In this document: piece after piece, positions 1-64,000 of the stretch
How positions within the stretch are numbered: position 1 is the stretch's first letter
Layout: each line of letters begins with the position of its first letter
Assembly (NCBI GenBank): GCA_016699535.1
Contig: CP064980.1
Coordinates: 1,425,728-1,489,727 of the forward strand
DNA from: Myxococcales bacterium
Lineage (GTDB): Bacteria > Myxococcota_A > Polyangia > Polyangiales > GCA-016699535
Reading direction: 5' to 3'
DNA length: 64,000 bases
The notes under the pieces: model-generated
Seen by the model: the letters and a program-made list of their open reading frames with translations, nothing else
Database searches by the model: none
What the model was told of the DNA's origin: nothing
Position numbers and translations under genes: made by a program

Positions 1-1784
1 TTGCGGAACGTTTGAGTGTATTCCCTATTTTGTTTGATGTGAAAAGTGGGACACTTTCTGTGGTTGCCGCGGTGCTTCCTGATTCGGATATCGAAAAGCA
101 GGTTAAGATCACTGCTGATGTAAGAGCGGTGCGCGTGTACATCGCGAGACCCGCAGCGGTCGATGCTCTCATCAACAAATTTTATCGCGGACAGACGCAG
201 GCCTTTGCACGGTTCTTTGAACGGCAACAGAGTTCAGATCAGGGAATGAGTGCAGGGGATGTCATCGGACAGGACTTTGGTAACAATGCATTTTCGGGAA
301 GAGGCGCGTCCATGGCCCCTTCAGCGACCCGCGCGGAACGTCCCAAGGCGAAGGGGGCGCAAAACCCTTCGCCGGCCATTGCACTGCCTCACATCGAGCT
401 GCCTAAGATGGATGCTCTACCTTCAACAAGTGAAATAAGCGGAACGAATCTAAACAAAGCAAAGCTTCGTTCAACACCATTGCCGGATGGTGCAATTTCG
501 CTCAATTCCTTCTTGGATACGCTGCGTGTCCTTGTGACGCTGCTGGAGCGCGATAGAAAGGGTTTGCGCGGTCATTCTCGCAAAGTATCGCAGCTTTGTT
601 CACGGCTTGCGCGTCGTTTGAAGCTTGATGAAAAAGAGATTCGTTCTTTGGAGATTGCCGCGCTTTTGCACGATTTAGGCAAATCCTCGGCCGATCATCT
701 AACGCCTCTTTATGCGAGTGAATACGAACCTCACAAAAAACAAGCGCAAACACTTTTCCAAAGTCCTATTGAACTGCTTGAAAGCGTTGAACTTCCGCAA
801 GACGCAATCAGCATACTTCGTCATTTTTACGAACGCTATGACGGCAAAGGTTTTCCTGGGCATCTCAAGGGTGAAACTATTCCGCTTGGCTCACGTATAC
901 TTGCGTTAGTTGAGAGTTACTCAGATTTGGTTTCCAATGAGTTCAATCCGTATCAACGCAAGTTAAGTCCAAACGAGGCGCTTGAAGTCTTGTCGCAGTA
1001 CTCAGAAACGCTTTTTGATGCAAAGGTTTTAGAAGTCTTCCAAGCAATCGCTATTGGCGATGGTTTGAAGGACAGTTTGCTTCCACCGAAACCCGGTGTG
1101 CTCTTAATTGATCCGAATCTAGATGAAGTTGCTGCAGTTGAGCTTCGTTTCATTGAGCAAGGCTATGTCGTGGAAGTAGCGCAAACGAGTGATGAAGCTC
1201 GCAAAGTTCTAAAAGAAAATTCAATCGGGCTTGTGATATCGGAAGTTGAACTCGAGCCGATGGATGGTTTTGCGCTATTGGCCCAGATTCGCGCAGAGAA
1301 AGTTAGTATCCCCTGGATCTTTTTGACAAACCGTTCCGATCGAGAGGCTGTATCAAAAGGATTTGAAAAAGGAGCTGTCGACTTTTGGGTCAAACCAACC
1401 ACCGCCGAAGTGGTGGTCACCAAAGCCCAAAAATTGATGAGTGGGAGCTCGATTACGCCGACCGCATCGGGTATCGCGGGATCGCTTACTCAAATGGCAT
1501 TGCCAGAAATCGTTCAGGTCTTTGCCCATGGCCGAAAAAGTGGGAAGCTGAGCATTGAATCGGGTGGCAAAAGCGCCGAGGTTCACTTTCATACCGGTGA
1601 TGTCTACAACGCCCGCTTTGGCGACCTTGAAGGAGATAAAGCGTTTTACGCCCTACTTTTGCTTACCGAAGGCCAGTTTTCAGTGGATCCTAGTTTTTTG
1701 CCTGAGGAACGAAAGATACAGGCTTCTGCCGAATCGTTATTACTTGAAGGCATGCGCCTGCTCGATGAGGCCGAGCGAGCATAG
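1..1784 (+). CDS. Multidomain signalling protein: GspE-N/MshEN-like N-terminus (partial), HD-GYP phosphodiesterase domain, response-regulator receiver and C-terminal DUF4388 (PATAN) domain. The 5' end is probably outside the window.
   Basis: ORF 12..1784 is open to the window edge. Motifs seen: HSRKV...LHDLGK and HFYERYDGKGFPGHL..IPLGSRI (HD-GYP), a REC-like LLIDPN...EPMDGF...WVKP segment, and C-terminal GSLTQMALPEIVQVFAHGRKSGKL...GDLEGDKAFY typical of DUF4388. Confidence 0.8.
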   Translation, partial: AERLSVFPILFDVKSGTLSVVAAVLPDSDIEKQVKITADVRAVRVYIARPAAVDALINKFYRGQTQAFARFFERQQSSDQGMSAGDVIGQDFGNNAFSGRGASMAPSATRAERPKAKGAQNPSPAIALPHIELPKMDALPSTSEISGTNLNKAKLRSTPLPDGAISLNSFLDTLRVLVTLLERDRKGLRGHSRKVSQLCSRLARRLKLDEKEIRSLEIAALLHDLGKSSADHLTPLYASEYEPHKKQAQTLFQSPIELLESVELPQDAISILRHFYERYDGKGFPGHLKGETIPLGSRILALVESYSDLVSNEFNPYQRKLSPNEALEVLSQYSETLFDAKVLEVFQAIAIGDGLKDSLLPPKPGVLLIDPNLDEVAAVELRFIEQGYVVEVAQTSDEARKVLKENSIGLVISEVELEPMDGFALLAQIRAEKVSIPWIFLTNRSDREAVSKGFEKGAVDFWVKPTTAEVVVTKAQKLMSGSSITPTASGIAGSLTQMALPEIVQVFAHGRKSGKLSIESGGKSAEVHFHTGDVYNARFGDLEGDKAFYALLLLTEGQFSVDPSFLPEERKIQASAESLLLEGMRLLDEAERA

Positions 1785-1981
1785 CTCCGAGTGAAATACG
1801 TATCGCATGCTTGAAAATGCGCCTACATTTCCTCCGTTCATGGACGTTTTTCCTAGACCGGTCGCGCCAAGGTCCTCGGTTCGTTACTATTTATAACATA
1901 GTTTCCAATGTAGGCGCTGTTTAAGAGCAGAGAACTGGTTTCAGTACTCAAAATATTTCAAATCCGCTATGATGGGAGGCA

Positions 1982-4900
1982 GTGGTAGCTTGTCCAACAT
2001 GCGGCGAAGATTTAGCCGAAGGCGCTCGTTTTTGCGCCCACTGTGGTGCTGCCGTCAGCGCTGCCGCTCTGGACGATCCACTTATTGGCCGTGTGATCAA
2101 CGGGGCCTACCGTGTGGAGGAGGCCATCGGCGTGGGTGGTATGGGCCGAGTTTATCGCGCAACGCAAACTAACCTTGGCCGCACGGTTGCGATTAAAGTG
2201 ATTCACCAGCATTTGTTGGGTGATGAGCCATCGGTTGCTCGTTTTTACACCGAGGCACGTGCGGCCAGTCGTTTGAATCATCCAAACAGCGTTGGCATCA
2301 TTGATTTTGGTCGCACCGACGATGGGTTGCTACATCTGGTGATGGAGTATTTGCATGGCAAAGACCTCGCCCTGTTGATGCAGGATGAAGGCCCTTTTTC
2401 TTTTCCAAGGATTTGCCGCATTCTAGAAAACGTTTTAGCGGCGCTTGCCGAGGCACATGAGCTTTCGGTGATTCATCGAGACTTGAAACCAGAAAACATC
2501 ATTATTCAAAAAAGCCGTCGGGGTGGTGATTTTGTTAAAGTTGTTGATTTCGGTCTAGCCAAAATATTGGAGCCTTCTGCGACTTCGGTAACGACCCCGG
2601 GCTTAGTGTGTGGCACCCCAGACTATATGTCTCCGGAGCAAGCGCGCGGTGAAGAAGTCGATGGTCGTGGCGATATCTACTCGGTCGGTGTGCTTTTGTT
2701 TGAGTTACTTTCTGAACGATTGCCCTTTGAGGATGAAACTCCAACTAAAGTAGCTTTGCGTCACCTCACGGATCCTGTTCCTGATCCACGTGTGCTTGCG
2801 CCGCATCGAAACATTCCAGACGAGTTGGCTGAGATTTGCATGCGTGCGCTATCAAAAGAGCGCGAGGATCGTTATGCCACAGCGGACGAGATGGCAGCCG
2901 CGATTCGACAAGCCCACGACCATCTTGGGGATGAGCACGATAGCAAAGGGTTAAAGTGTCCGGCCTGCAGTGCATCAGTAAAGTCACGTATGAAGTTTTG
3001 CGCAGAGTGCGGTGTGCGTCTTGGCGGAGCCGTCTCGTCGGTTCGCCCCTCAATTAGTTCAAGGCCTCCGATGAGTTTGCCTCCGGTCATGGACGTTCGA
3101 GGTCGACTTATTGGCCGGCACGCTGAAATCGAACAATTTGATGCCTTGCGTGATGAAGCTAAATCAAGACCGATCTTTGTTCACTTTTCCGGCGAGATCG
3201 GCATGGGAAAAACACGGCTACTTTCTGAGATAGCGGATAGAGCTTCTAAGAAGGGCGATGCTGTGGTGGCTTCCGGCCCGCATGCAAGCGGTGCTTTGGT
3301 TCCATACAGCACCATACGCTCTTTGATTGCGGGACTTGTTGGCGTTGAAGAAAGCAATCTGCGTAAGTTTTTGGAAAGCAACGAAGTCTTTGAGGATGGC
3401 CTTTCACGTGCGGGATTGCACGAACTGGTCCAGCCCAATGGACTTAGCGGTCTTGAAGGGCGCTCGCGTGCTGGTGCTGTGGCGTATTCGCTGGCGGCAG
3501 CTATGCGCTGGGCTTCTCTTCAAACCAGTACGCGGCGCGTGATTGTGCTTGTCGACGATCTAGGTCGTTGCGATGGACTCTCCCAACGCACTCTTGCCAA
3601 ATTGCCGCAGTTTATCGAAGATCTTTCCGCGATGGTTGTGACCACAAGCGATCCTGCGTTTCGTCAGCTTTTGACGGAAGGCGTGGTTACAATTCCTTTG
3701 CGTGGTTTGGTCGGTGATGAGGCAAGCCAATTGTTTTCGGGTAGCTTTAACTTAGGTGCCAATTCGCAGCCTGCCTTGCTGCTACGACCTGAAGGGATGA
3801 GCCCGTTTTATATCGAGCAAATACGTGCTCTTGGCGTGATTAACAGCGAAGATGAAGCGTCGTTTCCCCGGCTTTCGGATGTGATTATTCAACGGCTTGA
3901 GCGTCTTGAGATTACCGCTCGTAAAGTTTTGCAAGCTGCCGCTGTTTTAGGGGAGCGTTGTACGCTTGAAGATTTACAAAGCATTGTTAATGACCCCGAT
4001 ATTAACTTGGGTCTTGATACCTTGCAGCGCAGTGAGCTGCTCTATGTACGCGACAACGAAATACAGATAGCGCACCCATTCATTCGCGACTTAGTGGAAG
4101 CTTCCATCCCCGCGGCTGCGCGTATGGATTTGCATGCTCAAGCTTTGCAAGTTGCCAACGCAAGACAAGCGCCGTTAGAGGTGCGCGCACAACATGCCTA
4201 TCGCGGTGGTGAGTTTATGACAGCGATGGTGTTGTTGGAGCGTATGGGTACGGCAGCATTGCACCGGGGCAGTGCAGAAACGGCAATCGATGCTTTTCGA
4301 CATGGGTTAGAGCTTGCGCGTCGTGAACTTCTTGAAACGGGTGATGACAGTTTGGATAAGGCCTTGGTGAGCTTTAGTCGTCGTCTGGGTGAAGCGCTTG
4401 AATTGCAAAACGATTACGCGGGCGCTGACGGTGTTTTGCGTGAAGCTATCGACCTGGCTGGCCCGAGTAGCGTGGAACGTGCACGGATGCTTAATGTACT
4501 TGGCCGGGTTGGTGCGCGCCGTGAACGACGCCGTGACGCCATGCGCTTGCTGGGAACTGCTCTGGAAATCGCGACCAATGCCGATGATGCTGAGGTAGCA
4601 GCTGATGCGCATCTTGCGATTTCAAAGGTCCGACTTTCGGAGGGCGATCAAATCGGTGCTGCCAATGCACTTAGACGCGCTTCGGAGCAGATTTTGGGCA
4701 GACACTCATCAAAAGAGGCTGAGATCGCTGTGCGCCTTGCTGAAACCCTTATTGATATCGGTGATGTTGAAGAAGGTCAAAAGGTATTGGAACGGGCCTA
4801 TCAGTTGGCTGTGGATGCCGAGTCGCCTGCTCTGCTTGCTGCTGTGCTTGGTGTTACCGCAACCGTTGATGAACTTGAGGGCCAAATCGATACCGCCGCA

Positions 4901-5008
4901 AGACGCTACAAAGAGGCCGCACAACAGGCTGCCGAGGCAGGGGATGCCGATGCTTATTTCCGTTGGCGACGTGCTTCTTCGACGTTAAAAAAAGCAGTTA
5001 ACGAATAG
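1982..5008 (+). CDS. Ser/Thr protein kinase fused to a STAND/AAA ATPase and TPR-like region, with two zinc-ribbon motifs
   Basis: GTG start. CPTCG..FCAHCG zinc ribbon. Kinase motifs GVGGMGRVY, AIK, HRDLKPEN, DFGLA, GTPDYMSPE. Second ribbon CPACS..FCAECG. Walker A GEIGMGKTRL. Helical repeat C-terminus. Confidence 0.9.
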   Translation: MVACPTCGEDLAEGARFCAHCGAAVSAAALDDPLIGRVINGAYRVEEAIGVGGMGRVYRATQTNLGRTVAIKVIHQHLLGDEPSVARFYTEARAASRLNHPNSVGIIDFGRTDDGLLHLVMEYLHGKDLALLMQDEGPFSFPRICRILENVLAALAEAHELSVIHRDLKPENIIIQKSRRGGDFVKVVDFGLAKILEPSATSVTTPGLVCGTPDYMSPEQARGEEVDGRGDIYSVGVLLFELLSERLPFEDETPTKVALRHLTDPVPDPRVLAPHRNIPDELAEICMRALSKEREDRYATADEMAAAIRQAHDHLGDEHDSKGLKCPACSASVKSRMKFCAECGVRLGGAVSSVRPSISSRPPMSLPPVMDVRGRLIGRHAEIEQFDALRDEAKSRPIFVHFSGEIGMGKTRLLSEIADRASKKGDAVVASGPHASGALVPYSTIRSLIAGLVGVEESNLRKFLESNEVFEDGLSRAGLHELVQPNGLSGLEGRSRAGAVAYSLAAAMRWASLQTSTRRVIVLVDDLGRCDGLSQRTLAKLPQFIEDLSAMVVTTSDPAFRQLLTEGVVTIPLRGLVGDEASQLFSGSFNLGANSQPALLLRPEGMSPFYIEQIRALGVINSEDEASFPRLSDVIIQRLERLEITARKVLQAAAVLGERCTLEDLQSIVNDPDINLGLDTLQRSELLYVRDNEIQIAHPFIRDLVEASIPAAARMDLHAQALQVANARQAPLEVRAQHAYRGGEFMTAMVLLERMGTAALHRGSAETAIDAFRHGLELARRELLETGDDSLDKALVSFSRRLGEALELQNDYAGADGVLREAIDLAGPSSVERARMLNVLGRVGARRERRRDAMRLLGTALEIATNADDAEVAADAHLAISKVRLSEGDQIGAANALRRASEQILGRHSSKEAEIAVRLAETLIDIGDVEEGQKVLERAYQLAVDAESPALLAAVLGVTATVDELEGQIDTAARRYKEAAQQAAEAGDADAYFRWRRASSTLKKAVNE

Positions 5009-5013
5009 TCTCG

Positions 5014-5871
5014 CTAGTTTGAGTGTAGCAAGCTGCGCAATTTTTCTGGTGCGATGCGGTAGGTTTCGCCACAGTAGTCGCATCCAACTTCGACAAGCTT
5101 TTCGTCTTCAATGATTTTAGAAATTGTCTCTTTATCCAAGGTAGCTAAACTTCCGAACACCCGCGCTTCGCTGCATTGACACCCAAAACGCAAACTGGAT
5201 TCATCCAAGCGTGTATAGGGCATGCCATACAAAATTTCATCAAGCAGGAGATCAATCCATTCTTCTTCTTGAACCCAAATTTTTTCTATACTTGGAAAAT
5301 CATCCAAACGTTCAGTCATGATCATATGCGCTTCGCGTGTAGCTTCGGGCAAAAGCTGTACGATGTATCCGCCGGCGTGCAAAATTTCATTTCCATCGTG
5401 TTGCGCGGCAATCCTAATCACAGAGTTGACTTGCTCAGAGCTCTGCATGTAGCCCATAAAAGCCTCACTAATCGTTTGCTTTGTTGAGATGTCGACGATT
5501 CCTTCGTGTGTTTGTCCATTGGGCAAGCCGCGCATCACTTGCAGAAGGGAGCCTTCTCCAAAGGAGAAGCTAGCGTTGCCATTTCTTTGCAAAAGCCCTC
5601 GGTTTGACCCATCGGGATAGACATCTGCAACAAGACGATCCTTTCGATCTTTATTCGTTGCAATGGCTTGGGCACGCAACCATGGAGCCATCGTCTCACG
5701 AACGATGATGGTTCCGGTAAGGAGCTCAGCGAATTGATTGGCAAGCTCTCCTGTGGCGCCTTGTCGTTTGCAAAGTTCATAACAGGTGCTGGATGTGTTC
5801 ATGACGATCACGCGAAAACTTCCATCGTCAGCCATGGCGCGAATCACTTTGTCTTTGTTTTCTCTATTCAT
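5014..5871 (-). CDS. hslO: Hsp33 redox-regulated chaperone
   Basis: 285 aa with the C-terminal zinc-centre motifs CQCS...CDYCG characteristic of Hsp33. Overlaps the upstream oxidoreductase gene by 8 nt (operon). Confidence 0.9.
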   Translation of the reverse strand: MNRENKDKVIRAMADDGSFRVIVMNTSSTCYELCKRQGATGELANQFAELLTGTIIVRETMAPWLRAQAIATNKDRKDRLVADVYPDGSNRGLLQRNGNASFSFGEGSLLQVMRGLPNGQTHEGIVDISTKQTISEAFMGYMQSSEQVNSVIRIAAQHDGNEILHAGGYIVQLLPEATREAHMIMTERLDDFPSIEKIWVQEEEWIDLLLDEILYGMPYTRLDESSLRFGCQCSEARVFGSLATLDKETISKIIEDEKLVEVGCDYCGETYRIAPEKLRSLLHSN

Positions 5872-6883
5872 GGATACGAACTACTATTTTCCCGAAATGG
5901 GTGGCCTTCTTTAGATGATGAAAAGCTTCGATGCTTTTGTCAAAGGAGTAAACCGTATCGATAACGGGCTCAATCTTTTTTTGCTCCATAAAATCAAGCA
6001 TGTCCAAAAAACTCTTTTTGTGGCCGACAAACACGCCTTGAAGGGTGACTTGTTTCATAAGAATCGGGATCAGGCTGTGGCTTGCTTTGCTGCCAGATAA
6101 GACTCCAATAATGCTAATCGTGCCACCCTCTTTTATCGACGCAAGAGAGTTCTCGATGGTTTGGCTGCCACCCACTTCGATAATGTGATCCACTCCTTCG
6201 CCGCCGGTCAGTTCTTTTATTTTACTGACCCAGTTCGGCTCAAGACGGTAGTTGATGGTGCTCTTTGCACCAAGTGCATGGAGCTGTTGTTCTTTTTCTG
6301 CTGAACTGCTCATAGCAATGACCCGAGCACCTGCCGCTACGGCAAAGAGCAAGGCAAAAACTGAAACTCCTCCGCTGCCTTGACAAAGCACGGTATCATT
6401 TTCGCTCAGCGTTGAAAGATTGTGTAGTGCGCTCCAGGCGGTCAGTGCTGCGCAAGGTAGTGTGCAAGCTTGTTCATCCGATAAATAGTCGGGGACTTTT
6501 GCGACACCCTCTGCTGGTAGGGTGCGGTATTCTTGAAGCATCCCATCAAGAGGCCCTCCCAGGGTATGTTGGCGCATGAGCACTTTGCTTGGTTTGCCTT
6601 GCTCCCAGCCCTGAACCAGCATGCCGCACACTCGATCGCCAGTTTTGAATTGACGGACGGACTTACCGCAGGCCACGATGCGGCCGACGCCATCGGATAC
6701 GGGGACCAACGGCAAGCTCAGCTTTGGGTTGTAGCGACCTTCAACCATCATGAGATCGCGATAGTTTAACGAAACCGCTGTGATCTTGACTAGCACCTCG
6801 TTATCCGCGGGTTCGGCCATGTCTCGTTCCACCCTTCGAAGGTGTTCAAGGCCAAACTGTTCTTGAATCTCCCAGGTTTTCAT
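5864..6883 (-). CDS. Zinc-type alcohol dehydrogenase-like / NADPH:quinone oxidoreductase (MDR superfamily)
   Basis: 339 aa. N-terminal GroES-like segment (VLVKITAVSLNYRDL, PLVPVSDGVG) and a Rossmann segment (GSGGVSVFALLFA). Confidence 0.85.
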   Translation of the reverse strand: MKTWEIQEQFGLEHLRRVERDMAEPADNEVLVKITAVSLNYRDLMMVEGRYNPKLSLPLVPVSDGVGRIVACGKSVRQFKTGDRVCGMLVQGWEQGKPSKVLMRQHTLGGPLDGMLQEYRTLPAEGVAKVPDYLSDEQACTLPCAALTAWSALHNLSTLSENDTVLCQGSGGVSVFALLFAVAAGARVIAMSSSAEKEQQLHALGAKSTINYRLEPNWVSKIKELTGGEGVDHIIEVGGSQTIENSLASIKEGGTISIIGVLSGSKASHSLIPILMKQVTLQGVFVGHKKSFLDMLDFMEQKKIEPVIDTVYSFDKSIEAFHHLKKATHFGKIVVRIHE

Positions 6884-7207
6884 TGCTCCACCAACATTTC
6901 TCCTTTAGTGATCTGATCGGAAAGGATTGATCCGTCTTGCTGTGGTGAAGGCGCGAGCTGTGGTGTCAGAAAACCTTGAAATATTCGCGATATTTCTGCG
7001 GCTTTCTTCCCTGCATCTCACACCTTCACTTTACGATCTCAGCTCAATACTTTCCAATCAGAGCACTGGTTCTAAAAGTGTCGCACAAAACTGCTTTTCG
7101 TGCAGGTCCGAAGTGTTTGGTACTTGGATCACTCTGTTCTTGGGGCAAAAAAACAGCTTTTATTAACGGGACAGTATTCTTTGGATACGTTAGATTACTT
7201 CGGCGCT

Positions 7208-7804
7208 ATGATGTATTCGCGAAACAAAATTTTTCTCATGGCCGGACCGTTGCGAGGCTATCTGATAGCTAGTTGTGCCGCTGCATTTATCTTTGTGAGC
7301 GCGTGCACCGAAGCAAGCGATCTTGGCGCAGGTTCGGCAAAGAACTATTGTGGCAATGTTGTAGGGAACGATGAGCCGGTGTCCAATTGCACCGAAGCAA
7401 ACTGTTCATTCATTCGACGCGGTTTTGCTGTTGGCACGAAAATGACCATTTCTTTTTCGCCTGAAACAGCTGGTTGTGCCTTGGATAACGCGCCTGAAAA
7501 TTGGGTAGGAGTACTTAGCAGTAGTGATGCTGCACTTGACTGCCAGTATTTTAGCGGCATTGATCCTCTGAAACATGATTTGCTTAGTTTGTACGAGTTT
7601 CCAGGAAGAGAACGCTTGCGCAATGAAATGTTTACTTTTCGACCCGAAGAAGGGCCGCTTGCTTTGCGTGATGTGATGTTGTTTGTATCGTATTTAGCAG
7701 GCGAGGAACTTGAGCTTCGGCTCATTGCCGGAAGTGGTGATGAAACAAAAGGCGACTACTTCGGGTTGTTTTTTATGCAGGCAAGCAACGGAAGCTGTTT
7801 TTAG
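7208..7804 (+). CDS. Hypothetical lipoprotein
   Basis: Internal ATG at 7208 gives MMYSRNKIFLMAGPLRGYLIASCAAAFIFVSAC, a signal peptide with a lipobox. No recognisable family. Confidence 0.55.
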   Translation: MMYSRNKIFLMAGPLRGYLIASCAAAFIFVSACTEASDLGAGSAKNYCGNVVGNDEPVSNCTEANCSFIRRGFAVGTKMTISFSPETAGCALDNAPENWVGVLSSSDAALDCQYFSGIDPLKHDLLSLYEFPGRERLRNEMFTFRPEEGPLALRDVMLFVSYLAGEELELRLIAGSGDETKGDYFGLFFMQASNGSCF

Positions 7805-7831
7805 AAAGCTCGTCGTACACGGTTTTAGATT

Positions 7832-8862
7832 ATGCTTGTTCTTGGAATAGAGTCTTCGTGCGATGAAACAGCGGCAGCCGTCGTGACCGACGAAGGCGAC
7901 GTGATCAGTGATGCTGTTGCAAGCCAGATAAAAGAGCATGCTGTCTTTGGTGGTGTGGTTCCTGAGATTGCTTCACGTGCGCATACCCGGGCTGTGATTC
8001 CGATGATTCGCCAGGCGCTTGCAGCGATTCCTTCGGGTTTAGATGGCATTGATGCCGTGGCGTTTACGCAAGGACCTGGCCTCATTGGTGCTTTGCTGGT
8101 CGGCGTGCAAACAGGCAAGGCTATAGCCCTTGCCAAGGATCTTCCCTTAGTCGGTGTGGATCATTTGCTGGGGCATTTGTTTGCGATTTTTTTGAAGCGC
8201 GACAAAGACACTGTTGCTGTTCCGGAGTTTCCCTACGTTGCCCTTTTAGTCAGTGGTGGGCACACTGCACTGTATGATGTGCACAGCATCAACGATGTGC
8301 GTCTACTGGGTCAGACACGCGACGATGCTGCAGGTGAGGCCTATGACAAGGTAGCCAAGCTTTTAGGCCTTGGTTATCCGGGTGGCCCGATTCTCGATCG
8401 GATGGCTCCGCGCGGAAACCCGGCTGCAATCCCATTGCCAAGACCGATGGCTGCAAGTAAAATTTAGAGTTCAGTTTTTCAGGACTCAAGACTGCGGTAG
8501 TGCACAGCGTTCGCGATCGAAAAAGCCCATGGGACGAAAAGGCGCTTTGCGATTTGGCTGCTTCCTTTCAAGCCGCGGTGGCAGATGTGTTGGTGGATAA
8601 AAGTGTGGCTGCGTTAAAAAAGCTCAACAGGCGCTCCTTGGTGATTACCGGCGGGGTAGCCGCGAACAGTGGATTGCGAAAGCGCGCAGAAGAATCAGCC
8701 AAAAAACATGGTTTTTCTTTGTATATTCCCCCTTTAGCATCTTGCACTGACAACGCAGCCATGATTGCTTACGCTGGCGCAAAACTATTGCAAACCAAGA
8801 ATAGCTCAACGATTGCAGCGGTCGCTTATTCTCAAAGCCCGCTTAATCGTCTAGGAAAGTAA
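7832..8862 (+). CDS. tsaD: tRNA N6-adenosine threonylcarbamoyltransferase TsaD, interrupted by an apparent 1-nt deletion in an A4 run (8459-8462)
   Basis: ORFs 7832..8467 and 8500..8862 join into one TsaD-like sequence: GIESSCDETAAAV...GYPGGPILDRM...PRPMAASK / NLEFSFSGLKTAV...TGGVAANSGLR...CTDNAAMIAYAG. The NLEFSFSGLKT motif is read in the -1 frame starting at 8461. Confidence 0.9.
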
Positions 8863-8863
8863 A

Positions 8864-10249
8864 ATGCAGGGATCGGTAAACACAATTTTAGACGCCATCG
8901 GCCACACTCCTATCGTCAAGCTTGGCCGAGTGGCAAACGACGTTAAAGCAAGCATTTATGCCAAATGTGAGTTTCTTAACCCTGCGGGTTCAATGAAAGA
9001 TCGCATGGCGCTTTACTTGATCAATCAAGCCGAGGCGCGAGGAGAACTCAAAGCTGGCGGAACCATTGTCGAGGCTACCAGTGGCAACACTGGCGCAGCG
9101 CTAGCGATGATCGCCGCAGTGCGTGGCTATCAATGCATTTTTGTCATGCCGGATAAGATGTCGGATGAGAAAATCGCGAGTTTGCGAGCTTTCGGTGCCC
9201 GTGTTGTCGTGTGTCCCACGGCCGTCGAGCCAGAAGATCCACGAAGTTACTATTCCGTTGCGAAGAAGCTTCATCGTGAAACTCCAAACTGTTTTTACAC
9301 CAATCAGTATCACAACATGGATAACCCGGATGGTCATTACAAGAGCACCGGGCCGGAGCTGTGGGAGCAGACGCAAGGCCAGTTTGATGTGTTTGTCGCG
9401 GGCCTCGGCACCGGGGGAACCATCAGCGGAACTGGTAAGTATCTAAAAGAGAAAAAGCCAAGCATGCAGATGGTGGGAGTCGATCCTGTCGGTTCTCTTT
9501 ATTACGATTTTGTTAAAGATAAGCGCATGACCAAAGCCTTTACTTACAAGGTCGAAGGTATTGGTGAGGACTTTATTCCTTCAACGATCAATCTTGATAT
9601 TCTCGATGATATCGTTCGCGTGGATGACAAGGAATGTTTTATCATGGCACGTGATTTGGTGCGCTATGAAGGCTTGTATGTGGGTGGCTCCTCCGGCGCG
9701 GTTGTGGCTGGTGCCATAAAGTACGCAAAAGCTCGCGACAAAAAAGAAAACATCGTTGTCCTGTTGCCTGATGGTGCGGCGAAGTATTTATCCAAGATGT
9801 TTAACGACGAGTGGATGAAAGAAAATGGCTTTTTAGATGCACGTCCTAAAATGGGTAGCGTAGCCGATTTGCTCAAGAGCAAGCCAAAGCAAGAATTGAT
9901 AACGGCTAGACCACATGATCGCGTACGCGATGTGATTGCTCGTTTGAAAGATCACAACATCTCGCAGATCCCCGTGATTGAAAATGGCAAAGTCATCGGC
10001 GCGGTTGCCGAAGTTGATTTGTTGCGCATTCTTTTTTCTGGAGAGCATTCCTTGGACAGCGAAATCGGTCCCATTGTTGAGCAAGACTACGTCACAGTCA
10101 GTCCAGAAACCGAAATTGAAATGCTCAATGGTCTGCTCAATCAAGCCCGTATGGCTGTGGTGAAAGACAAAAGCGGCGTTGTTGGCGTAATTACCAAAAT
10201 TGACATAATTGACTATTTTTCACGTCAATCCATGCCAACTATGGCATAA
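8864..10249 (+). CDS. Cystathionine beta-synthase-type protein: PLP-dependent cysteine synthase fold plus a tandem CBS pair
   Basis: 461 aa. PLP-lysine region NPAGSMKDR, SGNTG, GTGGTISG, and two C-terminal CBS domains (ISQIPV..., VGVITKIDI). Confidence 0.9.
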   Translation: MQGSVNTILDAIGHTPIVKLGRVANDVKASIYAKCEFLNPAGSMKDRMALYLINQAEARGELKAGGTIVEATSGNTGAALAMIAAVRGYQCIFVMPDKMSDEKIASLRAFGARVVVCPTAVEPEDPRSYYSVAKKLHRETPNCFYTNQYHNMDNPDGHYKSTGPELWEQTQGQFDVFVAGLGTGGTISGTGKYLKEKKPSMQMVGVDPVGSLYYDFVKDKRMTKAFTYKVEGIGEDFIPSTINLDILDDIVRVDDKECFIMARDLVRYEGLYVGGSSGAVVAGAIKYAKARDKKENIVVLLPDGAAKYLSKMFNDEWMKENGFLDARPKMGSVADLLKSKPKQELITARPHDRVRDVIARLKDHNISQIPVIENGKVIGAVAEVDLLRILFSGEHSLDSEIGPIVEQDYVTVSPETEIEMLNGLLNQARMAVVKDKSGVVGVITKIDIIDYFSRQSMPTMA

Positions 10250-10482
10250 TTTTCGTAAAAACATGCCAGTCTTGTCAACTGCCTCATGCCTGCGTCTTTC
10301 CTCATTATGGATCTGGCATCGTAATATAGCTCGCTGAGCCTATAGCCTGTGGCGTCGCGAACACACTGTATCGGATTTTCACAACCATGGTGCTGCGCTC
10401 TGTAAGCGTGCGCGTTTGATTTCATTGAGTTTAGGGAACGCTTTAAGTCCAGGCACGCTCTTTGCTTTATCAAAAGGTTACG

Positions 10483-11223
10483 ATGAAAAATTTAGTGTTC
10501 TACTTTTCCCTACCTTTGATTGTAAACGCGAGCATGTTTTCCAAGAACGTTTCGGCGCAAGAGGATTCGCAACGCACACATAGGGTGGTGCAGCCCCAAG
10601 AAAAGTCTGCGGCAAGCCAAGAAGATAAACAGTCAGCGGCAAACTCGGCGCAGGCTAGGCAGGCGTCGCCACCAAAGTCAGCGAACGCAACAACTTCACC
10701 GCACAAACAACGTTCCGACGAACATCGCTCGAAAGACAGCTATGCATTTTTGCGCATCGTCTCGGAGAATGTACTTTCTCTCGGTTCGGGAATTCTTGTT
10801 GGTATGCTCGCCGCGGAAATCAATAAGGATCCCGAAGACCCTTATGAAAGTTGTGATACGATTTGCATTAATAGAGGCGCACTTGGAGGTTTTGTTCTCG
10901 GGCTCACAGTGGGTATGCCTCTTGGGACCTACTTGGGCGGCGAGCTTTTTCCCGGTTCCAGTCATTTTGGCTGGACGATGCTCCCGGGGGTCGTGGGAAG
11001 CGCAATGATGCTTGGTGCGGCCAACATCGAGTGGAATAACGAAGGCACGATATGGGGGGTACTGCTGGGTTTAGGCGGCTTTCTGAGCAGCTGGATCGGC
11101 TCTATCGTTGCTTATGAAATTAACCACGAACTCCCTAAGCCGCAAAGCGTTCAAGTCGCATTGTCCGTGGCCCCTTCTGCGCGAGGAAAGGGTGCGACCC
11201 TTCAGTTGAATGGACGTTTTTAG
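10483..11223 (+). CDS. Hypothetical secreted/membrane protein: signal peptide, low-complexity Q/S/A-rich linker and a glycine-rich hydrophobic C-terminal half
   Basis: ATG at 10483 preceded by AAGG. MKNLVFYFSLPLIVNASMFSKNVSAQ signal-like start. No family recognised. Confidence 0.55.
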   Translation: MKNLVFYFSLPLIVNASMFSKNVSAQEDSQRTHRVVQPQEKSAASQEDKQSAANSAQARQASPPKSANATTSPHKQRSDEHRSKDSYAFLRIVSENVLSLGSGILVGMLAAEINKDPEDPYESCDTICINRGALGGFVLGLTVGMPLGTYLGGELFPGSSHFGWTMLPGVVGSAMMLGAANIEWNNEGTIWGVLLGLGGFLSSWIGSIVAYEINHELPKPQSVQVALSVAPSARGKGATLQLNGRF

Positions 11224-11238
11224 CGTCTTTCACGATTC

Positions 11239-12414
11239 CTAGCAGGTTTGGTTCACGCTGTTCACGATGCGCTGAAGTCCTTGGCTGAAGTTCTCTGGCG
11301 TGCAGAGCAAACTAAGAACGAGCATGGCTTCTTCGTGGTAATCAAAAAGATAACCAGGCAGCACGTGGGTGTGCTGCTCTTGGAGCAATTCGAGTGTCCA
11401 TTGTTCATCGCTTTTGATGGCTGGCAGCTGAAGGCTGAGATACCAGCCTCCCTGAGGTAGGCGAAGGGAGATAGGACTGTGGGCATTGTTGAGCAATCGC
11501 TTGGCATAGCTAAGATTCGCTTGGAGGCGACTCGTAATGATCGCTTGGACGCGATGTCCATAGCGCAATAGTTCTGGGAGTTGCTCCTGTACCGCTTGGT
11601 GGGTGGACAAAAACAGATCGGACAAACAAGTCAGGCGATGTAGACATTCTTCAAGCTCGCTTTGCGGCCCCCGGGCTATCAGCCAACTGCATTTAAGCTG
11701 TGGTAAGGCTGCAAACTTTGATAGACCTCCAAGCACAAAAACAAGTGGCATCGTTGAGCGAGCTGCGTTGAGAATGCTTTGCTGGTTTTTTGAATTGTCG
11801 GATAGCGCATAGGGTAGAAAAACCTCGTCGCACACGATGGGCAGGCCAAGCTCGTACAAGCCCAGAATCTCTGAGCGACTCACATAGTTACCTGTGGGGT
11901 TATTTGGATTAACTACGGCAATCGCTTTGCTCTTTGTAGAGATGAGCGATTTGAGCATTGGAAAATCGATGTGCCATTGCCCGTCCCAGATCAAGGGATA
12001 GCGCTTGAGTACAATTCCTTCACTTTGCGCCAACTGCTCAAGAAGAGGGTAGCTGGGCGCCGGGACCAACCACTCATCGCCGGGGCTGCAAAGTATCTTC
12101 ATCAAATGCGCGTAAAGCTCGCTGGTGCTGGCGGCAAGGCAGATTTGCTTGGCGTCAAGTGGCTGAGCCGTTTGGGCGGACCAAAACGAAGCAAGAGCAG
12201 TGCGGGCCCGAAGAAGGCCCAGCGCATCGGGCGTGTAGCTTGCAGATGACAGCAGACTTGCCTTGACTACGCGATCCAAGTCCAAGGCAAGATCGGCTTG
12301 ACTGGGATTGGACAAACTTAAATCAACAATATTCGTGCCTTCATTCTGCAGTTTTTCCAGCATGAGGCTTAGTTTGTTTTTTTTTGTTTCGAAGAGTGTG
12401 CGTGGGGAGAACAT
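11239..12414 (-). CDS. PLP-dependent aminotransferase, class I/II
   Basis: 391 aa with VVNPNNPTGN and a SKF..LPQLKCSW (PLP-lysine) region. Confidence 0.85.
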   Translation of the reverse strand: MFSPRTLFETKKNKLSLMLEKLQNEGTNIVDLSLSNPSQADLALDLDRVVKASLLSSASYTPDALGLLRARTALASFWSAQTAQPLDAKQICLAASTSELYAHLMKILCSPGDEWLVPAPSYPLLEQLAQSEGIVLKRYPLIWDGQWHIDFPMLKSLISTKSKAIAVVNPNNPTGNYVSRSEILGLYELGLPIVCDEVFLPYALSDNSKNQQSILNAARSTMPLVFVLGGLSKFAALPQLKCSWLIARGPQSELEECLHRLTCLSDLFLSTHQAVQEQLPELLRYGHRVQAIITSRLQANLSYAKRLLNNAHSPISLRLPQGGWYLSLQLPAIKSDEQWTLELLQEQHTHVLPGYLFDYHEEAMLVLSLLCTPENFSQGLQRIVNSVNQTC

Positions 12415-12432
12415 CGCGCTATTTTAGGGTTC

Positions 12433-13439
12433 ATGGCAGAGAGTCGTACACACAAGCCTACCGCAAGGCGCATTAGGGAAGCTAGACGTTCTGGCGATGC
12501 GCCTCGATCGGCCGTGCTTGTCTCGGTGGCGGCCAGTGCGGCCGTTGTGGCTGTGCTTTTGTGGGCGGTGTGGCGAGTGCCATTGCTTTTTTCCGGGCTT
12601 TTTTATGCAGCGCTCGGACGTTTTGCTTCCAGTGTCGATCACGGGTTGGGATTGGTTGATCTTGGTCTTTCACTCGCGGTCTGGTGCCTTGCCCCGATCT
12701 GGCTTAGTGCCGTGGGTGCTGTCCTTGCCGTATCGGTTGCTCATTTAGGCTTTCCTGTTTCGTTTTCTTTTTTTCGATCGCTTTCGTTTCGTCGATCGGG
12801 CATGAATTTGTTTTCGAGAAACGCTTTTGTTCAAAGCCTCGAGCTTGTGATTGCGCTGTGTTTAGCCGTGCTCATTTTACTGTGGACGCTCTATGAGTTT
12901 CGATTGCGAATTTCATTTAGCCCAGCACAAAACCTAACCGATCAAAGCAACATGCTTGCGCAACTTTTTTTGGTATTTTCTTTTCGCATCATGCTTGCCT
13001 TTAGTTTTATTGCGCTTGCTGATTTTGCGTATCGACGCTTTGACTTTTTTGATCGCCTAAAAATGACACGTACCGAGTTTTTACAAGAGCTTAAACAAAC
13101 AGAGGGCAACCCCCATGTGCTACACAAACAACGTGAGCGCCATCGTGAACTGGTAAAAGAAGACAATGCTGAGATTGCGTGTGTACTTAAAGACACTGGG
13201 TCAAAAGTAGTGGTTCTAAGCTATCACTCTGGCCAGGTGCCCCGATTGTGGCCATCGAAACAGATGATGCAAGCAAATCGTGGCTTGATCGAGCTCATCG
13301 TTCTCGGATCCCTGTTTATGAGCAGGCCGCGATTGTGGCGCGCATGAAGAAGTGTCATCCTGGCGATTTGATTCCCGAAGAGCTTTACGATGATATTGCC
13401 GCCCTTTTTGTTGGACAGGATGGCATACGACAAGCATGA
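12433..13439 (+). CDS. FlhB/YscU/EscU-family type III export-apparatus-like protein. Orphan, apparent 1-nt deletion in a C4 run (13240-13243), and a degenerate autocleavage site.
   Basis: N-terminus MAESRTHKPTARRIREARRSGDAPRS resembles FlhB (E. coli KTEAPTPHRLEKAREEGQIPRS). Four hydrophobic segments, then KMTRTEFLQELKQTEGNPHV. The C-terminal part continues in ORF 13248..13439 (PIVAIETDDASKSWLDRAHRSRIPVYEQAAIVARM...IPEELYDDIAALF). Its stop overlaps the priA ATG (ATGA). Confidence 0.75.
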
Positions 13440-15715
13440 CACCTTCATCCGAAAATCAAGACAGCTATGTGGAGGTGGCCATACCGGTGCCGCTTCGTCA
13501 AAGTTTTACTTACAAAGTGAGGCGTGGAGGAAGCACTGATTTTTTACCTGGCATGCGCGTGGCAGTTCCTTTTGGTCGCAGAAAGCTTGCTGGCTTTGTC
13601 TTGGGTGAGCAGCTTGGGGAAATTAAAGCAGGCGTTCGATACAAACACATCGCGGACCTACTCGATAAAGATCCGGTGTTTTCAGAAGAACTCTTAACCT
13701 TTCTTAAAGCGGCGGCAGATTACTACATGCATCCAGTGGGTGAAGTATTGCGTGCTGCTGCGCCCGCGCTACCAAGCGAAGCTCTGAGCCGGTTGCGAGG
13801 GTCCGGCTTTCTTAAAGAGGGCGAGAAGCTCCCCGGTGCTCAGATGAGCCAACGCACGACTTGGCGTGTGTGTCTTGCCAAAGACAAAAAAGAAGCCCCT
13901 CGTCTTGGGCCTAAGCAATTGCGTGCTTTGCATTTGGTTGAGGAGCGCAGCGAGATTCTGTGGGAGGAGCTGCGGACTCTTGCAGGTTTAACGCGGAGTA
14001 GTTTGCGTGCAATGGTCGATAAAGGGGTGCTGCAAATCAGTGAATGTGAAGTTCTTCACGATCCCTTTGCAGGAAACTCGGCTGAAAAAGATGTGACGGT
14101 TCAACTGAATGATGCTCAGCTTCATGCGGTAGAGCGCCTGAAACAAGCAGTTATTGATCATGAAGCCAAAGCCTTTTTGCTTCATGGCGTCACAGGCTCC
14201 GGCAAGACCGAAGTGTATATGCATGCCATTGATCGAGTGCTGGAAGCCGGACGTGGCGCCATTGTGCTTGTGCCGGAGATTGCATTGACGCCTCAACTGG
14301 TGTCGCGTTTTCGCGCGCGTTTTGGTGAAGGTATTGCTGTCTTGCATAGCGGTCTTGGTGCGAGGGAACGCTACGATGCCTGGCAAAGGCTTAGCAAAGG
14401 TGAGCTCAAGCTTGCTATTGGGGCGCGCTCGGCGTTGTTTGCTCCGGTTCGTGATTTGGGCATGATTGTCGTTGATGAAGAGCATGACGCTTCGTTTAAG
14501 CAAGAAGACGGTTTCCGCTATAGCGCACGAGACATGGCCTTGCTTCGTGCGCATTTGGTAGGCGGCGTTTGCGTGCTTGGTAGTGCTACACCTTCACTCG
14601 AAAGTTATCATCTGTGCAAGCAAGGAAGGTGCGAGTTACTTGAACTGCCAGCACGCGCCACTGAGCACAAGCTGCCCGAGGTACATATTGTCGATCTGAC
14701 AAAACAGGGCGCGGGGCTATCGGGCCATCCTTTGCTCACCCCAGTGCTTCACCAAGCGCTCCAGGCATGCTTGAACGACAAAGGTCAAGCCATTTTATTT
14801 TTAAACCGACGTGGCTTCTCCAGTTTACGTTGTGCTAGCTGCTCGGAGATTGCGCAGTGTCCTGCCTGTTCAGTGGCACTTACCGCTCATCGCAATGCGC
14901 AGCGTGCACGTTGTCACTATTGTGATTTTGCAACGCATGTCGATGCGCCTTGTCCGAACTGCAAAAGTCCTGGCCTCGAAGCTGTTGGTGTTGGAACCGA
15001 GCGTGTTGAAGAACTTTTGCGGGACAATTTTCCCGAAGCACGCATTGCCAGGCTTGATCGCGACACCGCATCTAAAGCCGGCGGTGTCGAAAAAGTTCTT
15101 GATCGTATGAAGCGGCATGAGCTCGATATTTTGGTTGGCACCCAAATGGTCACCAAAGGACATGATTTACCCGAAGTGACCTTGGTGGGAGTGGTGCTTG
15201 CGGATCAATCCTTGTTGTTTCCGGACTTTCGGGCCTCAGAGCGCACCTTCCAATTGCTTGCTCAAGTAGCAGGTCGCGCCGGACGAGGAGCTCGGCCTGG
15301 CAAAGTCATCGTGCAAAGCTTTCAGCCCGATCATCCTGCTGTACAACTCGCGTGCCGACACGATTACCATGGTTTTTTTACGAGCGAGATTAGAGTGCGT
15401 CAGCAAAGTTTGTACCCCCCTTTTTCTCGCCTAGCGGCGATTCGCATTGACGCGACAGACGAGCAACATGCACGCTCAGCTGCGGACAGACTTGCTCAAG
15501 TTGCTCGCTCACGTAGCTCCGATAAAGTTCAAGTACTCGGCCCCGCACCGGCACCCATTGCCCGACTAAGAGCGCGCTACCGTTTTCGCGTTCTGTTGCG
15601 AGCATCCGGCCGAAAATCACTTCGTGTTGTGCTCGATGCAGTAGCCCAACACATCGGCCAAGGCCTTGGCTCAGCCAGAGCATCCATCGATATCGATCCT
15701 GTATCGATGCTTTAG
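13436..15715 (+). CDS. priA: Primosomal protein N' (replication restart helicase PriA)
   Basis: 759 aa. Walker A GVTGSGKTEVY, DEEH box VVDEEHD, the Cys-rich zinc region CASCS..CPAC...CHYC...CPNC, and GTQMVTKGHD. Confidence 0.95.
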   Translation: MTPSSENQDSYVEVAIPVPLRQSFTYKVRRGGSTDFLPGMRVAVPFGRRKLAGFVLGEQLGEIKAGVRYKHIADLLDKDPVFSEELLTFLKAAADYYMHPVGEVLRAAAPALPSEALSRLRGSGFLKEGEKLPGAQMSQRTTWRVCLAKDKKEAPRLGPKQLRALHLVEERSEILWEELRTLAGLTRSSLRAMVDKGVLQISECEVLHDPFAGNSAEKDVTVQLNDAQLHAVERLKQAVIDHEAKAFLLHGVTGSGKTEVYMHAIDRVLEAGRGAIVLVPEIALTPQLVSRFRARFGEGIAVLHSGLGARERYDAWQRLSKGELKLAIGARSALFAPVRDLGMIVVDEEHDASFKQEDGFRYSARDMALLRAHLVGGVCVLGSATPSLESYHLCKQGRCELLELPARATEHKLPEVHIVDLTKQGAGLSGHPLLTPVLHQALQACLNDKGQAILFLNRRGFSSLRCASCSEIAQCPACSVALTAHRNAQRARCHYCDFATHVDAPCPNCKSPGLEAVGVGTERVEELLRDNFPEARIARLDRDTASKAGGVEKVLDRMKRHELDILVGTQMVTKGHDLPEVTLVGVVLADQSLLFPDFRASERTFQLLAQVAGRAGRGARPGKVIVQSFQPDHPAVQLACRHDYHGFFTSEIRVRQQSLYPPFSRLAAIRIDATDEQHARSAADRLAQVARSRSSDKVQVLGPAPAPIARLRARYRFRVLLRASGRKSLRVVLDAVAQHIGQGLGSARASIDIDPVSML

Positions 15716-15863
15716 AAGGAAAGCTATTGGTGCACTCCTGCATAGAAAAGCAGGTTCTTAGCGCCTTTTATAATCTAAGATTCTGAAATTATTTGTCAAT
15801 TCTTGCTTTCTATTTCTTTTGCCACTGCCTTTTTCCATTCAGTGAAAATGAATTGTTTTACTT

Positions 15864-18304
15864 ATGCGGTATTTTCTGTCATGTTTAATTCTGCCCATGA
15901 ATCAAGCACGCGGATACCTGCTGTTGATGTTCTTTTTTGCTGTATCAGCATGCGGGCGGCTGGGATACGACTCCGTCAACACACAGAGCTTGCTGCTTGA
16001 TTCGGACCAAGACGGTGTTCCAGATAGCGAAGAGCTTTTTGGCGATAGCGATGGCGATGGCTTAGCGAACTTCCTCGATGATGACGATGATGGCGACAGT
16101 TTGCCAACGGCGTTTGAAGTCAGTGAAGAAGCAAAAGCAGGCGGTGATGTCGATGGGGATGGTACGGTGGCTTATCTCGATACCGATTCCGATGGCGATG
16201 GGATTTTAGATTCCGAAGAGCTGGGCGATGATTTGGACGGCGATGGTCTGCCCAACTTTCTAGATACCGACAGCGACGGGGATGGCATCCCTGATAGTGA
16301 CGATGCCGACACTTTTTGTGCCGATGGTCGAAAAGATTTTAGTGAAAGCGATGTGGATTGCGGTGGTGCAGGCTGCTCGGGCTGCGCCGATGAAAAAAGC
16401 TGCAGCGTCAATACGGATTGTCAATCGATGGAATGTGGTTCAACAGGCACCTGCATTGCTACGTCGTGTAGCGATGGGCAAAAAGAGTGGGGATGAAACA
16501 GATGTGGATTGTGGTGGCTCGAGCTGTAGTGCGTGCGCGAATGGCCTAAGCTGTAATGCCGGCAATGATTGTGCATCCGGCGTGTGCACGGGCAACATCT
16601 GCCAGGTTGGTAGCTGCAGCGATGCTGTTGCAAACCAAGACGAAACGGATGTGGACTGCGGAGGATCGTCATGTAGTGCATGCACCGATGGGGCTGGTTG
16701 CCTTGCTGGATCAGATTGCAGCTCGGGAGTATGCACGGGCAACATCTGTCAAGCGGCAACCTGCACGGATACAATACAAAACCAAGATGAGACGGACACC
16801 GATTGTGGTGGCTTGAGCTGCAGCGCTTGCGGCACGGGGCAAAGTTGTGTGCTAGCGGCAGATTGCCAATCGAATGTGCACGGGCACCATCTGTCAGCTC
16901 GCGACCTGCGCTGATGGCGTGCTGAATCAAGATGAAACCGACACCGATTGCGGTGGAGCAAGCTGCGCAGCATGTGGTGATGGACTTAGCTGTCTTGCGC
17001 CGGGGGATTGCACTTCGGGCGTTTGCACGGGCACCATCTGCCAAGTAGCGACTTGCTCCGATAGCATACAAAACCAAGACGAGACTGGTGTGGATTGCGG
17101 GGGGGTGAGCTGTCCTGCATGTGGAGGCCCCACAATCACCCAACTCGTGTCTGGATCCGGCCATGTATGCGTCCTTCTAAGTAGTGGAAATGTACGTTGT
17201 TGGGGGCAGGGATTGTCAGGCAGGCTTGGCTATGGAAACCTCAACAACATTGGAGACGATGAGACGCCGGCTTCGGCCGGAGACGTCGACGTTGGTGGCA
17301 CCGTAATTCAGATTACCGCCGGAGGAGCTCATACCTGTGCTCTTCTGGACACTGGAAATGTTCGCTGTTGGGGCTACGCCGCACAGGGACAACTTGGCTA
17401 CGCTAATAGTCAAGACATCGGAGACAATGAACTGCCGGCCTCTGCCGGAGACGTCAACGTTGGTGGCACCGTTGTACAAATCTCCGCCGGAAGGTTTCAT
17501 ACTTGCGCGAGACTTGATACCGGAGCAGTTCGTTGCTGGGGCGAAGGCAATTTTGGGCAACTCGGATATGGTAACACCGCACGCATTGGTGACAACGAAA
17601 CGCCAGCATCCGCCGGGGATGTTGACGTCGGGGGCACTGTTTCTGAGATTAGTGCTGGCTCTTCCAATACTTGCGCTAGGTTGAGCACTGGAACAGTGCG
17701 GTGTTGGGGATACGGAGCAAGTGGTTCCCTCGGTTATGGTAACACGAACAACATTGGCGACAATGAAACCCCAGCATTCGCGGGAGACGTTACCGTTGGG
17801 ACCACCGTTAGCCAAGTCGTTGTCGGCCAGTATACCTGTGTAGTGACGAGTAGCAATAGCGTGCGCTGTTGGGGCGCTAGCGGCTTAGGGCAACTTGGGT
17901 ACCCCGGCGCGACACTCATCGGCGACGACGAAACCCCAGCATCGGTAGGAGATGTTACCGTCGGTAGCAGCGTAACAGAAGTAAGGGCAGGTCTTTACCA
18001 CACATGTGCGGTCACGACCACTGGAACTGTGAGGTGTTGGGGTCGAGGAAACGTGGGGCAACTTGGTTACGGAAACACGAACAACATTGGAGACGACGAA
18101 ACCCCCGCCTCAGCAGGCGACGTAAACGTCGGAGGGACTGTTACGCAAGTTGCTGTTGGTGGCCTTTCCAGCTGTGTCTTGCTTGATACCGGAAACGTTC
18201 GTTGTTGGGGAGACGGCAGTCTTGGAACACTCGGCTACGGAAACACGAACACCCTTGGAGACGACGAAACTCCGGCCTCAGCGGGTGATGTAACAGTGTT
18301 CTAG
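15864..18304 (+). pseudogene. Lipoprotein with thrombospondin-type-3-like Ca-binding repeats, Cys-rich repeats and an RCC1-like beta-propeller. Paralog of 50470..53322, disrupted by two frameshifts.
   Basis: Three overlapping ORFs (15864..16496, 16282..16914, 16874..18304) in frames 0/1/2 are collinear with the intact 962-aa paralog. The breaks lie at the A5 run 16480-16484 and near 16873-16880. The start could alternatively be 15897. Confidence 0.75.
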
Positions 18305-18860
18305 AACTTTCTTTTAGTCTTTTAGTGACAGGCTTCTGTCTGAATCACTGAATGATTACATTCGCTTACAAGCACGATCGCGGGACCGTAGAATTCAAAA
18401 TTATTTAACTAACGATCGATGAACAGCTCAAGGAGTTGTTTAGCGGCAGCCGCGGGGCGATTTGGCCGTTTCGGACTTGTTTTTTGATGCTGGGGATGAC
18501 TTTTGTGGACGAGCGTCTGCTTGTGACGCACTAGGTGAATTCGGGTGGAAGGAAGCTTTACGCACAGGGTCCAGGGTCGATACGATTTAACTCGTCGATA
18601 TAAATGATCTCTTCAGACAAATCGTGGGAGTTTACTGAGCAGCTTTCGCGGGTTGTCTGAAAAATCAACCTACATCAAGCGTCTAAGTATATTGATCCTG
18701 GACCCATGAAAATTTGAGCGATTTTCCTAGTGCGGACTTGGGTCAAAGAGATTTTTTCATTTTCGTGCTGCGTACACAGTTCCGCAGCGCAAAAAGCGTT
18801 TTAACTAGGGATAGAAGCAAGCAAGACCCTCGTGCGCAAAAGCGTGTACTATGCAGGGCG

Positions 18861-20021
18861 ATGCGGCAGATTCTGCATATTGACATGGATGCCTTTTATG
18901 CCTCGGTCGAGCAGCGTGACCGTCCGGAGTTGCAGGGCAAACCCGTGGCAGTCGGCGGCGACTCCCCCAGGTCGGTTGTTGCGGCGGCGTCGTATGAAGC
19001 GCGACCTTTCGGTGTGCGCTCCGCGATGCCCATGCTTCACGCCAAGCGGCGCTGTCCAAGTTTAGTCGTCGTGCCGGTGCGCATGAGTCACTACGTGGCA
19101 GTCTCTGCGCAGATTTTTGAGATTTTTCGCCGCTACTCGCCGCTGGTGGAAGGCCTTTCACTCGATGAAGCCTTTATTGATGTCAGCGGCTCCGAGCGTT
19201 TGTTTGGTTCAGCAAAAAGCATTGCAAGCCGCATCAAAGAAGAGATCTATGCAGAACTTGGACTGCGCGCTTCAGCGGGTGTCGCATCGAGTAAGTTTGT
19301 CGCAAAAATTGCCAGTGACCTTGAAAAACCCGATGGACTGACCGTGATGCCACCGTATCCGGCAAAAGAACTTCAGCGTCTTCCCATTAAGCGCATGTGG
19401 GGCCTTGGTCCGCGTGCATGTGAGCGACTGCATAAGTTAGGATTCACGACTTTTGCAGATTTGCAAAATACGACCCCCGATGTCCTGGTGCGACTTTTGG
19501 GCACCTGGGGCAGACAAGTTCATGACCTTGCGCATGGACGCGACGATCGCGAGGTGAAAGCAGAGCGAATTCGAAAATCAATTGGAGCGGAAAATACCTT
19601 TGAAAAAGATAAAAACCATCCGAGCGAACTTGAGCCACAACTTTTGCAGCAGGCAGAGCGCATTGCAGAGCAATTGCAAAGAAAACAATTGCTTGCTGGA
19701 AACGTGAGCGTCAAACTCAAAGACCCTGATTTTAAAGTACAGAGCAAACAGAACAAACTTGCCGAACCGGTTTGCGATACGGTGAACTTGTTCGAGCATG
19801 CGAAAAAATTGCTTGCTCAAATGAGCTGGCCTACCAAGGGCGTGCGTTTGTGTGGTCTAAGCGCAAGCGACTTGGTGCCCAGAGCCCAAGAGCAGCGCCT
19901 CTTTGCCGACGCGCAAACCGACAAAAACCGCAAGCTGGACGAAGTCGCATTCGCCTTGAAGAAACGCTACGGCCCAGGCACCCTCAAACGCGCCACCCAA
20001 CTCAAACCGGATGACAGCTAA
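18861..20021 (+). CDS. dinB: DNA polymerase IV (Y-family)
   Basis: Internal ATG at 18861 gives MRQILHIDMDAFYASVEQRD, the canonical DinB start, followed by SLDEAFIDV and SAGVASSKFVAKIASD. Confidence 0.9.
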   Translation: MRQILHIDMDAFYASVEQRDRPELQGKPVAVGGDSPRSVVAAASYEARPFGVRSAMPMLHAKRRCPSLVVVPVRMSHYVAVSAQIFEIFRRYSPLVEGLSLDEAFIDVSGSERLFGSAKSIASRIKEEIYAELGLRASAGVASSKFVAKIASDLEKPDGLTVMPPYPAKELQRLPIKRMWGLGPRACERLHKLGFTTFADLQNTTPDVLVRLLGTWGRQVHDLAHGRDDREVKAERIRKSIGAENTFEKDKNHPSELEPQLLQQAERIAEQLQRKQLLAGNVSVKLKDPDFKVQSKQNKLAEPVCDTVNLFEHAKKLLAQMSWPTKGVRLCGLSASDLVPRAQEQRLFADAQTDKNRKLDEVAFALKKRYGPGTLKRATQLKPDDS

Positions 20022-20165
20022 GCGGCTTTAAAACACCTTTTTTTAGCAAAATTTGAATCAAACTCGGTCAAGCCCGATACAGGGCACTGCCGCCCGTTGC
20101 TAAATGGCGGTTTGTTTCAATTGAGCCGAGTTGCAAGGAGCGTCGCTGGGTGTTAAGAATTAAGC

Positions 20166-20687
20166 ATGACCGTAAGGAGCATCTTGCAGTATCCCGATAA
20201 GCGTTTGCGTATTGCTGGGAAAAAAGTGACTAATTTCGGGCCGGAGCTACAGAAGCTTGTCGCGGACATGGCCGAGACCATGTATGCAGCGCCTGGTGTT
20301 GGCCTAGCAGCTCCTCAAATTGGTGAGTCTTATCAGTTGTTCATTGTCGACGTGGCTGTCGGGGATGAGGAGCCAAGTGATTTGCGGGTCTTTATTAATC
20401 CCAAAATCGTGCATGGCGAGGGTGAAGTAGCTTTCGAGGAGGGCTGCCTGTCCTTTCCAGGAGCTCGCGAAGAGGTTTTGCGCAAGGAGCGGGTGAAGGT
20501 TGTTGCGCAAAACGAATACGGTGAAAGCTTTGAGCTTGAAACAGATGGTTTGTTGGCGATAGCGATTCAGCACGAAAATGATCACTTGAATGGTCGTTTA
20601 ATGATCGATCATCTGAGCCCCTTGCGCCGACGTTTGCTTCATCGGGCGATGGCGAAACGAAGCCCTGCGATTCAAGCGGCCCAATAG
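20166..20687 (+). CDS. def: Peptide deformylase
   Basis: 173 aa with GVGLAAPQIG, EGCLSFPG and QHENDHLNG motifs. Confidence 0.95.
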   Translation: MTVRSILQYPDKRLRIAGKKVTNFGPELQKLVADMAETMYAAPGVGLAAPQIGESYQLFIVDVAVGDEEPSDLRVFINPKIVHGEGEVAFEEGCLSFPGAREEVLRKERVKVVAQNEYGESFELETDGLLAIAIQHENDHLNGRLMIDHLSPLRRRLLHRAMAKRSPAIQAAQ

Positions 20688-20692
20688 GATAC

Positions 20693-21628
20693 ATGTTACG
20701 CACAATTTTTATGGGTACCCCGGATTTTGCGGTGCCCAGCTTAAAAGCATTAGCTGAGTTGACCGAAGTCGTTGCTGTCGTCTCTCAACCCGACCGACCC
20801 TCTGGTCGAGGCATGAAGTTAAAGGCCACTCCCGTGAAGGCTGCAGCTCAATCATTGGGCCTTTCCGTCTATCAACCTGAGCGCGTAAAAAACCAAGCCT
20901 TTTTAGATTGGTTCAAATCACAACGGGCTGATCTTGCAGTTGTGGTTGCCTACGGACGTATCCTTAGCAAGAAAATTCTTGTTGCGCCTTCTTTGGGATG
21001 CTTGAACGTGCATGCATCGCTTCTGCCACGGTGGCGAGGTGCGGCGCCGATACAGTGGGCTATTTTTCATGGTGATCAACGTACGGGCGTGACCCTCATG
21101 CAAATGGATGAAGGTATGGACACCGGCGATATCCTCAGTCAGATGAGTACGGACATCGGTCCCAATGAAAGCACTGGCGAGCTTGCAATCCGGCTTGCCG
21201 AGCTTGGCGGTGATATTCTTAGGCGTGATCTGCTTGCTGTCGCCAATCATGCGATCTCGGCTCGAAAACAAGACGAAGAGCTTGTCACAATGGCGCCTTT
21301 GATCAGCAAAAGTGATGGCGATATCGATTGGCACAAATCTGCAAGCGATATTCACAATCAGATTCGAGCGATGCATCCTTGGCCGTGTGCAAGCACATTG
21401 GCTCGCGGAAAAAGAATTAAAATTCACCGTTCAAGAGTGTTAGTTTCCGAGGGACACAGCTCGGAAGTCGGCAAGGTAGTCCGGGCGGATGAGCACGGGA
21501 TTGAAGTTGTGTGCGGTGATGGCATTTTAGTGATCGAAGAACTTCAACTTGAAGGCCGATCAAAGCTTAAAGCGGGTGCCTTTCTTAGTGGCTACCGCCT
21601 GCAGGCTGGAGACAAACTAGTATCATGA
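20693..21628 (+). CDS. fmt: Methionyl-tRNA formyltransferase
   Basis: 311 aa immediately after def. MGTPDFAVPSL, NVHASLLPRWRGAAPIQ motifs. Confidence 0.95.
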   Translation: MLRTIFMGTPDFAVPSLKALAELTEVVAVVSQPDRPSGRGMKLKATPVKAAAQSLGLSVYQPERVKNQAFLDWFKSQRADLAVVVAYGRILSKKILVAPSLGCLNVHASLLPRWRGAAPIQWAIFHGDQRTGVTLMQMDEGMDTGDILSQMSTDIGPNESTGELAIRLAELGGDILRRDLLAVANHAISARKQDEELVTMAPLISKSDGDIDWHKSASDIHNQIRAMHPWPCASTLARGKRIKIHRSRVLVSEGHSSEVGKVVRADEHGIEVVCGDGILVIEELQLEGRSKLKAGAFLSGYRLQAGDKLVS

Positions 21629-22179
21629 AAATTTACACAAAAGGTGGCGACGCTGGCGCAACAGGTTTGCTTGGCGGAACGCGTGTTTCTAAAGCAGACT
21701 TGCGCATTGAGACCTATGGAACCATTGATGAACTCAACACCGTTCTAGGCATGGTGCTTTGTGACACAAAGGATCAAGATGCACGTGAAACCCTTCTTCG
21801 CGTTCAAAGTGAGCTGTTTACGCTGGGTTCCGAGCTCGCGATTAGCCCCGAAAAGAAAAAAACAATTACGATTGCCTTGCTTGCTGAAGAAGCCGTTACT
21901 CACCTCGAGCAGAAGATCGATGCATGGGATGAGATCCTGGAGCCTCTGAAAAACTTCATATTGCCTGGCGGGACCCGTGCTTCGGCCCAACTGCACTATG
22001 CAAGAGCGGTATGCCGACGAGCTGAACGCTATCTCGTTCGTTTGAACGAAAACGAGCCGCTGCGGCCTTTGGTCCTCAGCTACGTTAACCGTCTAAGTGA
22101 TTTTCTATTTGTATTCGCCCGCTATCTAAACCATCAAACTGAAACCCCCGAAGCCATCTGGTGCGCTCCCCAAAAATAA
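21625..22179 (+). CDS. PduO-type ATP:cob(I)alamin adenosyltransferase
   Basis: MKIYTKGGDAGATGLLGG...ETYGTIDELN N-terminus is typical of the PduO-type family. 4-nt overlap with fmt. Confidence 0.9.
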   Translation: MKIYTKGGDAGATGLLGGTRVSKADLRIETYGTIDELNTVLGMVLCDTKDQDARETLLRVQSELFTLGSELAISPEKKKTITIALLAEEAVTHLEQKIDAWDEILEPLKNFILPGGTRASAQLHYARAVCRRAERYLVRLNENEPLRPLVLSYVNRLSDFLFVFARYLNHQTETPEAIWCAPQK

Positions 22180-22528
22180 ATAGCTCCTATGCCGGAATCT
22201 ACCTACAACGTAGGTACATCTTACAAAAGACAGACGATAACTGCTTGACCCCTGACTTTGGAAAAAGGTAAATTAGGGTATGTTCCTTCTGTCGAGAATC
22301 GTGAACGGACCGTTTGTAAGAATCCCTTATGTGCATGAACCAGGGAGTGTTATTGAAGGCGGTGTGCAGGCCCGGCAAACATCACCGGGACGCCTAAAGC
22401 CAACGAAAAACACACCCACCTAGCGAAGCTAGGGGTTCTCATCGGCATCACGTCTAGGACGGTTGAGCATTAGGGGGGTTTGATAACCATCAGGCCCCTC
22501 GCTTTTAATTTCACGACTAAGATAGGTA

Positions 22529-24294
22529 CTATTTTTTTACTGGTTTGGCTTTCAGTGAAGCTTTGCCGTCTTTTTCGTAGACGGTGAAGCGAACATGTTT
22601 CGCTTTGTGCCTTTTTTGAATCTGCTCTTTGTTTTTTGTAATCGCGTTCAAGAACTTGTCGTAAGTAAAGCCAGCGGTTGTTTCTCCGCATTTTTTCTTA
22701 AGTTCAATGAACTCTTTGTAGAGTGCCGGAAAATCAGCCGCGGTGGTTGGTGAAGGTTTTGAGTGCTTAGAGCCTGGTTTGCTCTTACTAGGGTTACTCA
22801 ACGAGGAAGACGATGATTCGAAACTTTCAAAGTTTTGAGAGACTTCTGAAATGACAGTAAGATCCTCGTCCTCGGGAAGAAGTTGGTTTGCTTTTTTTAT
22901 AAACTGAGATGCTTCTTCCGCTGAAACGGTCGCGGTAGGTATTTCACTGTCGGGGCCCTTGCGTGGCAAAGCGCGTCCTGGTGGAGGCGGCGGCGGTGCT
23001 TTTCGGCGAGTTTCGGGGACTTGTTTTTGGGATCCGAGAATTAGGGGCGTATCGTTGGGGCCAATGTTCTTGCCATCTTCAGCGAAAGCAAAAAATCACC
23101 TGAACTGCTTGGTGTTGGGCTTGATCCTAAAATGGCGTCCAAGGTGGTGGGCTTCTGCCGTCCTGAAGCTGTCCCGGAAATTACTGTATCAAGGGCTTGA
23201 TTAACATCTTGAGCAAGACCTCGATAGATTCCCGAAAAATCCGTGAGCTTTAGACGTTCATGTTCTTTGCGGACGATGCTCTGAATTGCTTTTTGCAGCA
23301 AGCCCAATGTTCGATCGCGTTCCCACCAAATTAGTGCCATCCCAATCGCAACTAGAAACAGACACAATAACGACAAGCTAACGAATGGTATATTATTGAT
23401 ATCGTCGCTCGAAGCAGCGCTAAAGAGTGAACTGATCGATGCAATATTGGGTTTGGGTCGAGCAATAGCATAACCGATGTCGAAAGGCAGTGCTTGAGCA
23501 ACCAGGGCCACATAAATGGCTTTGTCTGTATCGCCAATCGACTGCACTGCTGAACGCCATTCCTTCTCATAGTCTTTGCTTTTGATAGCTTTGGTAATCC
23601 CGGAAACAATTTTGTGCTGGCTGGTGGCATTTGGATTGTTGGCAGGTTCATGTGAGGCAATGATTTTAGTGCCCTGAAAAAAAGCAACCGATGTGCCTCC
23701 GGTAAGTTTTGAGAGCTTTTGTGCAAGGCTTCTATCAAAACTCTTTGCATGAACAATCACTCCCACATAGCTGCCGTGATAGACAACCGGGCGAGCTGCA
23801 ATTCGGTATGGGACACCACCCAGCACCCAGAGACTATCACGAACGTGGCCTGACAAAGCAGCGGTCACCACTGGAAAATGTCGAAAACTATCACCGACCT
23901 GCACAGGAGTGTTTCCTGCGCTTGCAACGACTAAGCCATGGCTTTCTAGCGCGAAAAGAATGTCTGCTTTGAGTTCTGCGAATTTTGCGTTGTTGTTCTT
24001 TAGAAGACCTTCGAGGCTGCTCTGTAAGGTACCGTAGCGCTTGGGGTTTCGCTGACTTGCTTGTTTTAGGGCGATCCCGACACTGGGATTAGCCGTGATG
24101 ACAGCGATATCGTCGAGACGCAGCCTTGCTTCATGTCGCAGAGCTGCTTCGATGGTGTTTCGATCTTGTTTGAGTTTGGCATCGACTTCTTCAGCAAGTT
24201 CACGTTGAATAAAATTACGCGAGAGTGTTCCAGCAGCCAGCGCAAAAGTAGCTGTGAAAGAAAGTAGGATTATCCAGAATCTAGATAAGAGCAT
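22529..24294 (-). CDS. Membrane-anchored protein with an MXAN_5187-like C-terminal domain. Split by an apparent frameshift in an A6/T6 run (23090-23095).
   Basis: ORF 23041..24294 has an N-terminal TM segment, a periplasmic-like region and a second TM segment. The frame of ORF 22529..22969 is open upstream to about 23098. Joining inside GATTTTTTGC gives ...SSSGDFFAFAEDGKNIGP...PPPPPP... The C-terminal YKEFIELKKKCGETTAGFTYDKF...VRFTVYEKDGKASLKAKP resembles the domain I recall PGAP naming MXAN_5187 C-terminal (from memory, unverified). Confidence 0.65.
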
Positions 24295-24306
24295 TGCTTC
24301 TGAGCC

Positions 24307-25020
24307 TCACTTCTTCGTGCCGGATTTGGAAACGGCAAGGGTATCTAGTTTCAGTGTGCCTCTCGCTGGAACACTTATGTTTTTTTTAGCAATCAATTGA
24401 TCTTGAAAATAGACTTGTACCGTATAACTTCCGGATTTTAGATCGGTAAAACGAAACGCCCCACTGTCAGAGACTGATGCTACGGCAGCAAGTTTTGATA
24501 GGACATGAATGTATCCTTGTGCATGTGGCAATGTTTTGTCTGTCACAAGCTGAGTTCCGGTTTCCAAGAGCTTGAGCGTTCGTGCGGTACGGGCTGCCAT
24601 CGCTGAGCCGGATAGCTCTTTGCTGTTGCCTAGCAACGGTTTCCGCTCAAATGCATCGTCATTGCTAACACGAAGAGTACTCCCTACGCCGGCAACTAAA
24701 GTCGAGGGCTCTACTCCTCCGCCTCGTAAATGAAGGTCAAAGCTGTTTGGCGTGGTCTCTGAACTTCGTCCGATAGCTACAACGGCAATTTCATTGCTAA
24801 GCTCTCTGCTCAGCCGTTGACTGGCAACGACCCCATTGCGTTCATCCCAAAAGCAGTGTCTGTCTTTGCATGACCCGAGAGGTTTTTCATAGCTGATGGA
24901 GTCAGGCAAAGCCAAGGAGCCAGTGACGTCACCTGCTAGCGCTTGAGTTGTACAAAGCAGTGATGCCAGAGATAAGATCCATACAGTTGAGATTGTCGTC
25001 GGTTGTTTTTTTCTATGCAT
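24307..25020 (-). CDS. Hypothetical secreted protein with a C-terminal beta-sandwich (carboxypeptidase-regulatory-like) segment
   Basis: Signal-like MHRKKQPTTISTVWILSLASLLCTTQALA. C-terminal GSYTVQVYFQDQLIAKKNISVPARG pattern. Confidence 0.6.
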   Translation of the reverse strand: MHRKKQPTTISTVWILSLASLLCTTQALAGDVTGSLALPDSISYEKPLGSCKDRHCFWDERNGVVASQRLSRELSNEIAVVAIGRSSETTPNSFDLHLRGGGVEPSTLVAGVGSTLRVSNDDAFERKPLLGNSKELSGSAMAARTARTLKLLETGTQLVTDKTLPHAQGYIHVLSKLAAVASVSDSGAFRFTDLKSGSYTVQVYFQDQLIAKKNISVPARGTLKLDTLAVSKSGTKK

Positions 25021-25064
25021 GAGCTCGTCGTGTTTGAAATCTAGTGTTCATACTGTTGTTTGCC

Positions 25065-26069
25065 CTAGAGTCTAACCAATGCTGAGCCCCATGTGAAACC
25101 TGAACCGAAAGCGGCAAATAATACAAGCTGACCGGGCAAAGCTTTTTCTTCTTCCCATGCACTGCTGAGAGCCATTGGAATGGAGGCCGCCGTGGTATTT
25201 CCATATTTTTCAATATTGTGTACCACTTTGTCTGGGTTAATGCCTAGTTTTTTGGCTACCAGTTCGTTGATGCGCATGTTGGCTTGATGTGGAACAAAGA
25301 GATCAACGTCATCAAGGGGTATCTTATTTTTTTTCAGAATGGAGAGGCTGACTTCAGGCATTTTTTCCGTAGCCCAGCGAAACACCTGCTTTCCATTCAT
25401 GCGGGGAAATTGTTTTCCTTCATCAATCATAGCATGATCAATTCGGGGAAAATGCGCGCTTGTTGGTGCTTCAACCCAAAGTTCTTTAGCGCCGCTTCCA
25501 TCCGCATGCAGTTCGATATCGATGATGCCTTGCTGTGGGCGTATGGCAGGGCCTACGATGACGGCTCCGGCGCCATCTCCAAATAAAACGGCTACATCTC
25601 GTCCCTTGTCGGAAAAATCCAGACCTGTTGAATGCACCTCAGCACCGACGAGGCAAACATGCTTGTACATGCCGCAACGCACCCATGCATCCGCGATTTG
25701 CAAACCATAAAGAAAGCCAGAGCATTGGTTTCGTATATCGAGAGCAGGCACCGTGCTTAGTCCAAGTTTGCGCTGCAAAAGGCAGCCACTTCCAGGAAAG
25801 TTATAGTCAGGTGAGAGCGTTGCAAAAACGATGGCATCGAGCTCGCTCGGGGCGATGCCAGCACGTTTACAGGCCATGGTTACAGCCGGTACCGCCAGAT
25901 CGCTTGCTCCACAGCTGCTCTGTGGATCGATGAATCTGCGTTCAGCAATCCCAGTGCGCTTCCGAATCCAGTCATCGCTCGTGCTCATGATCTTTGCGAG
26001 ATCGTCGTTGCTGACAATGCGATCGGGTACATGGTGCCCGACCCCCAATATCGCCGATGAGATAGTCAT
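25065..26069 (-). CDS. fabH: 3-oxoacyl-ACP synthase III
   Basis: 334 aa with active-site Cys context NQCSGFLYGL, HQANMRI and GNTTAASIP. Confidence 0.9.
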   Translation of the reverse strand: MTISSAILGVGHHVPDRIVSNDDLAKIMSTSDDWIRKRTGIAERRFIDPQSSCGASDLAVPAVTMACKRAGIAPSELDAIVFATLSPDYNFPGSGCLLQRKLGLSTVPALDIRNQCSGFLYGLQIADAWVRCGMYKHVCLVGAEVHSTGLDFSDKGRDVAVLFGDGAGAVIVGPAIRPQQGIIDIELHADGSGAKELWVEAPTSAHFPRIDHAMIDEGKQFPRMNGKQVFRWATEKMPEVSLSILKKNKIPLDDVDLFVPHQANMRINELVAKKLGINPDKVVHNIEKYGNTTAASIPMALSSAWEEEKALPGQLVLFAAFGSGFTWGSALVRL

Positions 26070-26147
26070 GCACTATCCTTCCCTTGACCTCGCCCAAAGG
26101 TCAAACCCACAAAAGCATTCCCCCATTTTCACCAAGCCAACCACCCA

Positions 26148-26510
26148 CCCCGCGAGCAGCGCGAGCCCGCAGGGGAGCGAGCCAAGGCGCGAAGCGCCCT
26201 TGGGAGGGGATTGTCGTGAATCCCCTCTTTGGAGCGCTGCAACGCAGCGGTACAAACAGTTAAAGCTAAAGACTTAAGCAATTCCAAAATTTGCCAGCAA
26301 GCACCCCCGCTCGCAAAGCGAGCCCGCAGGGGAGGGAGCCGACGCGCAAAGCGCGTTCGGGAGGGGAGACGCGTGTCTCCCCTCTTTGGAGCGCTGCTAC
26401 GTAGCGGTACAAACAGTTAAAACGAGCCGACGCGCAAAGCGCGTTCGGGAGGGGAGACGCGTGTCTCCCCTCTTTGGAGCGCTGCTACGCAGCGGTCCAA
26501 ACAGTTAAAG
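26148..26510. repeat. Multi-hairpin intergenic repeat family: two full units (26148-26265, 26303-26421) with a conserved spacer, plus one 5'-truncated unit (26422-26510)
   Basis: Direct comparison of the copies here and at 61194-61472. Each unit contains hairpins CCGACGCGC-GAA-GCGCG(C)TCGG, GAGGGGA...TCCCCTC and TTTGGAGCGCTGC-NAC-GCAGCGGTCCAAA. Confidence 0.8.
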
Positions 26511-26519
26511 CAAATTGGG

Positions 26520-26603
26520 TAGCCGAGGTCGGACTCGAACCGACACGCCCTTGCGGGCACCGGATTTTGAATCCGGCGCGTCTGCCAGTTCCGCCACTCG
26601 GCC
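26520..26603 (-). tRNA. tRNA-Leu (anticodon CAA), class II with a long variable arm
   Basis: The reverse complement folds as GGCCGAG-TG-GCGG-AACTGGCAGA-CGCG-CCGGA-TTCAAAA-TCCGG-TGCCCGCAAGGGCGT-GTCGG-TTCGAGT-CCGAC-CTCGGCT-A. Very similar to E. coli tRNA-Leu. CCA is not exactly encoded (CCC). Confidence 0.85.
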
Positions 26604-26675
26604 AAAGGGGCCTCCTCGGTACTATAGCTTTGCAAAAGGAGCAAGCCTAAACGTCAGACCTAGCTCTGGAGGGCT

Positions 26676-28454
26676 TTACCTATTGCTTTGTGATGAATGA
26701 CCCGAGGGTGTATTACTCGGGGCTTCGACAACGATGGACTGCTCTCGCGCCATTTCCTCAAGGAGTTCATGGCACTCGGGCCGGTCGCGAAGATGGGCGA
26801 GAAGCTGGGCTGAGACTTCGCTGAATTTTCGCTCAAAGTTAAGCGCTTCACGCACTCGGCCAGCAATTCGTTCACGGCCGGTCGCAAGATCACTCTCAAG
26901 CGATTCGCTATAACGTCGCAATTGTTGCCTAAGTTCTTCAATTTGCTTGCGTAGGTCACGTGCTATCGACTCACGTTGGTTGATGCGGTTTTCGCCGTCA
27001 TGAGCCATGAGCATTACGGCATCCAAATTAGCTTTTGCTGCGCCCAGTTCCTCAAACACTGTTCGAAGCGCTTGCACGTCGTGCTGAGCTCCGCTGTGCT
27101 CGAGCTCTTCGACGCGTTTAAGGGCTGTTTTCAAACGTTGTTCTGCGTCCATTTGATTGTGGATTGGAAGACGTTTTTTCTCGGAGGCCGCATCGCGCAG
27201 GGCGCGGGATTCTTCGACAGCAAGCTCTTCAACTTTACGACCGATTTCGGCGCGTAGTGCGCGTCCTCGACGTTCAATCGCATCAAGTTTTTGGGAATGA
27301 CTTGCAAGTTCTCCTTCGAGACGGGAGGCTTTCGCGGCCAGGTCCCACATGGTGTTCATGGCTTCATTGATTTCCGGTGGCGCGCCGCCATTTGCATAAC
27401 CACGGGCTAGCAAACGACCAAACATGGCAGCACGCGTGCCCCATTCAACAACGCCTGGGCTTGGTGCAGGAGGAGGTGGCGGTGCAGCAATGGGCGTTTC
27501 AGACTGGTGGATATCCCAGTGTGCAGGGGGTAAGGCACGTTGTACCGCTTTGAGTTCGTCTTGCAGATGGTGACCATCTCGAAAGCGTTTGGCCGGATCT
27601 TTTTCCAGCAAACGCATGATGATGTCCTCAGCCGCTTGAGGGAGATCGGCACGAAGCATGCGTGGAGGCGTCGGTTTGGCGCTTCGCTGCATTTCAAGAA
27701 GTGTTTCACGATCGTTGGATCGAAAGGGGAGCTTTCCTGTCACCATCTCATAGAAAAGCACGCCCAGAGAATACAAGTCGCTAAGTGATATAGCATCATC
27801 GCCACGTGCTTGTTCGGGTGACATGTACTCTGGTGTTCCAAACACAGCTCCTTTAGGAGCGAGACGTGGGTCTCGTGCCAAAGCCGCCAAACCAAAATCA
27901 AGAATCTTCACAAAATCACGGCGTCCACCGCGTACGGTGAGCATGATGTTTTCGCTCTTTAAATCACGGTGAATCACACCGAGATCGTGGGCACGTGCCA
28001 GAGCTGCGCACATCTGCTCGATGATATCAACGGCCCGAGCAATGGGCAGTACGCCCCTTGCGCATTCCGAAGCTAAGGAAGCGCCAATTAGGTACTCCAT
28101 AACGAGATACAGTTCACCGTCTTCGGCTTCGCCGACGTCGTGGATTTCCACAATATGAGCATGGTCCACGCGGTTGGCTGCACGTGCTTCGCGGAGCATC
28201 CAAGCTCGCAAGTGCGTCTCACTTTTCAGATCAGGACGTATAAGTTTTAGGGCGACAACGCGTTCAATAAGAACGTGTCTTGCTCGGTAAACGACGCCCA
28301 TGCCACCTTCACCCAGTCTGGCCTCGATGCGGTATCGTCCGGCAATGACTTTGCCTAGATATGGATCACGTCGTTTTGATGAACTGCGGTTGCTATTGGC
28401 AGCCTGCACGATAATAGTCTCCCTGCGTTGGTATATCTTAGCCCAATGATACAT
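26676..28454 (-). CDS. Ser/Thr protein kinase with a long C-terminal coiled-coil region
   Basis: GEGGMGVVY, ALK, HRDLKSENIM, DFGLA and GTPEYMSPE motifs. Pro-rich linker (PPPPPAP), then a heptad-like E/R/L-rich tail. Confidence 0.9.
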   Translation of the reverse strand: MYHWAKIYQRRETIIVQAANSNRSSSKRRDPYLGKVIAGRYRIEARLGEGGMGVVYRARHVLIERVVALKLIRPDLKSETHLRAWMLREARAANRVDHAHIVEIHDVGEAEDGELYLVMEYLIGASLASECARGVLPIARAVDIIEQMCAALARAHDLGVIHRDLKSENIMLTVRGGRRDFVKILDFGLAALARDPRLAPKGAVFGTPEYMSPEQARGDDAISLSDLYSLGVLFYEMVTGKLPFRSNDRETLLEMQRSAKPTPPRMLRADLPQAAEDIIMRLLEKDPAKRFRDGHHLQDELKAVQRALPPAHWDIHQSETPIAAPPPPPAPSPGVVEWGTRAAMFGRLLARGYANGGAPPEINEAMNTMWDLAAKASRLEGELASHSQKLDAIERRGRALRAEIGRKVEELAVEESRALRDAASEKKRLPIHNQMDAEQRLKTALKRVEELEHSGAQHDVQALRTVFEELGAAKANLDAVMLMAHDGENRINQRESIARDLRKQIEELRQQLRRYSESLESDLATGRERIAGRVREALNFERKFSEVSAQLLAHLRDRPECHELLEEMAREQSIVVEAPSNTPSGHSSQSNR

Positions 28455-28576
28455 GAACTAAAGCAAAGGAACATTCTTTCTGCGATCAATTCACTCCCCT
28501 GAAGTAGGAAGATGTATTCCATAGGCGGACGAAACTCGTATTTATCAGGGAACTCTGTACAATAGGGGTAGGACTC

Positions 28577-30574
28577 GTGGAAGCTCAGACCTTCGGACCA
28601 TACGCTCTTGAACGTCGACTCGACAGTGGCGGGATGGCGGAAGTTTTTATTGCTAGGCGCACTGGTCCGCATGGTTTTGTTAAACGCATTGCGCTAAAGC
28701 GCATCCTTCCTCAATACGCACGAAATCCTGAGTTTATTAAGATGTTTGTCAGCGAGGCTCGATGGGCTGCGCAACTTGAACATCCGAACATTGTCCAGGT
28801 TTTCGATTTTGGAGAACAAGACGGGGAATTGTTCTTGGCGATGGAGTTGGTGGACGGCACCAATGTTAATAAACTTTTACGTATTACGAATACGCAGCAC
28901 GCTGCGATACCCGTCGATATTATCCTGCACATTGTTCATCAATCGGCTCAGGCCTTGGCCTACGCACACCGTGCTTGCGATGAAGCTGGCAAGCCACTTG
29001 GTATCGTGCACCGTGACGTGAGTCCGGCTAATCTTCTCATCACGCGCAGTGGCCATGTTAAGCTTAGCGATTTTGGAATTGTTCGAGCGGCGGGTGAAAG
29101 CACAGAAGCGGAACCAAAGCAGCTGCGCGGCAAACTAGGGTACATGTCTCCTGAACAGGTTCTCGGAAGCCCTCTCGATTCCAAAAGTGATGTGTTTACG
29201 CTGTGTACTGTGTTTGCTGAGCTCTTGATTGCTGAGCCCTTGTTTGGGGTGGGCAGCGATTTAGAAATTTTGCTTCGTATACGTGATGCTGATTTACGTG
29301 TGTTGGAACGAAGCCATCGTAAGATTCCCTCGGATGTCATGGACCTTTTGCTGCAGGGTTTAGCAAGGCGTGCAAAAGAGCGAATTGACTCAAACTTCCT
29401 GGTACGCGAGCTTTCTCATTTATTGCGCCGACGTGGCGCTGCAAACGGGCCGACTCGATTGGCAAAATATATCGTTCAAGTTGGTTTGGTTGGTGCGACC
29501 GGTGATTTTCCAACCATCGATGAGGCGCCTTCGAGACCCACCGAACTTGTGCCGCTGGGCGGGTATGATAACGACGATGAAGATACGGCACGCATGATGC
29601 GGCAACTCGATGCGATATCACCAGCCATCTATGAACTAAAGCTTCAGGACGGCCATGAAATGGGTCCAGTTAGTTTTCCCAAGCTTGTCGAACTTATTAC
29701 GAGCGGAATTGTGGATAGCATGACGCTGGTTGCAAAGCAGGGGACTGGTTTTCGTAAGGCACGTGAGTTCACGGAGATTTCTCGCTTCGTGACTTCTCCA
29801 GCATTTCGTTGGGATGCTGAAGAACTTGCCAACGCAACAAAATGGGGTGAGCTCGGCGAAGGAGTTTTGCTCTCTGTGGTCTATCAGCTGCTGAGCAAAC
29901 GTGAGACAGGCGTACTGCATTTAAGGGATGAGCAACGACGTAAGAAAATCTATTTTGTAGATGGTCGAGCAGACTTTGTTGTATCGACTGACAAAACAGA
30001 GCTTTTGGGCGAATATTTAATCACAAACAAGCTTTGTTTGCGGATGGAAATTGAAATGGCTTTGGCGCTGTTGCCGCGTTTCGGTGGTCGCTTGGGTGAT
30101 GCCTTGGTAGGGCTAAACATCTTGCGTCCGGTGCAGTTGGTGCGTGCGGTAACCGATCAAGTTCGTTCTCGCTTCCTTGAAGCCTTTCGATGGCAGGCAG
30201 GTCAGTGGGCCTTTGTTGTCGGCGCGCGCAGCGAAGAAGAGGCCTTTCCGTTGGGGACCGATCCGCATGAGCTTCTTAGGGATGCTTTGTTTCAGGTTCC
30301 CGCCACCCAAATCCACTCAACACTTGCGACTGGTGAATTTTCCGGTAAAATGTTGCTTGATTTAGGTGCACTTACCGCTTCGCCTTTTGATTTACCTGAC
30401 GTTTGGATTAGTGTTTTTCGTGATTTCCAAGAGGCAGCGATAGCAACAGAGGTCATGCAGAGGCATGGACCGAATACAGGTCTTGATGAAGAGACCATAA
30501 AACGTGTGGTTTTTTTCGGAGCATCATGTGGATTTCTTCATCCGCAGGCGGCTACGCCTAGCTCAGCCAAGTAG
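28577..30574 (+). CDS. Ser/Thr protein kinase with a GYF_2-like segment and a DUF4388 domain
   Basis: GTG start. HRDVSPANLL, DFGIV and GKLGYMSPE motifs. YELKLQDGHEMGPVSFPKLVELI (GYF-like). GVLHLRDEQRRKKIYFVDGRADFVVSTDKTELLGEYL (DUF4388-like). Divergent from the preceding kinase, with a 122-bp spacer. Confidence 0.9.
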   Translation: MEAQTFGPYALERRLDSGGMAEVFIARRTGPHGFVKRIALKRILPQYARNPEFIKMFVSEARWAAQLEHPNIVQVFDFGEQDGELFLAMELVDGTNVNKLLRITNTQHAAIPVDIILHIVHQSAQALAYAHRACDEAGKPLGIVHRDVSPANLLITRSGHVKLSDFGIVRAAGESTEAEPKQLRGKLGYMSPEQVLGSPLDSKSDVFTLCTVFAELLIAEPLFGVGSDLEILLRIRDADLRVLERSHRKIPSDVMDLLLQGLARRAKERIDSNFLVRELSHLLRRRGAANGPTRLAKYIVQVGLVGATGDFPTIDEAPSRPTELVPLGGYDNDDEDTARMMRQLDAISPAIYELKLQDGHEMGPVSFPKLVELITSGIVDSMTLVAKQGTGFRKAREFTEISRFVTSPAFRWDAEELANATKWGELGEGVLLSVVYQLLSKRETGVLHLRDEQRRKKIYFVDGRADFVVSTDKTELLGEYLITNKLCLRMEIEMALALLPRFGGRLGDALVGLNILRPVQLVRAVTDQVRSRFLEAFRWQAGQWAFVVGARSEEEAFPLGTDPHELLRDALFQVPATQIHSTLATGEFSGKMLLDLGALTASPFDLPDVWISVFRDFQEAAIATEVMQRHGPNTGLDEETIKRVVFFGASCGFLHPQAATPSSAK

Positions 30575-31240
30575 CTGTGTGACAAGTGCAGGCAGTTCGG
30601 ATGGCTTTTGCGCAATGGCATCGGGCTGGCGCTCGCCAGGGTTTTGTGCATAGCCCCAAGCGCACCAGATGGATTTCGCCTCGGCTTGCCGAGCCATGGA
30701 AACATCGCCTTCGCTATCGCCGATCATGACAACCTTGTTTTGAAGTCTATCGATGCCGCAAAGCTTGGCAGCGTGAATCAGCGGTTCAGGGTGGGGTTTG
30801 CTGTGGGGGCAAGTATCGCCGCCAACTACGGCATCAAAGAGATGTAAAACACCCAAGGTCTGAAGGAGCTGTCTTGAAATGGCCTCTGGTTTATTGGTGA
30901 CAACCGCCAAAGTGTAGCGCTTGTGAAGTTGGTTGAGACTTGTTTCAATTCCTGAATAAAGGTGAGTCTGAGTCGCGATATGCTCCGAATAATCGGTGAG
31001 ATAAGCTAACTTTGCTTTTTCAAATTCGTGCGCGGTGTCCGCGATTTCAGCAAAACAATACAGATACAAGTGCTGCATCCCTTTGCTTAGATGAGGACGA
31101 ATTGCGTCATTTGATATCGCGGGCAACGCGAACATACGTCGTACACGTCGTACGGCCTCGGTCATGTCGCTGCGGCTATCTTCGAGCGTTCCATCCAGAT
31201 CAAAAGCGACTAACATTGGCTGCCTCTCGTCTTGTTTCAC
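30563..31240 (-). CDS. HAD-superfamily hydrolase (phosphoglycolate phosphatase-like)
   Basis: FDLDGTLEDS motif I, VVTNK motif II and GDSEGD motif IV. Confidence 0.8.
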   Translation of the reverse strand: MKQDERQPMLVAFDLDGTLEDSRSDMTEAVRRVRRMFALPAISNDAIRPHLSKGMQHLYLYCFAEIADTAHEFEKAKLAYLTDYSEHIATQTHLYSGIETSLNQLHKRYTLAVVTNKPEAISRQLLQTLGVLHLFDAVVGGDTCPHSKPHPEPLIHAAKLCGIDRLQNKVVMIGDSEGDVSMARQAEAKSIWCAWGYAQNPGERQPDAIAQKPSELPALVTQLLG

Positions 31241-31252
31241 AGCAACATTGCT

Positions 31253-31669
31253 TCATACTTTCTGTTGTTGCCTAGCCAAGTCTTCGATACTGCCTTTGCC
31301 GTCACCGAGTTCGCTTACTTTACGTGCGCCGCTGCGGGAACCTTTATAGGCAGAAAAATGATTTCCATTGTGACTTCGTACTTCATGAGCTACGCCCGCT
31401 GGAATAATTAAAACATCGCCGCCTTCAATCGTGATGGGGTATTCATCAAAATGAAACGTTGTGCAGCCTTCTACGGCACCGCGAATTTCTTCCTCGTCGT
31501 GACTATGACGGCTGCGTTCAAACCAAGGATCAATCGTTTGCAAGTCATAGACTTTAAAGCCAAGGTTTTTCATTTCTTGTCCCATGCTCTCAGGCGTGGG
31601 GCTTTGCTTGTGAGGCCATTTTATGAGTTTGACGCCGTTCGGAAAAACGTGAATGGGTGCTGTCTTCAT
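31253..31669 (-). CDS. Cupin domain protein
   Basis: 138 aa. HSHDEEE...G....I.AGVAHEV pattern consistent with the two cupin motifs. Confidence 0.7.
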   Translation of the reverse strand: MKTAPIHVFPNGVKLIKWPHKQSPTPESMGQEMKNLGFKVYDLQTIDPWFERSRHSHDEEEIRGAVEGCTTFHFDEYPITIEGGDVLIIPAGVAHEVRSHNGNHFSAYKGSRSGARKVSELGDGKGSIEDLARQQQKV

Positions 31670-31715
31670 GCCCTTTTACTATGCGGCTTTGGTCCATCCG
31701 TCAAACCACGCTAGG

Positions 31716-32594
31716 ATGTCGAAAGGCATGACAGTTTTTGACTATTTTCATGTGAATCAGCCTGCTACGGATCACGCTTTGCCGGTGCTTGTTGAGGTTC
31801 CGCATGCCGGTTTGGCTTGGCCCGATGCGATCGCTGGAGGCTTTGAAGCGAAGCTTAACAGCATTCAAACTGCGGCGGATCTTTATATGGACCATGCGTG
31901 CCGTAGCTTGACTAAGAGTGGTGCCACGGTAGTGACTGCATTGGTTTCAAGAATGATTGTCGATTTTAACCGAAGCGCCGACGATCTAAGCCTTGGTATA
32001 TTGAAAAGCCAAAGTAAGTTGTCACCGACCTGCTACGGGGTGCTTTGGACACAAGACACGAAAGGCAACGCAGTGCGATCGGTGCCGATGCTTCGTGAAG
32101 AGTTTAGGGACTGCTTGGATCGCTTCTACTTTCCTTACCATCGCAATCTGGAAGTGTTACTTGCTCAGATGAAAAGAAAAAGCCGGCAAGTCGTGTTTCT
32201 GGCCGTGCATTCGATGCCGAGTTACTCGGCTCCTAAGATGGATGTGGTGCTGGGAAGCCTAAAAGGCAAATCGGGGAACACCGAGCTTTTGTTGCGTTGT
32301 GCCGATTGTTGCAAGCTTGGAAGGCTTCGGGTTGGTTTTGATGATCCTTATCAGGGCGGTTTTAGTACACGAGCTTATGGAAAGCCTGAGCAAGGTATGC
32401 ATGCCATTCAAATCGAGTTTAGCCGGGCGCTCTATATGGACGAGGACTCTTTGCGTCCAAATGAAAAGAGACTTGAGCATATACACTTATTGCTTGCCGA
32501 TTTGATTGCTACCGCTGCTGACTGGGTTGGGTCTCAAATCGCAGAGGGCGCTTCGGCGATGAGCGAATCCGAAGAGCGTACTTCCATGCGGTAG
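31716..32594 (+). CDS. N-formylglutamate amidohydrolase family protein
   Basis: ATG at 31716 avoids overlap with the divergent cupin gene. VEVPHAG, DFNRSADD and AVHSMPS motifs resemble the FGase family. Confidence 0.7.
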   Translation: MSKGMTVFDYFHVNQPATDHALPVLVEVPHAGLAWPDAIAGGFEAKLNSIQTAADLYMDHACRSLTKSGATVVTALVSRMIVDFNRSADDLSLGILKSQSKLSPTCYGVLWTQDTKGNAVRSVPMLREEFRDCLDRFYFPYHRNLEVLLAQMKRKSRQVVFLAVHSMPSYSAPKMDVVLGSLKGKSGNTELLLRCADCCKLGRLRVGFDDPYQGGFSTRAYGKPEQGMHAIQIEFSRALYMDEDSLRPNEKRLEHIHLLLADLIATAADWVGSQIAEGASAMSESEERTSMR

Positions 32595-32791
32595 CAGCTG
32601 TTCGCGGTCTGTAGATAGTAAACATCGCCTCCTGCCAAACGAAGGATGCGCTTGACTGGCGTTGTTACGTATTCATGGAGGCCATCGGGAAATTCAATTA
32701 CCACGACTGTTCCAGCCCGGGGAGGCTGAAGGAGGCGACCAAACACCGCCCGACCAGAGGGGCGGCCAACTTTGCGGAGCACGACGTCCAC
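32534..32791 (-). CDS. Small hypothetical protein (85 aa)
   Basis: ORF only. 61-nt tail-to-tail overlap with the preceding gene. No family recognised. Confidence 0.3.
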   Translation of the reverse strand: MDVVLRKVGRPSGRAVFGRLLQPPRAGTVVVIEFPDGLHEYVTTPVKRILRLAGGDVYYLQTANSCYRMEVRSSDSLIAEAPSAI

Positions 32792-33056
32792 CTAACAAAA
32801 GTAGCATATGGGGCAGCCGTGGCAAAGACAAAGACAAGTTCATAGGCCCTCGGGACTGAATGTATTGGGAAAAAACGTCAATTTGGGGGTTAGCTGCGAC
32901 GAGAGGGGAATTGTGGGTTGATGTTTTCGAGCTTTGCTTGATTCTCAAGGCTCGAGCCCCGAGGAGGTAAGCCGAAGATCGGGAAAGCTCGAAAAAAGTG
33001 CTTGCAGCTGCCAGGGACTGACCAGTTGCCTTGCCTTATCGATGCAAGGCGCATAA

Positions 33057-33671
33057 ATGCTTCGTATGCATCAACTCCCTCGCCAAGGACACATCGAAGT
33101 CATTTGTGGTCCTATGTTTAGTGGAAAGAGTGAAACGTTGATCGGGCGTTTGCGACGCAGTTTGATTGCTAAGCAACGTGTCCAAGTGTTCAAACCAAGT
33201 GTTGATGATCGCTATGGCGAAGAACGCATTGCAAGTCATTCTGAACTTTGGCTTGAGGCCAAAGCGACGAAGGACTCAACCGATCTTTTAACGCATGTCC
33301 TTCCGGAAACCAAAGTTGTGGGCATCGATGAAATTCAGTTCTTCGATGACGATGTTGTGGGTGTGGTTGAGCGGCTTGCAGATCAAGGAAAGCGTGTGGT
33401 GGTTGCGGGCTTGGATTTGGACTACAGTGCTAAGCCCTTTTCGATCGTTGCTGAGCTCTTAGCCCGAGCGGAATTTGTCACCAAGACCCTAGCGGTTTGC
33501 ATTCAGTGTGGTGATGTTGCCTCGCGTTCGCAGCGTTTGATTGCCTCGGCAAATCGCGTTGTTATCGGGGCGAAAGATGCTTACGAGGCGCGCTGTCGGC
33601 ACTGCCATGACCCCCGAGCTGAAGTCACTACCGCTCAGTTGTTTCCAGATTCTGAACCGTTAAGCAATTGA
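33057..33671 (+). CDS. tdk: Thymidine kinase
   Basis: GPMFSGKSE P-loop, GIDEIQFF, and a C-terminal zinc motif CIQCG...CRHCH. Confidence 0.9.
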   Translation: MLRMHQLPRQGHIEVICGPMFSGKSETLIGRLRRSLIAKQRVQVFKPSVDDRYGEERIASHSELWLEAKATKDSTDLLTHVLPETKVVGIDEIQFFDDDVVGVVERLADQGKRVVVAGLDLDYSAKPFSIVAELLARAEFVTKTLAVCIQCGDVASRSQRLIASANRVVIGAKDAYEARCRHCHDPRAEVTTAQLFPDSEPLSN

Positions 33672-34273
33672 AAGCGAAACGAAGTACGGAGGCTTCGGTA
33701 GGGCAGAGAAGGTTTCACTTTCGTTAGTGTCCTGCGAAGGCATGCCAGCAAACTTGGTCCGTCTAAGCGTTTTTGACCTTCCCGAACCACGCCGCGTAGC
33801 TTAATACTCGTTGGCTTTCCTTCTTCGTAGTGGATGCGTAAATCTGCTTCGCCCACGGAGGGCTTGAATGCGCCGCATTGAGGGAGCTTTGCGATGTGCT
33901 GCCATACCGTTTCTTCAAATGCGAGATCGCGTGAGCAGCTGCTGTTTGTTACTGCATCTTTAAGTTTGCAGTCCAAGTACGCAATCCGACCTTCTTCCAT
34001 GTGCAGTGACGATTCTGTTGCTCCAGCGAGCGCTTCGGTTTGAGTTTGCGCTTCTTGCTTAGGTGGGCTTGATTCTTCAGCCGGTGTTTCGTGTCGTTCT
34101 GCTGTTTTGTTTACGTCCACCGCAGAGTCTTCGGTGGACGATACCTCTGATGGGGAGGCACTGCTAAGCCATGCACTTGCTGTGAGACCAAGGCTAAAAG
34201 ATAGGGTCACGACACTAACTAGCTTGCCATAGTGGATGCGACTTCTCTGAGACTCTGTTATACCCTGACGCAT
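33635..34273 (-). CDS. Hypothetical signal-anchored protein
   Basis: The ORF runs to 34444. The start at 34273 (MRQGITESQRSRIHYGKLVSVVTLSFSLGLTASAWL) was chosen to avoid overlap with the divergent gene, so the start is uncertain. Confidence 0.5.
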   Translation of the reverse strand: MRQGITESQRSRIHYGKLVSVVTLSFSLGLTASAWLSSASPSEVSSTEDSAVDVNKTAERHETPAEESSPPKQEAQTQTEALAGATESSLHMEEGRIAYLDCKLKDAVTNSSCSRDLAFEETVWQHIAKLPQCGAFKPSVGEADLRIHYEEGKPTSIKLRGVVREGQKRLDGPSLLACLRRTLTKVKPSLPYRSLRTSFRFQLLNGSESGNN

Positions 34274-34295
34274 AGGTGGTTTATACCAATTTAAA

Positions 34296-35255
34296 ATGGA
34301 GTGTCGTGTTTTGCGTTCTTTATTCTTTTCGTGCACCGTCGGTTTAGGCATCTTTTGCGGCGGTCTGTTGAGTTGCTCGGGTGATGATTTAGGGCGTTGC
34401 AATCTCAGTGAGGCCCAAACTTGGGTGTATGATGAAAACGGCACGCCGGCTACTGGTGGTCAGGCGCTGATCTATTCGTCGTGTGGACGCGGCTCTTTTT
34501 GTCACTCCGCTAAGGCAGAGGGTTCAGCTCGCTTTGGTGTGCCCGCAGGACTGAACTTCGATATCCAAGCTATTACGGATCCTGGCAGCGCCGAAGAAGC
34601 AACAGCTATCTTGCGGAGCGGGTTCTCAAAACTTTATGAATACCGTTTCCAAAACTGGGCATGGATCAAAGATGGAACGATGCCGCCGGGTAAAGTTGGC
34701 CGCGACTTACTCGCGGATGCGCCACGTTTTATATACGATGACGGAAGTTCATTGCCTGCTTTCGATACAGCGGAGGGCAAAGAAGCCGTTCGCAATTGGT
34801 TTGCGTGTGCGCCGCCTCTTCCAATCGTTGAGCGAACCAGTCCGCATCCCGATGTGAACTACATTGGCTTTGGTGACGTGGTCTCTCCCAAGAAAATCGA
34901 TGCTCCCGATCCGAAGTGGGCCTCGATCTATCCGGTTTTAACGCGCACCGGTTGCAACAGTTTTCAATGTCACGATGATGAAAGCAAAGTCGCAGGTTTG
35001 GATCTTTCAAGCCAAGAGTTGGCGTATGCATCCCTCGTTGATCAAGCTGCAGCTGACGGAACGTCAGGTGCAGAGTGCGGTAATTCAGGGCTTCTCGTTG
35101 TAAAACCGGGCGATGCTGATGCCTCTTTGCTGGTGCAGAAGCTGGAAAACACGCAAAACTGTGGCTCAAGCATGCCGCTGGATGGGCCATTACTTAGTCC
35201 CATCTTTGTGAATCCCATTCGAGATTGGATTAATGCAGGAGCCCTCGACAACTAG
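34296..35255 (+). CDS. Lipoprotein with two degenerate PSCyt1-like (planctomycete cytochrome-c-like) modules
   Basis: Lipobox GGLLSC. CNSFQCHDDESKVAGLDLSS...VVKPGDADASLLVQKL...MPLDGPLLS...IRDWINAGA resembles the PSCyt1 layout, but with C-X4-CH instead of CXXCH. Confidence 0.6.
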   Translation: MECRVLRSLFFSCTVGLGIFCGGLLSCSGDDLGRCNLSEAQTWVYDENGTPATGGQALIYSSCGRGSFCHSAKAEGSARFGVPAGLNFDIQAITDPGSAEEATAILRSGFSKLYEYRFQNWAWIKDGTMPPGKVGRDLLADAPRFIYDDGSSLPAFDTAEGKEAVRNWFACAPPLPIVERTSPHPDVNYIGFGDVVSPKKIDAPDPKWASIYPVLTRTGCNSFQCHDDESKVAGLDLSSQELAYASLVDQAAADGTSGAECGNSGLLVVKPGDADASLLVQKLENTQNCGSSMPLDGPLLSPIFVNPIRDWINAGALDN

Positions 35256-35279
35256 CGGCTCACGGTTTAGACCGGCCGA

Positions 35280-37148
35280 GTGATGCAATCTGTACGTAAA
35301 AGTTTGATGGAAGCCCTCGAACAAGGTGCTTTGGTGTTTGATGGCGCGATGGGGACCGTGTTTTACGAGCGAGGCGTCCTCTATACGGTAAGCTTTGATG
35401 AGCTTTGCGTATCGCGGCCAGAACTCGTTCGAAAGGTCCATGCCGAGTATCTTGAAGCGGGTGCTCAGGTTTTGCAGACCAACACTTTTGGAGCGAATCG
35501 CTATCGGCTTGCAACGCACAGCCTGACCGACAAAGTAGCGGCTATCAATGAAGCTGCTGTGAAGCTTGCTAGAGAAGTTGCTCAGGACCGAGCCTATGTT
35601 GTGGGTTCGGTAGGTCCAACTGGCCTGGCGTTTAAGACGGTGGATCCCAGCGAGCATGCAAGTATTCAAGAGGCTTTTTCTGAGCAATGTCAGGCGCTTT
35701 GCAAGGCTGGTGTTGATGCGTTGATTCTTGAAACGTTTAGACATCCTGAGGAAGCCGCTCTAGCGCTTGCTGCGGCAAAGTCAGCCGCAGGATCTGCTAC
35801 ACCCGTGATTGCGCAAGTCTCCTTCGATGCCTTCGGAACGATGGCTGATGGTACGGGGCCCGAAGAGATGGCAAAAAGGCTGATCAAATGGGGTGCCAAC
35901 GCGATTGGAGTAAACTGCGCGGATGGTCCTGCCGGGGTCTACGAAATGGCTACGCGTATGTTGGGCCTGGGCGTCCCCGTGGTTGCGCAACCCAACGCAG
36001 GCTTGCCGCGTCGTGTGGAAGGACGTTTTGCTTATATGGCAACGCCTGAATATTTTTTGCTTTATGCCAGACGTCTGTTTAAGGCAGGGGTTTCGGCTGT
36101 TGGCGGTTGCTGCGGAACGACGCCTGAGCATATCCAAAAGATTATTGCTGCGGCCCGTATGGTTGGCGGGAGCGATCACCCGGAGCTCGGTGGCGGCATG
36201 CGTGACTTTTCCGACGTTCAAGAAAGTGCAGCACCAGGTGTCCGTGTTCTTAGTCTTGAGGAAAAGGGCGAACTTGGGAAAAAGCTCAACAAAAAGTTTG
36301 TCGTATCGGTCGAAGTTAATCCACCGCCGGGGCTTAGCCTGCAAAAAGCTCTTGATGGGGTAAAGATACTTAAAGAAGGCGGCATTGATGTGATCAATGT
36401 CGCTGAAAATGCACGCGCCACGATGCGTATGGGCAACCTTGCTTTGTGTCTACGCATTCAAGAACAGTTTGGCATGCCAACGTTGATGCATCTGACCACT
36501 CGCGATCGCAACTTGCTGGGTCTGGTTTCGCACTTGCTGGCTGTGCACGAGCTTGGCGTTCGCAATCTCGTGGTGATTACTGGTGATCCACCAAAGATGG
36601 GTGATTTACCGGACGCCACGAGCGTCTATGATTTGGATTCGATTGGCCTGTTGCGGTTAATCCGTGGGTTCAATCATGGCTTTGATCCCGGAGGCAAACC
36701 GCTTGGTGGCGCAACCAGCTTTTTGTGCGCCACTGGAGCAGAACCCGGTGCGGCTGATTACGCAAGAGAAACGCGTCGCTTGCGGAGCAAAGCTGAAGCC
36801 GGTGCAGAGCTTATTATGACTCAGCCTGTCTACGATCCCGAGTATCTGGAACGCTTTCTAAAAGATGTGGAGCCCTTGGGGGTCCCAGTGCTTGTGGGCC
36901 TGTTGCCTTTGGCGAGTTATCGAAACGCTGAGTTTCTGCACAACGAAGTTCCTGGGATGCAAGTGCCTCTTGTGATTCGCGAACGCATGCGCAAAGCCGG
37001 CAGCGGCCCCGAAGGCCGTAAAGAAGGCATCGCTATTGCTCGTGAAATGTTAGCTGCCGTCAAAGATCGCGTCGCAGGTGCGTATATTATGCCCCCCTTC
37101 TCACGCTACGAAAGTGCGCTTGAAGTGATCGATGGTCTGGTTGATTAA
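35280..37148 (+). CDS. Bifunctional homocysteine S-methyltransferase / 5,10-methylenetetrahydrofolate reductase (YitJ-like fusion)
   Basis: 622 aa. N-terminal Hcy-binding domain (FDGAMGT...GGCCGTTPEHI) fused to an MTHFR domain (SVEVNPP...TRDRN...GDPP). Confidence 0.9.
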   Translation: MMQSVRKSLMEALEQGALVFDGAMGTVFYERGVLYTVSFDELCVSRPELVRKVHAEYLEAGAQVLQTNTFGANRYRLATHSLTDKVAAINEAAVKLAREVAQDRAYVVGSVGPTGLAFKTVDPSEHASIQEAFSEQCQALCKAGVDALILETFRHPEEAALALAAAKSAAGSATPVIAQVSFDAFGTMADGTGPEEMAKRLIKWGANAIGVNCADGPAGVYEMATRMLGLGVPVVAQPNAGLPRRVEGRFAYMATPEYFLLYARRLFKAGVSAVGGCCGTTPEHIQKIIAAARMVGGSDHPELGGGMRDFSDVQESAAPGVRVLSLEEKGELGKKLNKKFVVSVEVNPPPGLSLQKALDGVKILKEGGIDVINVAENARATMRMGNLALCLRIQEQFGMPTLMHLTTRDRNLLGLVSHLLAVHELGVRNLVVITGDPPKMGDLPDATSVYDLDSIGLLRLIRGFNHGFDPGGKPLGGATSFLCATGAEPGAADYARETRRLRSKAEAGAELIMTQPVYDPEYLERFLKDVEPLGVPVLVGLLPLASYRNAEFLHNEVPGMQVPLVIRERMRKAGSGPEGRKEGIAIAREMLAAVKDRVAGAYIMPPFSRYESALEVIDGLVD

Positions 37149-37160
37149 TTGGTCTTAGTT

Positions 37161-37700
37161 TCAGCTTTCTATGCGACCCTTTAAGATCCAATCGATGACC
37201 AAATCCAGTAATTCTGCATCGCTTGCCTGATCCAGCTCGTCAAGCATTTCGATGTGGCGTGCAAGGTCGACAGCGTTATCATCATACAACTGGTTAATTA
37301 TGTCGCGCAAATCGGTAGGCAGTTCGAGAAGCGCTTCAAAAATGAGTTGGATTTCTGCGTTGCTTAGGCTTGCTTCCTTCACAAAGCTGATGCGCAAAGG
37401 CGAGCAGCGTCGTTTTTGCGCGACGCTTAGTATCCAGTAACGAATCAAGTTCTGAGCAAGCAGCATGCCCCAAAGCTCTTGTTTGACACCCTCAGGTTTC
37501 TTTGACCGCAAGGTGGACGTGGCATCCAGCAGATGTGTTTTCATGTCATCATAACCAAGTTCAATCTCCCAGCGCTGCCGGTATAGCTTTGTCATGTGCG
37601 AGCGAGGATAAAGCTTCGGGTCCACAAGCGAGGTCAACAACCACATCTGTTTGCCCGTCTTAGGATGACGCAGCCAAAGTGCTCGACACTGCTGCCACAA
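37161..37700 (-). mobile_element. IS4-family transposase fragment (DDE domain middle/C-terminal part), truncated at both ends
   Basis: YRQRWEIELGYDDMKTHL (Y-2-R-3-E-6-K signature). Positions 37379-37493 are near-identical to 56789-56903. The 3' 220 nt (37161-37378) are unrelated to the other copy. Confidence 0.75.
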
Positions 37701-37709
37701 GACTTGTGA

Positions 37710-38508
37710 AAAAAGCGCACGAGGCGCTACCGGCTGGCTGCAGAGTGCAGCACCTATGGTGGCTACTTTGGACCGAATGCGTGCTGGTCTGCTGATTACA
37801 AAGGAGAGTTTGCGCTTTCAAACCACCGCCTTTACTACCCGCTGACGATTTGCGATGTCAGAAGCCGTTATCTGCTCAAGTGCAAATCACTGCCTCATAC
37901 GCGTACGCACAAGGCGAAAAAGGTCTTCGAAAAAGCTTTTTGTGAGTATAGCTTGCCGGATGTGATTCGCACGGATAACGGCGCACCTTTCGCTAGCCTC
38001 GCTCGTGCATGGCTAAGCGAACTGAGTATCTGGTGGCTACGTTTGGGCATTCGGCCGCATCGTATCGATCTAGGACGGCCCACCCAACAAGGACGCCATC
38101 CATGAACGTATTCATAAAATCTTGCTGAATGAGTGCTCCTTTGCAATGAGTCATACCGAGCAGCAGCTTCTCTTCAATCGTTTCATGCACATCTATAACA
38201 CCGAGCTACCTCATAAATCACTGAGCGATAAAGTACCCGCGGACATCTACGCTTCATCGAGCAAACGCTATCCCAGAAAAGACAAAGACCCCGAGTATCC
38301 CGATGACTTTTTCCTCGAGCGCGTCGATAAGCGAGGTGGCATTCGCTTTGCAGCGAACCACGGAATGCTCAGCCCGCTTTTAGCTGGCCAAATCATTGGC
38401 CTAAAGTGCATCGAACAACGCAGTTTTGACCTCTTCTTCGGAACAGTCTATCTAGGAGAGCTAACCCACAAAGGATTCAAACCGCTCAGACACAAATCAT
38501 CAACATAA
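37710..38508 (+). pseudogene. IS481-family-like transposase (integrase core), N-terminally truncated and frameshifted by a 4-bp tandem duplication
   Basis: PNACWSADYKGEFALSNHRLYYPLTICDVRSRYLL...IRTDNGAPFAS...LSIWWLRLGIRPHRIDLGRPTQQGRH, then CCATCCAT (38096-38103) shifts the frame. It continues HERIHKILLNEC...YNTELPHKSL in ORF 38122..38508. Confidence 0.75.
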
Positions 38509-38751
38509 ACCCCAATTCTGTTACCCATCAGGGTTTACGCTTTTGTAACCCATCAGCTTTCTGTGCACATATTTGTAGCCCAAGGTAGGCCAAATGACCC
38601 CATCTACGGGTTTTGGGATGGGACAGACGCGAGAAGTGTACTGCGGAAATATTGTGTATGTCGATTGATTTTACAGCAGAAGATGTTTCGTATTGCTAAA
38701 AACGCTGCTGGTATGGTCTTTGCAGAGTCGTAGAGTGTTTGTCGATAATCC

Positions 38752-39648
38752 ATGATGCGCCTAAACCATTTTGTATACTTTTCCCTACCTGCTTGTCTTT
38801 ATTTTACAGCATGCTCGGTAGCTGGTGATTCCACCGTTGAAGGTGACGAGGGTGCACTCGTCGGAGGTAGCATCGCCAAAGACAATGAGTTTACTTCAAT
38901 ACTCAATATCTCCGGTGTGTGTAGTGGAGTGAAGCTTTCCGATCATAGGTTGTTGACCGCGGCGCATTGTGTCACCGAAAAATCGTTGTCAGAGACTTTT
39001 GGGGCGAATCTTGCTGAAGGATATAAGCCAGGCGCCATCGAGTACATGACTGCTCAGCATGATCTAAACCGTGCAGATGTCCCATGGTCTAAGATGACTA
39101 TCGTCAATACATTTCTTCCGCTCTGGTGGAAGGAAGAATGTCAAGATGGATGTACCGTTGATGACTATATTAGTCGCGCGCCTGACCTTGCAGTTATTCA
39201 AACTGTGGAAGAATTGCCGGGTAGAGCCGCTGAGCTTGATTCCAGCGCTGTTAATCCAGGAGACGAAGTCATCATTACCGGTATGGGTTGCGAAGGCGAT
39301 CCCAATAGTGTTGATGAATATGGTCGACCGATTCGTCGGCTCAAATTTGGCATGTCCAAGGTCATCCGCGATGAACGTTACATACCTTCAGTCTATGAGG
39401 GCTACATACAAACCAATGGCTCGACCAACGATGCGTCCGCTCCACTGCTATGCCCAGGCGATTCAGGTGCGGGCGTATTCCGTTATGATCCTGCTGATCC
39501 TTCGCGTGAGCAGCTCATTGGTATCAACTCGACGTTTCCTTATGATGGCAAAGTCAACCTTCATACGCGTTTATCTGCAACGAGTGCCTATGGTGTTGCT
39601 CAGTGGTTGGAATCGATGCTGAATCCGCCACCGATCAGACCCATGTGA
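38752..39648 (+). CDS. Secreted trypsin-like serine protease (S1 family), probable lipoprotein
   Basis: Signal and lipobox LYFTAC. Catalytic His context LTAAHCV and Ser context CPGDSGAGVF. Confidence 0.85.
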   Translation: MMRLNHFVYFSLPACLYFTACSVAGDSTVEGDEGALVGGSIAKDNEFTSILNISGVCSGVKLSDHRLLTAAHCVTEKSLSETFGANLAEGYKPGAIEYMTAQHDLNRADVPWSKMTIVNTFLPLWWKEECQDGCTVDDYISRAPDLAVIQTVEELPGRAAELDSSAVNPGDEVIITGMGCEGDPNSVDEYGRPIRRLKFGMSKVIRDERYIPSVYEGYIQTNGSTNDASAPLLCPGDSGAGVFRYDPADPSREQLIGINSTFPYDGKVNLHTRLSATSAYGVAQWLESMLNPPPIRPM

Positions 39649-39893
39649 GGATAACTGGGGCCACATAGCTTTTCTTTTTAGCCAAGGATCAGTCGACTTC
39701 GAATCGGCGGCTTTGGCAAGCGCCCTCATGATAAGTAGAAGCTAAACTATCTACTGAGAAAGGAAGGCTATGCCAGATCAAGCGAGCGTCTCTCATGTTT
39801 TGTTGATGTATACTGGATCGATGCGGTCTTTACCGAAACGCCTTCGGTTACCATTTCGTGCAGCGCACACCCTAACGCTCAAGCACTTACGAA

Positions 39894-40808
39894 CTATTTG
39901 GCGTGAAAAACGGTCTGAGCACTGGCTGCTTGACTGCCCGTTGAAAAATCCAGACCGAGTTGTTCAAAAATGCTTGGGCAGTCCGAGTCGTCAAACTCAG
40001 ACATGCAACCTGGGGCTCCATATGCATTTTTGAGATCGGTTTCGGCCATGAGTGCTGCATAGTCAAACACAATGGTATTTTTGGAGGGGTCGAAGCCATG
40101 GAGTTCAATGTGAGCAAGGTTTTCATGAGAGCAGCTCTTGACCTCACCTTCTTCGGGCCATCCTGTGCACCCTGTACTTCCCAGGTGAAATGGAAAAACA
40201 ACTGGATTCCCGTCGGTGACACCCACTTCAATTCGTGCGAATTTATAACCATCGAGCCAACTCCAAAACATGGAAGTCAAACTTAGCGGGGGCGGAGCAT
40301 TCGAAAGGTCAATGTGGTTGTGCACGAAAGGAACTCCGAATTTAAACGAGATTCCGTCATAGTTCCCTTCGGGAACGTCGAGCTCAACAACAGTGTTGAG
40401 ATCTGGGTTTCCACTTTCACAAAGACCTGTTCCGTCTTCAAAATCAAGCAGGACTAGATTGTCGTATTGCCATTTGCTGTTTTCATTGAGTGTCACATCA
40501 GTGTGATGGCCGTCAGTATCAATGAGCTGAATGTCATTTATGTAGAAACGAAAATCAGCAAATTCAACAGTCGCCTGGCTAAGACCCACGTCGTGATAAA
40601 CACTTCCGCATTGGATAGCTTTTCCTGAAACCTCGGCTGAGAACTGCAAAGAAAGGTGGGTTACAGCTCCCTCCGTAGACTGGGGCTCGTTTGGGGAACT
40701 TGTCGGTGAGTCAGGATCGCTTTGTGAACAAGCTATAGAGAACAAAGCTACGACCAAACAGATGTTGTACAAAAAGCGCTCAAGGCGAAACGGCACTGCA
40801 ATCTCCAT
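39894..40808 (-). CDS. MbnP-like / metallo-mystery-pair four-Cys-motif family lipoprotein (tentative)
   Basis: ATG at 40808 gives MEIAVPFRLERFLYNICLVVALFSIAC (lipobox). FRFYINDIQL, LLDFEDGTGLC, FKFGVPFVHNH, MFWSWLDGYKF, HLGSTGC and GCMSEFDDSDC match my recollection of the TIGR04052/MbnP pattern. Not verified by search. Confidence 0.55.
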   Translation of the reverse strand: MEIAVPFRLERFLYNICLVVALFSIACSQSDPDSPTSSPNEPQSTEGAVTHLSLQFSAEVSGKAIQCGSVYHDVGLSQATVEFADFRFYINDIQLIDTDGHHTDVTLNENSKWQYDNLVLLDFEDGTGLCESGNPDLNTVVELDVPEGNYDGISFKFGVPFVHNHIDLSNAPPPLSLTSMFWSWLDGYKFARIEVGVTDGNPVVFPFHLGSTGCTGWPEEGEVKSCSHENLAHIELHGFDPSKNTIVFDYAALMAETDLKNAYGAPGCMSEFDDSDCPSIFEQLGLDFSTGSQAASAQTVFHAK

Positions 40809-42253
40809 GATCTCGAAGAGCAAGTATCTCGAAATCCGAGCCTGCGAAGTTCTTAGCTTGCACAAGCATGATGAGACAGCTTATGCCGCTCTGCCCTGAG
40901 TTTTTCAAGCTTTGAAGTACCTGTGCAGATGATGTGCCGTCTTGAGAGCTCTCGAGGTTAACTTGCAGGTTTACAGAAAAAGGCATGCTGCTCATCGCAG
41001 AGTGCATGGGATTACCGTCCGGCAAGTTAATGTCAGCATGTGCCATATTCACATAGTCGATGACGGTGCCATTGGCTAATATTTCATCTGGCATATCTGA
41101 TTGCCAGATCGCAGTGACACAGGATTGTACTCCTTTAAAACCTTCAGCAACGGGCCACTGTATCTCATAGGGCCAGAAGCGTGCGCAGGCATGGTTAACG
41201 GTGGGCTCTTCGGGTGCAGGCTCGAGCTCTTCAGGGACAGTCGGTGAGTCGTCGATTAAACTATCAGTCGGCATCGTGTTGCTTTGTGGATCAAAGCTGC
41301 ATTCTGCCACTTTGCTTTCTGGGAGTTGGAGCAGGGCTGCAAGCGGTGTAACCTCAACGTTATCAGGCCCATGCCCGTAACGAAATACCGCTCGTTCAAA
41401 CACTTGAATGCCCTCGCCAGTGCCACAGGCAAATTCCTGGCTACGGCAAAACGGCGACATCGGGCGGCCCCAACGCATCAAAGCAGAGCTATAGATGCAA
41501 TCGCGGTCATTGGGGCCACATTCACCTGTTGGAAAGTCGATACCGTTGCTTTTCCAAAGATCGAGGAAAGCTTTATAAATCCCAAAAGTAAAAGGCTGAT
41601 CAATATGGTAGGGAGATTCCGTAAACTCACTTGAATAGTTTGATGGGTCAGTTTCACATTCATACAATGCACCGTTTGCGTAGGAGCTTTCGATAGCCGG
41701 CAGGTTGTCCGGGTCAAACAGATTAACAAGCCCGCCAATCACACCCGTACGTGGACGTCTTAGATATTCGTCAAAATCGCCATCGTTACGGCCGATGGCT
41801 TTGAGATCTTGAACCGAGCGTAGGCCGATCATGCCACCCATTTGAAGCGCTAGCCACTGTGCTCCTGTTCGCGTCAACATGACTTTATAAGGCTCTTCAT
41901 GGCCAGGTTGATACTCCAGCTGGCCGTAAGGGAGTCTAAGGGTAATGATCTCCGGGCCCCAATCCCATGATCCGTCGTGAGCCCACGGCAAACTCTGTAG
42001 AGCGAGCCAGGCATTGTGCTCAACCTTTTTGCACGCCGGAAGGCGCCTTGAGATAGTGTGATCGTTTCAGGAAGGAATCGAATGCGAGTAGCGCATCGTT
42101 CAAGTAGTGCGAATCAACTCCGTCTATCAAACATCCGGCGTTAAGACCGTCGTTTACCGAGTTAATTTCATTATCATTCGACTGGTTTATTGCCGTGCAG
42201 GATCCTAACCAGAGCAACGCAACCGTGTGGCAAAAAGGCATGAATAATTTCAT
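40780..42253 (-). CDS. Hypothetical lipoprotein (about 490 aa), split by an apparent 1-nt insertion in a T5/A5 run (42026-42030)
   Basis: ORF 42020..42292 carries MKLFMPFCHTVALLWLGSC (lipobox, ATG 42253). The frame of ORF 40780..41991 is open upstream to about 42068. Joining in GCAAAAAGG gives ...APSGVQKVEHNAWLALQSLPWAHDG... No family recognised and no CXXCH motif. Confidence 0.6.
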
Positions 42254-42363
42254 AAACACGGGTCTATACTGCAAGTAGTTAGTGATGGGCATGCGGCATT
42301 TCGTCGCATGGCTGATGGTCTAGTGCAGCGAACTTTTGTGTCTGGAAGAGAAAGTTAGGAGTT

Positions 42364-42537
42364 ATGGAAGTGAACGAGGTCAAGGGGCTAAGGGTGCTTG
42401 AAGAAGAAAGTCGGCATTTGAACAAATGCTGGACATTGATACGCCAAAAGATTTTGACTTACAAAGAGGGAATAGCCGGAAAAGCCGCAGGTAGCTGGTG
42501 GATGCCGTGCCTGTCGCCAGTCCTTGCAGCATCGTTG
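42364..42537 (+). mobile_element. Possible IS3-family OrfA leucine-zipper fragment
   Basis: MEVNEVKGLRVLEEESRHLNKCWTLIRQKILTYKEGIAGK resembles the L..LE.EN..LK...A.L.LDK.IL.E...GK region of IS3-family OrfA. Weak, by eye only. Confidence 0.3.
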
Positions 42538-42800
42538 CTCTTTGGCATGAGCGGCCAGCACGCCGTGGTAGCGCAAAAGATGAGACCGCGGCGGCGGCAC
42601 CAAGGCGCAGAGGCTGGTTGTCAAATCAAGCGGCTCAAACACCACCGCTTCGGTCCCGTCCGCCTATTGTCGCTTGAGTATATAGATGAGCTTGCCATAG
42701 CGATAGCGACGCAGGTGTTTGGTGGCCACAGGCGGCCTGGACAAGTAGGGGCACAATCGGGTGCGAGCACGCTTGTCTTGGGCATCGATGCGGCTGTCGG
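42538..42800 (-). mobile_element. IS91/ISCR-family (Y2 HUH rolling-circle) transposase C-terminal remnant, distal half
   Basis: 263 bp identical to 53661-53923. The minus strand reads DSRIDAQDKRARTRLCPYLSRPPVATKHLRRYRYGKLIYILKRQ*ADGTEAVVFEPLDLTTSLCALVPPPRSHLLRYHGVLAAHAKE, with an in-frame TAG at 42664-42666. Confidence 0.7.
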
Positions 42801-42934
42801 AAGCCCATCGGCCACAATCTCCAGTGAATAACACCAAAAATAGTACGATACGCCAACAAGACAGACGTCCCTAAAATGTCGCATAAAACATATATGTTGT
42901 AAAAATACAATTTTAATGTCCACTGCAGGACTCG

Positions 42935-43200
42935 CCATGGTAAACTGAATCGCAAGCTCAAACCTAGCTTTGCCAGTGGGATCGAGGCGATCAGCTGTCT
43001 AAGCAAGCAGTAAAAGTCCGGGTAGAGTCACGGGAAACCTTCGGGATCAAGGGTGAGATAACGCGAAAACCGTGCACATTGGACGAACTCCATGAACATC
43101 CACGACGATGCGCTGCACTCATGCCAAAGGACCCCAGTGGGGTCGCCGCAGACCCAGACGCCTTGCCTTGGTTGGATAAAAAGACATGCATTTCAAGGGG
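42935..43200 (+). ncRNA. Possible group II intron domain-I fragment, or another structured RNA remnant
   Basis: Non-coding, stem-rich stretch. GGGAAACCTTCGGG...ACGAACTCCATGAAC...TGCCAAAGG resembles GGCAAACCUUCGG...ACGAACUUCAUAUGA...UGCCAAAG of a bacterial group II intron as I recall it. No 5' GUGYG, no domain V and no RT ORF were seen. Confidence 0.25.
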
Positions 43201-43260
43201 TAGTGTTGGCACGTGCTTTGCAGTGATCAGGAAATGTCCATCCCAGCACCGAGGAGAGCC

Positions 43261-43929
43261 ATGAAATTATCAGATTTGCAAACCGGCCTATCTGCAGCCG
43301 TGCCCTTGGCCACGGCTTTGTTATGGAGCGCTTGCGCTATGGATGCCAGTGATCAGCAGCTGAGCACCGATCAGGGGGCCAGTGAAGCCAACCAGCAGGC
43401 TTTTTATGCGAACTTCGACTTGGCGTTTGAGTCGGATGGCGTTGTAGCGCCTACTGTTGACAACTTCCGGCTGGATTTTATTTTTGAAAAGAGCTCAACG
43501 GATGGGAATATTCAATATATTGTACGCGTCGAGCGCGTAATCGATCGTGATGTCATTGCATCTTTTGAGTTAGTAGCCGAGCCAATTGACGGCAAACCGG
43601 AACAACCTTCCCGGAGTTACCGAATGAGACCGCTCCAGGCAGCAGGAGTCGACTTTTTTGCTGACTTGCCCATGCTTGAAAATCCCATTGAATGTTTTTC
43701 CTATCCGAATGGCGATGCCAAGCAAGTTCCCTGTGAAGATGGTGCGGTCGACATGAAAGTTACTGTGACTGCCGCATCCGAAGAGACTGCCTTGTTGTCT
43801 GAAGGTAGTTCGATTGAGCTTGAAACGGCCATCACGTTACCCCATGCGAGCGAGCAGTCTGCGCAAACGTATAAAGCGATATCAACAAGCACACTTCATT
43901 TGGCCAACACCATTGAACCAAAGCCTTGA
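43261..43929 (+). CDS. Hypothetical lipoprotein
   Basis: ATG at 43261 preceded by GAGGAGAG. MKLSDLQTGLSAAVPLATALLWSAC lipobox. Confidence 0.6.
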   Translation: MKLSDLQTGLSAAVPLATALLWSACAMDASDQQLSTDQGASEANQQAFYANFDLAFESDGVVAPTVDNFRLDFIFEKSSTDGNIQYIVRVERVIDRDVIASFELVAEPIDGKPEQPSRSYRMRPLQAAGVDFFADLPMLENPIECFSYPNGDAKQVPCEDGAVDMKVTVTAASEETALLSEGSSIELETAITLPHASEQSAQTYKAISTSTLHLANTIEPKP

Positions 43930-44142
43930 GCAGCTTTGCTTGAATGGTTAGGGAAACCACCGAGCAGATTAAATACTTTTACGTCATTCTAACAAGTTTT
44001 TCCCGAGCAGCGTGGAATCTTCCTGCAGTCCCATTAGGGCAAGAACCGTCGGAGCCAGGTCCAAAATGTGGCTGCCCGTTTTGCAGACGAATTGGCGTCG
44101 TCGCCGCCACCTAGGTGCCAACCTGGGGTACCTGCGTGGCCA

Positions 44143-44850
44143 TCATGCGGTAGACATCGAGCCTCTGCTCAACGCGGCAAAAATCAAATGAACCAAAGCT
44201 GAAGGTCTTTCGCCAAAGCTCGGCCTGGTATGCAAAATTACGCTGGCCCAGGTGTATTTCGTCACGGTCTGCCCAGGTTCATCATAGCGGATGTCTGTAT
44301 TGGGTAAGCGCAACCCTATCATGTCGGAACTGCCCAGAGATATCCCATCTTGTGGACTATATTCAAACTCTGCATCGATATGCGCGCACGGAATCCGATC
44401 CGTCGGACCTATCTCCAGAGGCGGATACCAATCCAGGACGGCGGCGTCCAAATAGTCATCCGGATCGAGCGGTGTAACATCCGGTTGTCCATTTTCGTCC
44501 GTGCTCATTGTGGAAAGAACCACGCTTAGTCCCATCGACTCCAAGGTACCGCCCAACTCCATTTCTTGCTCGAGTGCTGGGATACAAGCATTGATAAATG
44601 TATTTTTTTCCAGAAGACATTGATAACTCTTCGCATCGTCTTGCCATGTTTCAATATCTTGACACGGCGCTTGCTCATACACCTGTTCGCAAATCCATTT
44701 TTTACTATCCATGAACTCCGGATTACGAATGACAGCACCCATTTGATTTTCAATCGAGTTATCCTCCGCGCCGCTCACGGCACAGGCTCCGACGTGAAGC
44801 AAAGATAGACTTTACAGTGCAACAAGAATCAAATTAGAGACATACGTCAT
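44143..44850 (-). pseudogene. Hypothetical lipoprotein with an in-frame TAA inside the signal peptide
   Basis: ATG at 44850 reads MTYVSNLILVAL*SLSLLHVGACAVSG, with TAA at 44812-44814. The ORF track restarts at TTG 44802. Confidence 0.5.
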
Positions 44851-45186
44851 CGCCCTCTAATCAACGCAAGAAGCGATCCATGTAAACACTTGACCACTTG
44901 TGGTTGTAGGGATGACTGAAAACAACATCGCTTTTTCGATAAACAGACTTGCTCGGAGGGTACTTTCGAACGATCCAAGGACTTGACTGAAAAGCTCTGA
45001 GGTCAACGCTTGGACAGCGGAGTCGTCCGACGAATTTCTTGTCCCCACATACTTTTGCCCAACCTTTTTTGTAAGCTTCGTACTCGGTCGTAGTCTGGTT
45101 GCTTCGAGCGCTTCTCGTGAGCTTTCTTAGTGGCTAACTTTTAACCGCGACTGAGCAATTACCATACGTAGATCGTCCGCAGTTAC

Positions 45187-46908
45187 CTAACGCGAAACAA
45201 CACTTCTACGAGCGGGCCCGAATTTAAACATCGGCCAGTCACTCAAAATGGCGCCATCTGGCAAATCCCAAGCGTAGACTTTGTCGGAAAAAGCCACCAT
45301 CTCAAGATATCCGTCACCATCTAAGTCGCCCACAGCAGGGGTATTCAGCAGCAACGCTCCAGTAGTGTAGACAGGGCCATCGTTACTCGGTGATTTCGTC
45401 AACTGGCTACCATTTCCATCAATGATGTGAACAAACCAACCGCTTGAAACAACAATTTTCCATATCGGCGTCACAATCATAGTCGGCGAGAACAAAACTT
45501 CGCGGAACATCGTAATTGCCAATATTGCCAGCTTCATCACGCGGAACCATGGGAAACCCACTCACAGCAATCCCATTGAGATGCCAAGCGTAGACTTTTC
45601 CATCCTGTGTACCCATCACTACATCGACTTGCCCATCTCCAGTGATATCTCCCAGAACCGGAGAGGCAGACGGCGCACCTGATGTGGGCTTTCCTCCAGT
45701 CCAACCCGAAAGCGTCATCCCGTGCTGATCTACTGCATTCACCAAAAAACCTAGGGTTGGATGGTCGGGACTTGCGATATTATAAAAGCTTCCGCTTCCA
45801 AAAAAGATCGAAGTTGAACTATTTTGCTGGAGCAATGCTGGAGAGGACTGAATGATCTCAAAATAGTAACGTGGAAACCCTGATAATCGAATACCATTGT
45901 CATCGACTCCATAGATAGATCCGCCACAATAACCAGCTGACCAGCCACCGGGCAACTGGTACGGACAAGACCAAGCTCCTCGCCACCTACCTCGAAGTTG
46001 CCTTCGTCAGTACCTATAAATACCTCAAGTTTTTGGTCACCATCGCTATCGGCCAGCGCCGGGGAGCTCCATATCGAATCGGCGAGAAGATTCGTCAAAC
46101 TTGGTATCTTATCCACATGTGCGCTAGCCGGCGGAAAACCGGAAACCATCACACCGTTGTGATGCCAAGCATAAATGCGCTTATCAAAACCACCGACGAC
46201 AATTTCCATGTCCCCATCATTGTCGATGTCGCCCAATGCTGGTGTTCCATAAATCGGATCAGCGCACCCTGAAGGTGGAATGCCCTCATCTACAGCAAGC
46301 TTGGGCCAACCTGATTTCAACACCCCATTGTCCTCAAGTACAATCACTCCCCCGCGATGGCAGGTCGATGCTTCAGATTTGCCGACACCCACAACGATTT
46401 CAGCTTTTCCATCCTTATCAATATCAGCAGCCGCTGGAGACGATTCAATGGATTCGCTGCCCGCTGCCAGACCAAAGGCGGTCGCGGTGTCGTAGCTCCA
46501 CAACAAACTCCCACTAGCATTCAATGCTACGATATGACCAGCATTGGTAGCGATCACCACTTCAAGTGTCCCGTTACCATCAAGGTCAACGATGAGTGGC
46601 GATGATGAGTTGCATGCATAGCTTGAAGGGTTTCCAGGACACGCCCTTAACCATGTGGTTGGTACGGTGTACGACCATTTGGCATTGACGTTACCCAACG
46701 GAATCTGTGGCGTAACCGGACACATAAAAGGCTCAGAAGGCCACGGTGAGTTGTCGGCATCCAAAACATCCGATGCCCCGTCGGTAGCCAAGTTATCCAT
46801 TGCTCCATCACCTAGACTCGCGTCGTCCAACTTCCCAGAAATATTGCCCGAACCACAGGAATTGATGAGCAACGAAAAAAATACAAATGCCGAGCATCTC
46901 ATAATCAA
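45187..46908 (-). CDS. FG-GAP/VCBS-repeat (integrin-alpha-like beta-propeller) lipoprotein, split by two apparent frameshifts
   Basis: Lipobox FFSLLINSC. Repeated DLDGNGTLEVV, DIDKDGKAEIVVG, GDIDNDGDMEIVVGG, DSDGDQKLEVFIG, GDITGDGQVDVVMG and GDLDGDGYLEMVAF. ORFs 45751..46908, 45419..45955 and 45187..45561 join at the C3/G3 run 45950-45952 and the A4/T4 run 45456-45459. Confidence 0.75.
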
Positions 46909-46956
46909 ACAACCCTATCGTGGTACGGGGTTCTTCAGCAAATTATGAGATACCTT

Positions 46957-47080
46957 CTAAGGTTCGGGTATTTTTTCAGTTCGCAAGCTACGAACAATAC
47001 CCCAACACATCAAAACGATAATGACACAAAACGGCAGTGCTGAAGTAATCGTTGCTGTCCGTAACGCTTGGAGGCCACAC
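46957..47080 (-). pseudogene. BCCT-family transporter C-terminal stub (about 40 codons)
   Basis: CGLQALRTATITSALPFCVIIVLMCWGIVRSLRTE matches the conserved GGL.ALQ...I..ALPF....L.M...L.K.L end of BCCT carriers. It abuts the IS91-like end at 47081. Confidence 0.5.
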
Positions 47081-47320
47081 GCATAAGGATTCCAAAGGTA
47101 GTTTTTGAGTTCGGGAACAGTGTTGGCATCCACAAATTCCTTAATTTTCATGTGGCCACTGCAAGATGGGCACGCGCTCGCATCTATCTAGAACACAGTT
47201 GCCAGGAATTTGGCCCAGGGGTTTCTGCAGGGTCATCGCCCCACAAGTGGAGCTGCGCTCCGGGCTCTTCGTCCAGCGGACCTGGCACGACTTGACCGTG
47301 CTCTTTGGCATGAGCGGCCA
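47081..47320 (-). mobile_element. IS91/ISCR-like element remnant, proximal half: 36-bp terminal sequence, 3' flank and the last 44 codons of the transposase
   Basis: 239/240 identical to 53441-53680. The minus strand reads AAHAKEHGQVVPGPLDEEPGAQLHLWGDDPAETPGPNSWQLCSR*. Confidence 0.7.
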
Positions 47321-47492
47321 TCATCCGAGGCCCCAAACGACGCCCCGCCACCAAAAAGTCATCGTTACCTTTAACTTTTTTCGAGGCGTACCAGCCCATG
47401 CCAAGCATGGCCGCCATGTAGAACAAGACAATAGCAATAACGATAAACGACGGGCTCAGAACACCCTTCAAGAATGCAGACTGCATACTCAA
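47321..47492 (-). pseudogene. Sodium:solute symporter (SSS) family N-terminal stub
   Basis: MSMQSAFLKGVLSPSFIVIAIVLFYMAAMLGMGWYASKKVKGNDDFLVAGRRLGP is a typical SSS N-terminus. It is fused in frame to the IS91-like remnant at 47320/47321. Confidence 0.5.
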
Positions 47493-47826
47493 TTATGCGC
47501 TCGATTTCTACTGGCATAATTATTCACGAGACATGCCATGGATGTCTATTCGTCATCATAAAAATGCCAGAGTTGGCATGTTCGGCCCTCCGCGTTCCAT
47601 CGCATTTTTACACCCACATCGGCTTCTGAGAGGTGCTCATGCATGCGAAAAAGTGGGTGACCACTAGCTGCGCATCGCGGAGTACAGCAAAGCGTAAGCC
47701 ACACAAAGTTGAAATCGATATTCACTATCTTACCGTTTTGTTCACTGGGCTTCAAAATGAGGCCTCCGCACCGCCACAATGCTAGACTCAATCAATAACA
47801 GCCCTTCTAGACTCATAGTGATTGCA

Positions 47827-50007
47827 ATGAAAACTTCGCTACTTCGTTTAGTCATTGGTATTAGCTTTTTGACTATCAGCATAAACTGCGGCCGAATCGG
47901 CTTCGATGCTGTGGCGCAAGACGCCGGAGTTGACAGCTCGGGTTCCGATAGCAATAGCCCTGCAAGTTGCTCTGACAACCTAAAAAATGCCGCGGAAACC
48001 GATATCGACTGCGGTGGTGGAAGCTGTGCAGCTTGCAATGTTGATCAGCAATGCGTTCTAAACAGTGACTGTCTAACTCAAGTATGCAGTGCAAACCGTT
48101 GTGTAGCAGTTAGCGCAACCTGTTCTGATGGGGTGCTCAATCAAGACGAGAGTGATGTCGACTGTGGTGGAAGCTGTGGACCCAACTGCAGCGATGGACA
48201 GGACTGCTCTCAAGCAACGGATTGCGTATCACTTGTGTGCTCGGGGCAGGCGTGCCAGGCGGCAACCTGTTCTGATGGGGTGCTCAATCAAGACGAGAGT
48301 GATGTCGACTGTGGTGGAAGCTGTGGACCCAATTGCAGCGATGGACAGGACTGCTCTCAAGCAACGGATTGCGTATCACTCGTGTGCTCGGGGCAGGCGT
48401 GCCAGGCGGCAACCTGTTCTGATGGGGTGCTCAATCAAGACGAGAGTGATGTCGACTGTGGTGGAAGCTGTGGACCCAATTGCGTATTTGGTAGTGGTTG
48501 TCTTTCAAACGGCGATTGCATTTCTAACGTCTGTACGATCAACATCTGCCAAGCCTTAACCTTTTACTTGGATTCTGATGGCGATGGTTATGGTGACCTC
48601 AGTAATCCAACTCAAGCCGACACCCTGCCGGCAGGCTATGCCAACAATAGTAGCGATTGCAATGATGGCGACAACGGTATCCATCCAGGCGCAGCAGAAC
48701 TGTGCGATGGAAGTGATAACGATTGCAATGTCGGCACCCTTGACGGCTCGGATCAATGTGCTGCAAATGAAAGCTGCGATGGCAGCAACTGTATTGCCCT
48801 TGCCGCAGATTGGGTGCGTGGCCTCAATGTCGATAACCAAGATATTCCAGCCGATGTTACTGAGCTTGCCGATGGAACTCTTGTTACGATTGGAACACTC
48901 GACTCGACGGAACCCTATCTTGCTCTTTGGGCACTTAATAGTGCCGGTAATGAGATGTGGAAAATGCAGTATGATACTGCGTTAACCGATCAGGGGAAAA
49001 GCATTTCTCCTGATAGTACTGGTGGATTCGCAGTGGCCGGACAGTCGCTTGTTGTTAGCGGATCGGACATGGACATTTATGTGGCCAAAGTCGATAACTC
49101 CCGTAATACCTTGTGGGCCAATTACTACGGGAGTGTTGCCTATGAAACCGAGCCGGAAGTCTTTCAAATGTCCACGGGTAATATTATTATAGCTTTTAGG
49201 ACCACTTCATATGGTGCAGGCGTGTCATGGGATTCGATTGTTGCCGCACTTGATAGCTCAGGCAATGTGCTATGGACAGTACAAATAGGAACTCCTGGTC
49301 GAGAAACAATTTACGGATTGACTGAGATCAGTACGGGCGACGTGATCATTGTTGGTTCTACAGACGGAGTAGGCGCAGGAGGACTTGATATTTTGCTTGC
49401 CTCGCTGAATCCAACTGGAGCGGTTAACTGGATCGAACTGATCGGAGATACGAGTTCTGATGTAGGTTATAATATTGATGCCCTGCCAGGGGGTGGATTT
49501 ATCATTGGAGGAATGGTCACATTTGGGGCAAGCCGCTATTTTGTTGCCAGTGTTGATAGTTCCGGGGCATTCACTTGGTCCAAGCACTACACGACAGCTA
49601 TTATTAACGATATTGTTATTCGTGACGATGGCAATATCAGCACTTTTGGCTATACGACGAGTGCTGCCCACGTCCTTACCGTTGACTCCGCGGGCACTCC
49701 CTTGTGGTATCGGCGTTTGTCACAGGGTTTTGCCAACTCGATTTTGGGAGCGTTGACAGACACCCAAGATGGCGCGTTGGTCGCAAGCCTTTGGGGTACA
49801 GGTCGAGACTTTACACTATGGAAGCAAATTGATTCGGGCGCTACTGTATGCGGGACATCGACCACTACAATAACCGAAACCGTAATTTCACCAACGCCCG
49901 TTGACGCTTCTGCTCTTGTAAGTATTTCAAGTCCATTGCTCGAGACCAATCCTACCACCGGTTTAGTAAACACTTCCCTTGGAACCTACTCAGCAACCTG
50001 CAACTAG
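47827..50007 (+). CDS. Lipoprotein with Cys-rich repeats (including a near-perfect tandem triplication), a putative metal-binding motif and an SBBP-type beta-propeller
   Basis: ATG at 47827. [29 protein letters not shown]. 49-aa repeats [60 protein letters not shown]...[24 protein letters not shown]. The C-terminal repeats fit the beta-propeller SBBP pattern. Confidence 0.85.
48121..48483 (+). repeat. 147-bp near-perfect tandem repeat, about 2.5 copies, in frame within the 47827..50007 CDS
   Basis: Copies start at 48121, 48268 and 48415. Only two substitutions were seen between the full copies (CCCAACTGC/CCCAATTGC, CACTTGTG/CACTCGTG). Confidence 0.9.
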
Positions 50008-50138
50008 TGCACTAATCGCAAACCAACGATTATGGATTGACTCGCGGCAAAGACACACCCGTTATGGCATGTTAGCAGAATCGGACCAACAACGTTGGTC
50101 CCGACTCAACATGTCTAAATAGAGTGAGTGATGGCGAT

Positions 50139-50174
50139 GCATAAGGATTCCAAAGGTAGTTTTTGAGTTCGGGA
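50139..50174 (-). repeat. Solo copy of the 36-bp IS91/ISCR-like terminal sequence
   Basis: GCATAAGGATTCCAAAGGTAGTTTTTGAGTTCGGGA is identical to 47081-47116 and 53441-53476. Flanks are unrelated on both sides. Confidence 0.85.
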
Positions 50175-50469
50175 GCTGCAAGGCGTTTTTACTACGATAG
50201 CAACTAGTCGCTACATCCACAGGTAATGGGCTTCAATCTCGCACGCAGATTGAGAGGATACCGTTAGCGGCCGACCCACTCTGAATCCCGTTTGCTTCAA
50301 CGCTTGTTCTTACGGAAAGCGGCTGAATTTAACCGTCAGACTCTCAAAGCTGCCTTTCATTTCAACAATCTCGTGTAGGGAAAAAGACACCACGATGTTG
50401 TAAGCCTCACATCAATTAGTCCTCCTTTTCACTTTGACTATAGTGTTTTTTTCTGTCACAGTTGTAATT

Positions 50470-53322
50470 ATGATAAAAACTACCATCTCCATTCTGACGT
50501 TTCTTTTGATGGCAACTCTCCTTTCAGCATGCGGTCGTATCGGTTTCGACGCTGTAGACACTCAAAGTCTTCAAGTTGATTCCGATAACGATTCCGTCTT
50601 GGACAGTGCAGAGCTTGCGGAAGACACCGATGGAGACGGTATCCTGAACTTCTTGGACAATGATGACGATGGCGACCGAATCTTAACCGCTATCGAAATC
50701 ATTCAAGAGCAGGATAATGCTGATGGTGATGAAGATGGTAGACCTGCTTATCTTGACACTGATTCTGACGGCGATGGTTTGCTTGATATTGACGAAGGTC
50801 AAAGTGATCTCGATGCTGACGGAATCCCAAACTATCTCGATGTCGACTCCGATGGTGACCAAATCAGTGATTCCATCGATGCCGATACTTATTGTAGCGA
50901 TGGAATACGCAATTTTAACGAAAGTGATGTCGATTGCGGTGGTTTGGCATGTCTACCGTGCAGTGAAGGATCCTACTGCCTGTTTCCATTCGATTGCAGT
51001 TCTGGGATCTGCACCGGAAATACTTGCACTACATCCAATTGCTCCGATGGCCTAATAAACCAAGATGAGACCGATATCGATTGCGGTGGCTCAACCTGCC
51101 CGGCGTGTACGGATGGGGCTACTTGCGACTCGGGTTCCGATTGCAGTTCTGGGACATGCACCGGAAATATTTGCACTACATCAAACTGCTCCGATGGTTT
51201 AATGAACCAAGACGAAACAGATGTAGACTGCGGCGGAAGTAGCTGCAGTGCATGCTCCGATGGTCTGAGCTGTACAGTAGCAGGGGACTGCACATCGGGA
51301 GTATGCACGGGAAACATCTGTCAAGCAGCAACATGCTCAGATAGCACTTGGAACCAAGACGAGACGGATGTGGACTGTGGGGGCTCGACGTGTAGCACTT
51401 GTGCGGATGGTCTGAGTTGCACCGCTGGTGGCGATTGCGGCTCTGGAGTGTGCACAGGCAACGTCTGCCAAGTGCCAACCTGTACCGATACAGTGCAAAA
51501 CTTTGATGAAACAGACGTGGACTGCGGCGGATCGACCTGCAGCGCATGCGCCGATGGTCTAAGTTGCGCAGCTGGTAGCGATTGCATTTCAAGTGTATGC
51601 ACAGGCAACATCTGCCAAGCGGCAACCTGTAGCGATAGCGTCAATAATCAAGACGAAACCGATGTGGACTGCGGCGGAAGCAGCTGCTCAGTGTGCACCG
51701 CAGGGCAAGGCTGCTCGGCTGGCAGCGATTGTGATTCAGGGGTTTGCAGCGGAAGCATTTGCCAAGCGCCCACGTGCAGTGACAGCGTGCAAAATTTTGA
51801 TGAGACGGATATCGATTGTGGCGGAACGATATGCGGCGCTTGCACAACGGGCCAAAGCTGCGGGGTTGGCGGTGACTGTGACTCTTCTGTGTGCACAGGC
51901 AACGTGTGTCAAGCAGCGACTTGCTCCGATGGTTTTTGGAACCAGGACGAAACGACGACTGATTGTGGCGGAAGCATTTGCTCGCCCTGTCCTCCGGGAG
52001 GTGGCTGCTCGGCTGGAAGCGATTGTGACTCCGGTGTGTGCACGGGCAACGTATGTCAAGCGCCGACTTGCTCCGATAGTGTGCAAAATCAAGATGAGAC
52101 GGGTGTGGATTGCGGGGGATCTATATGTGGTAGTTGTTCCAGTGGAACTGTTGTCGAAGTTTCGGCGGGAGCTAGCCATGTATGTGCGATCACGAATTCG
52201 TCCGCTGTACGATGCTGGGGATATAACGGTAGTGCTCAACTTGGATACGGACATACCAACAACATTGGTGATGATGAACCGGCATCTGCAGCCGGCGATG
52301 TCAGTGTTGGTGGCAACGTGATTCAAGTGAGCGCTGGTGGAGTGCACACTTGTGCTCTCCTTGATACTGGTACAGTGCGTTGTTGGGGAGCAAACAGTTT
52401 TGGACAACTTGGTTATGGTAATACCACGATTATCGGTGATGATGAACTGCCCTCTAGCGCTGGCGATGTAAATGTAGGCGGCACGGTGACGCAGATTGCT
52501 ACTGGATACCAACATACCTGCGCATTGCTAAGCACCGGCACGGTGCGGTGCTGGGGGTTGAACGCATGGGGACAACTTGGTTATGGTAATACCACGACTA
52601 TCGGCGATGATGAATTGCCCTCTAGCGCTGGTGATGTAAATGTGGGCGGCACGGTAACGCAGATTTCTTGTGGTCGCTACCACACCTGCGCTCTCCTTGA
52701 CACAGGAGCGGTACGTTGTTGGGGAGGAAATAATCATGGACAACTCGGTTATGGGAACACCAATACCATTGGCGACAATGAAACACCGGCTTCAGCTGGC
52801 GATGTTTCCGTAGGGGGAACGGTAACGCAAGTCAAGGCTTCGGAGACATTGTCTTGCGCGTTACTCGATATAGGAACGGTGCGGTGCTGGGGCTGGGGAT
52901 TTACTGGTCAGCTCGGTTATGGCAACACCAATAGCATTGGCGACAATGAAACACCGGCATCAGCAGGCGATGTTTCTGTTGGAGGAACAGTTAGCAGCAT
53001 CGATGTAGGTTCAGGTCATGTTTGTGCGCTTCTCGATACAGGCACAGTACGTTGCTGGGGGACTTCCGCAGACGCACAACTTGGCTATGGAAACAAGTTG
53101 GCCATCGGTGACAATGAACTACCCTCTAGCGCTGGTGATGTCACTATCGGTGGAACGGCAACCCAAGTAGTCGCTGGCTACATATTCAGCTGTGCATTGC
53201 TTGATACGGGAGCCTTACGTTGTTGGGGCTATGGAGGATACGGAACACTTGGTTATGGCAACATAAACATGGTTGGCGATAACGAAACGCCAGCATCCGT
53301 AGGCGATGTACCTCTTTTCTAA
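50470..53322 (+). CDS. Large lipoprotein: thrombospondin-type-3-like Ca-binding repeats, about 11 Cys-rich repeats and an RCC1-like beta-propeller
   Basis: ATG at 50470. [47 protein letters not shown]-type repeats. Repeated C[ST]D..NQDETD[VI]DCGGS.C..C..G..C....DC.SGVCTGN.CQ. Repeated VRCWG.N..GQLGYGNT..IGDDE.P.SAGDV.VGG.V.Q...G..HTCALL.TG. Confidence 0.85.
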   Translation: MIKTTISILTFLLMATLLSACGRIGFDAVDTQSLQVDSDNDSVLDSAELAEDTDGDGILNFLDNDDDGDRILTAIEIIQEQDNADGDEDGRPAYLDTDSDGDGLLDIDEGQSDLDADGIPNYLDVDSDGDQISDSIDADTYCSDGIRNFNESDVDCGGLACLPCSEGSYCLFPFDCSSGICTGNTCTTSNCSDGLINQDETDIDCGGSTCPACTDGATCDSGSDCSSGTCTGNICTTSNCSDGLMNQDETDVDCGGSSCSACSDGLSCTVAGDCTSGVCTGNICQAATCSDSTWNQDETDVDCGGSTCSTCADGLSCTAGGDCGSGVCTGNVCQVPTCTDTVQNFDETDVDCGGSTCSACADGLSCAAGSDCISSVCTGNICQAATCSDSVNNQDETDVDCGGSSCSVCTAGQGCSAGSDCDSGVCSGSICQAPTCSDSVQNFDETDIDCGGTICGACTTGQSCGVGGDCDSSVCTGNVCQAATCSDGFWNQDETTTDCGGSICSPCPPGGGCSAGSDCDSGVCTGNVCQAPTCSDSVQNQDETGVDCGGSICGSCSSGTVVEVSAGASHVCAITNSSAVRCWGYNGSAQLGYGHTNNIGDDEPASAAGDVSVGGNVIQVSAGGVHTCALLDTGTVRCWGANSFGQLGYGNTTIIGDDELPSSAGDVNVGGTVTQIATGYQHTCALLSTGTVRCWGLNAWGQLGYGNTTTIGDDELPSSAGDVNVGGTVTQISCGRYHTCALLDTGAVRCWGGNNHGQLGYGNTNTIGDNETPASAGDVSVGGTVTQVKASETLSCALLDIGTVRCWGWGFTGQLGYGNTNSIGDNETPASAGDVSVGGTVSSIDVGSGHVCALLDTGTVRCWGTSADAQLGYGNKLAIGDNELPSSAGDVTIGGTATQVVAGYIFSCALLDTGALRCWGYGGYGTLGYGNINMVGDNETPASVGDVPLF

Positions 53323-53440
53323 GAAAGCCATTCTTGGTTTCAGGGGTGCCATTGGCGTCGTCCGTTGATCGACGGTGGCGAAGTGACGAAGGTGAAGTAG
53401 AGACCGCCCCTAATGTAGGCGGAAAACGCACCCCTGTGAC

Positions 53441-53960
53441 GCATAAGGATTCCAAAGGTAGTTTTTGAGTTCGGGAACAGTGTTGGCATCCACAAATTCC
53501 TTAATTTTCATGTGGCCACTGCAAGATGGGCACGCGCTCGCATCTATCTAGAACACAGTTGCCAGGAATTTGGCCCAGGGGTTTCTGCAGGGTCATCGCC
53601 CCACAAGTGGAGCTGCGCTCCGGGCTCTTCGTCCAGCAGACCTGGCACGACTTGACCGTGCTCTTTGGCATGAGCGGCCAGCACGCCGTGGTAGCGCAAA
53701 AGATGAGACCGCGGCGGCGGCACCAAGGCGCAGAGGCTGGTTGTCAAATCAAGCGGCTCAAACACCACCGCTTCGGTCCCGTCCGCCTATTGTCGCTTGA
53801 GTATATAGATGAGCTTGCCATAGCGATAGCGACGCAGGTGTTTGGTGGCCACAGGCGGCCTGGACAAGTAGGGGCACAATCGGGTGCGAGCACGCTTGTC
53901 TTGGGCATCGATGCGGCTGTCGGCAAACACGGAAAACCCAGCCACTTCGATACGTGGTGT
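53441..53960 (-). mobile_element. IS91/ISCR-family element remnant, the longest copy: 36-bp end, 3' flank and about 135 C-terminal codons of the transposase with an in-frame TAG
   Basis: The minus strand reads ...GFSVFADSRIDAQDKRARTRLCPYLSRPPVATKHL...LKRQ*ADGTEAVVFEPLD...LVPPPRSHLLRYHGVLAAHAKEHGQVVP...CSR*. This resembles the IS91-family C-terminus (RY..RPP..., LvPpPr.h..RyhGv.A). TAG at 53787-53789. Confidence 0.75.
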
Positions 53961-54088
53961 TGAGGAAATACCCAGCGGTACTGGCGCCATCTCCGCACCC
54001 AGTTGCCATCATCGACTGCATATCAAACAAAGTATTCTCGCCGAGAAATCAACTCGACTATTGGCTTCCGAGTGCTAAGGTAACTTAT

Positions 54089-56476
54089 GTGATTGATTTG
54101 CAAAAAACACTTGTTCGATTGACTCTGCTGATAGGCTTGTGTCTCAGTGTTTCGTGTGACGGACAAATCCCTAGACTGGGTCCGAGCTCGCCGGATGTTT
54201 CGTTGCCAGATGCTGACCCATTACCAACCGATGCCTCCATTGACGATCAAGACACGAACTATCCCATTATTGTGTATGATATCCGTCATTTTGCCAACAA
54301 GGGGCAAACCCCCTCTCTGGCTCTTGAGTATTTCGATCGCATGCTCACGCTTCAAACTCTGCAAGGCATCGTCAACCGCAATGTGCCGCGCTTGTATTTT
54401 GTTTACGTTCAGTTGCGTCGCGACGAAGGCACCATCAATGTGGATGAAAACTGGTTTTCTGAGCTTTGTGACCCGAGCTCAACTTTCGAATGCAGGTCTG
54501 ATTTTCAGGAACTTGATGGACGAGCCATTCTACGCTTTAAAGAAACCGACCAAAGCTCCGATGCAAGCTTGTCGATCGACGATCTGATTGCGAACTATTT
54601 TCTTGATGATCTTCAAGGCCTTGTCGTTTGGGATTCGCGCGTTCATGCGACCTCCCTGGCCGCTGCCAGCATCGCCGGCGCAACTTCTTCGCTTGCCGTT
54701 CGTTATTCGATGGACCCTAGCTCTTTGTATCAAAAGCTTGGGCACGCGCTTGCGTTGCCTGTCACCGAAGATTTATACGCCTTGGATTTTACACAACCCG
54801 GTATTCCGAACTACCCGGCTTTGGGCGACTTTGGACCTAAAAGCAACGTTTACCGCTGGCTAACCGAAACTTATATCAACACGGCCAAACTTGATACACG
54901 ACACGTGGCATGGTCGCTGGATTCTTTTTCAACAACCGTCACAAATGAGTCATGGCTCAACAACATGACCAGCCACATCAACTACTACGTCTCCAATAGA
55001 GCCATCATCGTTGATTTAGCCGTTCTGCAAGATTATACGCCCTGTGACGATCCTCTGGCTTCAATCAATTCGGATTGGCACACGGCCAATCATGTTCTAC
55101 AGGCTGCCAATCGAATCACAAGTGGACTTAAGTATGCTTATGGCTTTCCGCCTTGGCCTTACAAATACAGCAGTTGGAGAAACTGTGGTCTGTCCACAGA
55201 TAACCTTCCTCCCCCTTATGTCAGCGAACATCGGTTCGTCAATTTACTATCTAGCTATGGTTACACCAACGTCCTTGAAGCTGCCGAAAGTGGCGCTTCG
55301 GGTGACTCCATCGGCCAAATGCCTAACATGAGCTTCTTTTCCCATCTGAAAAACGATCAACACCACTACAATCTCAATGCTCAAGCGGTTGCGCCCGCAC
55401 AAGGAAGTAATGCAATCAATGGGGTGGTCTATCTCTTGGTCGCCATGGCCGACTATGAATCGGCGGGCCCCGCACATATTGCGCTGCAGGATTCAAAGAT
55501 TTTGAAGCAAAGCACAAGCCCAAGTTTCCCAGTGGCTTGGCTGATTAACCCCAACACTTTTGACCTTGCACCACAGCAATTGACGTTCATTTTAAGAACC
55601 AAAACCCAACACGACTATTTTGTTGGCGAAGCTGGTTACGGCTACTTTGATGCCAATCTTTTTTCAGAAAAGATAGCCATGGCACAGCTGGCTTCTCGAG
55701 CCTACGACCGTTACGGCTTAAGCATTACTGGTTTCACTATTTTCACACATAACATAGACCAAAAGGCCCTCCTGAGCCCCGAAGCACTTGACATGATGTC
55801 AGCTTTTAGCGGTGATGGCCTAGGCACCAGCCCCTCGGACGGCGATGGCGGAGATATCCGGATACAAAACCGTGTACCAATGATCAATGTCCGAGCCTAT
55901 TTTCATCCCGAGGATGATCCTGTCGTGGCTGTCCAACAGTTCCTCGCGCAACACACGTACCATGCGGGTGCGCCTAACTTTTGGATCGCACGATCGATCT
56001 TCATGGGTCGAGCTACAGTCCAAACCTATATCGACGAACTGAAAAGGCAAACGCCCGGTCGTGACTACCGGATTGTCGATCCCTACACTTTCTTTTATTT
56101 GCTTCGGCAATACCTGGGTTCCAACAACAACTATCGAGCCAGCTACCTGCAAGACACCTTTCCAAAAACGGTTAAGCCCAATCAGCTCGTGGCATTTAGT
56201 GTAACCATTCGGAACGATGGCTGGGATACTTGGCAAGCTAGTGGCGTCAATCCTTATGGCATAGGAGCTACCATCGACGGACAAAGCCCCTATCCCATCG
56301 CACAGCTACTGTCCCAAGACGTCGCTCCGTCCCAAAGCATCACCGTTGACTTGCAAATTCAAGCACCCTCAAGCCCCGGAATGCACGAATTGAAGATCGA
56401 TCTCAAAAAAGAAAACATCACCTGGTTCGAAAGCCAGCTTGATATACCCAGGTATATTCCCTTCACGGTCGAGTAA
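54089..56476 (+). CDS. Large lipoprotein, possibly a GxGYxYP-family glycoside-hydrolase-like protein with a C-terminal Ig-like (NBR1/CARDB-like) domain
   Basis: GTG at 54089 with AAGG 8 nt upstream. MIDLQKTLVRLTLLIGLCLSVSC lipobox. LQTLQGIVNRNVPRLYF and GEAGYGYFD resemble the GxGYxYP family. C-terminal VAFSVTIRNDGWDTW...ITVDLQIQAPSSPGMHELKIDL. Confidence 0.75.
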   Translation: MIDLQKTLVRLTLLIGLCLSVSCDGQIPRLGPSSPDVSLPDADPLPTDASIDDQDTNYPIIVYDIRHFANKGQTPSLALEYFDRMLTLQTLQGIVNRNVPRLYFVYVQLRRDEGTINVDENWFSELCDPSSTFECRSDFQELDGRAILRFKETDQSSDASLSIDDLIANYFLDDLQGLVVWDSRVHATSLAAASIAGATSSLAVRYSMDPSSLYQKLGHALALPVTEDLYALDFTQPGIPNYPALGDFGPKSNVYRWLTETYINTAKLDTRHVAWSLDSFSTTVTNESWLNNMTSHINYYVSNRAIIVDLAVLQDYTPCDDPLASINSDWHTANHVLQAANRITSGLKYAYGFPPWPYKYSSWRNCGLSTDNLPPPYVSEHRFVNLLSSYGYTNVLEAAESGASGDSIGQMPNMSFFSHLKNDQHHYNLNAQAVAPAQGSNAINGVVYLLVAMADYESAGPAHIALQDSKILKQSTSPSFPVAWLINPNTFDLAPQQLTFILRTKTQHDYFVGEAGYGYFDANLFSEKIAMAQLASRAYDRYGLSITGFTIFTHNIDQKALLSPEALDMMSAFSGDGLGTSPSDGDGGDIRIQNRVPMINVRAYFHPEDDPVVAVQQFLAQHTYHAGAPNFWIARSIFMGRATVQTYIDELKRQTPGRDYRIVDPYTFFYLLRQYLGSNNNYRASYLQDTFPKTVKPNQLVAFSVTIRNDGWDTWQASGVNPYGIGATIDGQSPYPIAQLLSQDVAPSQSITVDLQIQAPSSPGMHELKIDLKKENITWFESQLDIPRYIPFTVE

Positions 56477-56549
56477 TCCTCATGAACAGTCCCTGCGCAG
56501 CCAAAATCACATAGGTAAGAAAAGCGTAAAGTTAGATAGTTAAGTGTTT

Positions 56550-57451
56550 TCATGGGGGCATGGAGGAGCCATGCGGGTCACTTAAGGCCCCAGGTGGCGA
56601 AAAGTGGCGGTTTCTCGGGTATTTGGAAGACTTGGATTTAAGCGCGCGTGGACAGCTACTTTTCTTCTTTCGAGTGGGTAAGATGAAGAGTTCGGTTTGT
56701 TTCTGCAGGGCAATGAGTTTTTTCGGAATACTTCCCGGAGTGACGATGGCACAAAACATCCACTCAAGGGCAATCATACGCATGACAATCACAAAGCTGA
56801 TGCGCAAAGGCGAGCAGCGTCGTTTTTGCGCGACGCTTAGTATCCGGTAACGAATCAAGTTCTGAGCAAGCAGCAGGCCCCAAAGCTCTTGTATGACACC
56901 CTCTAAACGCAGCTGCCGTGACAAGATGGGTTTTCACCGAACTGAGCATGACCATCGGGCACAAGGGATAGCCGCTCGGGCCATAATCCCCAGCACTCGC
57001 TGTGCCAAAGGCTTTGTCGTTCGTCGCGCTTTCGTCGCAATGAAATAACGAACCATCCATCGTATAGACCTTCAGTCCATGAAAGTCCTTATGCTCCGCT
57101 TGCTTATCCCAGTGCAATGCGCTCGGTTTCGCAAAGCCACTGCAGTGGCTCGACTCCCACGGGCTGCCGTGCCTGGGTGATGCTGCTTTTGGCGACTTCC
57201 TTGTCCGAAGGCAGCGACAAATCTAACTCGCGCACCACTTCGCTGGTGGGGCGGTCGCGAACCAACGCCATCCCGATGAGCACCCAAATCACCTGCTCCA
57301 TCGGTAAACGCAGACGTCGAACCGTGGCACTGCCTGTTTGCTCCAAAGCCTGCCCTATCCATTCATACGGCAACTGCTTGGCACGCTTATCGGCTCGCAG
57401 CACATGCCCGTACATCCCGTATAAGGTCTCGATGCTGGTCTCGCTTGGCAT
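56550..57451 (-). mobile_element. IS4-family IS, an internal-deletion derivative: N-terminal domain plus start of DDE, then a jump to the C-terminal part
   Basis: ORF 57104..57451 carries an Nterm_IS4-like motif ([21 protein letters not shown]). ORF 56764..57117 (VYTMDGSLFHCDESATNDKAFG...YPLCPMVML) runs into ...KTHLVTAAAFRG. There the sequence continues out of frame with the C-terminal part (VIQELWGLLLAQNLIRY...) of ORF 56550..56924. Confidence 0.75.
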
Positions 57452-57670
57452 ACCCCCTTCATCCGATCACGCCGTTTTGATCCCAGCACGCTTTTTTCGC
57501 AATTTCACACCCTCGGAGCTCTTATCCGATCGGCAGTGGGTTTCGAGGCCCCACTTTGGTAGGCTGTGTTTGACTGAAGTGGCATAAATTGGGGCAAAAA
57601 ATTGCCACAATTGTCATCTTTTGGCTTTTTTGTTGTCTAATTTGGCATGACTGCTTAGGGTGCCGGGCAT

Positions 57671-58492
57671 ATGATTCGAGTGCTTTTTTTCGTGCTTAGT
57701 TGCGCGCTTCTTGGTTGCGGCGCGCGTTCTTGTCCTTCGAAGTCGCCTCGTTCGGTAAAGCAGGCGTTGCAGTTGCATCAAAGCATGCATGCCTATTTGT
57801 CATCGCTCAGGGCTGAAGCACGCGTGGAGCAATACGATCGTCATGGTCGCATCAAAGGGACGGTGATGATGTTTGTTATGCGGCCTGATCGTGTACGCTT
57901 TGATATGCTTACGCAGTTTGGTCCGGCAGCTATTCTGACCAGCAAAGGTCCGAGTTTTCAGTTCAGTGATTTTAAGGCCAAAAAGTTTAGCTCTGGCTTA
58001 ACGTGTCCGGGCAACATTGCACGGCTGATTGGGATGAATCTAAGTGCTGAAGAGCTTGGCAAACTGCTTTTTGCTGAAGTGCCTGAGATGCCTGCAGCGC
58101 GCACGAGTATGATGTGCACTTCCGAAGGCTACTATCGTTTGATGCGTTATTCAAAAGATGGCCGTCGCCAAGAAATCGACTTTGATGTGCGCGGAGCCGA
58201 TCGCGATAAAAGTATTGAAGAGCAGCGTCTAAGGCTTGTGCGCATTGAGCTTTATGACTCACAAAACAGGCGGCAGTGGAAAGTACTCTACGATGAGTAC
58301 AAGGTGCTTTCTCTGCCCGGCCATGCCATGGGGATTGCGATGCCACATCGCGTTGAGTTTTTTGATGGTTACCGAGGGAGCGAGGTGCTTTTGAAGTTCA
58401 AAAAAATCGACCTCAACGTTTCGATAGAATCTACAATCTTTGATCAAGAGGCCCGGCCCGGTATGACACTCGAGGAAAACCTGTGCGAATGA
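57671..58492 (+). CDS. Hypothetical lipoprotein (LolA/LolB-like or DUF4292-like)
   Basis: MIRVLFFVLSCALLGC lipobox. The size and beta-rich pattern suggest a lipoprotein-carrier-like fold. Weak assignment. Confidence 0.65.
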   Translation: MIRVLFFVLSCALLGCGARSCPSKSPRSVKQALQLHQSMHAYLSSLRAEARVEQYDRHGRIKGTVMMFVMRPDRVRFDMLTQFGPAAILTSKGPSFQFSDFKAKKFSSGLTCPGNIARLIGMNLSAEELGKLLFAEVPEMPAARTSMMCTSEGYYRLMRYSKDGRRQEIDFDVRGADRDKSIEEQRLRLVRIELYDSQNRRQWKVLYDEYKVLSLPGHAMGIAMPHRVEFFDGYRGSEVLLKFKKIDLNVSIESTIFDQEARPGMTLEENLCE

Positions 58493-58547
58493 AGAAGTTT
58501 ATCAAAAGATGAGCGAATAGCGCCAAAATGCTATAACGTTCGAAGCT

Positions 58548-59537
58548 ATGGATAGTCCTCTTTTAGACATACAGAACCTTGCGGTTGATTTTCGTACCGA
58601 CGAAGGGGTGCTGCGTGCCGTCGATGGCGTCTCTTTTCGCGTCAATAAAGGGAGCGTTGTTGGCGTGGTCGGCGAGAGCGGGTGCGGTAAAAGTGTAACC
58701 TCGCTGGCCATTATGAGACTTATTCCTGAGCCGCCTGGCAAGATTGCTCGTGGCGAGATTCGTTTCGATGAGCAGCCACTGTTGGCTCTTTCGAATAAAG
58801 CGATGCGACGTTTGCGCGGCAACCGTATGGCAATGATTTTTCAGGAGCCGATGACGTCTCTTAATCCTGTCTACACGGTAGGGCAGCAGATTGTTGAAGG
58901 CATCCGGGTGCATCAGCGCATGACTCGAAAAGATGCATATAAGAAAGCTGTGCGACTGCTTGGTTTAGTCGGTATTCCGTCGCCATCGGAGCGCGTTCAC
59001 AGTTATCCACACGAACTCTCTGGCGGGATGCGCCAACGTGTGATGATCGCGATGGCGCTTAGCTGCGATCCTGAGCTTTTGATTGCCGATGAACCCACGA
59101 CGGCGCTTGATGTGACTATTCAAGCGCAGATTTTGGAACTGCTCAAAAAGCTACAAGCGGAGCGGGGCATGAGCATTTTACTTGTGACTCATGATCTCGG
59201 CGTGGTCTCTGAGTTTGCCGATGAAATTGTGGTCATGTACGCCGGCAAAGTTGTAGAACATGCTCTTAGTCGTGATTTGTTTAAGAACCCGTCGCATCCT
59301 TATACACAAGGCCTTTTGCGAAGCGTGCCGGGCTACAAAGACAATACCAAAGCGAAACGATTGCCTACGATTGCAGGTGTCGTTCCAGATCTTCGCGATT
59401 TGCCCAAGGGCTGTCGTTTTCAGGATCGCTGCTCGCGTGTGATCGATCGCTGCCGCGAGAAAGAGCCCGATTTATTGTCCATTGAAGAGCATCATGAAGT
59501 GGCATGCTTTGTTGCGCAGGCGGAGCAGATTTCATGA
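58548..59537 (+). CDS. Oligopeptide/dipeptide ABC transporter ATP-binding protein (OppD/DppD-type)
   Basis: Walker A GESGCGKS, signature LSGGMRQR, Walker [13 protein letters not shown], and the C-terminal oligopeptide-ATPase extension (HPYTQGLL...C.F..RC). Confidence 0.9.
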
Positions 59538-60511
59538 CTGAAGCCTTGGTTCACGTTGATCATCTGAGTAAGAAATTTAAAGTACGGAGTGGCTTTCTCG
59601 GAAGAAAGCCGGTCTATCTTCAGGCTGTCGATAGCGTTAGCTTGGACGTTTTTCCGAAGGAGACCGTTGGGCTTGTGGGCGAGTCAGGCTGCGGGAAAAG
59701 CACTTTTGGACGTTTGCTTCTAAGGCTGCTCGAGCCCACGGCGGGGCGCATCTTTTTTGAAGGCAAGGAACTTACCGAACTTAGCACTAAGGCCATGAGA
59801 CCACTGCGCAAGCGCATGCAAATCGTGTTTCAAGATCCTTACAGCTCGCTCAATCCGCGGATGTCGATTGGCTCTGCGCTAAGCGAAGCCATGCATGTGC
59901 ATCACTTGGTTGAGTCACGTAAAGATGCAAAAGATCGCGTTCAGAAACTGCTCGAACGTGTCGGCCTTCGAAAAGAACATGCGAATCGCTATCCACATGA
60001 GTTTTCCGGTGGTCAGAGGCAGCGCATAGGGATTGCAAGAGCGCTTGCTGTCGAGCCTTCGTTTATTGTGTGCGATGAGCCGGTGAGTGCGCTTGATGTT
60101 TCCATTCAAGCTCAGGTGGTTAACTTACTCAAAGACTTGCAGGAAGAATTTGAGCTGAGCTATTTATTTATTGCTCACGATCTAAAAGTAGTTGAATTCA
60201 TGTCAGAGCGCGTGGCGGTGATGTACTTGGGCAAAATCGTTGAGCTCACCTCCTCGCAACGGCTCTACGAAGAAGCAGCGCACCCTTATACGAAAGCCCT
60301 GCTGAGTGCGGTTCCAGTGCCCGATCCAGACCGAAAACAGACCCGGTTGATATTGAAGGGCGATGTGCCGAGTCCGATTACACCGCCGAGTGGCTGTCAT
60401 TTTCATCCACGTTGTCCCATCGCGCAAAAGGGTTTGTGTGATGTGCAAGCACCTGAGCTTCGCGAGCTTCAAGCAGGACATCAAGTGGCTTGTCATCTTG
60501 CAGAAGGTTAG
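59534..60511 (+). CDS. Oligopeptide/dipeptide ABC transporter ATP-binding protein (OppF/DppF-type)
   Basis: ATG at 59534 overlaps the preceding stop (ATGA). [43 protein letters not shown]...GCHFHPRC. Confidence 0.9.
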
Positions 60512-60517
60512 TTGGCG

Positions 60518-61171
60518 ATGGCGCAGCGAGTGTTACGCGTGCTGTTTATCGGTAACAGCTACACATTTTATCACGAGATGCCAAAGTTAGTGCAATCACT
60601 TGCTCAAGGCCAAATCCCGATGGAGTGCGAGTATTCAGCGCGTGGTGGCGTGGACTTACGTTTGCATTGGCGCAAGATGAAGAGTCGAAAAAGAGTTGAA
60701 GAGGGCGATTGGAATCACGTTGTTGTGCAGGAGCGTAGCAGCGACCCTTTGCATTCGGGATTGAAGTTTTATTGGTATGGTTTGCGCTTTGTGCGGGCAG
60801 CGCATCGCATTGGAGCAAAACCTCTCCTTTTTCAAACTTGGCCACGCAAAGCCGGTCACGAGCTGTATCAATCGGCATGGTCTGGTGAAAATCCTGAACG
60901 GATGCTCGAAAAGATAAGTAGTGCCTATCAAAAACTTGCCGCGATGTCTGATGCAAGCGTTATCCCGGTTGGCGAGAAATGGTGGAAGGTCTTGCAGCAT
61001 TTTCCTGGTATTGAGCTTTACGATGAAGATGGTCATCACGCCTCATTGGCTGGCGCCTATCTTACGGCCTGCACCTTTGCTCAAGCCTTCGGCGTCGACC
61101 TCAAGCAGACAGACTTTGTACCAAAAGATCTAAACCCAGAGTTAGCCCGCTGTCTTCGTGATTCAGTGTAG
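60518..61171 (+). CDS. SGNH/GDSL-hydrolase-like protein (DUF4886-like)
   Basis: RVLFIGNSYTFYHEMP N-terminal block is typical of the SGNH-like fold. DEDGHHASLAG sits near the C-terminus. Family call is tentative. Confidence 0.6.
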   Translation: MAQRVLRVLFIGNSYTFYHEMPKLVQSLAQGQIPMECEYSARGGVDLRLHWRKMKSRKRVEEGDWNHVVVQERSSDPLHSGLKFYWYGLRFVRAAHRIGAKPLLFQTWPRKAGHELYQSAWSGENPERMLEKISSAYQKLAAMSDASVIPVGEKWWKVLQHFPGIELYDEDGHHASLAGAYLTACTFAQAFGVDLKQTDFVPKDLNPELARCLRDSV

Positions 61172-61193
61172 ACATATACTTCCTAACCCCACA

Positions 61194-61472
61194 CCCCCGC
61201 GAGCAGCGCGAGCCCGCAGGGGAGGGGAGCCGACGCGCGAAGCGCGCTCGGGAGGGGATTGTCGTAAATCCCCTCTTTGGAGCGCTGCTACGCAGCGGTC
61301 CAACCAGTTAAAGCTAAAAACTTAACCAGTTCCAAAATTACCTACCCAATCACCCCGCGAGCAGCGCGAGCCCGCAGGGGAGGGAGCCGACGCGCGAAGC
61401 GCGCTCGGGAGGGGATTGTTGTGAATCCCCTCTTTGGAGCGCTGCTGCGCAGCGGTACAAACAGTCAAAGCT
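61194..61472. repeat. Second locus of the multi-hairpin intergenic repeat family: two units (61194-61313, 61354-61472) with the conserved spacer
   Basis: Same unit, spacer and orientation as 26148-26421. See the alignment in the findings. Confidence 0.8.
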
Positions 61473-61590
61473 AAAGAGCCCACCAACTTAAAAAATGTTT
61501 ATCGAACACCTGGCTTGCAAAGCAACGAGCCAAATAGCAAATCACCAAAAGCACTTGCAAATCTGTGGCTCTAATCGAATACTGGCGAGC

Positions 61591-62262
61591 ATGCAGCAAC
61601 AGCTGGATGAAGTAGAACGAAAACGGCTTTTTGAGTCCTACGGGCGTGAACATCGCGCTGGAGAGAGCATTTTTCACGAAGGTGATGCAAGTGACCTTTG
61701 CTATTTGCTTCAAGAAGGTCGCGTTCGCCTCGCCAAACAAATCCGTGGGATTGAGCGCGGGATGTCGGTTTTACGGCCGGGTGAGTTGTTTGGTGAAGAT
61801 GCGCTCGTTTCAAAAGGTGTACGGGCAAATAGCGCGATTGCGCTCAGTGACGTCACCACCCTTGCTTTCGATCGAGAAACCTTTGGCATGTTGCTTTCCA
61901 ATAACCCGGACGTTGGATTTAGGCTGCTTGAGCAATTGGTGCATCGCTTGCGGGACGCAGAGGAACGTCTCGAAAACAGCATGCTTCGTGACCATCCTTC
62001 ACGCGTGATCAATACATTACTCAAGCTCGCTGGCGCTTCAAAGTCTAAAGCAAGCCCTTTGACTTTGGATCTTTCACCCTTGGAACTGTCCGGTAGAGCG
62101 GGGCTCGATGTCGATGCTGTTAAAGCAGTAGTATTGCAACTGCGAGAAGGCGGCTACATTAAAATTCAACAAGAACAGTTGGTCATCATGGACGTTGATG
62201 CACTGAAGCGTCTTTATGAATTGCTAGGCGTCAAAGAAGAGGTGCGTGGCGATCGCGAATAG
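61591..62262 (+). CDS. Crp/Fnr-family transcriptional regulator (cNMP-binding domain plus wHTH)
   Basis: ATG at 61591. IFHEGDASDLCYLLQEGRVRL...PGELFGEDAL cNMP-binding pattern. C-terminal HTH region (SPLELSGRAGLDVDAVKAVVLQL). Confidence 0.8.
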   Translation: MQQQLDEVERKRLFESYGREHRAGESIFHEGDASDLCYLLQEGRVRLAKQIRGIERGMSVLRPGELFGEDALVSKGVRANSAIALSDVTTLAFDRETFGMLLSNNPDVGFRLLEQLVHRLRDAEERLENSMLRDHPSRVINTLLKLAGASKSKASPLTLDLSPLELSGRAGLDVDAVKAVVLQLREGGYIKIQQEQLVIMDVDALKRLYELLGVKEEVRGDRE

Positions 62263-62271
62263 AGAATTTGT

Positions 62272-64000
62272 TTAGAGCTGTATTTTTATTTCTTTCGACT
62301 CTAAACTGTCTTTAAGTGGCAAGGTTAGCGTTCCATTGGACTCAACGCTAAAGCTTTTGCCGTTTTTCTTGTCGAGGATTTTACCATTGATTTGAACGGT
62401 TTTCGGAGAGCCCTGCAGGCCATGAATCTGTAAGATTAATTGCCGTGTCTTTGGCTGAAACTCGCCCTCAATTTTTTCGATTTTAATGTCAATGTGCTCT
62501 TTGTCGCGATGTTGCGAAAAACGTCTTAGCAAATAATCGCCAGCTTTATAGGCCATACTTAAAGCGTCATCTTCATAATACTCCTTGGAAGAATCGTTAG
62601 CAGGAAAGATATCAACGCGAAGCGCTTTGTCGGCAAGCGCATCACTGAATTGCACTTGATCTTTTGTAAATATAAAAGCGCCCTCTCGGACAAAAATAGG
62701 GATGCTTTTTAGTGTGACTTGAAGTGTATGTGTCTGAGCTCCTTCGTAGGTAGTGGTGCTTTGCAGATCGAACCACGTGCCTTCTGGAAGGTAGACTTCA
62801 CGGGTATTTACGCCTGGCCAAAGTACCGGTGCAAGCAAGAGTGAATCTCCAAACATACTAAGTTCACTGTTGCGCCAGCTTTGTTCATCGAGCGGAAACT
62901 CCATAAACAACGGACGAAGTGCTGGGATGCCTGTCTGCGATGCCAGTCTCATTTCGTTGTAAATGTGAGGTAAAAATCGGTAACGCATCTCGATAGCAGC
63001 ACGGTTTAGCGCTTCGTGGTCTTTGCCGTAAGACCAGGGTTCTTGATCGGGCGTGCCAAAGGTCGTGTGCGCTCTAAAAAAGGGGCTAAATACGGCCGAT
63101 TGAAGCCAGCGTGTGAAAAGCTCGGAGGTAGGCGCCCCCATAAATCCACCAACATCGCTGCCGACAAAAGCGAAGCCTGAAAGCCCTAGTCCCATATGCA
63201 TGGGGATGCTTTGCCTTAGTGCGTTCCAACTGCTTTGATTATCCCCCGGCCACACCGCTGCATAGCGTTGTCCACCAGCAAAACTGGCGCGACTAAGGAC
63301 AAGGGGTCGCATTTCCGGTCGAAGTTGTTTGAGACCGCTATGGGTGGCTTGTGTCATGAGCATGCCGTAGACATTGTGAATCTCGCGGTGGTCCGTGGGT
63401 CGTCCGTCGTTCTTATGTTGGACATCGAGCGCAAAGGTGCCCGTGGCTGTATTGAACACAGCAGGCTCGTTCATGTCGTTCCAAATGCCGGCAATGCCGA
63501 TGTCGAGCAAAGGTTTGTAGAGACTTCCCCACCAATCACGCGTTTTACTGGAGCTAAAATCCGGAAAGACGCTATCTGCCGGACTGTTCTCCGCCATCGA
63601 GGGCCAAACGGGGGCCTCGTAAATGCTTCCATCTTTGTTGGTTACAAAATGCCCGCCTGCGATCCCTTGATCGTAAACGTGATAGCCGACTTCTTTTTTG
63701 GGATGCGCATCAATGATGCTCACCACGCGAAAATTTTGCTTTCTTAGATCCGCAATGAGTTTTGCTGGATCGGGAAAACGTTTTGTATCCCAAGTGAAGG
63801 GTTTATAATCCTGGAGATAGTGGATATCAAGCCACAAGGTATCGGCCGGTATGTTTCGCTTTCGAAAATTATCCGCAATTGCGCGCAGCTTTGCCTCGGG
63901 ATAATAACTGTACCGGCATTGATGAAAACCGAGCGCCCACATCGGCGGCAGCTGCATGCGTCCCGTAAGCTCAGTGTATCGTTCGGTGACTTTCTTAGGT
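62272..64000 (-). CDS. Glycoside hydrolase family 31 alpha-glucosidase. The N-terminus is outside the window.
   Basis: GFHQCRYSY, DTLWLDIHY, GIWNDMNEPAVF (catalytic nucleophile region) and GDNQSSW. The ORF is open to the window end. Confidence 0.9.
   Translation of the reverse strand, partial: PKKVTERYTELTGRMQLPPMWALGFHQCRYSYYPEAKLRAIADNFRKRNIPADTLWLDIHYLQDYKPFTWDTKRFPDPAKLIADLRKQNFRVVSIIDAHPKKEVGYHVYDQGIAGGHFVTNKDGSIYEAPVWPSMAENSPADSVFPDFSSSKTRDWWGSLYKPLLDIGIAGIWNDMNEPAVFNTATGTFALDVQHKNDGRPTDHREIHNVYGMLMTQATHSGLKQLRPEMRPLVLSRASFAGGQRYAAVWPGDNQSSWNALRQSIPMHMGLGLSGFAFVGSDVGGFMGAPTSELFTRWLQSAVFSPFFRAHTTFGTPDQEPWSYGKDHEALNRAAIEMRYRFLPHIYNEMRLASQTGIPALRPLFMEFPLDEQSWRNSELSMFGDSLLLAPVLWPGVNTREVYLPEGTWFDLQSTTTYEGAQTHTLQVTLKSIPIFVREGAFIFTKDQVQFSDALADKALRVDIFPANDSSKEYYEDDALSMAYKAGDYLLRRFSQHRDKEHIDIKIEKIEGEFQPKTRQLILQIHGLQGSPKTVQINGKILDKKNGKSFSVESNGTLTLPLKDSLESKEIKIQL

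What the first reader, a model, noticed from the sequence alone, without database searches (positions are those of the whole stretch)
26148..26510. Dispersed multi-hairpin intergenic repeat with compensatory stem substitutions (locus 1: 2.75 units next to tRNA-Leu)
A unit of about 118 bp occurs at 26148-26265 and 26303-26421, and a 5'-truncated unit at 26422-26510. Two more units are at 61194-61472. Each unit has three consecutive hairpins followed by the conserved ACAGTTAAAGC.

In hairpin 1, copy 26148 has CCAAGGCGC-GAA-GCGCCCTTGG where the others have CCGACGCGC-[GA]AA-GCGCG[TC]TCGG. Two stem positions changed on both sides (G-C to A-T and C-G to G-C), keeping the pairing and the single bulge.

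Hairpin 2 keeps the GAGGGGA/TCCCCTC stem. Its interior differs completely between variants (TTGTCGTGAA versus GAC-GCGT-GTC).

Covariation of this kind argues for selection on structure at the RNA or DNA level. The elements have the same absolute orientation at both loci although the flanking genes are on opposite strands, which is REP/BIME- or MITE-like behaviour. I do not recognise the sequence.
Basis: seen in the sequence. Interest (0 to 1): 0.6.

Follow-up and report, generated by a model that had tools for sequence, protein, structure and literature searches.

The report
Dispersed four-hairpin intergenic repeat family
The flagged sequence is a real non-coding DNA repeat of about 44 copies, built from four hairpins. 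It is the local version of an undescribed repeat family shared by one bacterial order, so it is a new variant of the familiar REP/MITE class of repeats and not a new kind of system.

Summary
The window has 2.75 units at 26139-26511 and two units at 61186-61476.

**In this genome (4.02 Mb)**
- About 44 units lie at 23 intergenic loci, on both strands.
- They form head-to-tail arrays of 1-4 units, with a period of 157 nt, or 88 nt for 5'-truncated units.
- Each full unit has four hairpins, not three.
- Compensatory stem changes are real: 5 covarying pairs, and 0 of 500 shuffles reach the observed value.

**Beyond this genome**
- A covariance model shows the unit is the local branch of a family confined to the same order: 26 of 401 genomes sampled from the class, up to 99 or more copies in one genome.
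- The conserved core is a head hairpin GCGAGC-RAA-GCGAGC with tandem G·A pairs, a G-run, a hairpin with a variable stem, and a hairpin with a GCGU loop.
- Across genomes almost every stem pair covaries.

**What it is not**
- It matches no Rfam family, promoter consensus or terminator consensus.
- Its ends are not flanked by RAYT-type transposase genes; one such gene here is flanked by a different repeat.
- It shows no terminal inverted repeats or target duplication, and no recurrent neighbour gene.

**Unexplained:** 11 of 23 loci adjoin tRNA genes, and in every case the unit's tail faces the tRNA.

**Verdict:** most likely a non-autonomous structured repeat of the REP/MITE/MIRU type. Its mobiliser is unknown.

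The parts
26139..26270 (+). Full unit 1. It comprises an A/C-rich lead-in, the head hairpin (26148-26175, with GCGAGC-AGC-GCGAGC at 26152-26166), the G-run GGGGAGCGA, hairpin 1 (26182-26203, the CCAAGG/CCTTGG variant), hairpin 2 (26204-26227), hairpin 3 (26229-26255) and the tail ACAGTTAAAGC (26256-26266).
   Evidence: model R1, 141 bits.
26271..26295 (+). Conserved A/C-rich spacer (..GACTTAAGCAATTCCAAAATTTGCC..). It belongs to the 157-nt period.
   Evidence: the same spacer recurs between units at other loci.
26296..26422 (+). Full unit 2. The head hairpin (26305-26332) is the Watson-Crick variant GCTCGC-AAA-GCGAGC. Hairpin 1 is at 26339-26360, hairpin 2 at 26361-26384 (GAC-GCGT-GTC variant), hairpin 3 at 26386-26412, and a shortened tail at 26413-26422.
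   Evidence: 140 bits. It is only 81% identical to unit 1.
26423..26511 (+). The 5'-truncated (88-nt type) unit, lacking spacer and head hairpin. Hairpin 1 is at 26427-26448, hairpin 2 at 26449-26472, hairpin 3 at 26474-26500 and the tail ACAGTTAAAGC at 26501-26511. Its tail ends a few nt from the tRNA 3' end.
   Evidence: The same junction type occurs at three other loci, always at the tail end of the array.
26516..26604 (-). tRNA-Leu(CAA). It is the gene that the tail of the array faces. The units are antisense to it.
25065..26069 (-). FabH-type 3-oxoacyl-ACP synthase III gene. Its 5' end lies 70 nt from the head side of the array.
61186..61318 (+). Full unit 4 at locus 2. It starts 15 nt after the stop codon of a DUF4886 gene (60512-61171, plus strand).
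   Evidence: (142 bits).
61319..61343 (+). Conserved spacer at locus 2.
61344..61476 (+). Full unit 5 at locus 2. It lies upstream of a Crp-like cNMP-binding regulator gene (61495-62262, plus strand).
   Evidence: (145 bits).

Best explanation
The units are copies of a non-coding, non-autonomous, structured repeat element, called 'family A' here. Family A is the locally amplified branch of an undescribed repeat superfamily confined to the host's order. The host is probably a myxobacterium-like lineage, but that is an inference.

**Build.** The shown (plus-strand) sequence of a unit folds into four hairpins. The conserved core has four parts:
1. A C-run/G-run helix capped by a head hairpin, GCGAGC-RAA-GCGAGC. 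Its two arms pair through tandem sheared G·A pairs around a GAA-type triloop.
2. An unpaired G-run.
3. Hairpin 1, whose stem sequence is free to change.
4. Hairpin 2, a G/C stem closed by a conserved GCGU loop.

**How it multiplies in this genome (shown)**
- Head-to-tail duplication gives 157-nt and 88-nt periods. Some neighbouring units are 99-100% identical.
- It has spread to 23 intergenic loci in both orientations.
- Copies exchange sequence. Module variants are mosaic, some stems are chimeric, and 20 of 34 array units have their closest relative at another locus.

**Inferred**
- The hairpins are kept because the element is recognised or propagated as a folded single strand. Single-stranded DNA is most likely, as with REP, IS200/IS605-type and integron attC substrates. 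The non-Watson-Crick features exist on one strand only, and orientation relative to neighbouring transcription is not fixed.
- Any effect on the host, such as 3'-end RNA hairpins or transcription barriers, would be secondary.
- The enzyme that moves it has not been identified.
For: **Copy number and arrays**
- About 44 units lie at 23 loci.

**Structure**
- All four hairpins fold, with z-scores of -2.7 to -5.2.
- Covariation within the genome is significant.

**Superfamily**
- Model R1 finds related elements in other families of the order.
- Model R2 finds them in 26 of 401 genomes sampled from the class (21 genera), nearly all in the same order. There are at least 99 copies in G187 and at least 24 in G149.
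- A phylum-wide sample of 401 genomes gave 11 positives, including G000 itself; outside the order there were only two single weak hits.

**Covariation across genomes**
- 89.8% of cells are paired, against 67.8% in shuffles.
- 212 cells are changed on both sides, against 69 in shuffles (0/500).
- Controls with the partner slid give at most 51% paired.

**Strand-specific features**
- Tandem G·A pairs can form only on the shown strand.
- The G·A pairs are replaced by Watson-Crick pairs in 5 units of this genome (GCTCGC..GCGAGC) and in G149 (GCCGGC-GAA-GCCGGC). A flanking C-G pair becomes U-A in G061 and G068 (GTGAGC..GCGAAC).
- Wobble pairs favour the shown strand in relatives: 13 against 2 in hairpin 1, and 6 against 1 in hairpin 3.

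**Mobility-like behaviour**
- G149 holds near-identical dispersed copies of a 151-nt element with sharp borders and imperfect terminal inverted repeats.
- The distribution is patchy, and the element is absent from the two other genomes of the same family.
- The unit has about 65% G+C in a genome of 51%.

**Mosaicism:**

**Negative results consistent with a repeat element:** no Rfam family, no promoter or terminator consensus, and no recurrent neighbour gene.
Against: - No transposase, target motif or target-site duplication was found. No autonomous partner with the same ends turned up in G149.
- Orientation shows no significant bias with respect to replication (14 to 9). IS200/IS605-type single-strand transposition would predict a bias.
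- Y1/RAYT-type genes are absent from G060, G061 and G097, which do carry copies.
- The conserved part is the core and not the ends. This is unlike ordinary MITEs and could point to a host function.
- In relatives the elements sit almost only next to gene 3' ends (27 of 28 classified loci; 9 of 9 G149 copies start at a stop codon). This also fits a terminator or stabiliser role.
- No RNA or strain-polymorphism data could be obtained.
- The cross-genome alignment was fitted to the model's structure, which inflates the pairing counts somewhat.
Confidence: 0.6

Rival explanations
1. The units are domesticated RNA modules at gene 3' ends. On this view the hairpin cluster is transcribed as the 3' end of neighbouring genes or tRNA precursors. 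It would act as a U-tract-independent, possibly bidirectional terminator, as an exonuclease block that stabilises the transcript, or as an insulator.
For: - In relatives, 27 of 28 classified loci adjoin at least one gene 3' end, 14 of 28 lie between convergent genes, and only 1 of 28 lies between divergent genes.
- In G149, 9 of 9 copies begin exactly at the TGA stop of an upstream gene in the sense orientation. In 6 of 9, a convergent gene stops 5-20 nt beyond the other end.
- In family A, hairpin 2 is followed by UCUUUGG.
- Eight loci lie directly after tRNA genes, and six tails lie 0-8 nt from the stop of a convergent coding gene.
- Wobble pairs favour one strand.
Against: - The scan finds no terminator consensus, and relatives have no U-tract after hairpin 2.
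- Where only one neighbouring gene can read into the element, the orientation is random: 6 sense against 7 antisense.
- In this genome 5 of 23 loci lie between divergent gene starts, and the gene-context classes match a random expectation (6 convergent, 12 co-directional, 5 divergent).
- All eight tRNA-downstream copies are antisense to the tRNA. The strand with the tandem G·A hairpin would therefore not be in the tRNA transcript.
- Individual insertions are not conserved in relatives.
Confidence: 0.22
2. The units are classical REP/BIME or REPIN elements mobilised by one of the genome's RAYT-type (Y1 HUH) transposases.
For: - The genome has seven Y1_Tnp (PF01797) open reading frames with HUH and catalytic-Tyr motifs.
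- The hairpins carry a conserved bulge and non-canonical pairs, which is typical of single-stranded DNA substrates.
Against: - No RAYT-like gene lies near a family A locus, and none of their flanks resembles the unit.
- The gene at genome position 1069523-1070200 is flanked by inverted copies of a different repeat, TTGGGGACATGC....
- Units are arranged head-to-tail and never as inverted doublets.
- No invariant GTAG or CGTC tag is present.
- G060, G061 and G097 have elements of the superfamily but no Y1_Tnp hit.
Confidence: 0.07
3. Each unit is a small RNA gene, so the arrays are tandem small-RNA gene clusters like NsiR1 or LhrC.
For: - The units are strongly structured, with conserved loops (GAA, GCGU).
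- The spacer is conserved and could hold a promoter.
- The units are arranged in tandem.
Against: - No sigma-70-like promoter or terminator was found in either orientation.
- No RNA run holds the sequence.
- Truncated units lack the spacer.
- The flanks differ completely between genomes while the core is kept.
- Copy number is very variable, from 0 to at least 99 per genome.
Confidence: 0.05

Closest known systems
REP / BIME elements of Enterobacteria and Pseudomonas, and REPIN-RAYT systems (Nunvar 2010, PMC2817692; Bertels and Rainey 2011, PMC3116915; Di Nocera 2013, PMC3733652)
   Same: - Both are extragenic, G+C-rich, imperfect palindromes in tens to hundreds of copies.
- Both are clustered into composite arrays, are lineage-specific and lie mostly beside gene 3' ends (in relatives).
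- Both have stems kept by compensatory change.
   Different: - The unit is 131-157 nt with four different hairpins, not 20-40 nt with one.
- Arrays are head-to-tail, not alternating or inverted.
- There is no GTAG or CGTC tag.
- No RAYT gene is flanked by it. The RAYT-like gene here with flanking repeats uses another family.
MITEs (for example Correia, ERIC/IRU, RUP; review PMC3184786)
   Same: - Both are small, non-coding and dispersed, with bursts of near-identical copies.
- The G149 branch has sharp borders and imperfect terminal inverted repeats.
   Different: - Family A has no terminal inverted repeats, no target-site duplication and no related autonomous insertion sequence.
- Across genomes the internal core is conserved while the ends differ, which is the reverse of usual MITE families.
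MIRU/VNTR minisatellites of Mycobacterium tuberculosis (from my own knowledge; not re-read here)
   Same: Both have many intergenic loci, each holding a short head-to-tail array of a 50-160 nt unit, with the number of units differing between loci.
   Different: - MIRUs are not multi-hairpin palindromes, and they often carry small open reading frames coupling adjacent genes.
- Strain polymorphism could not be tested here.
Other hairpin repeat families noted by this scan in uncultured Myxococcota (e1-2400084, e1-2114168, e1-1504630, e1-1433800, e1-4107732)
   Same: They share the same theme: intergenic hairpin repeats, single or in tandem, with an invariant arm plus a stem that differs between copies, GNA-triloop mini-hairpins, and no RAYT link.
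   Different: Sequence relatedness to the present superfamily was not tested, and a look-up by sequence found nothing. These are unchecked AI notes.

Membership tests
REP (RAYT-mobilised, GTAG/CGTC-tagged) | A single 20-40 nt imperfect palindrome with an invariant GTAG or CGTC tag at one end | tested here: not met
   - The unit is 131 nt with four hairpins.
- CTAC occurs only in some hairpin 3 loops (TAC variant).
- GACG in hairpin 1 is lost in the CCAAGG variant.
REP (RAYT-mobilised, GTAG/CGTC-tagged) | A RAYT (Y1 HUH) gene flanked by the cognate repeats (a REPtron) | tested here: not met
   - Seven PF01797 open reading frames are present, none near a unit, and no flank resembles the unit.
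- One is flanked by another repeat.
- Relatives with copies lack PF01797.
REP (RAYT-mobilised, GTAG/CGTC-tagged) | Extragenic, multi-copy and lineage-specific | tested here: met
   - 23 intergenic loci hold about 44 units.
- The element is absent from 40 relatives by BLAST and from the public collections searched by 19-mer.
BIME / REPIN | Repeats in alternating or inverted orientation within a cluster | tested here: not met
   All arrays are head-to-tail.
MITE | Terminal inverted repeats | tested here: not met
   - No terminal inverted repeats are seen at unit or array ends in G000.
- Imperfect ones are present in the related G149 element.
MITE | Target-site duplication and a related autonomous insertion sequence with the same ends | tested here: not met
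   - No duplication is seen at G000 or G149 borders.
- In G149 the end motif occurs only in pairs about 120 nt apart.
- No recurrent neighbour gene is found.
IS200/IS605-type non-autonomous elements (PATE) | Subterminal imperfect hairpins, no terminal inverted repeats or target duplication, insertion next to a fixed short motif, and bias toward one replication strand | tested here: inconclusive
   - Hairpins are present and terminal repeats and duplications are absent, which fits.
- No fixed flanking motif was found.
- Strand bias is 14 to 9, not significant.
- No linked TnpA or TnpB gene was found.
MIRU-like minisatellite | Many intergenic loci with head-to-tail arrays whose unit number differs between loci | tested here: met
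   Arrays of 1-4 units occur at 23 loci, with periods of 157 and 88 nt.
MIRU-like minisatellite | Copy-number polymorphism between strains | not testable with these tools
   Only low-depth short contigs from metagenome runs were available.
Intrinsic terminator | A G+C-rich hairpin followed directly by a U-tract | tested here: not met
   - The scan finds none on either strand.
- Only UCUUUGG follows hairpin 2, and it is absent in relatives.
Any Rfam RNA family | A covariance-model match | tested here: not met
   - Nothing but the tRNA at the gathering threshold.
- The best other hit has E = 2.3.
- There are no hits for relatives.

The most novel reading that the evidence does not exclude
The conserved core may not be mere selfish baggage. 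It could be a strand-specific nucleic-acid device that different mobile 'chassis' have repeatedly carried through one bacterial order.

The shown strand keeps these features together:
- a tandem-G·A head hairpin with a GAA triloop;
- a GCGU-loop hairpin;
- four G-runs arranged as G3-4 N1 G3-4, then a hairpin, then G3-4 N1 G3-4.

Such a sequence could switch between a three-hairpin fold and a G-quadruplex with a hairpin loop. It might serve as the recognition structure for an unknown enzyme that acts on single-stranded DNA. Alternatively it might be a polar barrier to transcription or replication, placed at gene 3' ends and, in this genome, aimed at tRNA genes.
Probability: 0.12. Interest if true: 0.75.

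Novelty: new variant of a known kind. Interest (0 to 1): 0.45.

Why it matters
This gives a defined, structure-validated repeat superfamily for an order of mostly uncultured bacteria.

**Practical uses**
- The repeats break short-read assemblies. Many G187 copies sit at contig ends.
- They could serve as strain-typing (VNTR) loci.
- They mark gene 3' ends in the related genomes.

**Biological questions**
- The core is conserved while the ends vary.
- The non-canonical pairs exist on one strand only.
- In this genome every copy beside a tRNA gene points its tail at the tRNA.

None of these three points is explained by current REP, RAYT or MITE models. If a mobilising or binding protein were found, it would probably be a new enzyme-substrate pair for hairpin DNA. 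As it stands, the element is a new family of a familiar class and not a new kind of system.

Tried and rejected
- **Exact 19-mer scans.** Scans of genome contigs and metagenome contigs gave only chance single matches inside coding sequence.
- **Plasmids and phages.** BLAST gave no match.
- **RNA evidence.** No RNA run holds the repeat; the RNA runs listed share only tRNA words.
- **Metagenome contigs.** Contigs laid from four runs, then from three more, are low-depth fragments. They show the family in sludge, aquatic and soil samples but give no context or polymorphism.
- **RAYT hypothesis.** Rejected on the evidence given in the rival explanation for RAYT-mobilised REP/BIME elements.
- **Degenerate pattern.** GCGAGCNNNGCGAGCNCCGC in relatives was uninformative, because control counts are equal in high-GC genomes.
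- **Synteny or empty site.** The nearest usable relative (FabH 68% identical) has tRNA-Leu(CAA) beside fabH but in a different arrangement, so no empty site could be shown.
- **Hammerhead ribozyme idea.** CUGAUGA/GAAA-like strings occur 3' of the core in some relatives. The idea was rejected because Rfam gives no hit and the core positions do not fit.
- **Sigma-54 and sigma-70 promoters in the spacer.** Spacing and consensus do not fit (own reading).
- **Replication-strand bias.** Not significant.
- **'Tail is closer to genes than head'.** Dropped, because the head coordinates omit the roughly 30-nt spacer.
- **Host identification.** An NCBIfam scan of a lipoprotein was uninformative.

Full report
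**1. The observation**

Reading the window and the repeat finder (families D9, D12, D14) confirm five copies.
- Full units lie at 26139-26270, 26296-26422, 61186-61318 and 61344-61476.
- A 5'-truncated unit lies at 26423-26511.
- The 25-26 nt between full units are also conserved (..AAGC-AATTCCAAAATT..), so the true period is 157 nt.
- tRNA-Leu(CAA) lies at 26516-26604 on the minus strand by ARAGORN, or 26520-26603 by Rfam. The array ends a few nt from its 3' end.
- A FabH-type gene (25065-26069, minus strand) starts 70 nt from the other end.
- Locus 2 lies between a DUF4886 gene and a Crp-like regulator gene, both on the plus strand.

Folding shows four hairpins per full unit, not three.
- The extra one is a 5' 'head' hairpin, and it is what the truncated unit lacks.
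- Folding energies have z-scores of -2.7 to -5.2 on either strand.

**2. Genome-wide picture**

The window lies in a single 4.02-Mb contig with 51% G+C. The sequence is found in activated-sludge metagenome runs.
- nhmmer finds 46 hits, about 44 units, at 23 loci on both strands.
- Arrays hold 1-4 units with a period of 157 nt, or 88 nt where truncated units follow one another or follow a full unit.
- All 42 well-scored units differ from each other.
- The variants of each hairpin are combined freely, and a few stems are chimeric.
- Adjacent units are on average more alike (0.92) than units at different loci (0.87), and some neighbours are 99-100% identical. Even so, only 14 of 34 array units have their nearest relative in their own array.
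- The first two units of the flagged array are just 81% identical.
- Arrays therefore grow by local duplication, and they also receive sequence from other loci, either by side-by-side insertion or by gene conversion.

**3. Covariation within the genome**

The test used 32 full units (alignment A1) and the four-hairpin structure.
- 90.3% of cells pair, against 87.2 ± 0.3 in shuffles (0/500).
- 36 cells differ on both sides, against 12 ± 2.4 (0/500).
- Controls with the partner slid give at most 51% paired.
- Five pairs covary: three in hairpin 1 and two in hairpin 2.
- My own count on 42 units agrees.
- Because the copies are paralogues, this amounts to about five or six events.
- Rare wobble pairs are equally frequent on both strands in hairpins 1-3.

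**4. What it is not**

- *Known RNA:* no Rfam family matches.
- *Promoter or terminator:* no sigma-70-type promoter or hairpin-plus-U-tract terminator is found on either strand.
- *Plasmid or phage:* no match.
- *Linked gene:* no neighbouring gene family recurs.
- *Replication strand:* there is no bias. The origin is near 0.80 Mb and the terminus near 2.74 Mb, and 14 loci have the shown strand on the leading strand against 9 on the lagging strand.
- *RAYT-type transposases:*
  - The genome has seven RAYT-like (PF01797) open reading frames.
  - None is near a unit, and none has a flank resembling a unit.
  - The one at genome position 1069523-1070200 is flanked by inverted copies of a different repeat, TTGGGGACATGC... 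plus a GCGATCGCGGAACCGT hairpin. This looks like a REPtron or TIRtron in the sense of PMC3733652.
- *Transposon ends:* no terminal inverted repeats or target duplications are visible at array ends.

**5. tRNA association**

- Eleven of 23 loci share an intergenic interval with a tRNA gene.
  - The automated count gives 10; the eleventh is masked by a spurious ORF.
  - About 3-5% would be expected, so binomial P is at most 5e-8.
- In all eleven, the tail of the unit faces the tRNA (two-sided p about 0.001).
  - Eight lie 2-220 nt downstream of the tRNA 3' end and are antisense to it. These follow Gln-UUG, Leu-CAG, Leu-CAA, Leu-UAA, Leu-AAG, Met, Glu and Ser-GGA.
  - Three lie upstream and are sense. 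In the Val and Asp cases the tail ends about 18-20 nt before a TTGACA -35 box. The third case is Met.
- Thirteen further tRNAs carry other short repeat families within 400 bp. tRNA flanks are therefore general repeat sinks in this genome.
- The literature notes that species-specific repeats beside RNA genes are common (PMC3372372).
- The strict orientation remains unexplained, and it is not seen in relatives.

**6. A wider family**

BLAST of a unit against 40 relatives found nothing convincing. A covariance model of the unit (R1) did hit multi-copy elements in other families of the order.

Aligned, these share a core:
- a C-run;
- the head hairpin GCGAGC-RAA-GCGAGC, followed by CCGCG and a G-run;
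- an unpaired G-run (GGGGTGGGG);
- hairpin 1, with CCCC and GGGG ends and a stem that differs in nearly every genome;
- hairpin 2, of the form GGGG-NNN-C-GCGT-G-NNN-CCCC.

Covariation across genomes:
- 89.8% of cells pair, against 67.8% in shuffles.
- 32 of 41 pairs change on both sides.
- 212 cells are changed on both sides, against 69 (0/500).
- Slid controls give at most 51%.
- One caveat is that the alignment was fitted to the model.

The head 'direct repeat' is in fact a hairpin. GCGAGC pairs with GCGAGC through G-C, C-G, G·A, A·G, G-C and C-G. The assignment of the G·A pairs as a tandem sheared motif rests on my own knowledge of the r(GGCGAGCC) duplex. Three observations support the hairpin:
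- Five units of this genome have GCTCGC..GCGAGC, which is fully Watson-Crick.
- G149 has GCCGGC-GAA-GCCGGC.
- G061 and G068 have GTGAGC..GCGAAC, where a C-G pair has become U-A.

This hairpin, and an excess of G·U over A·C cells in relatives (13 to 2 and 6 to 1), mark the shown strand as the structured one.

Distribution:
- A second model (R2) finds the family in 26 of 401 genomes sampled from the class, covering 21 genera and mostly one family, f17.
- A phylum-wide sample of 401 genomes gave 11 positives, including G000 itself. Outside the order there were only two single weak hits.
- G187 has at least 99 copies, many at contig ends.
- G037 has 137-nt tandem arrays.
- The two other genomes of the window's own family have none.

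**7. Behaviour in relatives**

G149 holds at least 24 copies of a 151-nt element with sharp borders and imperfect terminal inverted repeats (CTGAAGGTCTGTC... and the reverse complement CTCAAGAGCTGTC...). It shows no clear target duplication.
- In 9 of 9 fetched copies, an upstream open reading frame with high third-position G+C ends exactly at the TGA inside the element's first CTGAAG.
- In 6 of 9, a convergent open reading frame stops 5-20 nt past the other end.

Over 32 loci from ten genomes, 28 could be classified:

| Context | Loci (of 28) |
|---|---|
| Adjoins at least one gene 3' end | 27 |
| Between convergent genes | 14 |
| Between divergent genes | 1 |

- Where only one gene can read into the element, the orientation is 6 sense against 7 antisense.
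- Elements occur in genomes without any PF01797 hit.
- The ends differ between genomes while the core is kept.

**8. Interpretation**

The evidence fits a non-autonomous structured repeat that spreads within and between genomes of one order. Its folding constraint acts on one strand.
- Because orientation relative to transcription is not fixed, I favour recognition as folded single-stranded DNA over a role in mRNA.
- The strong preference for gene 3' ends in relatives keeps the terminator or stabiliser reading alive (22%).
- In this genome the family is less constrained: 6 convergent, 12 co-directional and 5 divergent contexts by crude gene calls.

What has been shown:
- copy number;
- array structure;
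- hairpins and covariation;
- the superfamily;
- strand-specific non-canonical pairs;
- no RAYT-type gene flanked by or adjacent to these units in this genome, and no Y1_Tnp hit at all in three relatives that carry copies;
- the tRNA association.

What is inferred:
- mobility in this genome;
- the single-stranded DNA mode of recognition;
- the identity of the host phylum, which is probably Myxococcota. I base this on genome features and on this scan's earlier notes about similar repeats. It has not been verified.

**9. Novelty**

- No Rfam family matches.
- Two full-text searches found no description of such a repeat in myxobacteria.
- The class of element is familiar (REP, BIME, MITE, MIRU), but strict membership of each fails on a defining feature.
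- The conserved core on varying ends, the tandem-G·A head hairpin and the tRNA-directed orientation are unusual.
- I rate it a new variant of a known kind, of moderate interest.

Noticed in passing
window 22283-22469 (+): A 6S (SsrS) RNA gene at the Rfam gathering threshold (51.4 bits). It probably explains the 'possible small RNA' noted for 22180-22528 by another first-stage finding (e1-3202359).
   Followed up: no
genome C1:1069400-1070360 (outside the window): A RAYT-like (PF01797) gene is flanked by inverted copies of a different repeat, TTGGGGACATGC.. plus a GCGATCGCGGAACCGT hairpin. That repeat occurs about 15 times in the genome, for example as a REPIN-like doublet at 638388-638538. This looks like a REPtron or TIRtron.
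   Followed up: partly
genome C1, for example 1699346-1700346, 2877060-2877271, 3870773-3871145 and 3910216-3432: Several other short repeat families are present, notably a 150-250 nt long-palindrome MITE-like family (..TTTTTCGAGGTTTTC...GAAAACCTCGAAAAA..). They fill the spacers of tRNA clusters. In total 27 of 48 tRNA/tmRNA genes called by ARAGORN (47 tRNAs and one tmRNA; the tmRNA has none nearby) have some repeat within 400 bp.
   Followed up: partly
L021 (G009:C8) 1140-1300: In the closest usable relative, tRNA-Leu(CAA) also lies beside fabH but diverges from it. It is followed by a tandem 6/12-nt repeat (GACACTGCCACT-like) where this genome has family A units.
   Followed up: no
L002 and L027 (G029, genus g9): A short motif, CCCGCGGCAGCGCGAGCCCG[CA]AGGG, resembles the head of the unit. 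One copy lies at a contig end. It may be a diverged branch of the superfamily that the models missed.
   Followed up: no
genome C1:3251438-3251795: ARAGORN calls a tmRNA with an atypical tag peptide, EITELITLVKACLWASPKVTPKHKLRM. The tag may be mis-called.
   Followed up: no
genome C1, 3.84-3.99 Mb: A run of about a dozen tRNA genes lies on the plus strand in a region where GC skew implies that the minus strand is the leading strand. They would therefore be head-on to replication. This could reflect an inversion or a misassembly.
   Followed up: no
L116-L124 (G149): All nine fetched copies of the related 151-nt element supply or abut the TGA stop codon of the upstream gene (C|TGAAG). Eight of nine have a C before the TGA. 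This may be a target preference for stop codons.
   Followed up: partly

Follow-up and report, generated by a model that had tools for sequence, protein, structure and literature searches.

How a block made up almost entirely of lipoprotein genes and insertion sequence (IS) debris came to lie between two core genes is the question raised by this locus of a Myxococcales genome. Within the window, by which we mean the whole stretch of 64,000 nucleotides that was analysed, a 20.5-kb interval (37149-57670) parts two genes that are adjacent in 24 related Polyangiales/Sandaracinaceae genomes. On the left is a gene for a fused homocysteine S-methyltransferase/MTHFR protein of 622 aa (35280..37148, plus strand), a core gene with 60-77% amino acid identity across 80 Polyangiales loci, and on the right is a core gene for a LolA-like/DUF4292 lipoprotein (57671..58492, plus strand; weak LolA_like and DUF4292 matches). 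In the 24 relatives, the latter gene adjoins the methyltransferase gene downstream, within ~200 bp (a gap of about 3-190 bp), and is often followed by two ABC ATPase genes. This adjacency spans several genera with GC contents from 51 to 73%, and in the closest relative (L001; 77% amino acid identity, 51% GC) the two flanking genes overlap. None of the island genes was found at the orthologous locus of the relatives among the loci examined. The sequence-only reading of this DNA had placed an abrupt shift in gene content between 37148 and 57671, had described the interval as lipoprotein genes plus IS debris, and had proposed a synteny comparison of these two positions; the adjacency in the relatives bears out the shift, and the description of the content is supported as well.

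An exact-sequence look-up with both flanking proteins gave no match, so that no empty-site strain was retrieved, and given that there is no comparator closer than 77% amino acid identity, the insertion is undatable and a stepwise origin is inseparable from a single event by such comparisons. One exceptional locus (L002) was considered as an IS island and rejected, being a separate rearrangement with an RND pump downstream.

The borders carry none of the usual marks of an integrating element that were looked for. A direct-repeat search found no att-type repeat of at least 9 bp common to both borders, and the sole tRNA gene of the window, tRNA-Leu (26516-26604), lies 10.5 kb from the left border; the Rfam gathering scan returned only tRNA and 6S RNA, both beyond the island. 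Pfam scans of the interval ORFs of at least 110 aa detected no integrase, phage structural or conjugation domains, and no tyrosine or serine recombinase was found in the interval, where the mobility genes are fragments of IS4, IS481 and IS91/ISCR transposases only. In agreement with the earlier claim of borders devoid of an integrase, a tRNA and att-like repeats, identification of the block as a phage or an ICE is therefore rejected. Like genomic islands in the Hacker/Kaper sense, the block exceeds 10 kb, occurs here but not at the locus of the relatives, and combines remnants of mobility genes and flanking direct repeats with accessory cargo for surface or secreted proteins. Unlike such islands, it lacks a tRNA anchor, an integrase and att repeats, and its GC content and codon usage are those of the host; moreover, in contrast to mobile genomic islands, every mobility gene in it is a fragment, so that the block is a fossil.

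We consider it probable that the interval is a lineage-specific insertion, a decayed IS mosaic that is now immobile and fixed in the species. Under this scenario, the host would be a roughly 50% GC myxobacterium of the Polyangiales/Sandaracinaceae type living in activated sludge, and the insertion would have entered a conserved gene pair. Several ISs (IS4 twice, IS481, an IS91/ISCR-type element and perhaps IS3) would have landed over time, nine lipoprotein genes would have accumulated among the IS copies, and later deletions and recombination would have erased all IS ends and all complete transposases, leaving a block that would now be immobile and fixed in the species, with cargo genes that are intact and have host-typical codons. 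The stepwise, IS-mediated building of the block (hence "IS-assembled") is what we infer from the mosaic. In general terms, IS activity has shaped an old insertion that is now fixed, and the block is an ordinary, long-immobile variable region.

The IS91/ISCR remnant is present at four sites (42536-42800, 47079-47323, 50140-50176 and 53439-53923), in each case on the minus strand. The longest copy (53439..53923), a 485-bp unit, encodes the C-terminal third of a transposase with a stop and a frameshift (ISCR clade Ia model positions 323-422/509, E 6e-18; IS91 240-354/356; Y2_Tnp, E 1e-13) and shares 39-40% amino acid identity with plasmid ISCR/IS91 transposases. The copy at 42536..42800 corresponds to unit positions 221-485 and is 100% identical to 53659-53923, including the same in-frame TAG, whereas the copy at 47079..47323 corresponds to unit positions 1-245 and is 99% identical to 53439-53683; the fourth (50140..50176) retains only the first 36-37 bp of the unit, with the same left boundary as the 47079 and 53439 copies. 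No complete HUH/Y2 transposase was found in the interval; only ISCR model positions about 323-470/509 are represented, and the stop and the frameshift are common to the copies, which indicates that the element was already dead when it was copied.

The repetition of this remnant raises the possibility that a rolling-circle element of the ISCR/IS91 type captured lipoprotein genes and stacked them head to tail in the right-hand half of the block (about 42.5-56.5 kb; boundaries at 47079, 50140 and 53439); the two halves in permuted order, which overlap by 22 bp (42536, 47323), would then be a slightly more-than-unit-length product. The same left boundary (..GCATAAGGATTCC..) indeed recurs at three sites, in each case preceded by a different left flank and followed on the right by a large lipoprotein gene, the halves 221-485 and 1-245 are found in permuted order, 4.3 kb apart, with 22 bp in common, and the best model match of the remnant is to ISCR clade Ia. 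As in ISCR1/ISCR2 arrays, an HUH/Y2 remnant with one fixed boundary, variable neighbours and a single orientation is interleaved with cargo, which fits the known ability of ISCR elements to mobilise neighbouring genes from one fixed end (PMC13393415). Unlike in such arrays, however, what is left of the transposase is its C-terminal third only, already inactivated and with the inactivating lesions common to all copies, and the fixed boundary (GCATAAGG, CCTTATGC) lies inside the transposase coding frame, about 18 codons short of the terminus of the 40%-identical plasmid relative, rather than in an oriIS downstream; in the remnant copies, no hairpins of an oriIS or a terIS were recognised. Relative to the transposase of ISCR1, the captured genes lie downstream, on the far side of oriIS (PMC13393415), whereas here the three large lipoprotein genes are found on the other, 5' side of the fixed boundary, that of the transposase body. 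In addition, a small overlap between two independent truncations is expected by chance in ~5-10% of cases. Taken as a whole, capture by rolling-circle transposition is unlikely. If true, it would amount to ISCR-style capture of secretome genes in Myxococcota, that is, of lipoprotein genes in a myxobacterium as opposed to resistance genes in Proteobacteria; otherwise, the block leaves the knowledge of mobile elements unchanged.

The two IS4 fragments lie close to the two ends of the block. Fragment A (37379..37700, minus strand), which was matched within 37164-37817 on the minus strand, covers only model positions about 251-331 (NF033592 251-331/332, E 3e-21; DDE_Tnp_1 139-200/200) and is truncated on both sides. 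It is fused in frame to an ORF tail of 72 codons (37161..37378, minus strand) that has no significant family match, and the similarity to copy B ends at 37379. In fragment B (56550..57451, minus strand; Nterm_IS4, E 1.3e-24; NF033592 3-86 and 91-158), the N-terminal half is joined to a C-terminal tail through an internal deletion, with frameshifts; the deletion junction at 56903 is inside a metagenome contig (X2) that covers 56752-56925. The 115-bp direct repeat of internal IS4 coding sequence described in the sequence-only reading (37379-37493 and 56789-56903) is real, with 97% identity between the two copies. The accompanying claim, that the fragments are complementary deletion products, fails because NF033592 positions 159-250 are missing from both; the fragments are two independently truncated copies, and the 115 bp is what both of them kept.

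Two IS copies of the same family in direct orientation near the ends of the cargo resemble composite transposons of the Tn10 and Tn5 type, and the 19.4 kb might have been delivered in one step as such a transposon, with both IS4 copies truncated later. This possibility is consistent with the location of the fragments within 230 bp of each border and with their 97% identity over the common 115 bp. In contrast to composite transposons, however, both copies are truncated or internally deleted, neither has a recognisable IS end, the terminal inverted repeats sought around fragment B are chance-level pairs only, and there is no target-site duplication at the borders. Furthermore, 218 bp of the unrelated ORF tail separate fragment A from the left border, the same part of the IS4 model is lacking in both copies, and the interior is strewn with remains of three additional IS families and with a pair of transporter stubs, suggestive of many events. 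One-step delivery is accordingly quite improbable, and the earlier notion of bracketing by IS4 as a composite unit is not sustained.

The decayed mosaic that we favour includes several other pieces. Next to IS4 fragment A is a fragment of an IS481-family transposase (37710..38508, plus strand; NF033577 128-231 and 226-283/284; Pfam rve and rve_3) that lacks the N-terminal third and contains one frameshift; contigs of X1 and X3 run across the junction between the two. A possible IS3 OrfA-like fragment (42364..42535, to 42537, plus strand) was recognised by reading alone, without a Pfam or NCBIfam match. The two transporter stubs noticed previously proved to match a BCCT transporter C-terminus (46957..47078, minus strand; PF02028 451-485/485, E 2.8e-7) and a Na+/solute symporter N-terminus (47324..47492, minus strand; TIGR02121 PutP 3-41, E 5.9e-5), and the junction of the latter with the IS91 remnant is inside an X1 contig covering 47081-47424. 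In the HMM searches, every confirmed IS piece in the interval is a fragment and there are no complete transposases. The list of IS families drawn up from the sequence thus stands for IS4 (two fragments), IS481 and IS91/ISCR, each supported by HMMs, but not for IS3, which has no HMM support, and the IS91/ISCR sites number four instead of three.

The cargo of the block consists of nine genes whose products all have a lipobox Cys near the N-terminus as read in the translations, the criterion being a signal peptide that closes with [LVI][ASTVI][GAS]C no further than about 40 residues into the protein. The motifs read are FTAC, SIAC, LGSC, WSAC, VGAC, INSC, SINC, LSAC and SVSC. This confirms the previously noted signal peptides or lipoboxes in all nine cargo products, two of which appear to need an upstream frameshift correction, and amounts to an enrichment over the rest of the window (9/9 against about 4/38, Fisher p = 5e-7). 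The first gene (38752..39648, plus strand) encodes a trypsin-like serine protease lipoprotein of 298 aa (PF00089, E 5.5e-11; N-terminus ...LYFTAC) with no homolog above 25% identity. It is followed by the gene for an MbnP-family lipoprotein (39894..40865, minus strand; PF20243, E 1.3e-38; lipobox ...LFSIAC) and by that for its partner (40780..42253, minus strand), a lipoprotein of unassigned family and without a Pfam match, in which the signal/lipobox ORF (42020-42319) and the body (40780-42066) are in different frames and for which 1.84 billion representatives yielded just 3 distant relatives. Two further products belong to unassigned families and have no Pfam match, namely, a lipoprotein of 238 aa (43213..43929, plus strand; lipobox ...LLWSAC) and a protein of 219 aa (44143..44802, minus strand) with ...LLHVGAC at its start, the signal region of which is probably displaced by a frameshift. 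An FG-GAP beta-propeller lipoprotein gene (45187..46908, minus strand) is split in the window into three ORFs, all with FG-GAP/FG-GAP_3 matches. The three large genes of the right half are all on the plus strand. They encode a lipoprotein of 742 aa that combines six-Cys repeats and a MopE-type motif with a C-terminal half resembling a beta-propeller (47779..50007; PF11617; lipobox ...ISINC followed by GRIGFDAV), the gene for which contains 147-bp tandem repeats of 99% identity; a lipoprotein of 962 aa with Asp-rich repeats, six-Cys repeats and seven RCC1 repeats (50434..53322; RCC1, RCC1_2 and WD40_RLD matches), which has a full-length paralog outside the island (15864-18304, 53-62% amino acid identity); and a GxGYxYP-family putative glycoside hydrolase lipoprotein of about 795-840 aa (53954..56476; PF14323, PF16216), the nearest homologs of which, from Sumerlaeaceae and Verrucomicrobia, are 27-30% identical.

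Presumably, the cargo proteins work as ordinary cell-surface or periplasmic proteins, i.e., a protease, an MbnP pair, beta-propellers, Cys-repeat proteins and a putative glycosidase. Myxococcota genomes encode hundreds of lipoproteins, many of them in paralog families. The cargo resembles these expansions in combining lipoboxes with beta-propeller, Cys-repeat and protease domains and in having one paralog elsewhere in the window, and differs from them in that nine such genes are packed in one inserted block full of IS debris. The locus shows how, at a position that the rest of the family conserves, an uncultured, low-GC myxobacterium of activated sludge adds to its stock of surface proteins. 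Homolog searches for three of the cargo proteins returned only self-matches or proteins of at most 30% identity, so that no donor lineage is nameable and neither a native nor a foreign source is demonstrable.

The base composition of the block is, for the most part, that of its surroundings. GC is flat, at about 0.50 inside and outside the interval, and the nine cargo genes are indistinguishable from 32 flanking genes in GC3 (p = 0.48) and codon-usage distance (p = 0.76); given this match, the cargo bears no mark of recent foreign origin. The tetranucleotide distance is raised inside the interval (0.24 compared with 0.15 outside), but the highest outside values belong to the region of the RCC1 paralog, and the raised distance is inflated by this repeat-rich gene family, although it could reflect a foreign origin. 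Hence the compositional discontinuity proposed as a check on the sequence-only reading is absent from GC, GC3 and codon usage and present, with repeat-rich genes as a confounder, in tetranucleotides. By the same token, the label "accessory" given to the block is apt for an insertion relative to the 24 relatives but not in the sense of foreign DNA, considering the host-like GC, GC3 and codon usage and the RCC1 paralog outside. With an inserted block, host-like composition and all mobility genes dead, the locus is a clean example of a fossil island.

The host-like codon usage, along with the lack of close relatives for comparison, would also be compatible with a block that was ancestral at this site and has disappeared from the relatives sampled. 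Given that the flanking genes are adjacent in all 24 genomes and even overlap in L001, this would require many independent precise deletions, and the IS debris at both borders fits insertion; we reject this very unlikely history on parsimony. Hardly credible at all, and likewise rejected, is a chimera created by a long-read assembler that joined unrelated DNA at IS repeats: the assembly does contain indel errors and the window includes 100%-identical repeats of 245-265 bp, but four independent metagenomes contain pieces of the island along with the flanks at comparably low depth, the left border and several of the junctions within the mosaic are bridged by short-read contigs, and the codon usage is that of the host.

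The occurrence of the same mosaic in several samples agrees with fixation of the decayed insertion in the species. Pieces of the island were detected at identities of at least 99% in the four metagenomes, which come from sludge or bioreactors and from different studies, in short-read contigs of about 3x depth and 150-700 bp in length, among which no joint indicative of a deletion or an inversion between the IS4 repeats was seen. An X1 contig spans the left border, no independent metagenome contig covers the right border (57445-57648), and three mosaic junctions are found in such contigs, those between IS4 fragment A and IS481, at the deletion in IS4 fragment B, and between the IS91 remnant and the symporter stub.

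The same contigs show that part of the apparent gene decay in the interval is assembly error. Compared with them, the FG-GAP gene contains two indels, at 45456 (X1, X4) and 45977 (X1), and the corrected sequence is a single ORF of 571 aa, so the "broken" gene is an assembly error. The lesson for the annotation of this genome is that apparent pseudogenes can be assembly indel errors, and further cases are suspected in the MbnP partner and in the RCC1 paralog (15864-18304).

A conserved gene pair, the fused homocysteine-methyltransferase/MTHFR gene (35280-37148) and a LolA-like gene (57671-58492), is separated here by an insertion that is real and fixed in the species. When the proteins of the window were compared, using tblastn, with 80 fetched loci of relatives in the Polyangiales, in 24 relatives the methyltransferase gene was followed after 3-190 bp by the LolA-like gene, and then usually by two ABC ATPase genes; hence the genes flanking positions 37148 and 57671, whose adjacency elsewhere the sequence-only reading proposed to check, are indeed neighbors. 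In L001, the locus of the closest relative, the two flank genes overlap. The same tblastn comparison detected none of the nine lipoprotein genes of the island (hereafter, cargo) and none of the insertion sequence (IS) fragments in the flank-pair loci of the relatives. Taken together, these observations make a 20.5-kb insertion (37149-57670) in the lineage of the window the reading favored by parsimony. More distant Polyangiaceae lack the methyltransferase/LolA-like gene pair, and in one locus (L002) the region is rearranged in another way, an RND pump being encoded downstream. The neighborhood of the island is variable in the family, though at another junction: in some relatives (L005, positions 12740-19551, L007 and L008), 3-7 kb of extra genes separate the LolA-like gene from the first ABC ATPase gene, those of L005 including an FG-GAP/VCBS-like lipoprotein, a radical-SAM protein and a Cys-rich secreted protein.

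Several insertion sequences probably built the inserted block and later scarred it. HMM searches confirm the IS4, IS481 and IS91/ISCR assignments made from sequence alone but not the proposed IS3 piece (42364-42537). The IS91-type remnant matches Y2_Tnp, with ISCR clade Ia as the best model (E 6e-18, positions 323-422 of 509), and is present at four sites rather than the three originally counted. The longest copy (53439-53923) spans 485 bp; the others correspond to its first 245 bp (47079-47323, 99% identity), its last 265 bp (42536-42800, 100% identity) and its first 36 bp (50140-50176). The copies have in common one in-frame TAG and one frameshift before a Cys-x-x-Cys motif, which implies that the remnant was already dead at the time of copying. 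A discrete left boundary (..GCATAAGGATTCC..) recurs at three sites whose left flanks are unrelated to one another, and a discrete right boundary is common to two sites. The halves at 42536 and 47079 lie 4.3 kb apart in permuted order and share 22 bp (42536-42560 and 47299-47323), TGCTCTTTGGCATGAGCGGCCA; this arrangement may be a signature of circle integration or rolling-circle replication, or else a chance occurrence.

ISCR/IS91 rolling-circle elements have a characteristic general structure with a fixed origin end (PMC13393415), and the fixed left boundary with variable flanks and the permuted, overlapping halves resemble products that start from such an end. Nevertheless, it is unlikely that an element of this type produced the boundary pattern: the left boundary lies inside the reading frame, ~18 codons short of the stop codon in a plasmid relative with 40% identity, and no oriIS-like hairpin was identified. 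Furthermore, three large lipoprotein genes are on the transposase-body side of the boundary, opposite to the arrangement in ISCR1, where the captured genes are located downstream of oriIS (PMC13393415).

The 115-bp direct IS4 repeat reported previously (37379-37493 and 56789-56903) is real, with 97% identity. The left IS4 fragment (37379-37700) covers only positions 251-331 of the 332-position HMM, the right one (56550-57451) positions 3-86 and 91-158 plus a C-terminal tail, and the IS481 fragment, with rve and rve_3, positions 128-283 of 284. Because IS4 model positions 159-250 are absent from both fragments, these are not complementary halves of one gene, contrary to the earlier interpretation as complementary deletion products; they are two copies damaged independently, the 115 bp being the stretch kept in both. 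The island is now immobile. A working composite transposon is rejected given that all transposases in the island are fragments, no terminal inverted repeats were found around the right IS4 fragment, and there is no border direct repeat of at least 9 bp. A phage or ICE is rejected as well, in agreement with the original assessment, since domain scans of the interval revealed no integrase, phage or conjugation domains. The presence/absence pattern among relatives, the size and the mobility-gene remnants are those of a genomic island, whereas a tRNA anchor (the nearest tRNA is more than 10 kb away), an integrase, att repeats and compositional contrast are lacking here.

An assembly artefact is rejected for the content and junctions of the island by Logan contigs from four sludge or bioreactor metagenomes of different studies (X1-X4), which contain pieces from the whole length of the interval at 99-100% identity and with a depth similar to that of the flanks. 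Single short-read contigs span the left border (37121-37299; X1), the junction of the left IS4 and IS481 fragments (X1 and X3), the junction of the IS91-type remnant with a symporter stub (X1) and the internal deletion junction of the right IS4 fragment (X2); no contig covering the right border (57445-57648) was found. An X1 contig from the beginning of the LolA-like gene (57649-57802) shows 4 substitutions and a 3-bp insertion relative to the window; this sample seems to contain a second strain of the species, and the contig is too short to reveal the sequence upstream.

All nine cargo products have a lipobox Cys near the N-terminus of the translation, in line with the signal peptide or lipobox claimed originally, compared to ~4 of 38 genes in the rest of the window (Fisher p = 5e-7). 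They comprise a trypsin-like protease, an MbnP-family protein and its overlapping partner, two small proteins (238 and 219 aa), an FG-GAP propeller, a six-Cys-repeat/propeller protein, an Asp-repeat/six-Cys/RCC1 protein and a GxGYxYP putative glycosidase; the partner and the two small proteins belong to no recognized family. No homologs were detected above 30% identity for the GxGYxYP protein or above 25% for the protease, and the MbnP partner has 3 distant relatives among 1.84 billion representatives (best, 39% identity over 180 aa). The overlapping MbnP and partner genes occupy 39894-42253, and the partner lacks haem motifs. The two transporter stubs noticed previously are the C-terminus of a BCCT transporter (46957-47078) and the N-terminus of a Na+/solute symporter (47324-47492), both identified by HMM.

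The FG-GAP gene appears as three ORFs, but X1 and X4 contigs have one base fewer at 45456 and an X1 contig has an extra C after 45977; correction of both indels yields a single 571-aa lipoprotein ORF, so that the apparent pseudogene is an assembly artefact. The split N-terminus of the MbnP partner (42020-42066), the stretch 44800-44860 and the three-ORF RCC1 paralog outside the island (15864-18304) are suspected to be artefacts of the same kind. This paralog of the RCC1 lipoprotein (50434-53322) has the same domain order, with aa identities of 53% in the N-terminal and 62% in the RCC1 portion, which indicates that at least part of the cargo comes from a family native to this genome. It adjoins priA and shares with the island gene the lipobox, the CGR[IL]G[FY]D motif, and the Asp, six-Cys and RCC1 repeats. 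In the Cys-repeat lipoprotein gene of the island, two in-frame 147-bp tandem repeats (48115-48408) reach 99% identity, a similarity far above that among the remaining units, suggesting that they were duplicated very recently or else that the assembly collapsed or expanded here.

The best relatives of the methyltransferase/MTHFR protein come from uncultured Polyangiales and Sandaracinaceae MAGs (77% aa identity in L001), and DNA near-identical to the window is present in activated-sludge, sludge and bioreactor metagenomes. The proteins of the window are encoded on a 4.02-Mb contig. The GC content is ~50% in the window and 51% in L001, compared to 64-73% in most relatives. Only one measure of composition sets the island apart: the symmetrised tetranucleotide distance is raised (0.24 inside the island vs 0.15 outside, p = 5e-5), but GC is flat across the island border, and the cargo is indistinguishable from 32 flanking genes in GC3 (Mann-Whitney p = 0.48) and codon usage (p = 0.76). 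The distance is maximal at the Cys-repeat and RCC1 genes, which are internally repetitive, and the top values outside the island, at 14-20 kb, coincide with their paralog; therefore, the signal derives at least in part from the protein family itself. A foreign origin of the island is not shown and the donor cannot be named; the nine cargo genes, with their host-like codon usage, are apparently functional. Outside the island, the window also contains a 6S RNA (22283-22469, Rfam 51 bits), a tRNA-Leu(CAA) (26516-26604) and, downstream of the ABC genes, a ~158-bp intergenic repeat in two tandem copies (61186-61494, 86-90% identity).

Follow-up and report, generated by a model that had tools for sequence, protein, structure and literature searches.

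Remnants of an IS91/ISCR-family element among lipoprotein genes in a mosaic island of a Polyangiales genome

Introduction

The target tetranucleotide adjoining the origin end (oriIS) of IS91 and ISCR elements is 5′-CTTG/GTTC, with T at position 2, and stitching by homologous recombination has been proposed for complex class 1 integrons. The oriIS is the non-coding end located 3′ of the transposase gene (tnpA) and contains one or two subterminal palindromes (PMC13181058). In ISCR1 the oriIS region measures 232 bp, and transposition of ISCR elements has never been shown experimentally (PMC6218425).

A locus with some likeness to these systems lies in a 64,000-nucleotide stretch of a Myxococcales bacterium (contig CP064980.1, positions 1,425,728 to 1,489,727), referred to here as the window. 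In it a 36-mer recurs in one orientation beside each of three large lipoprotein genes, twice as part of a tnpA fragment. These 36-mers are, on balance, probably the outermost stub that decayed copies of one IS91/ISCR-family element have in common, embedded in a mosaic island.

A lineage-specific island and its lipoprotein genes

The island and its borders comprise the following features.

35280..37148, plus strand: left core flank, homocysteine S-methyltransferase/MTHFR fusion gene (metH-like; Pfam S-methyl_trans, E 3.8e-66; MTHFR, E 2.5e-31)
37149..57670, no strand assigned: lineage-specific mosaic island holding all three modules; its flanking genes are adjacent in relatives
37161..37700, minus strand: IS4-family transposase, C-terminal fragment, near the left edge (Pfam DDE_Tnp_1, E 1.1e-7; NCBIfam transpos_IS4_1, E 2.4e-21)
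56550..57451, minus strand: degenerate IS4-family remnant at the right edge (Pfam Nterm_IS4, E 1.3e-24; NCBIfam IS4, E 1.4e-11)
57671..58492, plus strand: right core flank, DUF4292/LolA-like lipoprotein gene (Pfam; synteny in relatives)

The left flanking gene is 77% identical in the closest relative (L005). The DUF4292 gene, for which a metagenome scan found no close relatives, is followed downstream by oppD/oppF-like and crp-like genes. In 24 related Polyangiales/Sandaracinaceae loci, 3-191 nt separate the homologues of these two genes; here the distance is 20.5 kb. The earlier note had looked to strain comparison for the presence or absence of single modules; instead, the whole island is missing at this site in the 24 relatives, and no relative has the modules. 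A single island gene, lip2, matches anything in the 84 loci compared (34%, L058). The island is thus an insertion specific to this genome among the relatives compared.

GC content does not set the island apart (0.46-0.55 inside versus 0.45-0.54 outside), and no clean direct repeats, integrase or tRNA target were identified at it. Its debris includes, besides the IS91/ISCR pieces, IS4 remnants, weaker integrase-like pieces and broken transporter genes. The two IS4 remnants are in direct orientation, and neither the terminal repeats nor the target duplication of an IS4 composite transposon were identified. The right one is split across three ORFs; the left one shares with positions 56789-56903 a 115-nt repeat (97% identical) and is parted from the island border by the 72-codon tail of an unrelated ORF.

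Three large genes form the cargo, with gene calls stemming from a 4.02-Mb Myxococcales MAG contig.

47827..50007, plus strand: lip1, predicted lipoprotein (QQR91473, IPJ88_07045)
50470..53322, plus strand: lip2, lipoprotein (QQR91474, IPJ88_07050)
54089..56476, plus strand: lip3, predicted lipoprotein (QQR91477, IPJ88_07065)

The earlier note's placement of one large lipoprotein gene to the right of each 36-mer agrees with these deposited calls to the coordinate. By inspection, all three products are predicted to carry a signal peptide ending in Cys, with a lipobox that appears canonical in lip2 and less so in lip1 and lip3. In the lip1 product, Cys-rich repeats of 49 aa occur together with a MopE motif and a beta-propeller (Pfam Cu-binding_MopE, E 4.5e-8; PQQ_2, weak), and that of lip2 combines Cys-rich repeats with an RCC1 propeller (Pfam WD40_RLD, E 4.9e-69; RCC1_2, E 6e-62). 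A full-length lip2 paralogue of ~60% identity lies at 15.9-18.3 kb of the window, and the lip2 family is native to the source genome. The lip3 product belongs to the GxGYxYP family of putative glycoside hydrolases (Pfam GxGYxYP_C, E 2.4e-11) and has no homologue above 30% identity among 5.8 billion proteins. Each of the six window proteins looked up forms a singleton cluster at 90%. Tandem duplication of one ancestral module was rejected, because the C-terminal domains of the three genes are unrelated and yet the stubs are 99-100% identical.

Transposase remnants

Fragments of tnpA occur in three places in addition to the solitary second 36-mer.

42536..42800, minus strand: tnpA fragment copy 4, internal, without the 36-mer (100% identical to 53659-53923)
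47079..47323, minus strand: tnpA fragment copy 1, last ~80 codons (99% identical to 53439-53683)
47081..47116, minus strand: 36-mer copy 1, exact match, part of tnpA fragment copy 1
50139..50174, minus strand: 36-mer copy 2, solo, DNA on either side unrelated
53439..53990, minus strand: tnpA fragment copy 3, the longest, last ~175-185 codons (Y2_Tnp and ISCR clade Ia matches)
53441..53476, minus strand: 36-mer copy 3, exact match, part of tnpA fragment copy 3

A dead minus-strand Y2 transposase of the IS91 family had been proposed at 47081 and 53441, and both family profiles and amber codons bear this out. In the profile search suggested for the translated remnant (Y2_Tnp/IS91), copy 3 matches both: Pfam Y2_Tnp (PF04986) over profile positions 89-180 of 183 (E 2.9e-15) and NCBIfam IS91 (E 1.7e-5), with ISCR clade Ia as its best profile match (NCBIfam, E 1.4e-24). 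The remnant, put at 480 bp by the earlier note, exists but measures about 530-550 nt in copy 3. The C-terminal third of the transposase alone is present; tblastn with 119 homologues found no N-terminal catalytic/HUH part in the window. Copy 3 is 62-64% identical to the homologues P0001 and P0002, out of 127 homologues of the remnant. No intact copy of the element was found among deposited proteins, the sole match from the MAG being a chimeric ORF (P0099), and blastn of the remnant against plasmids gave no match. These profile matches identify the remnants as pieces of an IS91/ISCR-family (Y2 HUH) transposase pseudogene on the minus strand. The IS91/ISCR-like element behind them is previously undescribed and apparently extinct.

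Copies 1, 3 and 4 are 99-100% identical where they overlap, copies 1 and 3 sharing a block of 245 nt. Two amber codons and one frame change, the latter in an A3C4 run, disrupt copy 3. Copies 1 and 3 have in common a frame change and the amber codon TVF*ID, and copies 3 and 4 the amber codon KRQ*ADG. Since the copies carry identical stop codons, their multiplication came after the death of the element. Dead copies cannot transpose themselves, so their spread requires an unseen helper copy or recombination. All four fragments sit at joints between gene blocks and lie on the minus strand.

Two broken genes adjoin copy 1.

46957..47080, minus strand: BCCT-family transporter gene, C-terminal fragment, abutting 36-mer copy 1
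47324..47492, minus strand: sodium:solute-symporter-like gene, N-terminal ~55 codons by translation, fused to copy 1

The BCCT fragment corresponds to positions 451-485 of 485 of Pfam BCCT (E 6.8e-7) and begins at the first residue past the 36-mer. The symporter-like assignment comes from a reading of the motif NDDFLVAGRRLGP, the fragment having no match in Pfam. Copy 1 is flanked by the last 35 BCCT codons and the first ~55 symporter-like codons, the latter joined to the middle of tnpA. This second junction, which adjoins lip1 and runs from mid-tnpA to codon ~55 of the symporter-like gene, is a deletion scar. The deposited ORF IPJ88_07040 is a chimera of copy 1 and the symporter-like fragment, and is flagged here as mis-annotated.

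The 36-mer and its shared edge

The 36-mer (GCATAAGGATTCCAAAGGTAGTTTTTGAGTTCGGGA on the plus strand) occurs exactly three times in the window, at 47081, 50139 and 53441 and in a single orientation, as the earlier note had stated. No further copy was found in the window even with three mismatches allowed, and none arose in 100 shuffles. At 50139 the 36-mer alone survives, again as reported, and copy 2 measures 36-39 nt. The common edge is at GCATAAGG, and the left flanks of the three copies are unrelated right up to it. The 36-mer is not 3′ flank, as had been thought, and instead codes in frame for the last 12 codons of the remnant. Its translation, PELKNYLWNPYA, is in the same frame as the zinc-ribbon motif CPSCSGHMKIKEFVDANTV, and no stop codon lies between this motif and the outer edge. 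Searched with degenerate third codon positions, the 36-mer has no match in a genome collection (596 billion bases) or a metagenome collection (241 million records). A scan for promoters and terminators returned nothing above shuffles and no promoter pointing outward to the lipoprotein genes. An RNA element or tRNA-derived attachment site was considered and dropped, the region having no Rfam or tRNA match.

The earlier note took the 36-mer for the element end 3′ of tnpA. A sharp common edge is indeed present there, but the hallmarks of an origin end are missing. There is no hairpin or subterminal palindrome at the edge: folds of the 36-mer, and of 120-nt spans made up of 20 nt of left flank and the first 100 nt, do not surpass those of shuffled sequences (z -0.97 to +1.46). 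No non-coding segment exists at the shared edge, where the frame is open. CTTG/GTTC, to be sought at the three junctions, adjoins the 36-mer in 0/3. The flanking plus-strand tetranucleotides are ACAC, CGAT and TGAC; their complements (GTGT, ATCG, GTCA) have T at position 2 in 3/3, a weak signal, and none is canonical. The flanks show no microhomology. The terIS side is missing from all fragments, the 5′ part being lost, and the right-hand flanks share no stub. A read-through junction can consequently not be seen. Premature termination at a ter-like GTTC/CTCG was also dropped; GTTC is present within the 36-mer, but 4 nt inward of the copy 2 edge, and at the other inner edges the last letters are GCCA and TCGG.

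Homology to the transposase family runs out at the right edge of the 36-mer. It halts at ...EFVDANT against a profile of the tails of 71 homologues, in which the last 40 positions are unmatched, at ...HMKIKEF in the ISCR model (profile position 473 of 509), and at 53485 (blastn) or 53471 (tblastx) in the nearest homologue. All of these end points fall at that right edge, and copy 2 sets the same edge independently. The nearest homologue has there another 22 codons, a stop and then ~330 nt of non-coding DNA.

How the array may have formed

In the favoured reading, that of a common stub, copies of the element would once have lain in intergenic DNA adjoining the lipoprotein genes, with an identical outer edge. 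Deletions running inward from the tnpA-upstream side may then have taken away the far end together with the catalytic part, so that 36, 245 and ~550 nt were left. In this reading the lipoprotein genes are island cargo, and the sequence gives no sign that the element moved them. As there is no sign of capture, the 36-mers and remnants are best read as ordinary transposon debris in the island. Some observations sit uneasily with a common stub, the need for an unseen helper copy or recombination among them. The shared edge, as a true end, would match no described IS91/ISCR origin end. In all three stubs (3/3) it is the same end that survives and the opposite one that is gone, which random deletion does not predict. 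Family homology breaks off within 2-9 nt of where copy 2 ends, which would be coincidental for a 36-mer that is a plain tnpA tail.

The earlier note proposed serial one-ended capture. An ISCR-like element would have taken up the three lipoprotein genes singly by one-ended rolling-circle transposition that began at the 36-mer end and ran on past the far end, with tandem landing and later deletions. This is unlikely. The cargo does lie beyond the tnpA-upstream end, the geometry expected for one-ended transposition, and the fixed edge 3′ of tnpA, the varying inner extent, the single orientation and the limitation of each unit to one closely trimmed gene all fit. So do the remnant's best match to the ISCR model, the position of lip3, which has no relatives in the lineage and starts only ~100 nt from the copy 3 remnant, and the acquired nature of the entire region. 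One-ended transposition accounts for 1-14% of IS91 and IS1294 events (PMC13181058), which also counts in favour. However, the only direct trace of read-through, a cargo-terIS junction, does not survive, and capture has no direct support here. The observed junctions join mid-tnpA to unrelated DNA, and the one on the lip1 side is a deletion from mid-tnpA into the middle of the symporter gene. The origin-end tests fail, the copies were already dead when they multiplied, and in ISCR1 arrays the variable genes are on the oriIS side (PMC6218425), which counts against capture. Later deletions are required in all three units anyway, so capture explains no more than insertion followed by deletion. The fuller version, in which a Polyangiales ISCR-like element with an unusual origin end overlapping the last transposase codons built a surface-lipoprotein array by repeated one-ended transposition, is decidedly unlikely. 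If true, it would take ISCR-like gene capture beyond antibiotic resistance and beyond Proteobacteria. Should the common edge prove a working origin, it would follow that ISCR-type capture shapes the surface-protein repertoires of Myxococcota; this end would also be of a different kind from the structured, non-coding ones reported to date. As it stands, the locus carries little weight beyond an apparently extinct IS91/ISCR-like element and an IS-riddled island in an uncultured, activated-sludge-type Polyangiales genome.

The 36-mer could instead be a short unit of separate origin, either a recombination site or the tip of a second, non-autonomous element, which became attached to a tnpA cut off just past the zinc ribbon. 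The joined piece would have been duplicated (copies 1 and 3), with copy 2 as the unit alone. The coincidence of the homology stop with the copy 2 edge in all comparisons, and the different sequence of the nearest homologue beyond it, count in favour of such a unit. Yet it has only three copies, two of which are part of a tnpA piece; it shows neither structure nor dyad symmetry and has no match in the genome or metagenome collections. The frame runs open through it, and the alignment ends are imprecise by a few codons. Such an origin is improbable.

It is very unlikely that the dead element served as portable homology, by which circular or plasmid-borne segments were stitched into an array through homologous recombination and then trimmed by deletions. 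The dead copies are near-identical, in direct orientation and at block joints; with an overlap of 22-25 nt, copies 4 and 1 jointly restore copy 3 in a permuted order, as expected of a segment of a circular or concatemeric molecule. This overlap could nevertheless be chance (~5-10%, an estimate), circles leave no direct trace, and recombination alone does not explain the common left edge.

An assembly or polishing artefact of a long-read MAG, suggested by frame changes in several window genes and by that of the remnant in the A3C4 run, is almost certainly not the cause, because an assembler would not place identical 36-mers between unique flanks at three sites, and the amber codons are substitutions.

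Comparison with known systems

The remnant resembles the IS91 family (IS91, IS801, IS1294) in its homology to the Y2_Tnp domain and C-terminal zinc ribbon, in having one sharp edge 3′ of tnpA and in edges without obvious direct repeats. Unlike members of that family, the copies here are dead and lack the catalytic part, terIS, a non-coding origin end, a palindrome and CTTG/GTTC.

Same-orientation copies interleaved with unrelated single genes, together with the best match to ISCR clade Ia, recall ISCR and complex class 1 integron arrays. In those arrays the ISCR copies are complete, with the 232-bp oriIS, whereas only stubs are found here. The variable genes there lie on the oriIS side with matching orientation; the genes assigned to the stubs here lie on the opposite side and are divergent, and the cargo consists of lipoprotein genes in a Polyangiales chromosome.

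IS-rich islands and plasticity zones offer a further parallel. In contrast to such islands, the composition here equals that of the flanks, and neither an integrase nor a tRNA target nor clean direct repeats were identified. As in them, a strain-specific insertion interrupts a conserved gene order, contains the remains of two or more (possibly four) IS families and combines broken genes with secreted or surface-protein cargo.

A genome-specific island

The DNA between 37149 and 57670 is a 20.5-kb island inserted in the conserved order metH-like / DUF4292-oppDF-crp. Relatives were scanned with the gene ending at 37148 (a homocysteine methyltransferase/MTHFR fusion), giving 80 Polyangiales loci, the closest 77% identical. 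A DUF4292 gene follows the homocysteine methyltransferase/MTHFR gene after 3-191 nt in 24 of the 80; oppD/oppF-like genes come next in most of these, and a crp-like gene is present in some. The window's own DUF4292 gene begins at 57671. Since the flanking genes are neighbours in 24 relatives and lie 20.5 kb apart here, the intervening DNA is a genome-specific insertion. Base composition does not distinguish island from flanks, and no genome of the same species or genus was found. Besides the features listed below, the island holds an integrase-core fragment (weak match), two broken transporter genes and a total of four IS91/ISCR-like pieces. The split of the FG-GAP gene suggests frame changes.

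Features of the island (window coordinates, strand where assigned)
37379-37493 and 56789-56903: 115-nt repeat common to the IS4-family remnants near both island ends
38752-39648: trypsin-like protease gene
39894-41991, minus: MbnP-family gene and a 402-aa partner without Pfam match, adjoining the protease gene
42536-42800: copy 4, a transposase gene (tnpA) fragment 100% identical to 53659-53923, without the 36-mer
45187-46908, minus: FG-GAP repeat lipoprotein gene, split over three overlapping ORFs
47827-50007, plus: lip1 (QQR91473, IPJ88_07045), predicted lipoprotein; Cys-rich repeats, MopE motif, beta-propeller
50470-53322, plus: lip2 (QQR91474, IPJ88_07050), predicted lipoprotein; Cys-rich repeats, RCC1 propeller
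53439 to ~53990, minus: copy 3, C-terminal third of an IS91/ISCR-type transposase, from profile matches
54089-56476, plus: lip3 (QQR91477, IPJ88_07065), predicted lipoprotein; GxGYxYP family

Elsewhere in the window, a 6S RNA gene lies at 22283-22469 on the plus strand (Rfam RF00013, 51.4 bits). Repeat units that are rich in G+C and contain several internal hairpins occupy two intergenic sites (26139-26509 and 61186-61469), where they form short tandem sets with 157-nt spacing, 84-98% alike and REP- or MITE-like in appearance; one set adjoins tRNA-Leu(CAA) at 26516-26604.

The 36-mer and its neighbouring genes

The 64-kb window holds exactly three copies of the 36-mer, all on the plus strand (47081, 50139 and 53441). 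Allowing up to three mismatches adds no copy in the window, 100 shuffles yield none, and no match was found in the public genome and metagenome collections searched. Counts and deposited gene calls, whose coordinates agree with ours, bear out the earlier note's description of three like-oriented copies, each left of one large predicted lipoprotein gene. Copies 1 and 3 are contained in a 245-nt block (47079-47323 and 53439-53683, 99% identical). Copy 2 is indeed reduced to the repeat, as had been proposed, with just 36-39 nt between unrelated flanks.

The contig behind the lip1-lip3 records is 4.02 Mb long and belongs to an uncultured "Myxococcales bacterium". By our reading, each product would start with a signal peptide ending in Cys; the lipobox appears canonical in lip2 and less so in lip1 and lip3. 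The three differ in domain make-up. A full-length lip2 paralogue of ~60% identity, which likewise combines Cys-rich repeats with an RCC1 propeller, lies outside the island (15864-18304, plus); its two frame changes reflect either a pseudogene or long-read indel errors. No relative of lip3 above 30% identity was found among 5.8 billion proteins.

A dead IS91/ISCR-like element

The dead minus-strand IS91-family transposase of the earlier note is real. Copy 3 matches Pfam Y2_Tnp (positions 89-180 of 183, E 2.9e-15), NCBIfam ISCR clade Ia (312-473 of 509, E 1.4e-24) and the IS91 model (E 1.7e-5). Its reading frame is broken by two amber codons (KRQ*ADG and TVF*ID) and a frame change in an A3C4 run, and the N-terminal (catalytic) part of tnpA is absent from the whole window. 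The TVF*ID stop and frame change are common to copies 1 and 3, and the KRQ*ADG stop to copies 3 and 4, so the pieces were multiplied after the death of the element, or later homogenised.

The remnant has 127 homologues, the nearest (62-64% identical) in other Myxococcota MAGs. The sole match from the source genome among deposited protein homologues is a chimeric ORF (P0099). The deposited "hypothetical protein" IPJ88_07040 (QQR91472; 47184-47486, minus) joins a symporter-like N-terminus to out-of-frame transposase remnant. At the locus of the closest homologue (L001, 10001-13535, GCA_020633325.1) the transposase gene is likewise N-terminally truncated; on the same strand, ~330 nt of non-coding DNA further on, comes a gene for a large Cys-rich lipoprotein whose tail is MYXO-CTERM-like.

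The shared edge

The oriIS of IS91-family and ISCR elements, the end 3′ of tnpA, is non-coding, carries one or two subterminal palindromes and adjoins a tetranucleotide of the CTTG/GTTC type, whose second position is T (PMC13181058). In IS91 its last 82 bp are enough (PMC13181058), in ISCR1 the region spans 232 bp (PMC6218425), and ISCR ends form secondary structures (PMC13393415).

Here, the 36-mer translates to PELKNYLWNPYA in the same frame as the zinc ribbon CPSCSGHMKIKEFVDANTV, with no stop codon between the zinc ribbon and the shared edge. Neither the 36-mer nor spans of 120 nt, each made up of 20 nt from the left flank and the next 100 nt (repeat or its right flank), fold better than shuffles. 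The IS91-type target expected at the three junctions did not appear: the plus-strand flanks are ACAC, CGAT and TGAC, none of them CTTG/GTTC. Their complements (GTGT, ATCG, GTCA) all have T at position 2, which is no more than a weak hint.

Family homology ends right at the start of the 36-mer. With a profile built from 71 homologue tails, the remnant alignment ends at ...EFVDANT, leaving 40 profile positions unmatched; the ISCR model alignment ends at ...HMKIKEF, and similarity to the nearest homologue at 53485 (DNA) and 53471 (translated). Past that point the homologue has 22 further codons, a stop and the non-coding DNA. The shared edge is thus sharp and no product of chance, but a canonical origin end it is not. 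Of the earlier proposal that the 36-mer continues into the 3′ flank and C-terminal codons of tnpA and marks the element end 3′ of that gene, the sharp shared edge and the transposase codons stand; the 36-mer itself is not 3′ flank, being in frame without a stop. The edge may be an unusual element end, or the 36-mer a separate unit joined to truncated tnpA.

Junctions and origin of the array

Left of copy 1, the minus strand runs straight on into the end of a BCCT transporter gene, whose final 35 codons match (E 6.8e-7) from the first residue beyond the 36-mer. To the right of copy 1, mid-tnpA is joined to the beginning (~55 codons) of a gene that resembles a symporter by our reading of its motif (Pfam is silent), and whose upstream region runs into lip1. 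This lip1-side junction is a deletion scar, not read-through past terIS, the opposite element end. No flank carries a common stub that could be terIS, and no inner fragment edge ends in GTTC or CTCG. Copies 4 (42536-42800) and 1 (47079-47323) overlap by 22-25 nt and jointly rebuild copy 3 (53439-53923), but their order is permuted and 4.3 kb of other genes lies between them.

The reading with the most support takes the 36-mers for the outer stub common to decayed copies of a single IS91/ISCR-like element; these copies would sit at the joints of a mosaic island riddled with IS remnants. Formerly complete copies would have suffered inward deletions that left 36, 245 and ~550 nt. What the sequence shows directly is the family of the pieces, their dead state, the deletion scar beside lip1 and the island. 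The earlier note had instead proposed serial one-ended rolling-circle capture of the three lipoprotein genes. Its geometry fits, but capture would require the same deletions as decayed stubs, and with no direct trace, no terIS stub, a deletion scar at lip1 and origin-end features absent it is unlikely; capture of these genes is possible but unsupported. An origin of the 36-mer as a separate unit is about as unlikely as capture. Assembly of the array through recombination between dead element copies is slightly less probable still.

The feature is real and belongs to a familiar class, that of insertion-sequence debris, here left by an undescribed IS91/ISCR-like element in a strain-specific island. 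Described IS91/ISCR origin ends are non-coding, carry subterminal palindromes and adjoin CTTG/GTTC; the 36-mer edge has none of these features.

Follow-up and report, generated by a model that had tools for sequence, protein, structure and literature searches.

Why do three lipoprotein genes with different C-terminal architectures start their mature products with the same few residues? The window, by which we mean the whole stretch of 64,000 nucleotides from a Myxococcales bacterium (contig CP064980.1) analysed here, raises this question at three places on its forward strand. The original prediction, made from the letters of this stretch, took the shared N-terminus to be a sorting, anchoring or processing signal. 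We followed the shared peptide, hereafter the tag, through the window, the 4.0-Mb genome in which the window lies (the source genome) and related genomes.

Three tagged genes in the window

In all three genes, a signal peptide leads to a lipobox Cys followed by G-R-[IL]-G-[FY]-D, as originally read. The residues from the Cys onward are CGRIGFDAV in the genes starting at 50470 and 47827, and CGRLGYDSV in the gene starting at 15864. The features of the three genes are:

50470..50529, + strand: signal peptide of a 950-aa lipoprotein (MIKTTISILTFLLMATLLSA), lipobox LSA before the Cys; passes the strict lipoprotein regular expression
50530..50550, + strand: tag CGRIGFD, with the Cys codon at 50530 as mature position +1; DNA-pattern match at G000:1476257 and HMM match
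50551..50889, + strand: acidic region 3′ of the tag, with thrombospondin-type-3-like (TSP3-like) Ca-binding repeats (DxDxDGxxD), read off the sequence
50890..52137, + strand: nine 49-aa six-Cys modules, core NQDETD[VI]DCGG; regular-expression positions 151 to 543, period 49
52138..53322, + strand: RCC1-like seven-bladed propeller and stop codon; Pfam WD40_RLD 5e-69, RCC1_2 7e-62
47827..47886, + strand: signal peptide of a 726-aa lipoprotein, SIN before the Cys, with an atypical Asn at −1; from the sequence
47887..47907, + strand: tag CGRIGFD, Cys at 47887; DNA-pattern match at G000:1473614
47908..50007, + strand: short Ser/Asp-rich linker, four six-Cys modules, MopE-type motif and C-terminal SBBP/PQQ-like propeller
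15864..15950, + strand: signal peptide of a broken RCC1 paralog (...GYLLLMFFFAVSA), VSA before the Cys
15951..15971, + strand: tag CGRLGYD, Cys at 15951; DNA-pattern match at G000:1441678
15972..18304, + strand: rest of the broken paralog, comprising TSP3-like repeats, six Cys modules and an RCC1 propeller; Pfam and regular expression

The six-Cys repeats described for all three genes were recovered: the 50470 gene has nine, spaced exactly 49 aa apart, the 47827 gene four, and the 15864 gene six over its broken length. Those of the 50470 gene have no Pfam match at E<0.01, and a weak NCBIfam BamM-region match over 50551..50889 in this gene is due only to its TSP3-like repeats. In the 47827 gene, two of the four modules are nearly identical 49-aa copies. 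The C-terminal ends were borne out in part: Pfam finds the RCC1 propellers of the 50470 and 15864 genes and the MopE-type metal-binding motif of the 47827 gene (Cu-binding_MopE, 4.6e-8), while the SBBP-type propeller assigned to the latter gives only a weak signal (PQQ_2 0.0079, NCBIfam LipL53-type SBBP 1.3e-4), both values being below cut-offs. The 15864 and 50470 genes are clear paralogs over their whole length, the former being broken into three reading frames (15864-16496, 16282-16914 and 16874-18304).

The prediction depended on signal peptidase II cutting at the motif Cys, and the sequences put the predicted site there, with canonical lipobox statistics over 142 unique instances of the tag and one LspA gene (PF01252; single match in the source genome, E 8e-34, G000:2591537-2592037). 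Among these instances, position −3 is Leu, Val or Ala in 72%, position −2 is Ala, Val, Thr, Ile or Leu, and position −1 is Gly (61%), Ala (28%) or Ser (8%), together 97%. Position −1 is His or Asn in four tagged genes of the source genome, a choice that LspA substrates rarely show and that was seen in this genome only. Downstream of the Cys, position +2 is Gly, +3 Arg, +4 Ile or Leu and +5 Gly; the first acidic residue is the Asp or Glu at +7, and in many instances the next residue after the tag is Pro. Judged by the type II signal-peptide pattern (basic n-region, hydrophobic h-region and lipobox [LVI][ASTVI][GAS]-C), the tagged proteins are predicted lipoproteins; the 50470 and 15864 genes conform to the lipobox, and the 47827 gene departs from it in its Asn at −1.

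Occurrence of the tag

A six-frame protein scan of the source genome for the exact motif, C-G-R-[IL]-G-[FY]-D, returned 19 tags and two one-residue variants, and a hydrophobic signal peptide directly precedes every one of these. A degenerate DNA pattern, written for C-G-R-[ILF..]-G-[FY]-[DE], matched the source genome 18 times against none for a reversed-pattern control (~0.05-0.1 expected), and matched 41 related genomes 98 times against nine control matches. Signal-peptide or lipobox context was present in 58 of the 60 pattern matches that were fetched. In all, ~20 predicted lipoproteins in the source genome and hundreds in related uncultured myxobacteria have the tag. With controls near zero and codons varying at all synonymous sites, chance and a DNA or RNA element were both ruled out. 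Every synonymous codon is found at each position of the tag, so selection acts on the peptide.

The prediction itself had proposed a pattern search of this and related genomes, and had allowed that the motif might belong to three close paralogs alone. The search found 19-21 genes in the source genome and, in relatives from two orders, tags in front of at least 15 unrelated cargo families, which rules out a three-paralog artefact; around the motif, signal peptides, linkers and synonymous codon positions have fully diverged. The tag stays intact while its surroundings diverge. In an alignment of 86 tagged proteins, mean column identity is 7% and only M1 and the C, G, R and G of the tag are invariant; for the logo set, whose instances were chosen with the motif itself, the constancy of these four tag residues is in part built in. 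Of 555 crude lipoprotein candidates, 11 had a match score of 6/6 and 540 scored 2/6 or less, and a relaxed regular expression (S/A, K and W/N substitutions) found no further variants in signal-peptide context. The tag is all-or-none between lipoproteins, with a bimodal score distribution and no decay series.

Two further features of the source genome were observed. Most of its tagged proteins have the six-Cys module in common, and one 5′ end recurs at another place in the genome as a 790-bp copy with 97% identity.

Taxonomically, the tag is limited to the class Polyangia (Myxococcota), where it occurs in Haliangiales/Kofleriaceae and in some uncultured Polyangiales. Most Polyangia families are without it, as are the Sorangium and Polyangium isolates. 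In other classes of the phylum, signal-peptide context was found in none of the 20 matches checked, which are chance matches; those in other phyla were likewise rejected as chance. Between genomes the tag is all-or-none, with 18 copies in one genome and none in another of the same family. An HMM of positions −15 to +14 gave E values down to 1e-11 in tag-bearing genomes, whereas its best value in eight tag-free genomes, including a family member of the 18-copy genome, was 0.047, over the signal-peptide part only. Through the named genomes at the loci and the LolA relatives of a Kofleriaceae MAG, only MAGs and no cultured tag-bearing host were found. The tag marks a discrete subclass of predicted Polyangia lipoproteins.

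What the tag may do

Behind the tag lies a linker with a median length of 27 residues, of which 71% are Gly, Asp, Ala, Ser, Pro or Thr and 0.5% Lys. AlphaFold2, given the first 60 mature residues and a 68-row alignment, predicted no secondary structure (pLDDT 57). Because the tag has no AlphaFold2 fold and leads into an acidic, disordered linker of low complexity, it is a signal-like peptide rather than a structural domain, in agreement with the original prediction. The cargo after the linker belongs to at least 15 unrelated domain families of extracellular type (86 tagged proteins), with LamG_3 in 12 proteins, RCC1 in six and PD40 in six, alongside FG-GAP, beta-helix, C-type lectin, SBBP, FGE-sulfatase, NosD, Lcl_C, cadherin-like and CBM9 domains; tagged proteins are 260-970 aa long. 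Among the 120 closest RCC1-domain homologues, conversely, just two are tagged; the tag is independent of the cargo domain.

The prediction had not recognised the motif as a described signal, and our searches agree. It has no Pfam or NCBIfam model: searches of whole proteins and isolated N-termini at E<=10 gave only sub-threshold LptM/LPAM signal-peptide matches. A text search for strings of the motif found no mention in ~8.4 million papers and preprints.

We consider it somewhat probable that the heptapeptide C-G-R-[I/L/F]-G-[F/Y]-[D/E] is a lineage- and sequence-specific, cargo-independent sorting or recognition tag read behind the lipobox, and that it probably serves surface display. Judged by the kind of cargo and the long linkers, tagged proteins would most probably end up in the matrix or on the outward side of the outer membrane. 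The precursor would be lipidated by Lgt and then cut by the single LspA before the tag Cys; a specific protein partner would read the lipidated N-terminal heptapeptide and divert tagged lipoproteins from the default Lol route, leaving lectin- or adhesin-like cargo to hang outside the cell on a flexible stalk. In Polyangia, such a tag would play the part that the lipoprotein export signal (LES) has in Bacteroidota, or that the lipoprotein motif of T2SS substrates has elsewhere, although it is specific in sequence where these are compositional.

More tentatively, the tag may be the recognition element of an undiscovered, dedicated Polyangia lipoprotein export or processing system, whose machinery would have been lost together with the tag in tag-free lineages. 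Searches for a partner found no co-variation. Of 44 Polyangia genomes with or without the tag, not one had GspN (PF01203) above its cut-off, and the source genome had no match; a GspL (PF05134) search gave weak cross-matches only. LolA is present in all 44 irrespective of the tag, its copy number being unrelated to the tag and its copy in the source genome single; LspA does not co-vary with the tag either. An all-against-all comparison of the ORFs around the tagged loci (+-9 kb of the 19 loci of the source genome, and 53 foreign loci of <=8 kb) found no recurrent non-tagged neighbour family.

These searches also bear on an unlikely alternative, in which the tag is a docking peptide: at its final site the lipidated heptapeptide would bind a single envelope partner or lipid shared by all tagged proteins, for example by insertion into or beside an outer-membrane barrel, and so gather them at the same platform. 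The strict, sequence-specific conservation with two invariant Gly residues points to a defined binding pocket, and the all-or-none presence per genome would also suit such docking, as would a weak likeness to the NCBIfam LptM model, on which the signal-peptide/CG region scores 14-18 bits and stays under the 27.7-bit cut-off. However, the LptM match ends at C-G and spans no more than the generic signal peptide (1-22 of the 31 model positions), and no candidate partner adjoins the tagged genes. Docking and routing are in any case not mutually exclusive.

Retention in the inner membrane by Lol avoidance appears improbable. Here, Arg at +3 and Asp at +7, flanked by the hydrophobic Ile and Phe, would hold the protein in place while the linker extends the cargo into the periplasm. 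Known Lol-avoidance signals do lie at +2 to +4 and differ by lineage (PMC3222651, PMC12802150), and T2SS surface export likewise begins with inner-membrane retention. Yet these known signals take one to three residues rather than an invariant heptapeptide, and most Polyangia families manage without the tag. Lectin, adhesin and propeller domains make up the cargo, along with Cys-rich modules as extracellular proteins typically have them, whereas transporter-binding, MFP and other inner-membrane housekeeping classes account for none of the 86 tagged proteins.

Still less probable is that the tag is a processing or shedding site, with a dedicated protease cutting in or just behind it, for example at the frequent Asp-Pro, and freeing the cargo to the matrix or medium. 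The Pro that often directly follows the tag, the position of the tag between anchor and flexible linker, and the release of M. xanthus lipoproteins into the matrix depending on residue +7 (PMC3222651) would fit such cleavage, but no protease gene recurs beside tagged genes, and conservation that begins at the Cys itself suits a reader of the lipidated end more than it suits a cut further inside.

It is very unlikely, and we disfavour it, that the leader and first residues have no function of their own and are an N-terminal module which a single, expanding paralog family passes on by inheritance or recombination: the shared six-Cys module, the full-length paralogy of the 15864 and 50470 genes and the 790-bp copy with 97% identity would suit this, but in relatives the tag precedes domains of at least 15 unrelated families and it occurs in two orders, its scores are bimodal with no decay series, and its seven residues are intact between unalignable signal peptides and linkers, with codons saturated by synonymous change.

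Returning to the sorting tag, the heptapeptide looks like an undescribed address label. It provides a simple sequence rule that predicts a probable surface-protein class of adhesins, lectins and propellers in uncultured predatory or social myxobacteria, which may act in contact with prey or substrate. Its sharp presence/absence profile can be used to seek the cognate machinery, and as a portable seven-residue element it is a candidate targeting tag. If a dedicated export system exists, tag counts per genome would form a phylogenetic profile leading to a new route for surface lipoproteins in diderms; if the peptide only docks or retains, it would still be among the most sequence-specific post-lipobox signals described.

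Comparison with known systems

The surface placement of lipoproteins in diderms is partly solved, and for a few lineages only: Neisseria uses Slam, Bacteroidota use LES/Lpt, and Acinetobacter and Klebsiella use T2SS/GspN. Sorting rules known from Myxococcota concern single residues only. The conserved lipidated N-terminus of LptM inserts into or alongside the outer-membrane barrel LptD.

LptM (YifL; PF13627, NF047847) resembles the tag in its conserved C-G-x-x-G from the lipidated Cys, and acts by binding the LptD/E translocon. It is, in contrast, one small housekeeping protein per genome, compared with ~20 large modular tagged proteins. Membership of the LptM family would call for a score above the 27.7-bit cut-off, coverage of the mature region and a protein of ~60-70 aa; the tagged proteins reach 14-18 bits and lie outside the family.

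The LES of Bacteroidota is a post-lipobox motif that directs surface export (Lauber et al. 2016, PMC5080379), by a route now linked to LptZ/Lpt (PMC13692018). Like the tag, it is a short motif right after the lipidated Cys, is lineage-restricted and independent of cargo fold, and marks only some lipoproteins, whose cargo serves extracellular binding or is enzymatic. The LES belongs to another phylum and has a loose negative composition (a stretch at +2 to +5 of K-(D/E)2-X or SDDDD type) that the tag lacks, the latter being a heptapeptide of set sequence in which G, R and G never vary and one residue is aromatic; export has been demonstrated for the LES and is a prediction for the tag.

T2SS/GspN-dependent lipoproteins such as InvL and PulA require a P2′-P8′ post-lipobox motif for surface localisation, and such a motif directs export of T2SS lipoproteins in Acinetobacter (PMC12802150); the myxobacterial T2SS moves lipid-anchored proteins to the surface (PMC11980579). 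The position of this motif is that of the tag. Its P2′-P4′ residues are GGG, ND(N/D) or a Gly/Asp-rich run, whereas the tag has G-R-[IL], and with GspN below cut-off the tagged proteins fall outside this class by both marks.

Within the phylum, M. xanthus lipoproteins are sorted by residues +2 and +7, where Lys at +2 specifies the inner membrane and Ala at +7 the matrix, as in FibA (PMC3222651); E. coli Lol avoidance uses Asp at +2 (PMC3222651, PMC12802150). As is proposed for the tag, position-specific residues after the Cys set the destination in M. xanthus; +7 matters among them, and the tag has a conserved Asp or Glu there. The M. xanthus rules are single-residue preferences rather than a heptapeptide, and the tag invariably has Gly at +2, not the Lys of retention.

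The MYXO-CTERM/myxosortase system (TIGR03901, NF040914; PMC11980579) is another Myxococcota case, a sorting tag, as is proposed for the heptapeptide, around an invariant, presumably lipidated Cys that adjoins a disordered region and occurs on dozens of unrelated surface proteins per genome. The MYXO-CTERM has three parts and lies at the C-terminus, where its Cys motif is joined by a transmembrane helix and an Arg-rich tail, unlike the N-terminal tag behind its lipobox; the C-termini of the window proteins, ...TYSATCN and ...GDVPLF, show neither a transmembrane helix nor a basic tail. All 44 genomes, tagged or not, have the myxosortase core, with no complementary distribution, so the MYXO-CTERM and heptapeptide systems coexist and neither replaces the other.

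Three tagged genes and their class in the genome

The original prediction described three lipoprotein genes with a common motif after the lipobox, C-G-R-[IL]-G-[FY]-D-[AS]-V, followed by six-Cys repeats and different C-terminal ends. The tag, as the term is used here, is C-G-R-[I/L/F]-G-[F/Y]-[D/E], starting at the lipobox Cys (+1). The genes, their N-termini and this downstream architecture were all borne out, as follows (genes named by their window start position):

50470-53322: 950-aa product, N-terminus [29 protein letters not shown], nine six-Cys modules, RCC1 propeller at the C-terminal end
47827-50007: 726-aa product, N-terminus [29 protein letters not shown], four six-Cys modules, C-terminal end with a metal-binding motif of the MopE type and a weak signal for an SBBP/PQQ-like propeller
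15864-18304: RCC1 paralog, N-terminus ...LLLMFFFAVSA-CGRLGYDSV, six six-Cys modules, RCC1 propeller at the C-terminal end, reading broken over three frames (15864-16496, 16282-16914 and 16874-18304)

The modules have the core NQDETD[VI]DCGG and an exact 49-aa period. Two of the four modules in the 47827 gene (window 48121-48483) are nearly identical 49-aa copies, pointing to a very recent in-frame tandem duplication. A 790-bp copy of the 5' end of the 15864 gene, 97% identical and also broken, lies 659 kb away (genome coordinates 2100706-2101491). The 840-aa product of the next gene after the 50470 gene (window 53954-56476) starts with a lipobox-like sequence that lacks the tag (LIGLCLSVS-CDGQ), so that tagged and untagged lipoprotein genes are neighbours here.

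A six-frame scan of the window's own genome (single contig, 4.02 Mb, 51% G+C) found 19 exact C-G-R-[ILVF]-G-[FY]-[DE] sites, every one of them ending a hydrophobic stretch 14-40 residues behind a start codon. When the pattern was relaxed to accept S or A in place of either Gly, K in place of R, W in place of F/Y and N in place of D/E, three further matches appeared, none in a clear signal-peptide context. We then scored 555 crude lipoprotein-like N-termini, false positives included, at six positions after the Cys. The score was bimodal, with 11 N-termini matching at 6/6, four at 3-4/6 (the sole 4/6 case looks spurious) and 540 at no more than 2/6, and no other non-low-complexity motif recurred after the Cys in this set. 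A profile search yielded two one-residue variants, CGRLGHD (a decayed copy) and CGRINYD. Taken together, the scans, the bimodal score and the profile variants indicate that the tag marks a discrete class of roughly 20 proteins, which make up a few per cent of the lipoproteins predicted.

Frameshifts or truncations seem to affect some eight or nine of the 21 tagged loci, where translation enters an out-of-frame reading of the Cys-rich repeats or stops abruptly (tag Cys at genome coordinates 405873, 422361, 1441678, 1887315, 2100843, 2155481, 2475498, 3288218 and 3427124). The genome is small and rich in IS elements, and the tagged family appears to be in decay, or variable, within it. The one LspA gene (2591537-2592037) lies ~4 kb downstream of a tagged gene at 2585847 (558 aa, without Cys-rich modules), a proximity that is probably coincidental.

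Distribution among related genomes

Judged by PriA, whose relatives reach at most 60% identity, the organism falls within Myxococcota, among Polyangiales/Sandaracinaceae-like MAGs. Across 41 related genomes, a back-translated DNA pattern matched 98 times and its reversed control 9 times. The matches were spread very unevenly (18, 9, 7, 5 and so on per genome, with none in 19 genomes), and 58 of 60 fetched from nine of these genomes immediately followed a signal peptide. When 301 genomes from across the phylum were sampled, only the window's class showed an excess over control, in several families of the window's order and in one family belonging to a second order (13 and 8 matches). Outside the class there were ~33 matches against ~27 for the control, and none of the 20 fetched had signal-peptide context.

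A search for CGRIGFDP through 185,579 species genomes gave 100 loci. Of the 80 matches listed, 53 had signal-peptide context. These came almost entirely from MAGs labelled Kofleriaceae, Haliangiales, Polyangiales, 'Myxococcales' or 'Deltaproteobacteria', and a 4.9-kb contig binned as Acidobacteriota was the only clear exception; the 27 out of context (Nocardia, Burkholderia, Planctomycetes and others) are the number expected by chance. Within the named genomes, two Kofleriaceae MAGs carry 11 tags each, a 'Haliangium sp.' MAG 20 and a Haliangiales MAG 8; no tag was found in Sorangium, Polyangium, Labilithrix, Nannocystis or most Sandaracinaceae, and none of the named genomes reached was a cultured tag-bearing strain.

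An HMM covering positions -15 to +14 gave many matches in tag-bearing genomes (best E ~1e-8 to 1e-11), in contrast with a best E of 0.047, over the signal-peptide part only, in eight tag-free genomes, one of them from the same family as the 18-copy genome. With the uneven counts, this contrast shows that the distribution is all-or-none between genomes too. Two genomes of one family, G032 and G015, are similar in size and completeness and hold 18 tags (~27 by HMM) versus 0, making them an ideal pair for finding the cognate machinery through gene-content comparison. Near-variants open the metagenomic RCC1 lipoproteins P0029 (CGRWGFD), P0030 (CGRGRFD) and P0022 (CGRVLIE), showing some drift of the tag that exact-pattern searches miss.

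Tag, linker and cargo

Across 142 unique instances, the tag follows a canonical lipobox with L/V/A at -3, A/V/T/I/L at -2, and G (61%), A (28%) or S (8%) at -1. Four tagged genes of the window's genome have Asn or His at -1 (SIN-C, CIH-C, LVH-C and LMN-C; the Asn of the 47827 gene is at window 47884-47886), residues absent from this position in more than 120 instances from relatives; this would mean a tolerant LspA, a role of the tag in recognition, or a failure to process these copies. Pro is frequent at +8, also in a set not selected for it.

The heptapeptide fused to the lipobox is under strong peptide-level constraint. Each tag position uses every synonymous codon, which places selection at the level of the peptide rather than of a DNA or RNA element. 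When 86 complete tagged proteins from relatives were aligned, only Met1, C, G, R and G were invariant, at a mean column identity of 7%; since the instances were gathered with the motif itself, this invariance is partly by construction, and independent evidence of sharpness comes from the relaxed-pattern scan, the scoring of 555 N-termini and the HMM in tag-free genomes. Behind the tag is a disordered acidic stalk, poor in hydrophobic residues and 27 residues long at the median (232 at most), composed to 71% of G/D/A/S/P/T, with 15% Asp and 0.5% Lys. Structure prediction, proposed originally as a check, gave an AlphaFold2 model of the first 60 mature residues without secondary structure (68-sequence alignment, mean pLDDT 57, pTM 0.16).

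The cargo is extracellular-type. Domains on the 86 proteins include Laminin_G_3 (12 proteins), RCC1 (6), PD40 (6), FG-GAP, right-handed beta-helix/NosD, C-type lectin, SBBP, FGE-sulfatase, MopE, Lcl_C, GLUG, cadherin-like, CarboxypepD_reg, TSP3 and CBM9, and the tagged proteins included no transporter-binding proteins, membrane-fusion proteins, Pal/OmpA or Bam/Lpt lipoproteins. In the window's genome, six-Cys modules are combined with RCC1, FG-GAP-, Kelch- and SBBP-like propellers (the non-RCC1 types being our reading of the sequences) or a beta-helix. When the RCC1 part of the 50470 protein was used as query, only two of its 120 closest homologues carried the tag, one being the query itself; one more has CGRWGFD, and the rest begin with a different lipobox or an ordinary signal peptide. 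Given this diversity and the rarity of tagged RCC1 homologues, tag and cargo are independent modules.

Proposed function and comparison with known signals

A shared sorting, anchoring or processing signal had been suggested for these proteins. With modest confidence, we favour a sorting or recognition tag. Lgt and LspA would process the precursor, and a specific partner would then read the lipidated heptapeptide, routing tagged proteins away from the default Lol destination. Within this sorting proposal the cell surface or matrix is the most probable destination, although we hold this part less firmly. Alternatively, the heptapeptide could dock a common resident partner, which we regard as unlikely, or serve inner-membrane retention, which appears slightly less likely again; a shedding site is improbable. 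Functionless shared ancestry is very improbable because of the cargo diversity, the bimodal score and the spread over two orders.

Searches for GspN, LolA, myxosortase and neighbouring genes found no reader of the tag. GspN, the family that in Acinetobacter and Klebsiella mediates T2SS-dependent export of lipoproteins to the surface (PMC12802150), was absent from all 44 Polyangia genomes tested, and a GspL search gave weak cross-matches only. LolA occurs in all 44, is single-copy in the window's genome and is unrelated to the tag; the myxosortase core is likewise universal among the 44, which means that the tag is no substitute for MYXO-CTERM. No gene family recurred beside tagged genes (19 own and 53 foreign loci).

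Other signals of this kind are already known, and the tag lacks the defining sequence feature of each. Escherichia coli uses Asp at +2. Further post-lipobox signals are the Bacteroidota LES (PMC5080379), the GGG / ND(N/D) motif of T2SS lipoproteins (PMC12802150), and Lys at +2 and Ala at +7 in M. xanthus (PMC3222651). Unlike these, the tag is defined by a fixed heptapeptide rather than by a bias in charge or composition, and its motif strings were found in no paper of the literature searched. The only database echo was a sub-threshold match of the signal-peptide part to the LptM model; LptM, a conserved lipidated N-terminal peptide that binds a partner, offers a useful functional analogy.
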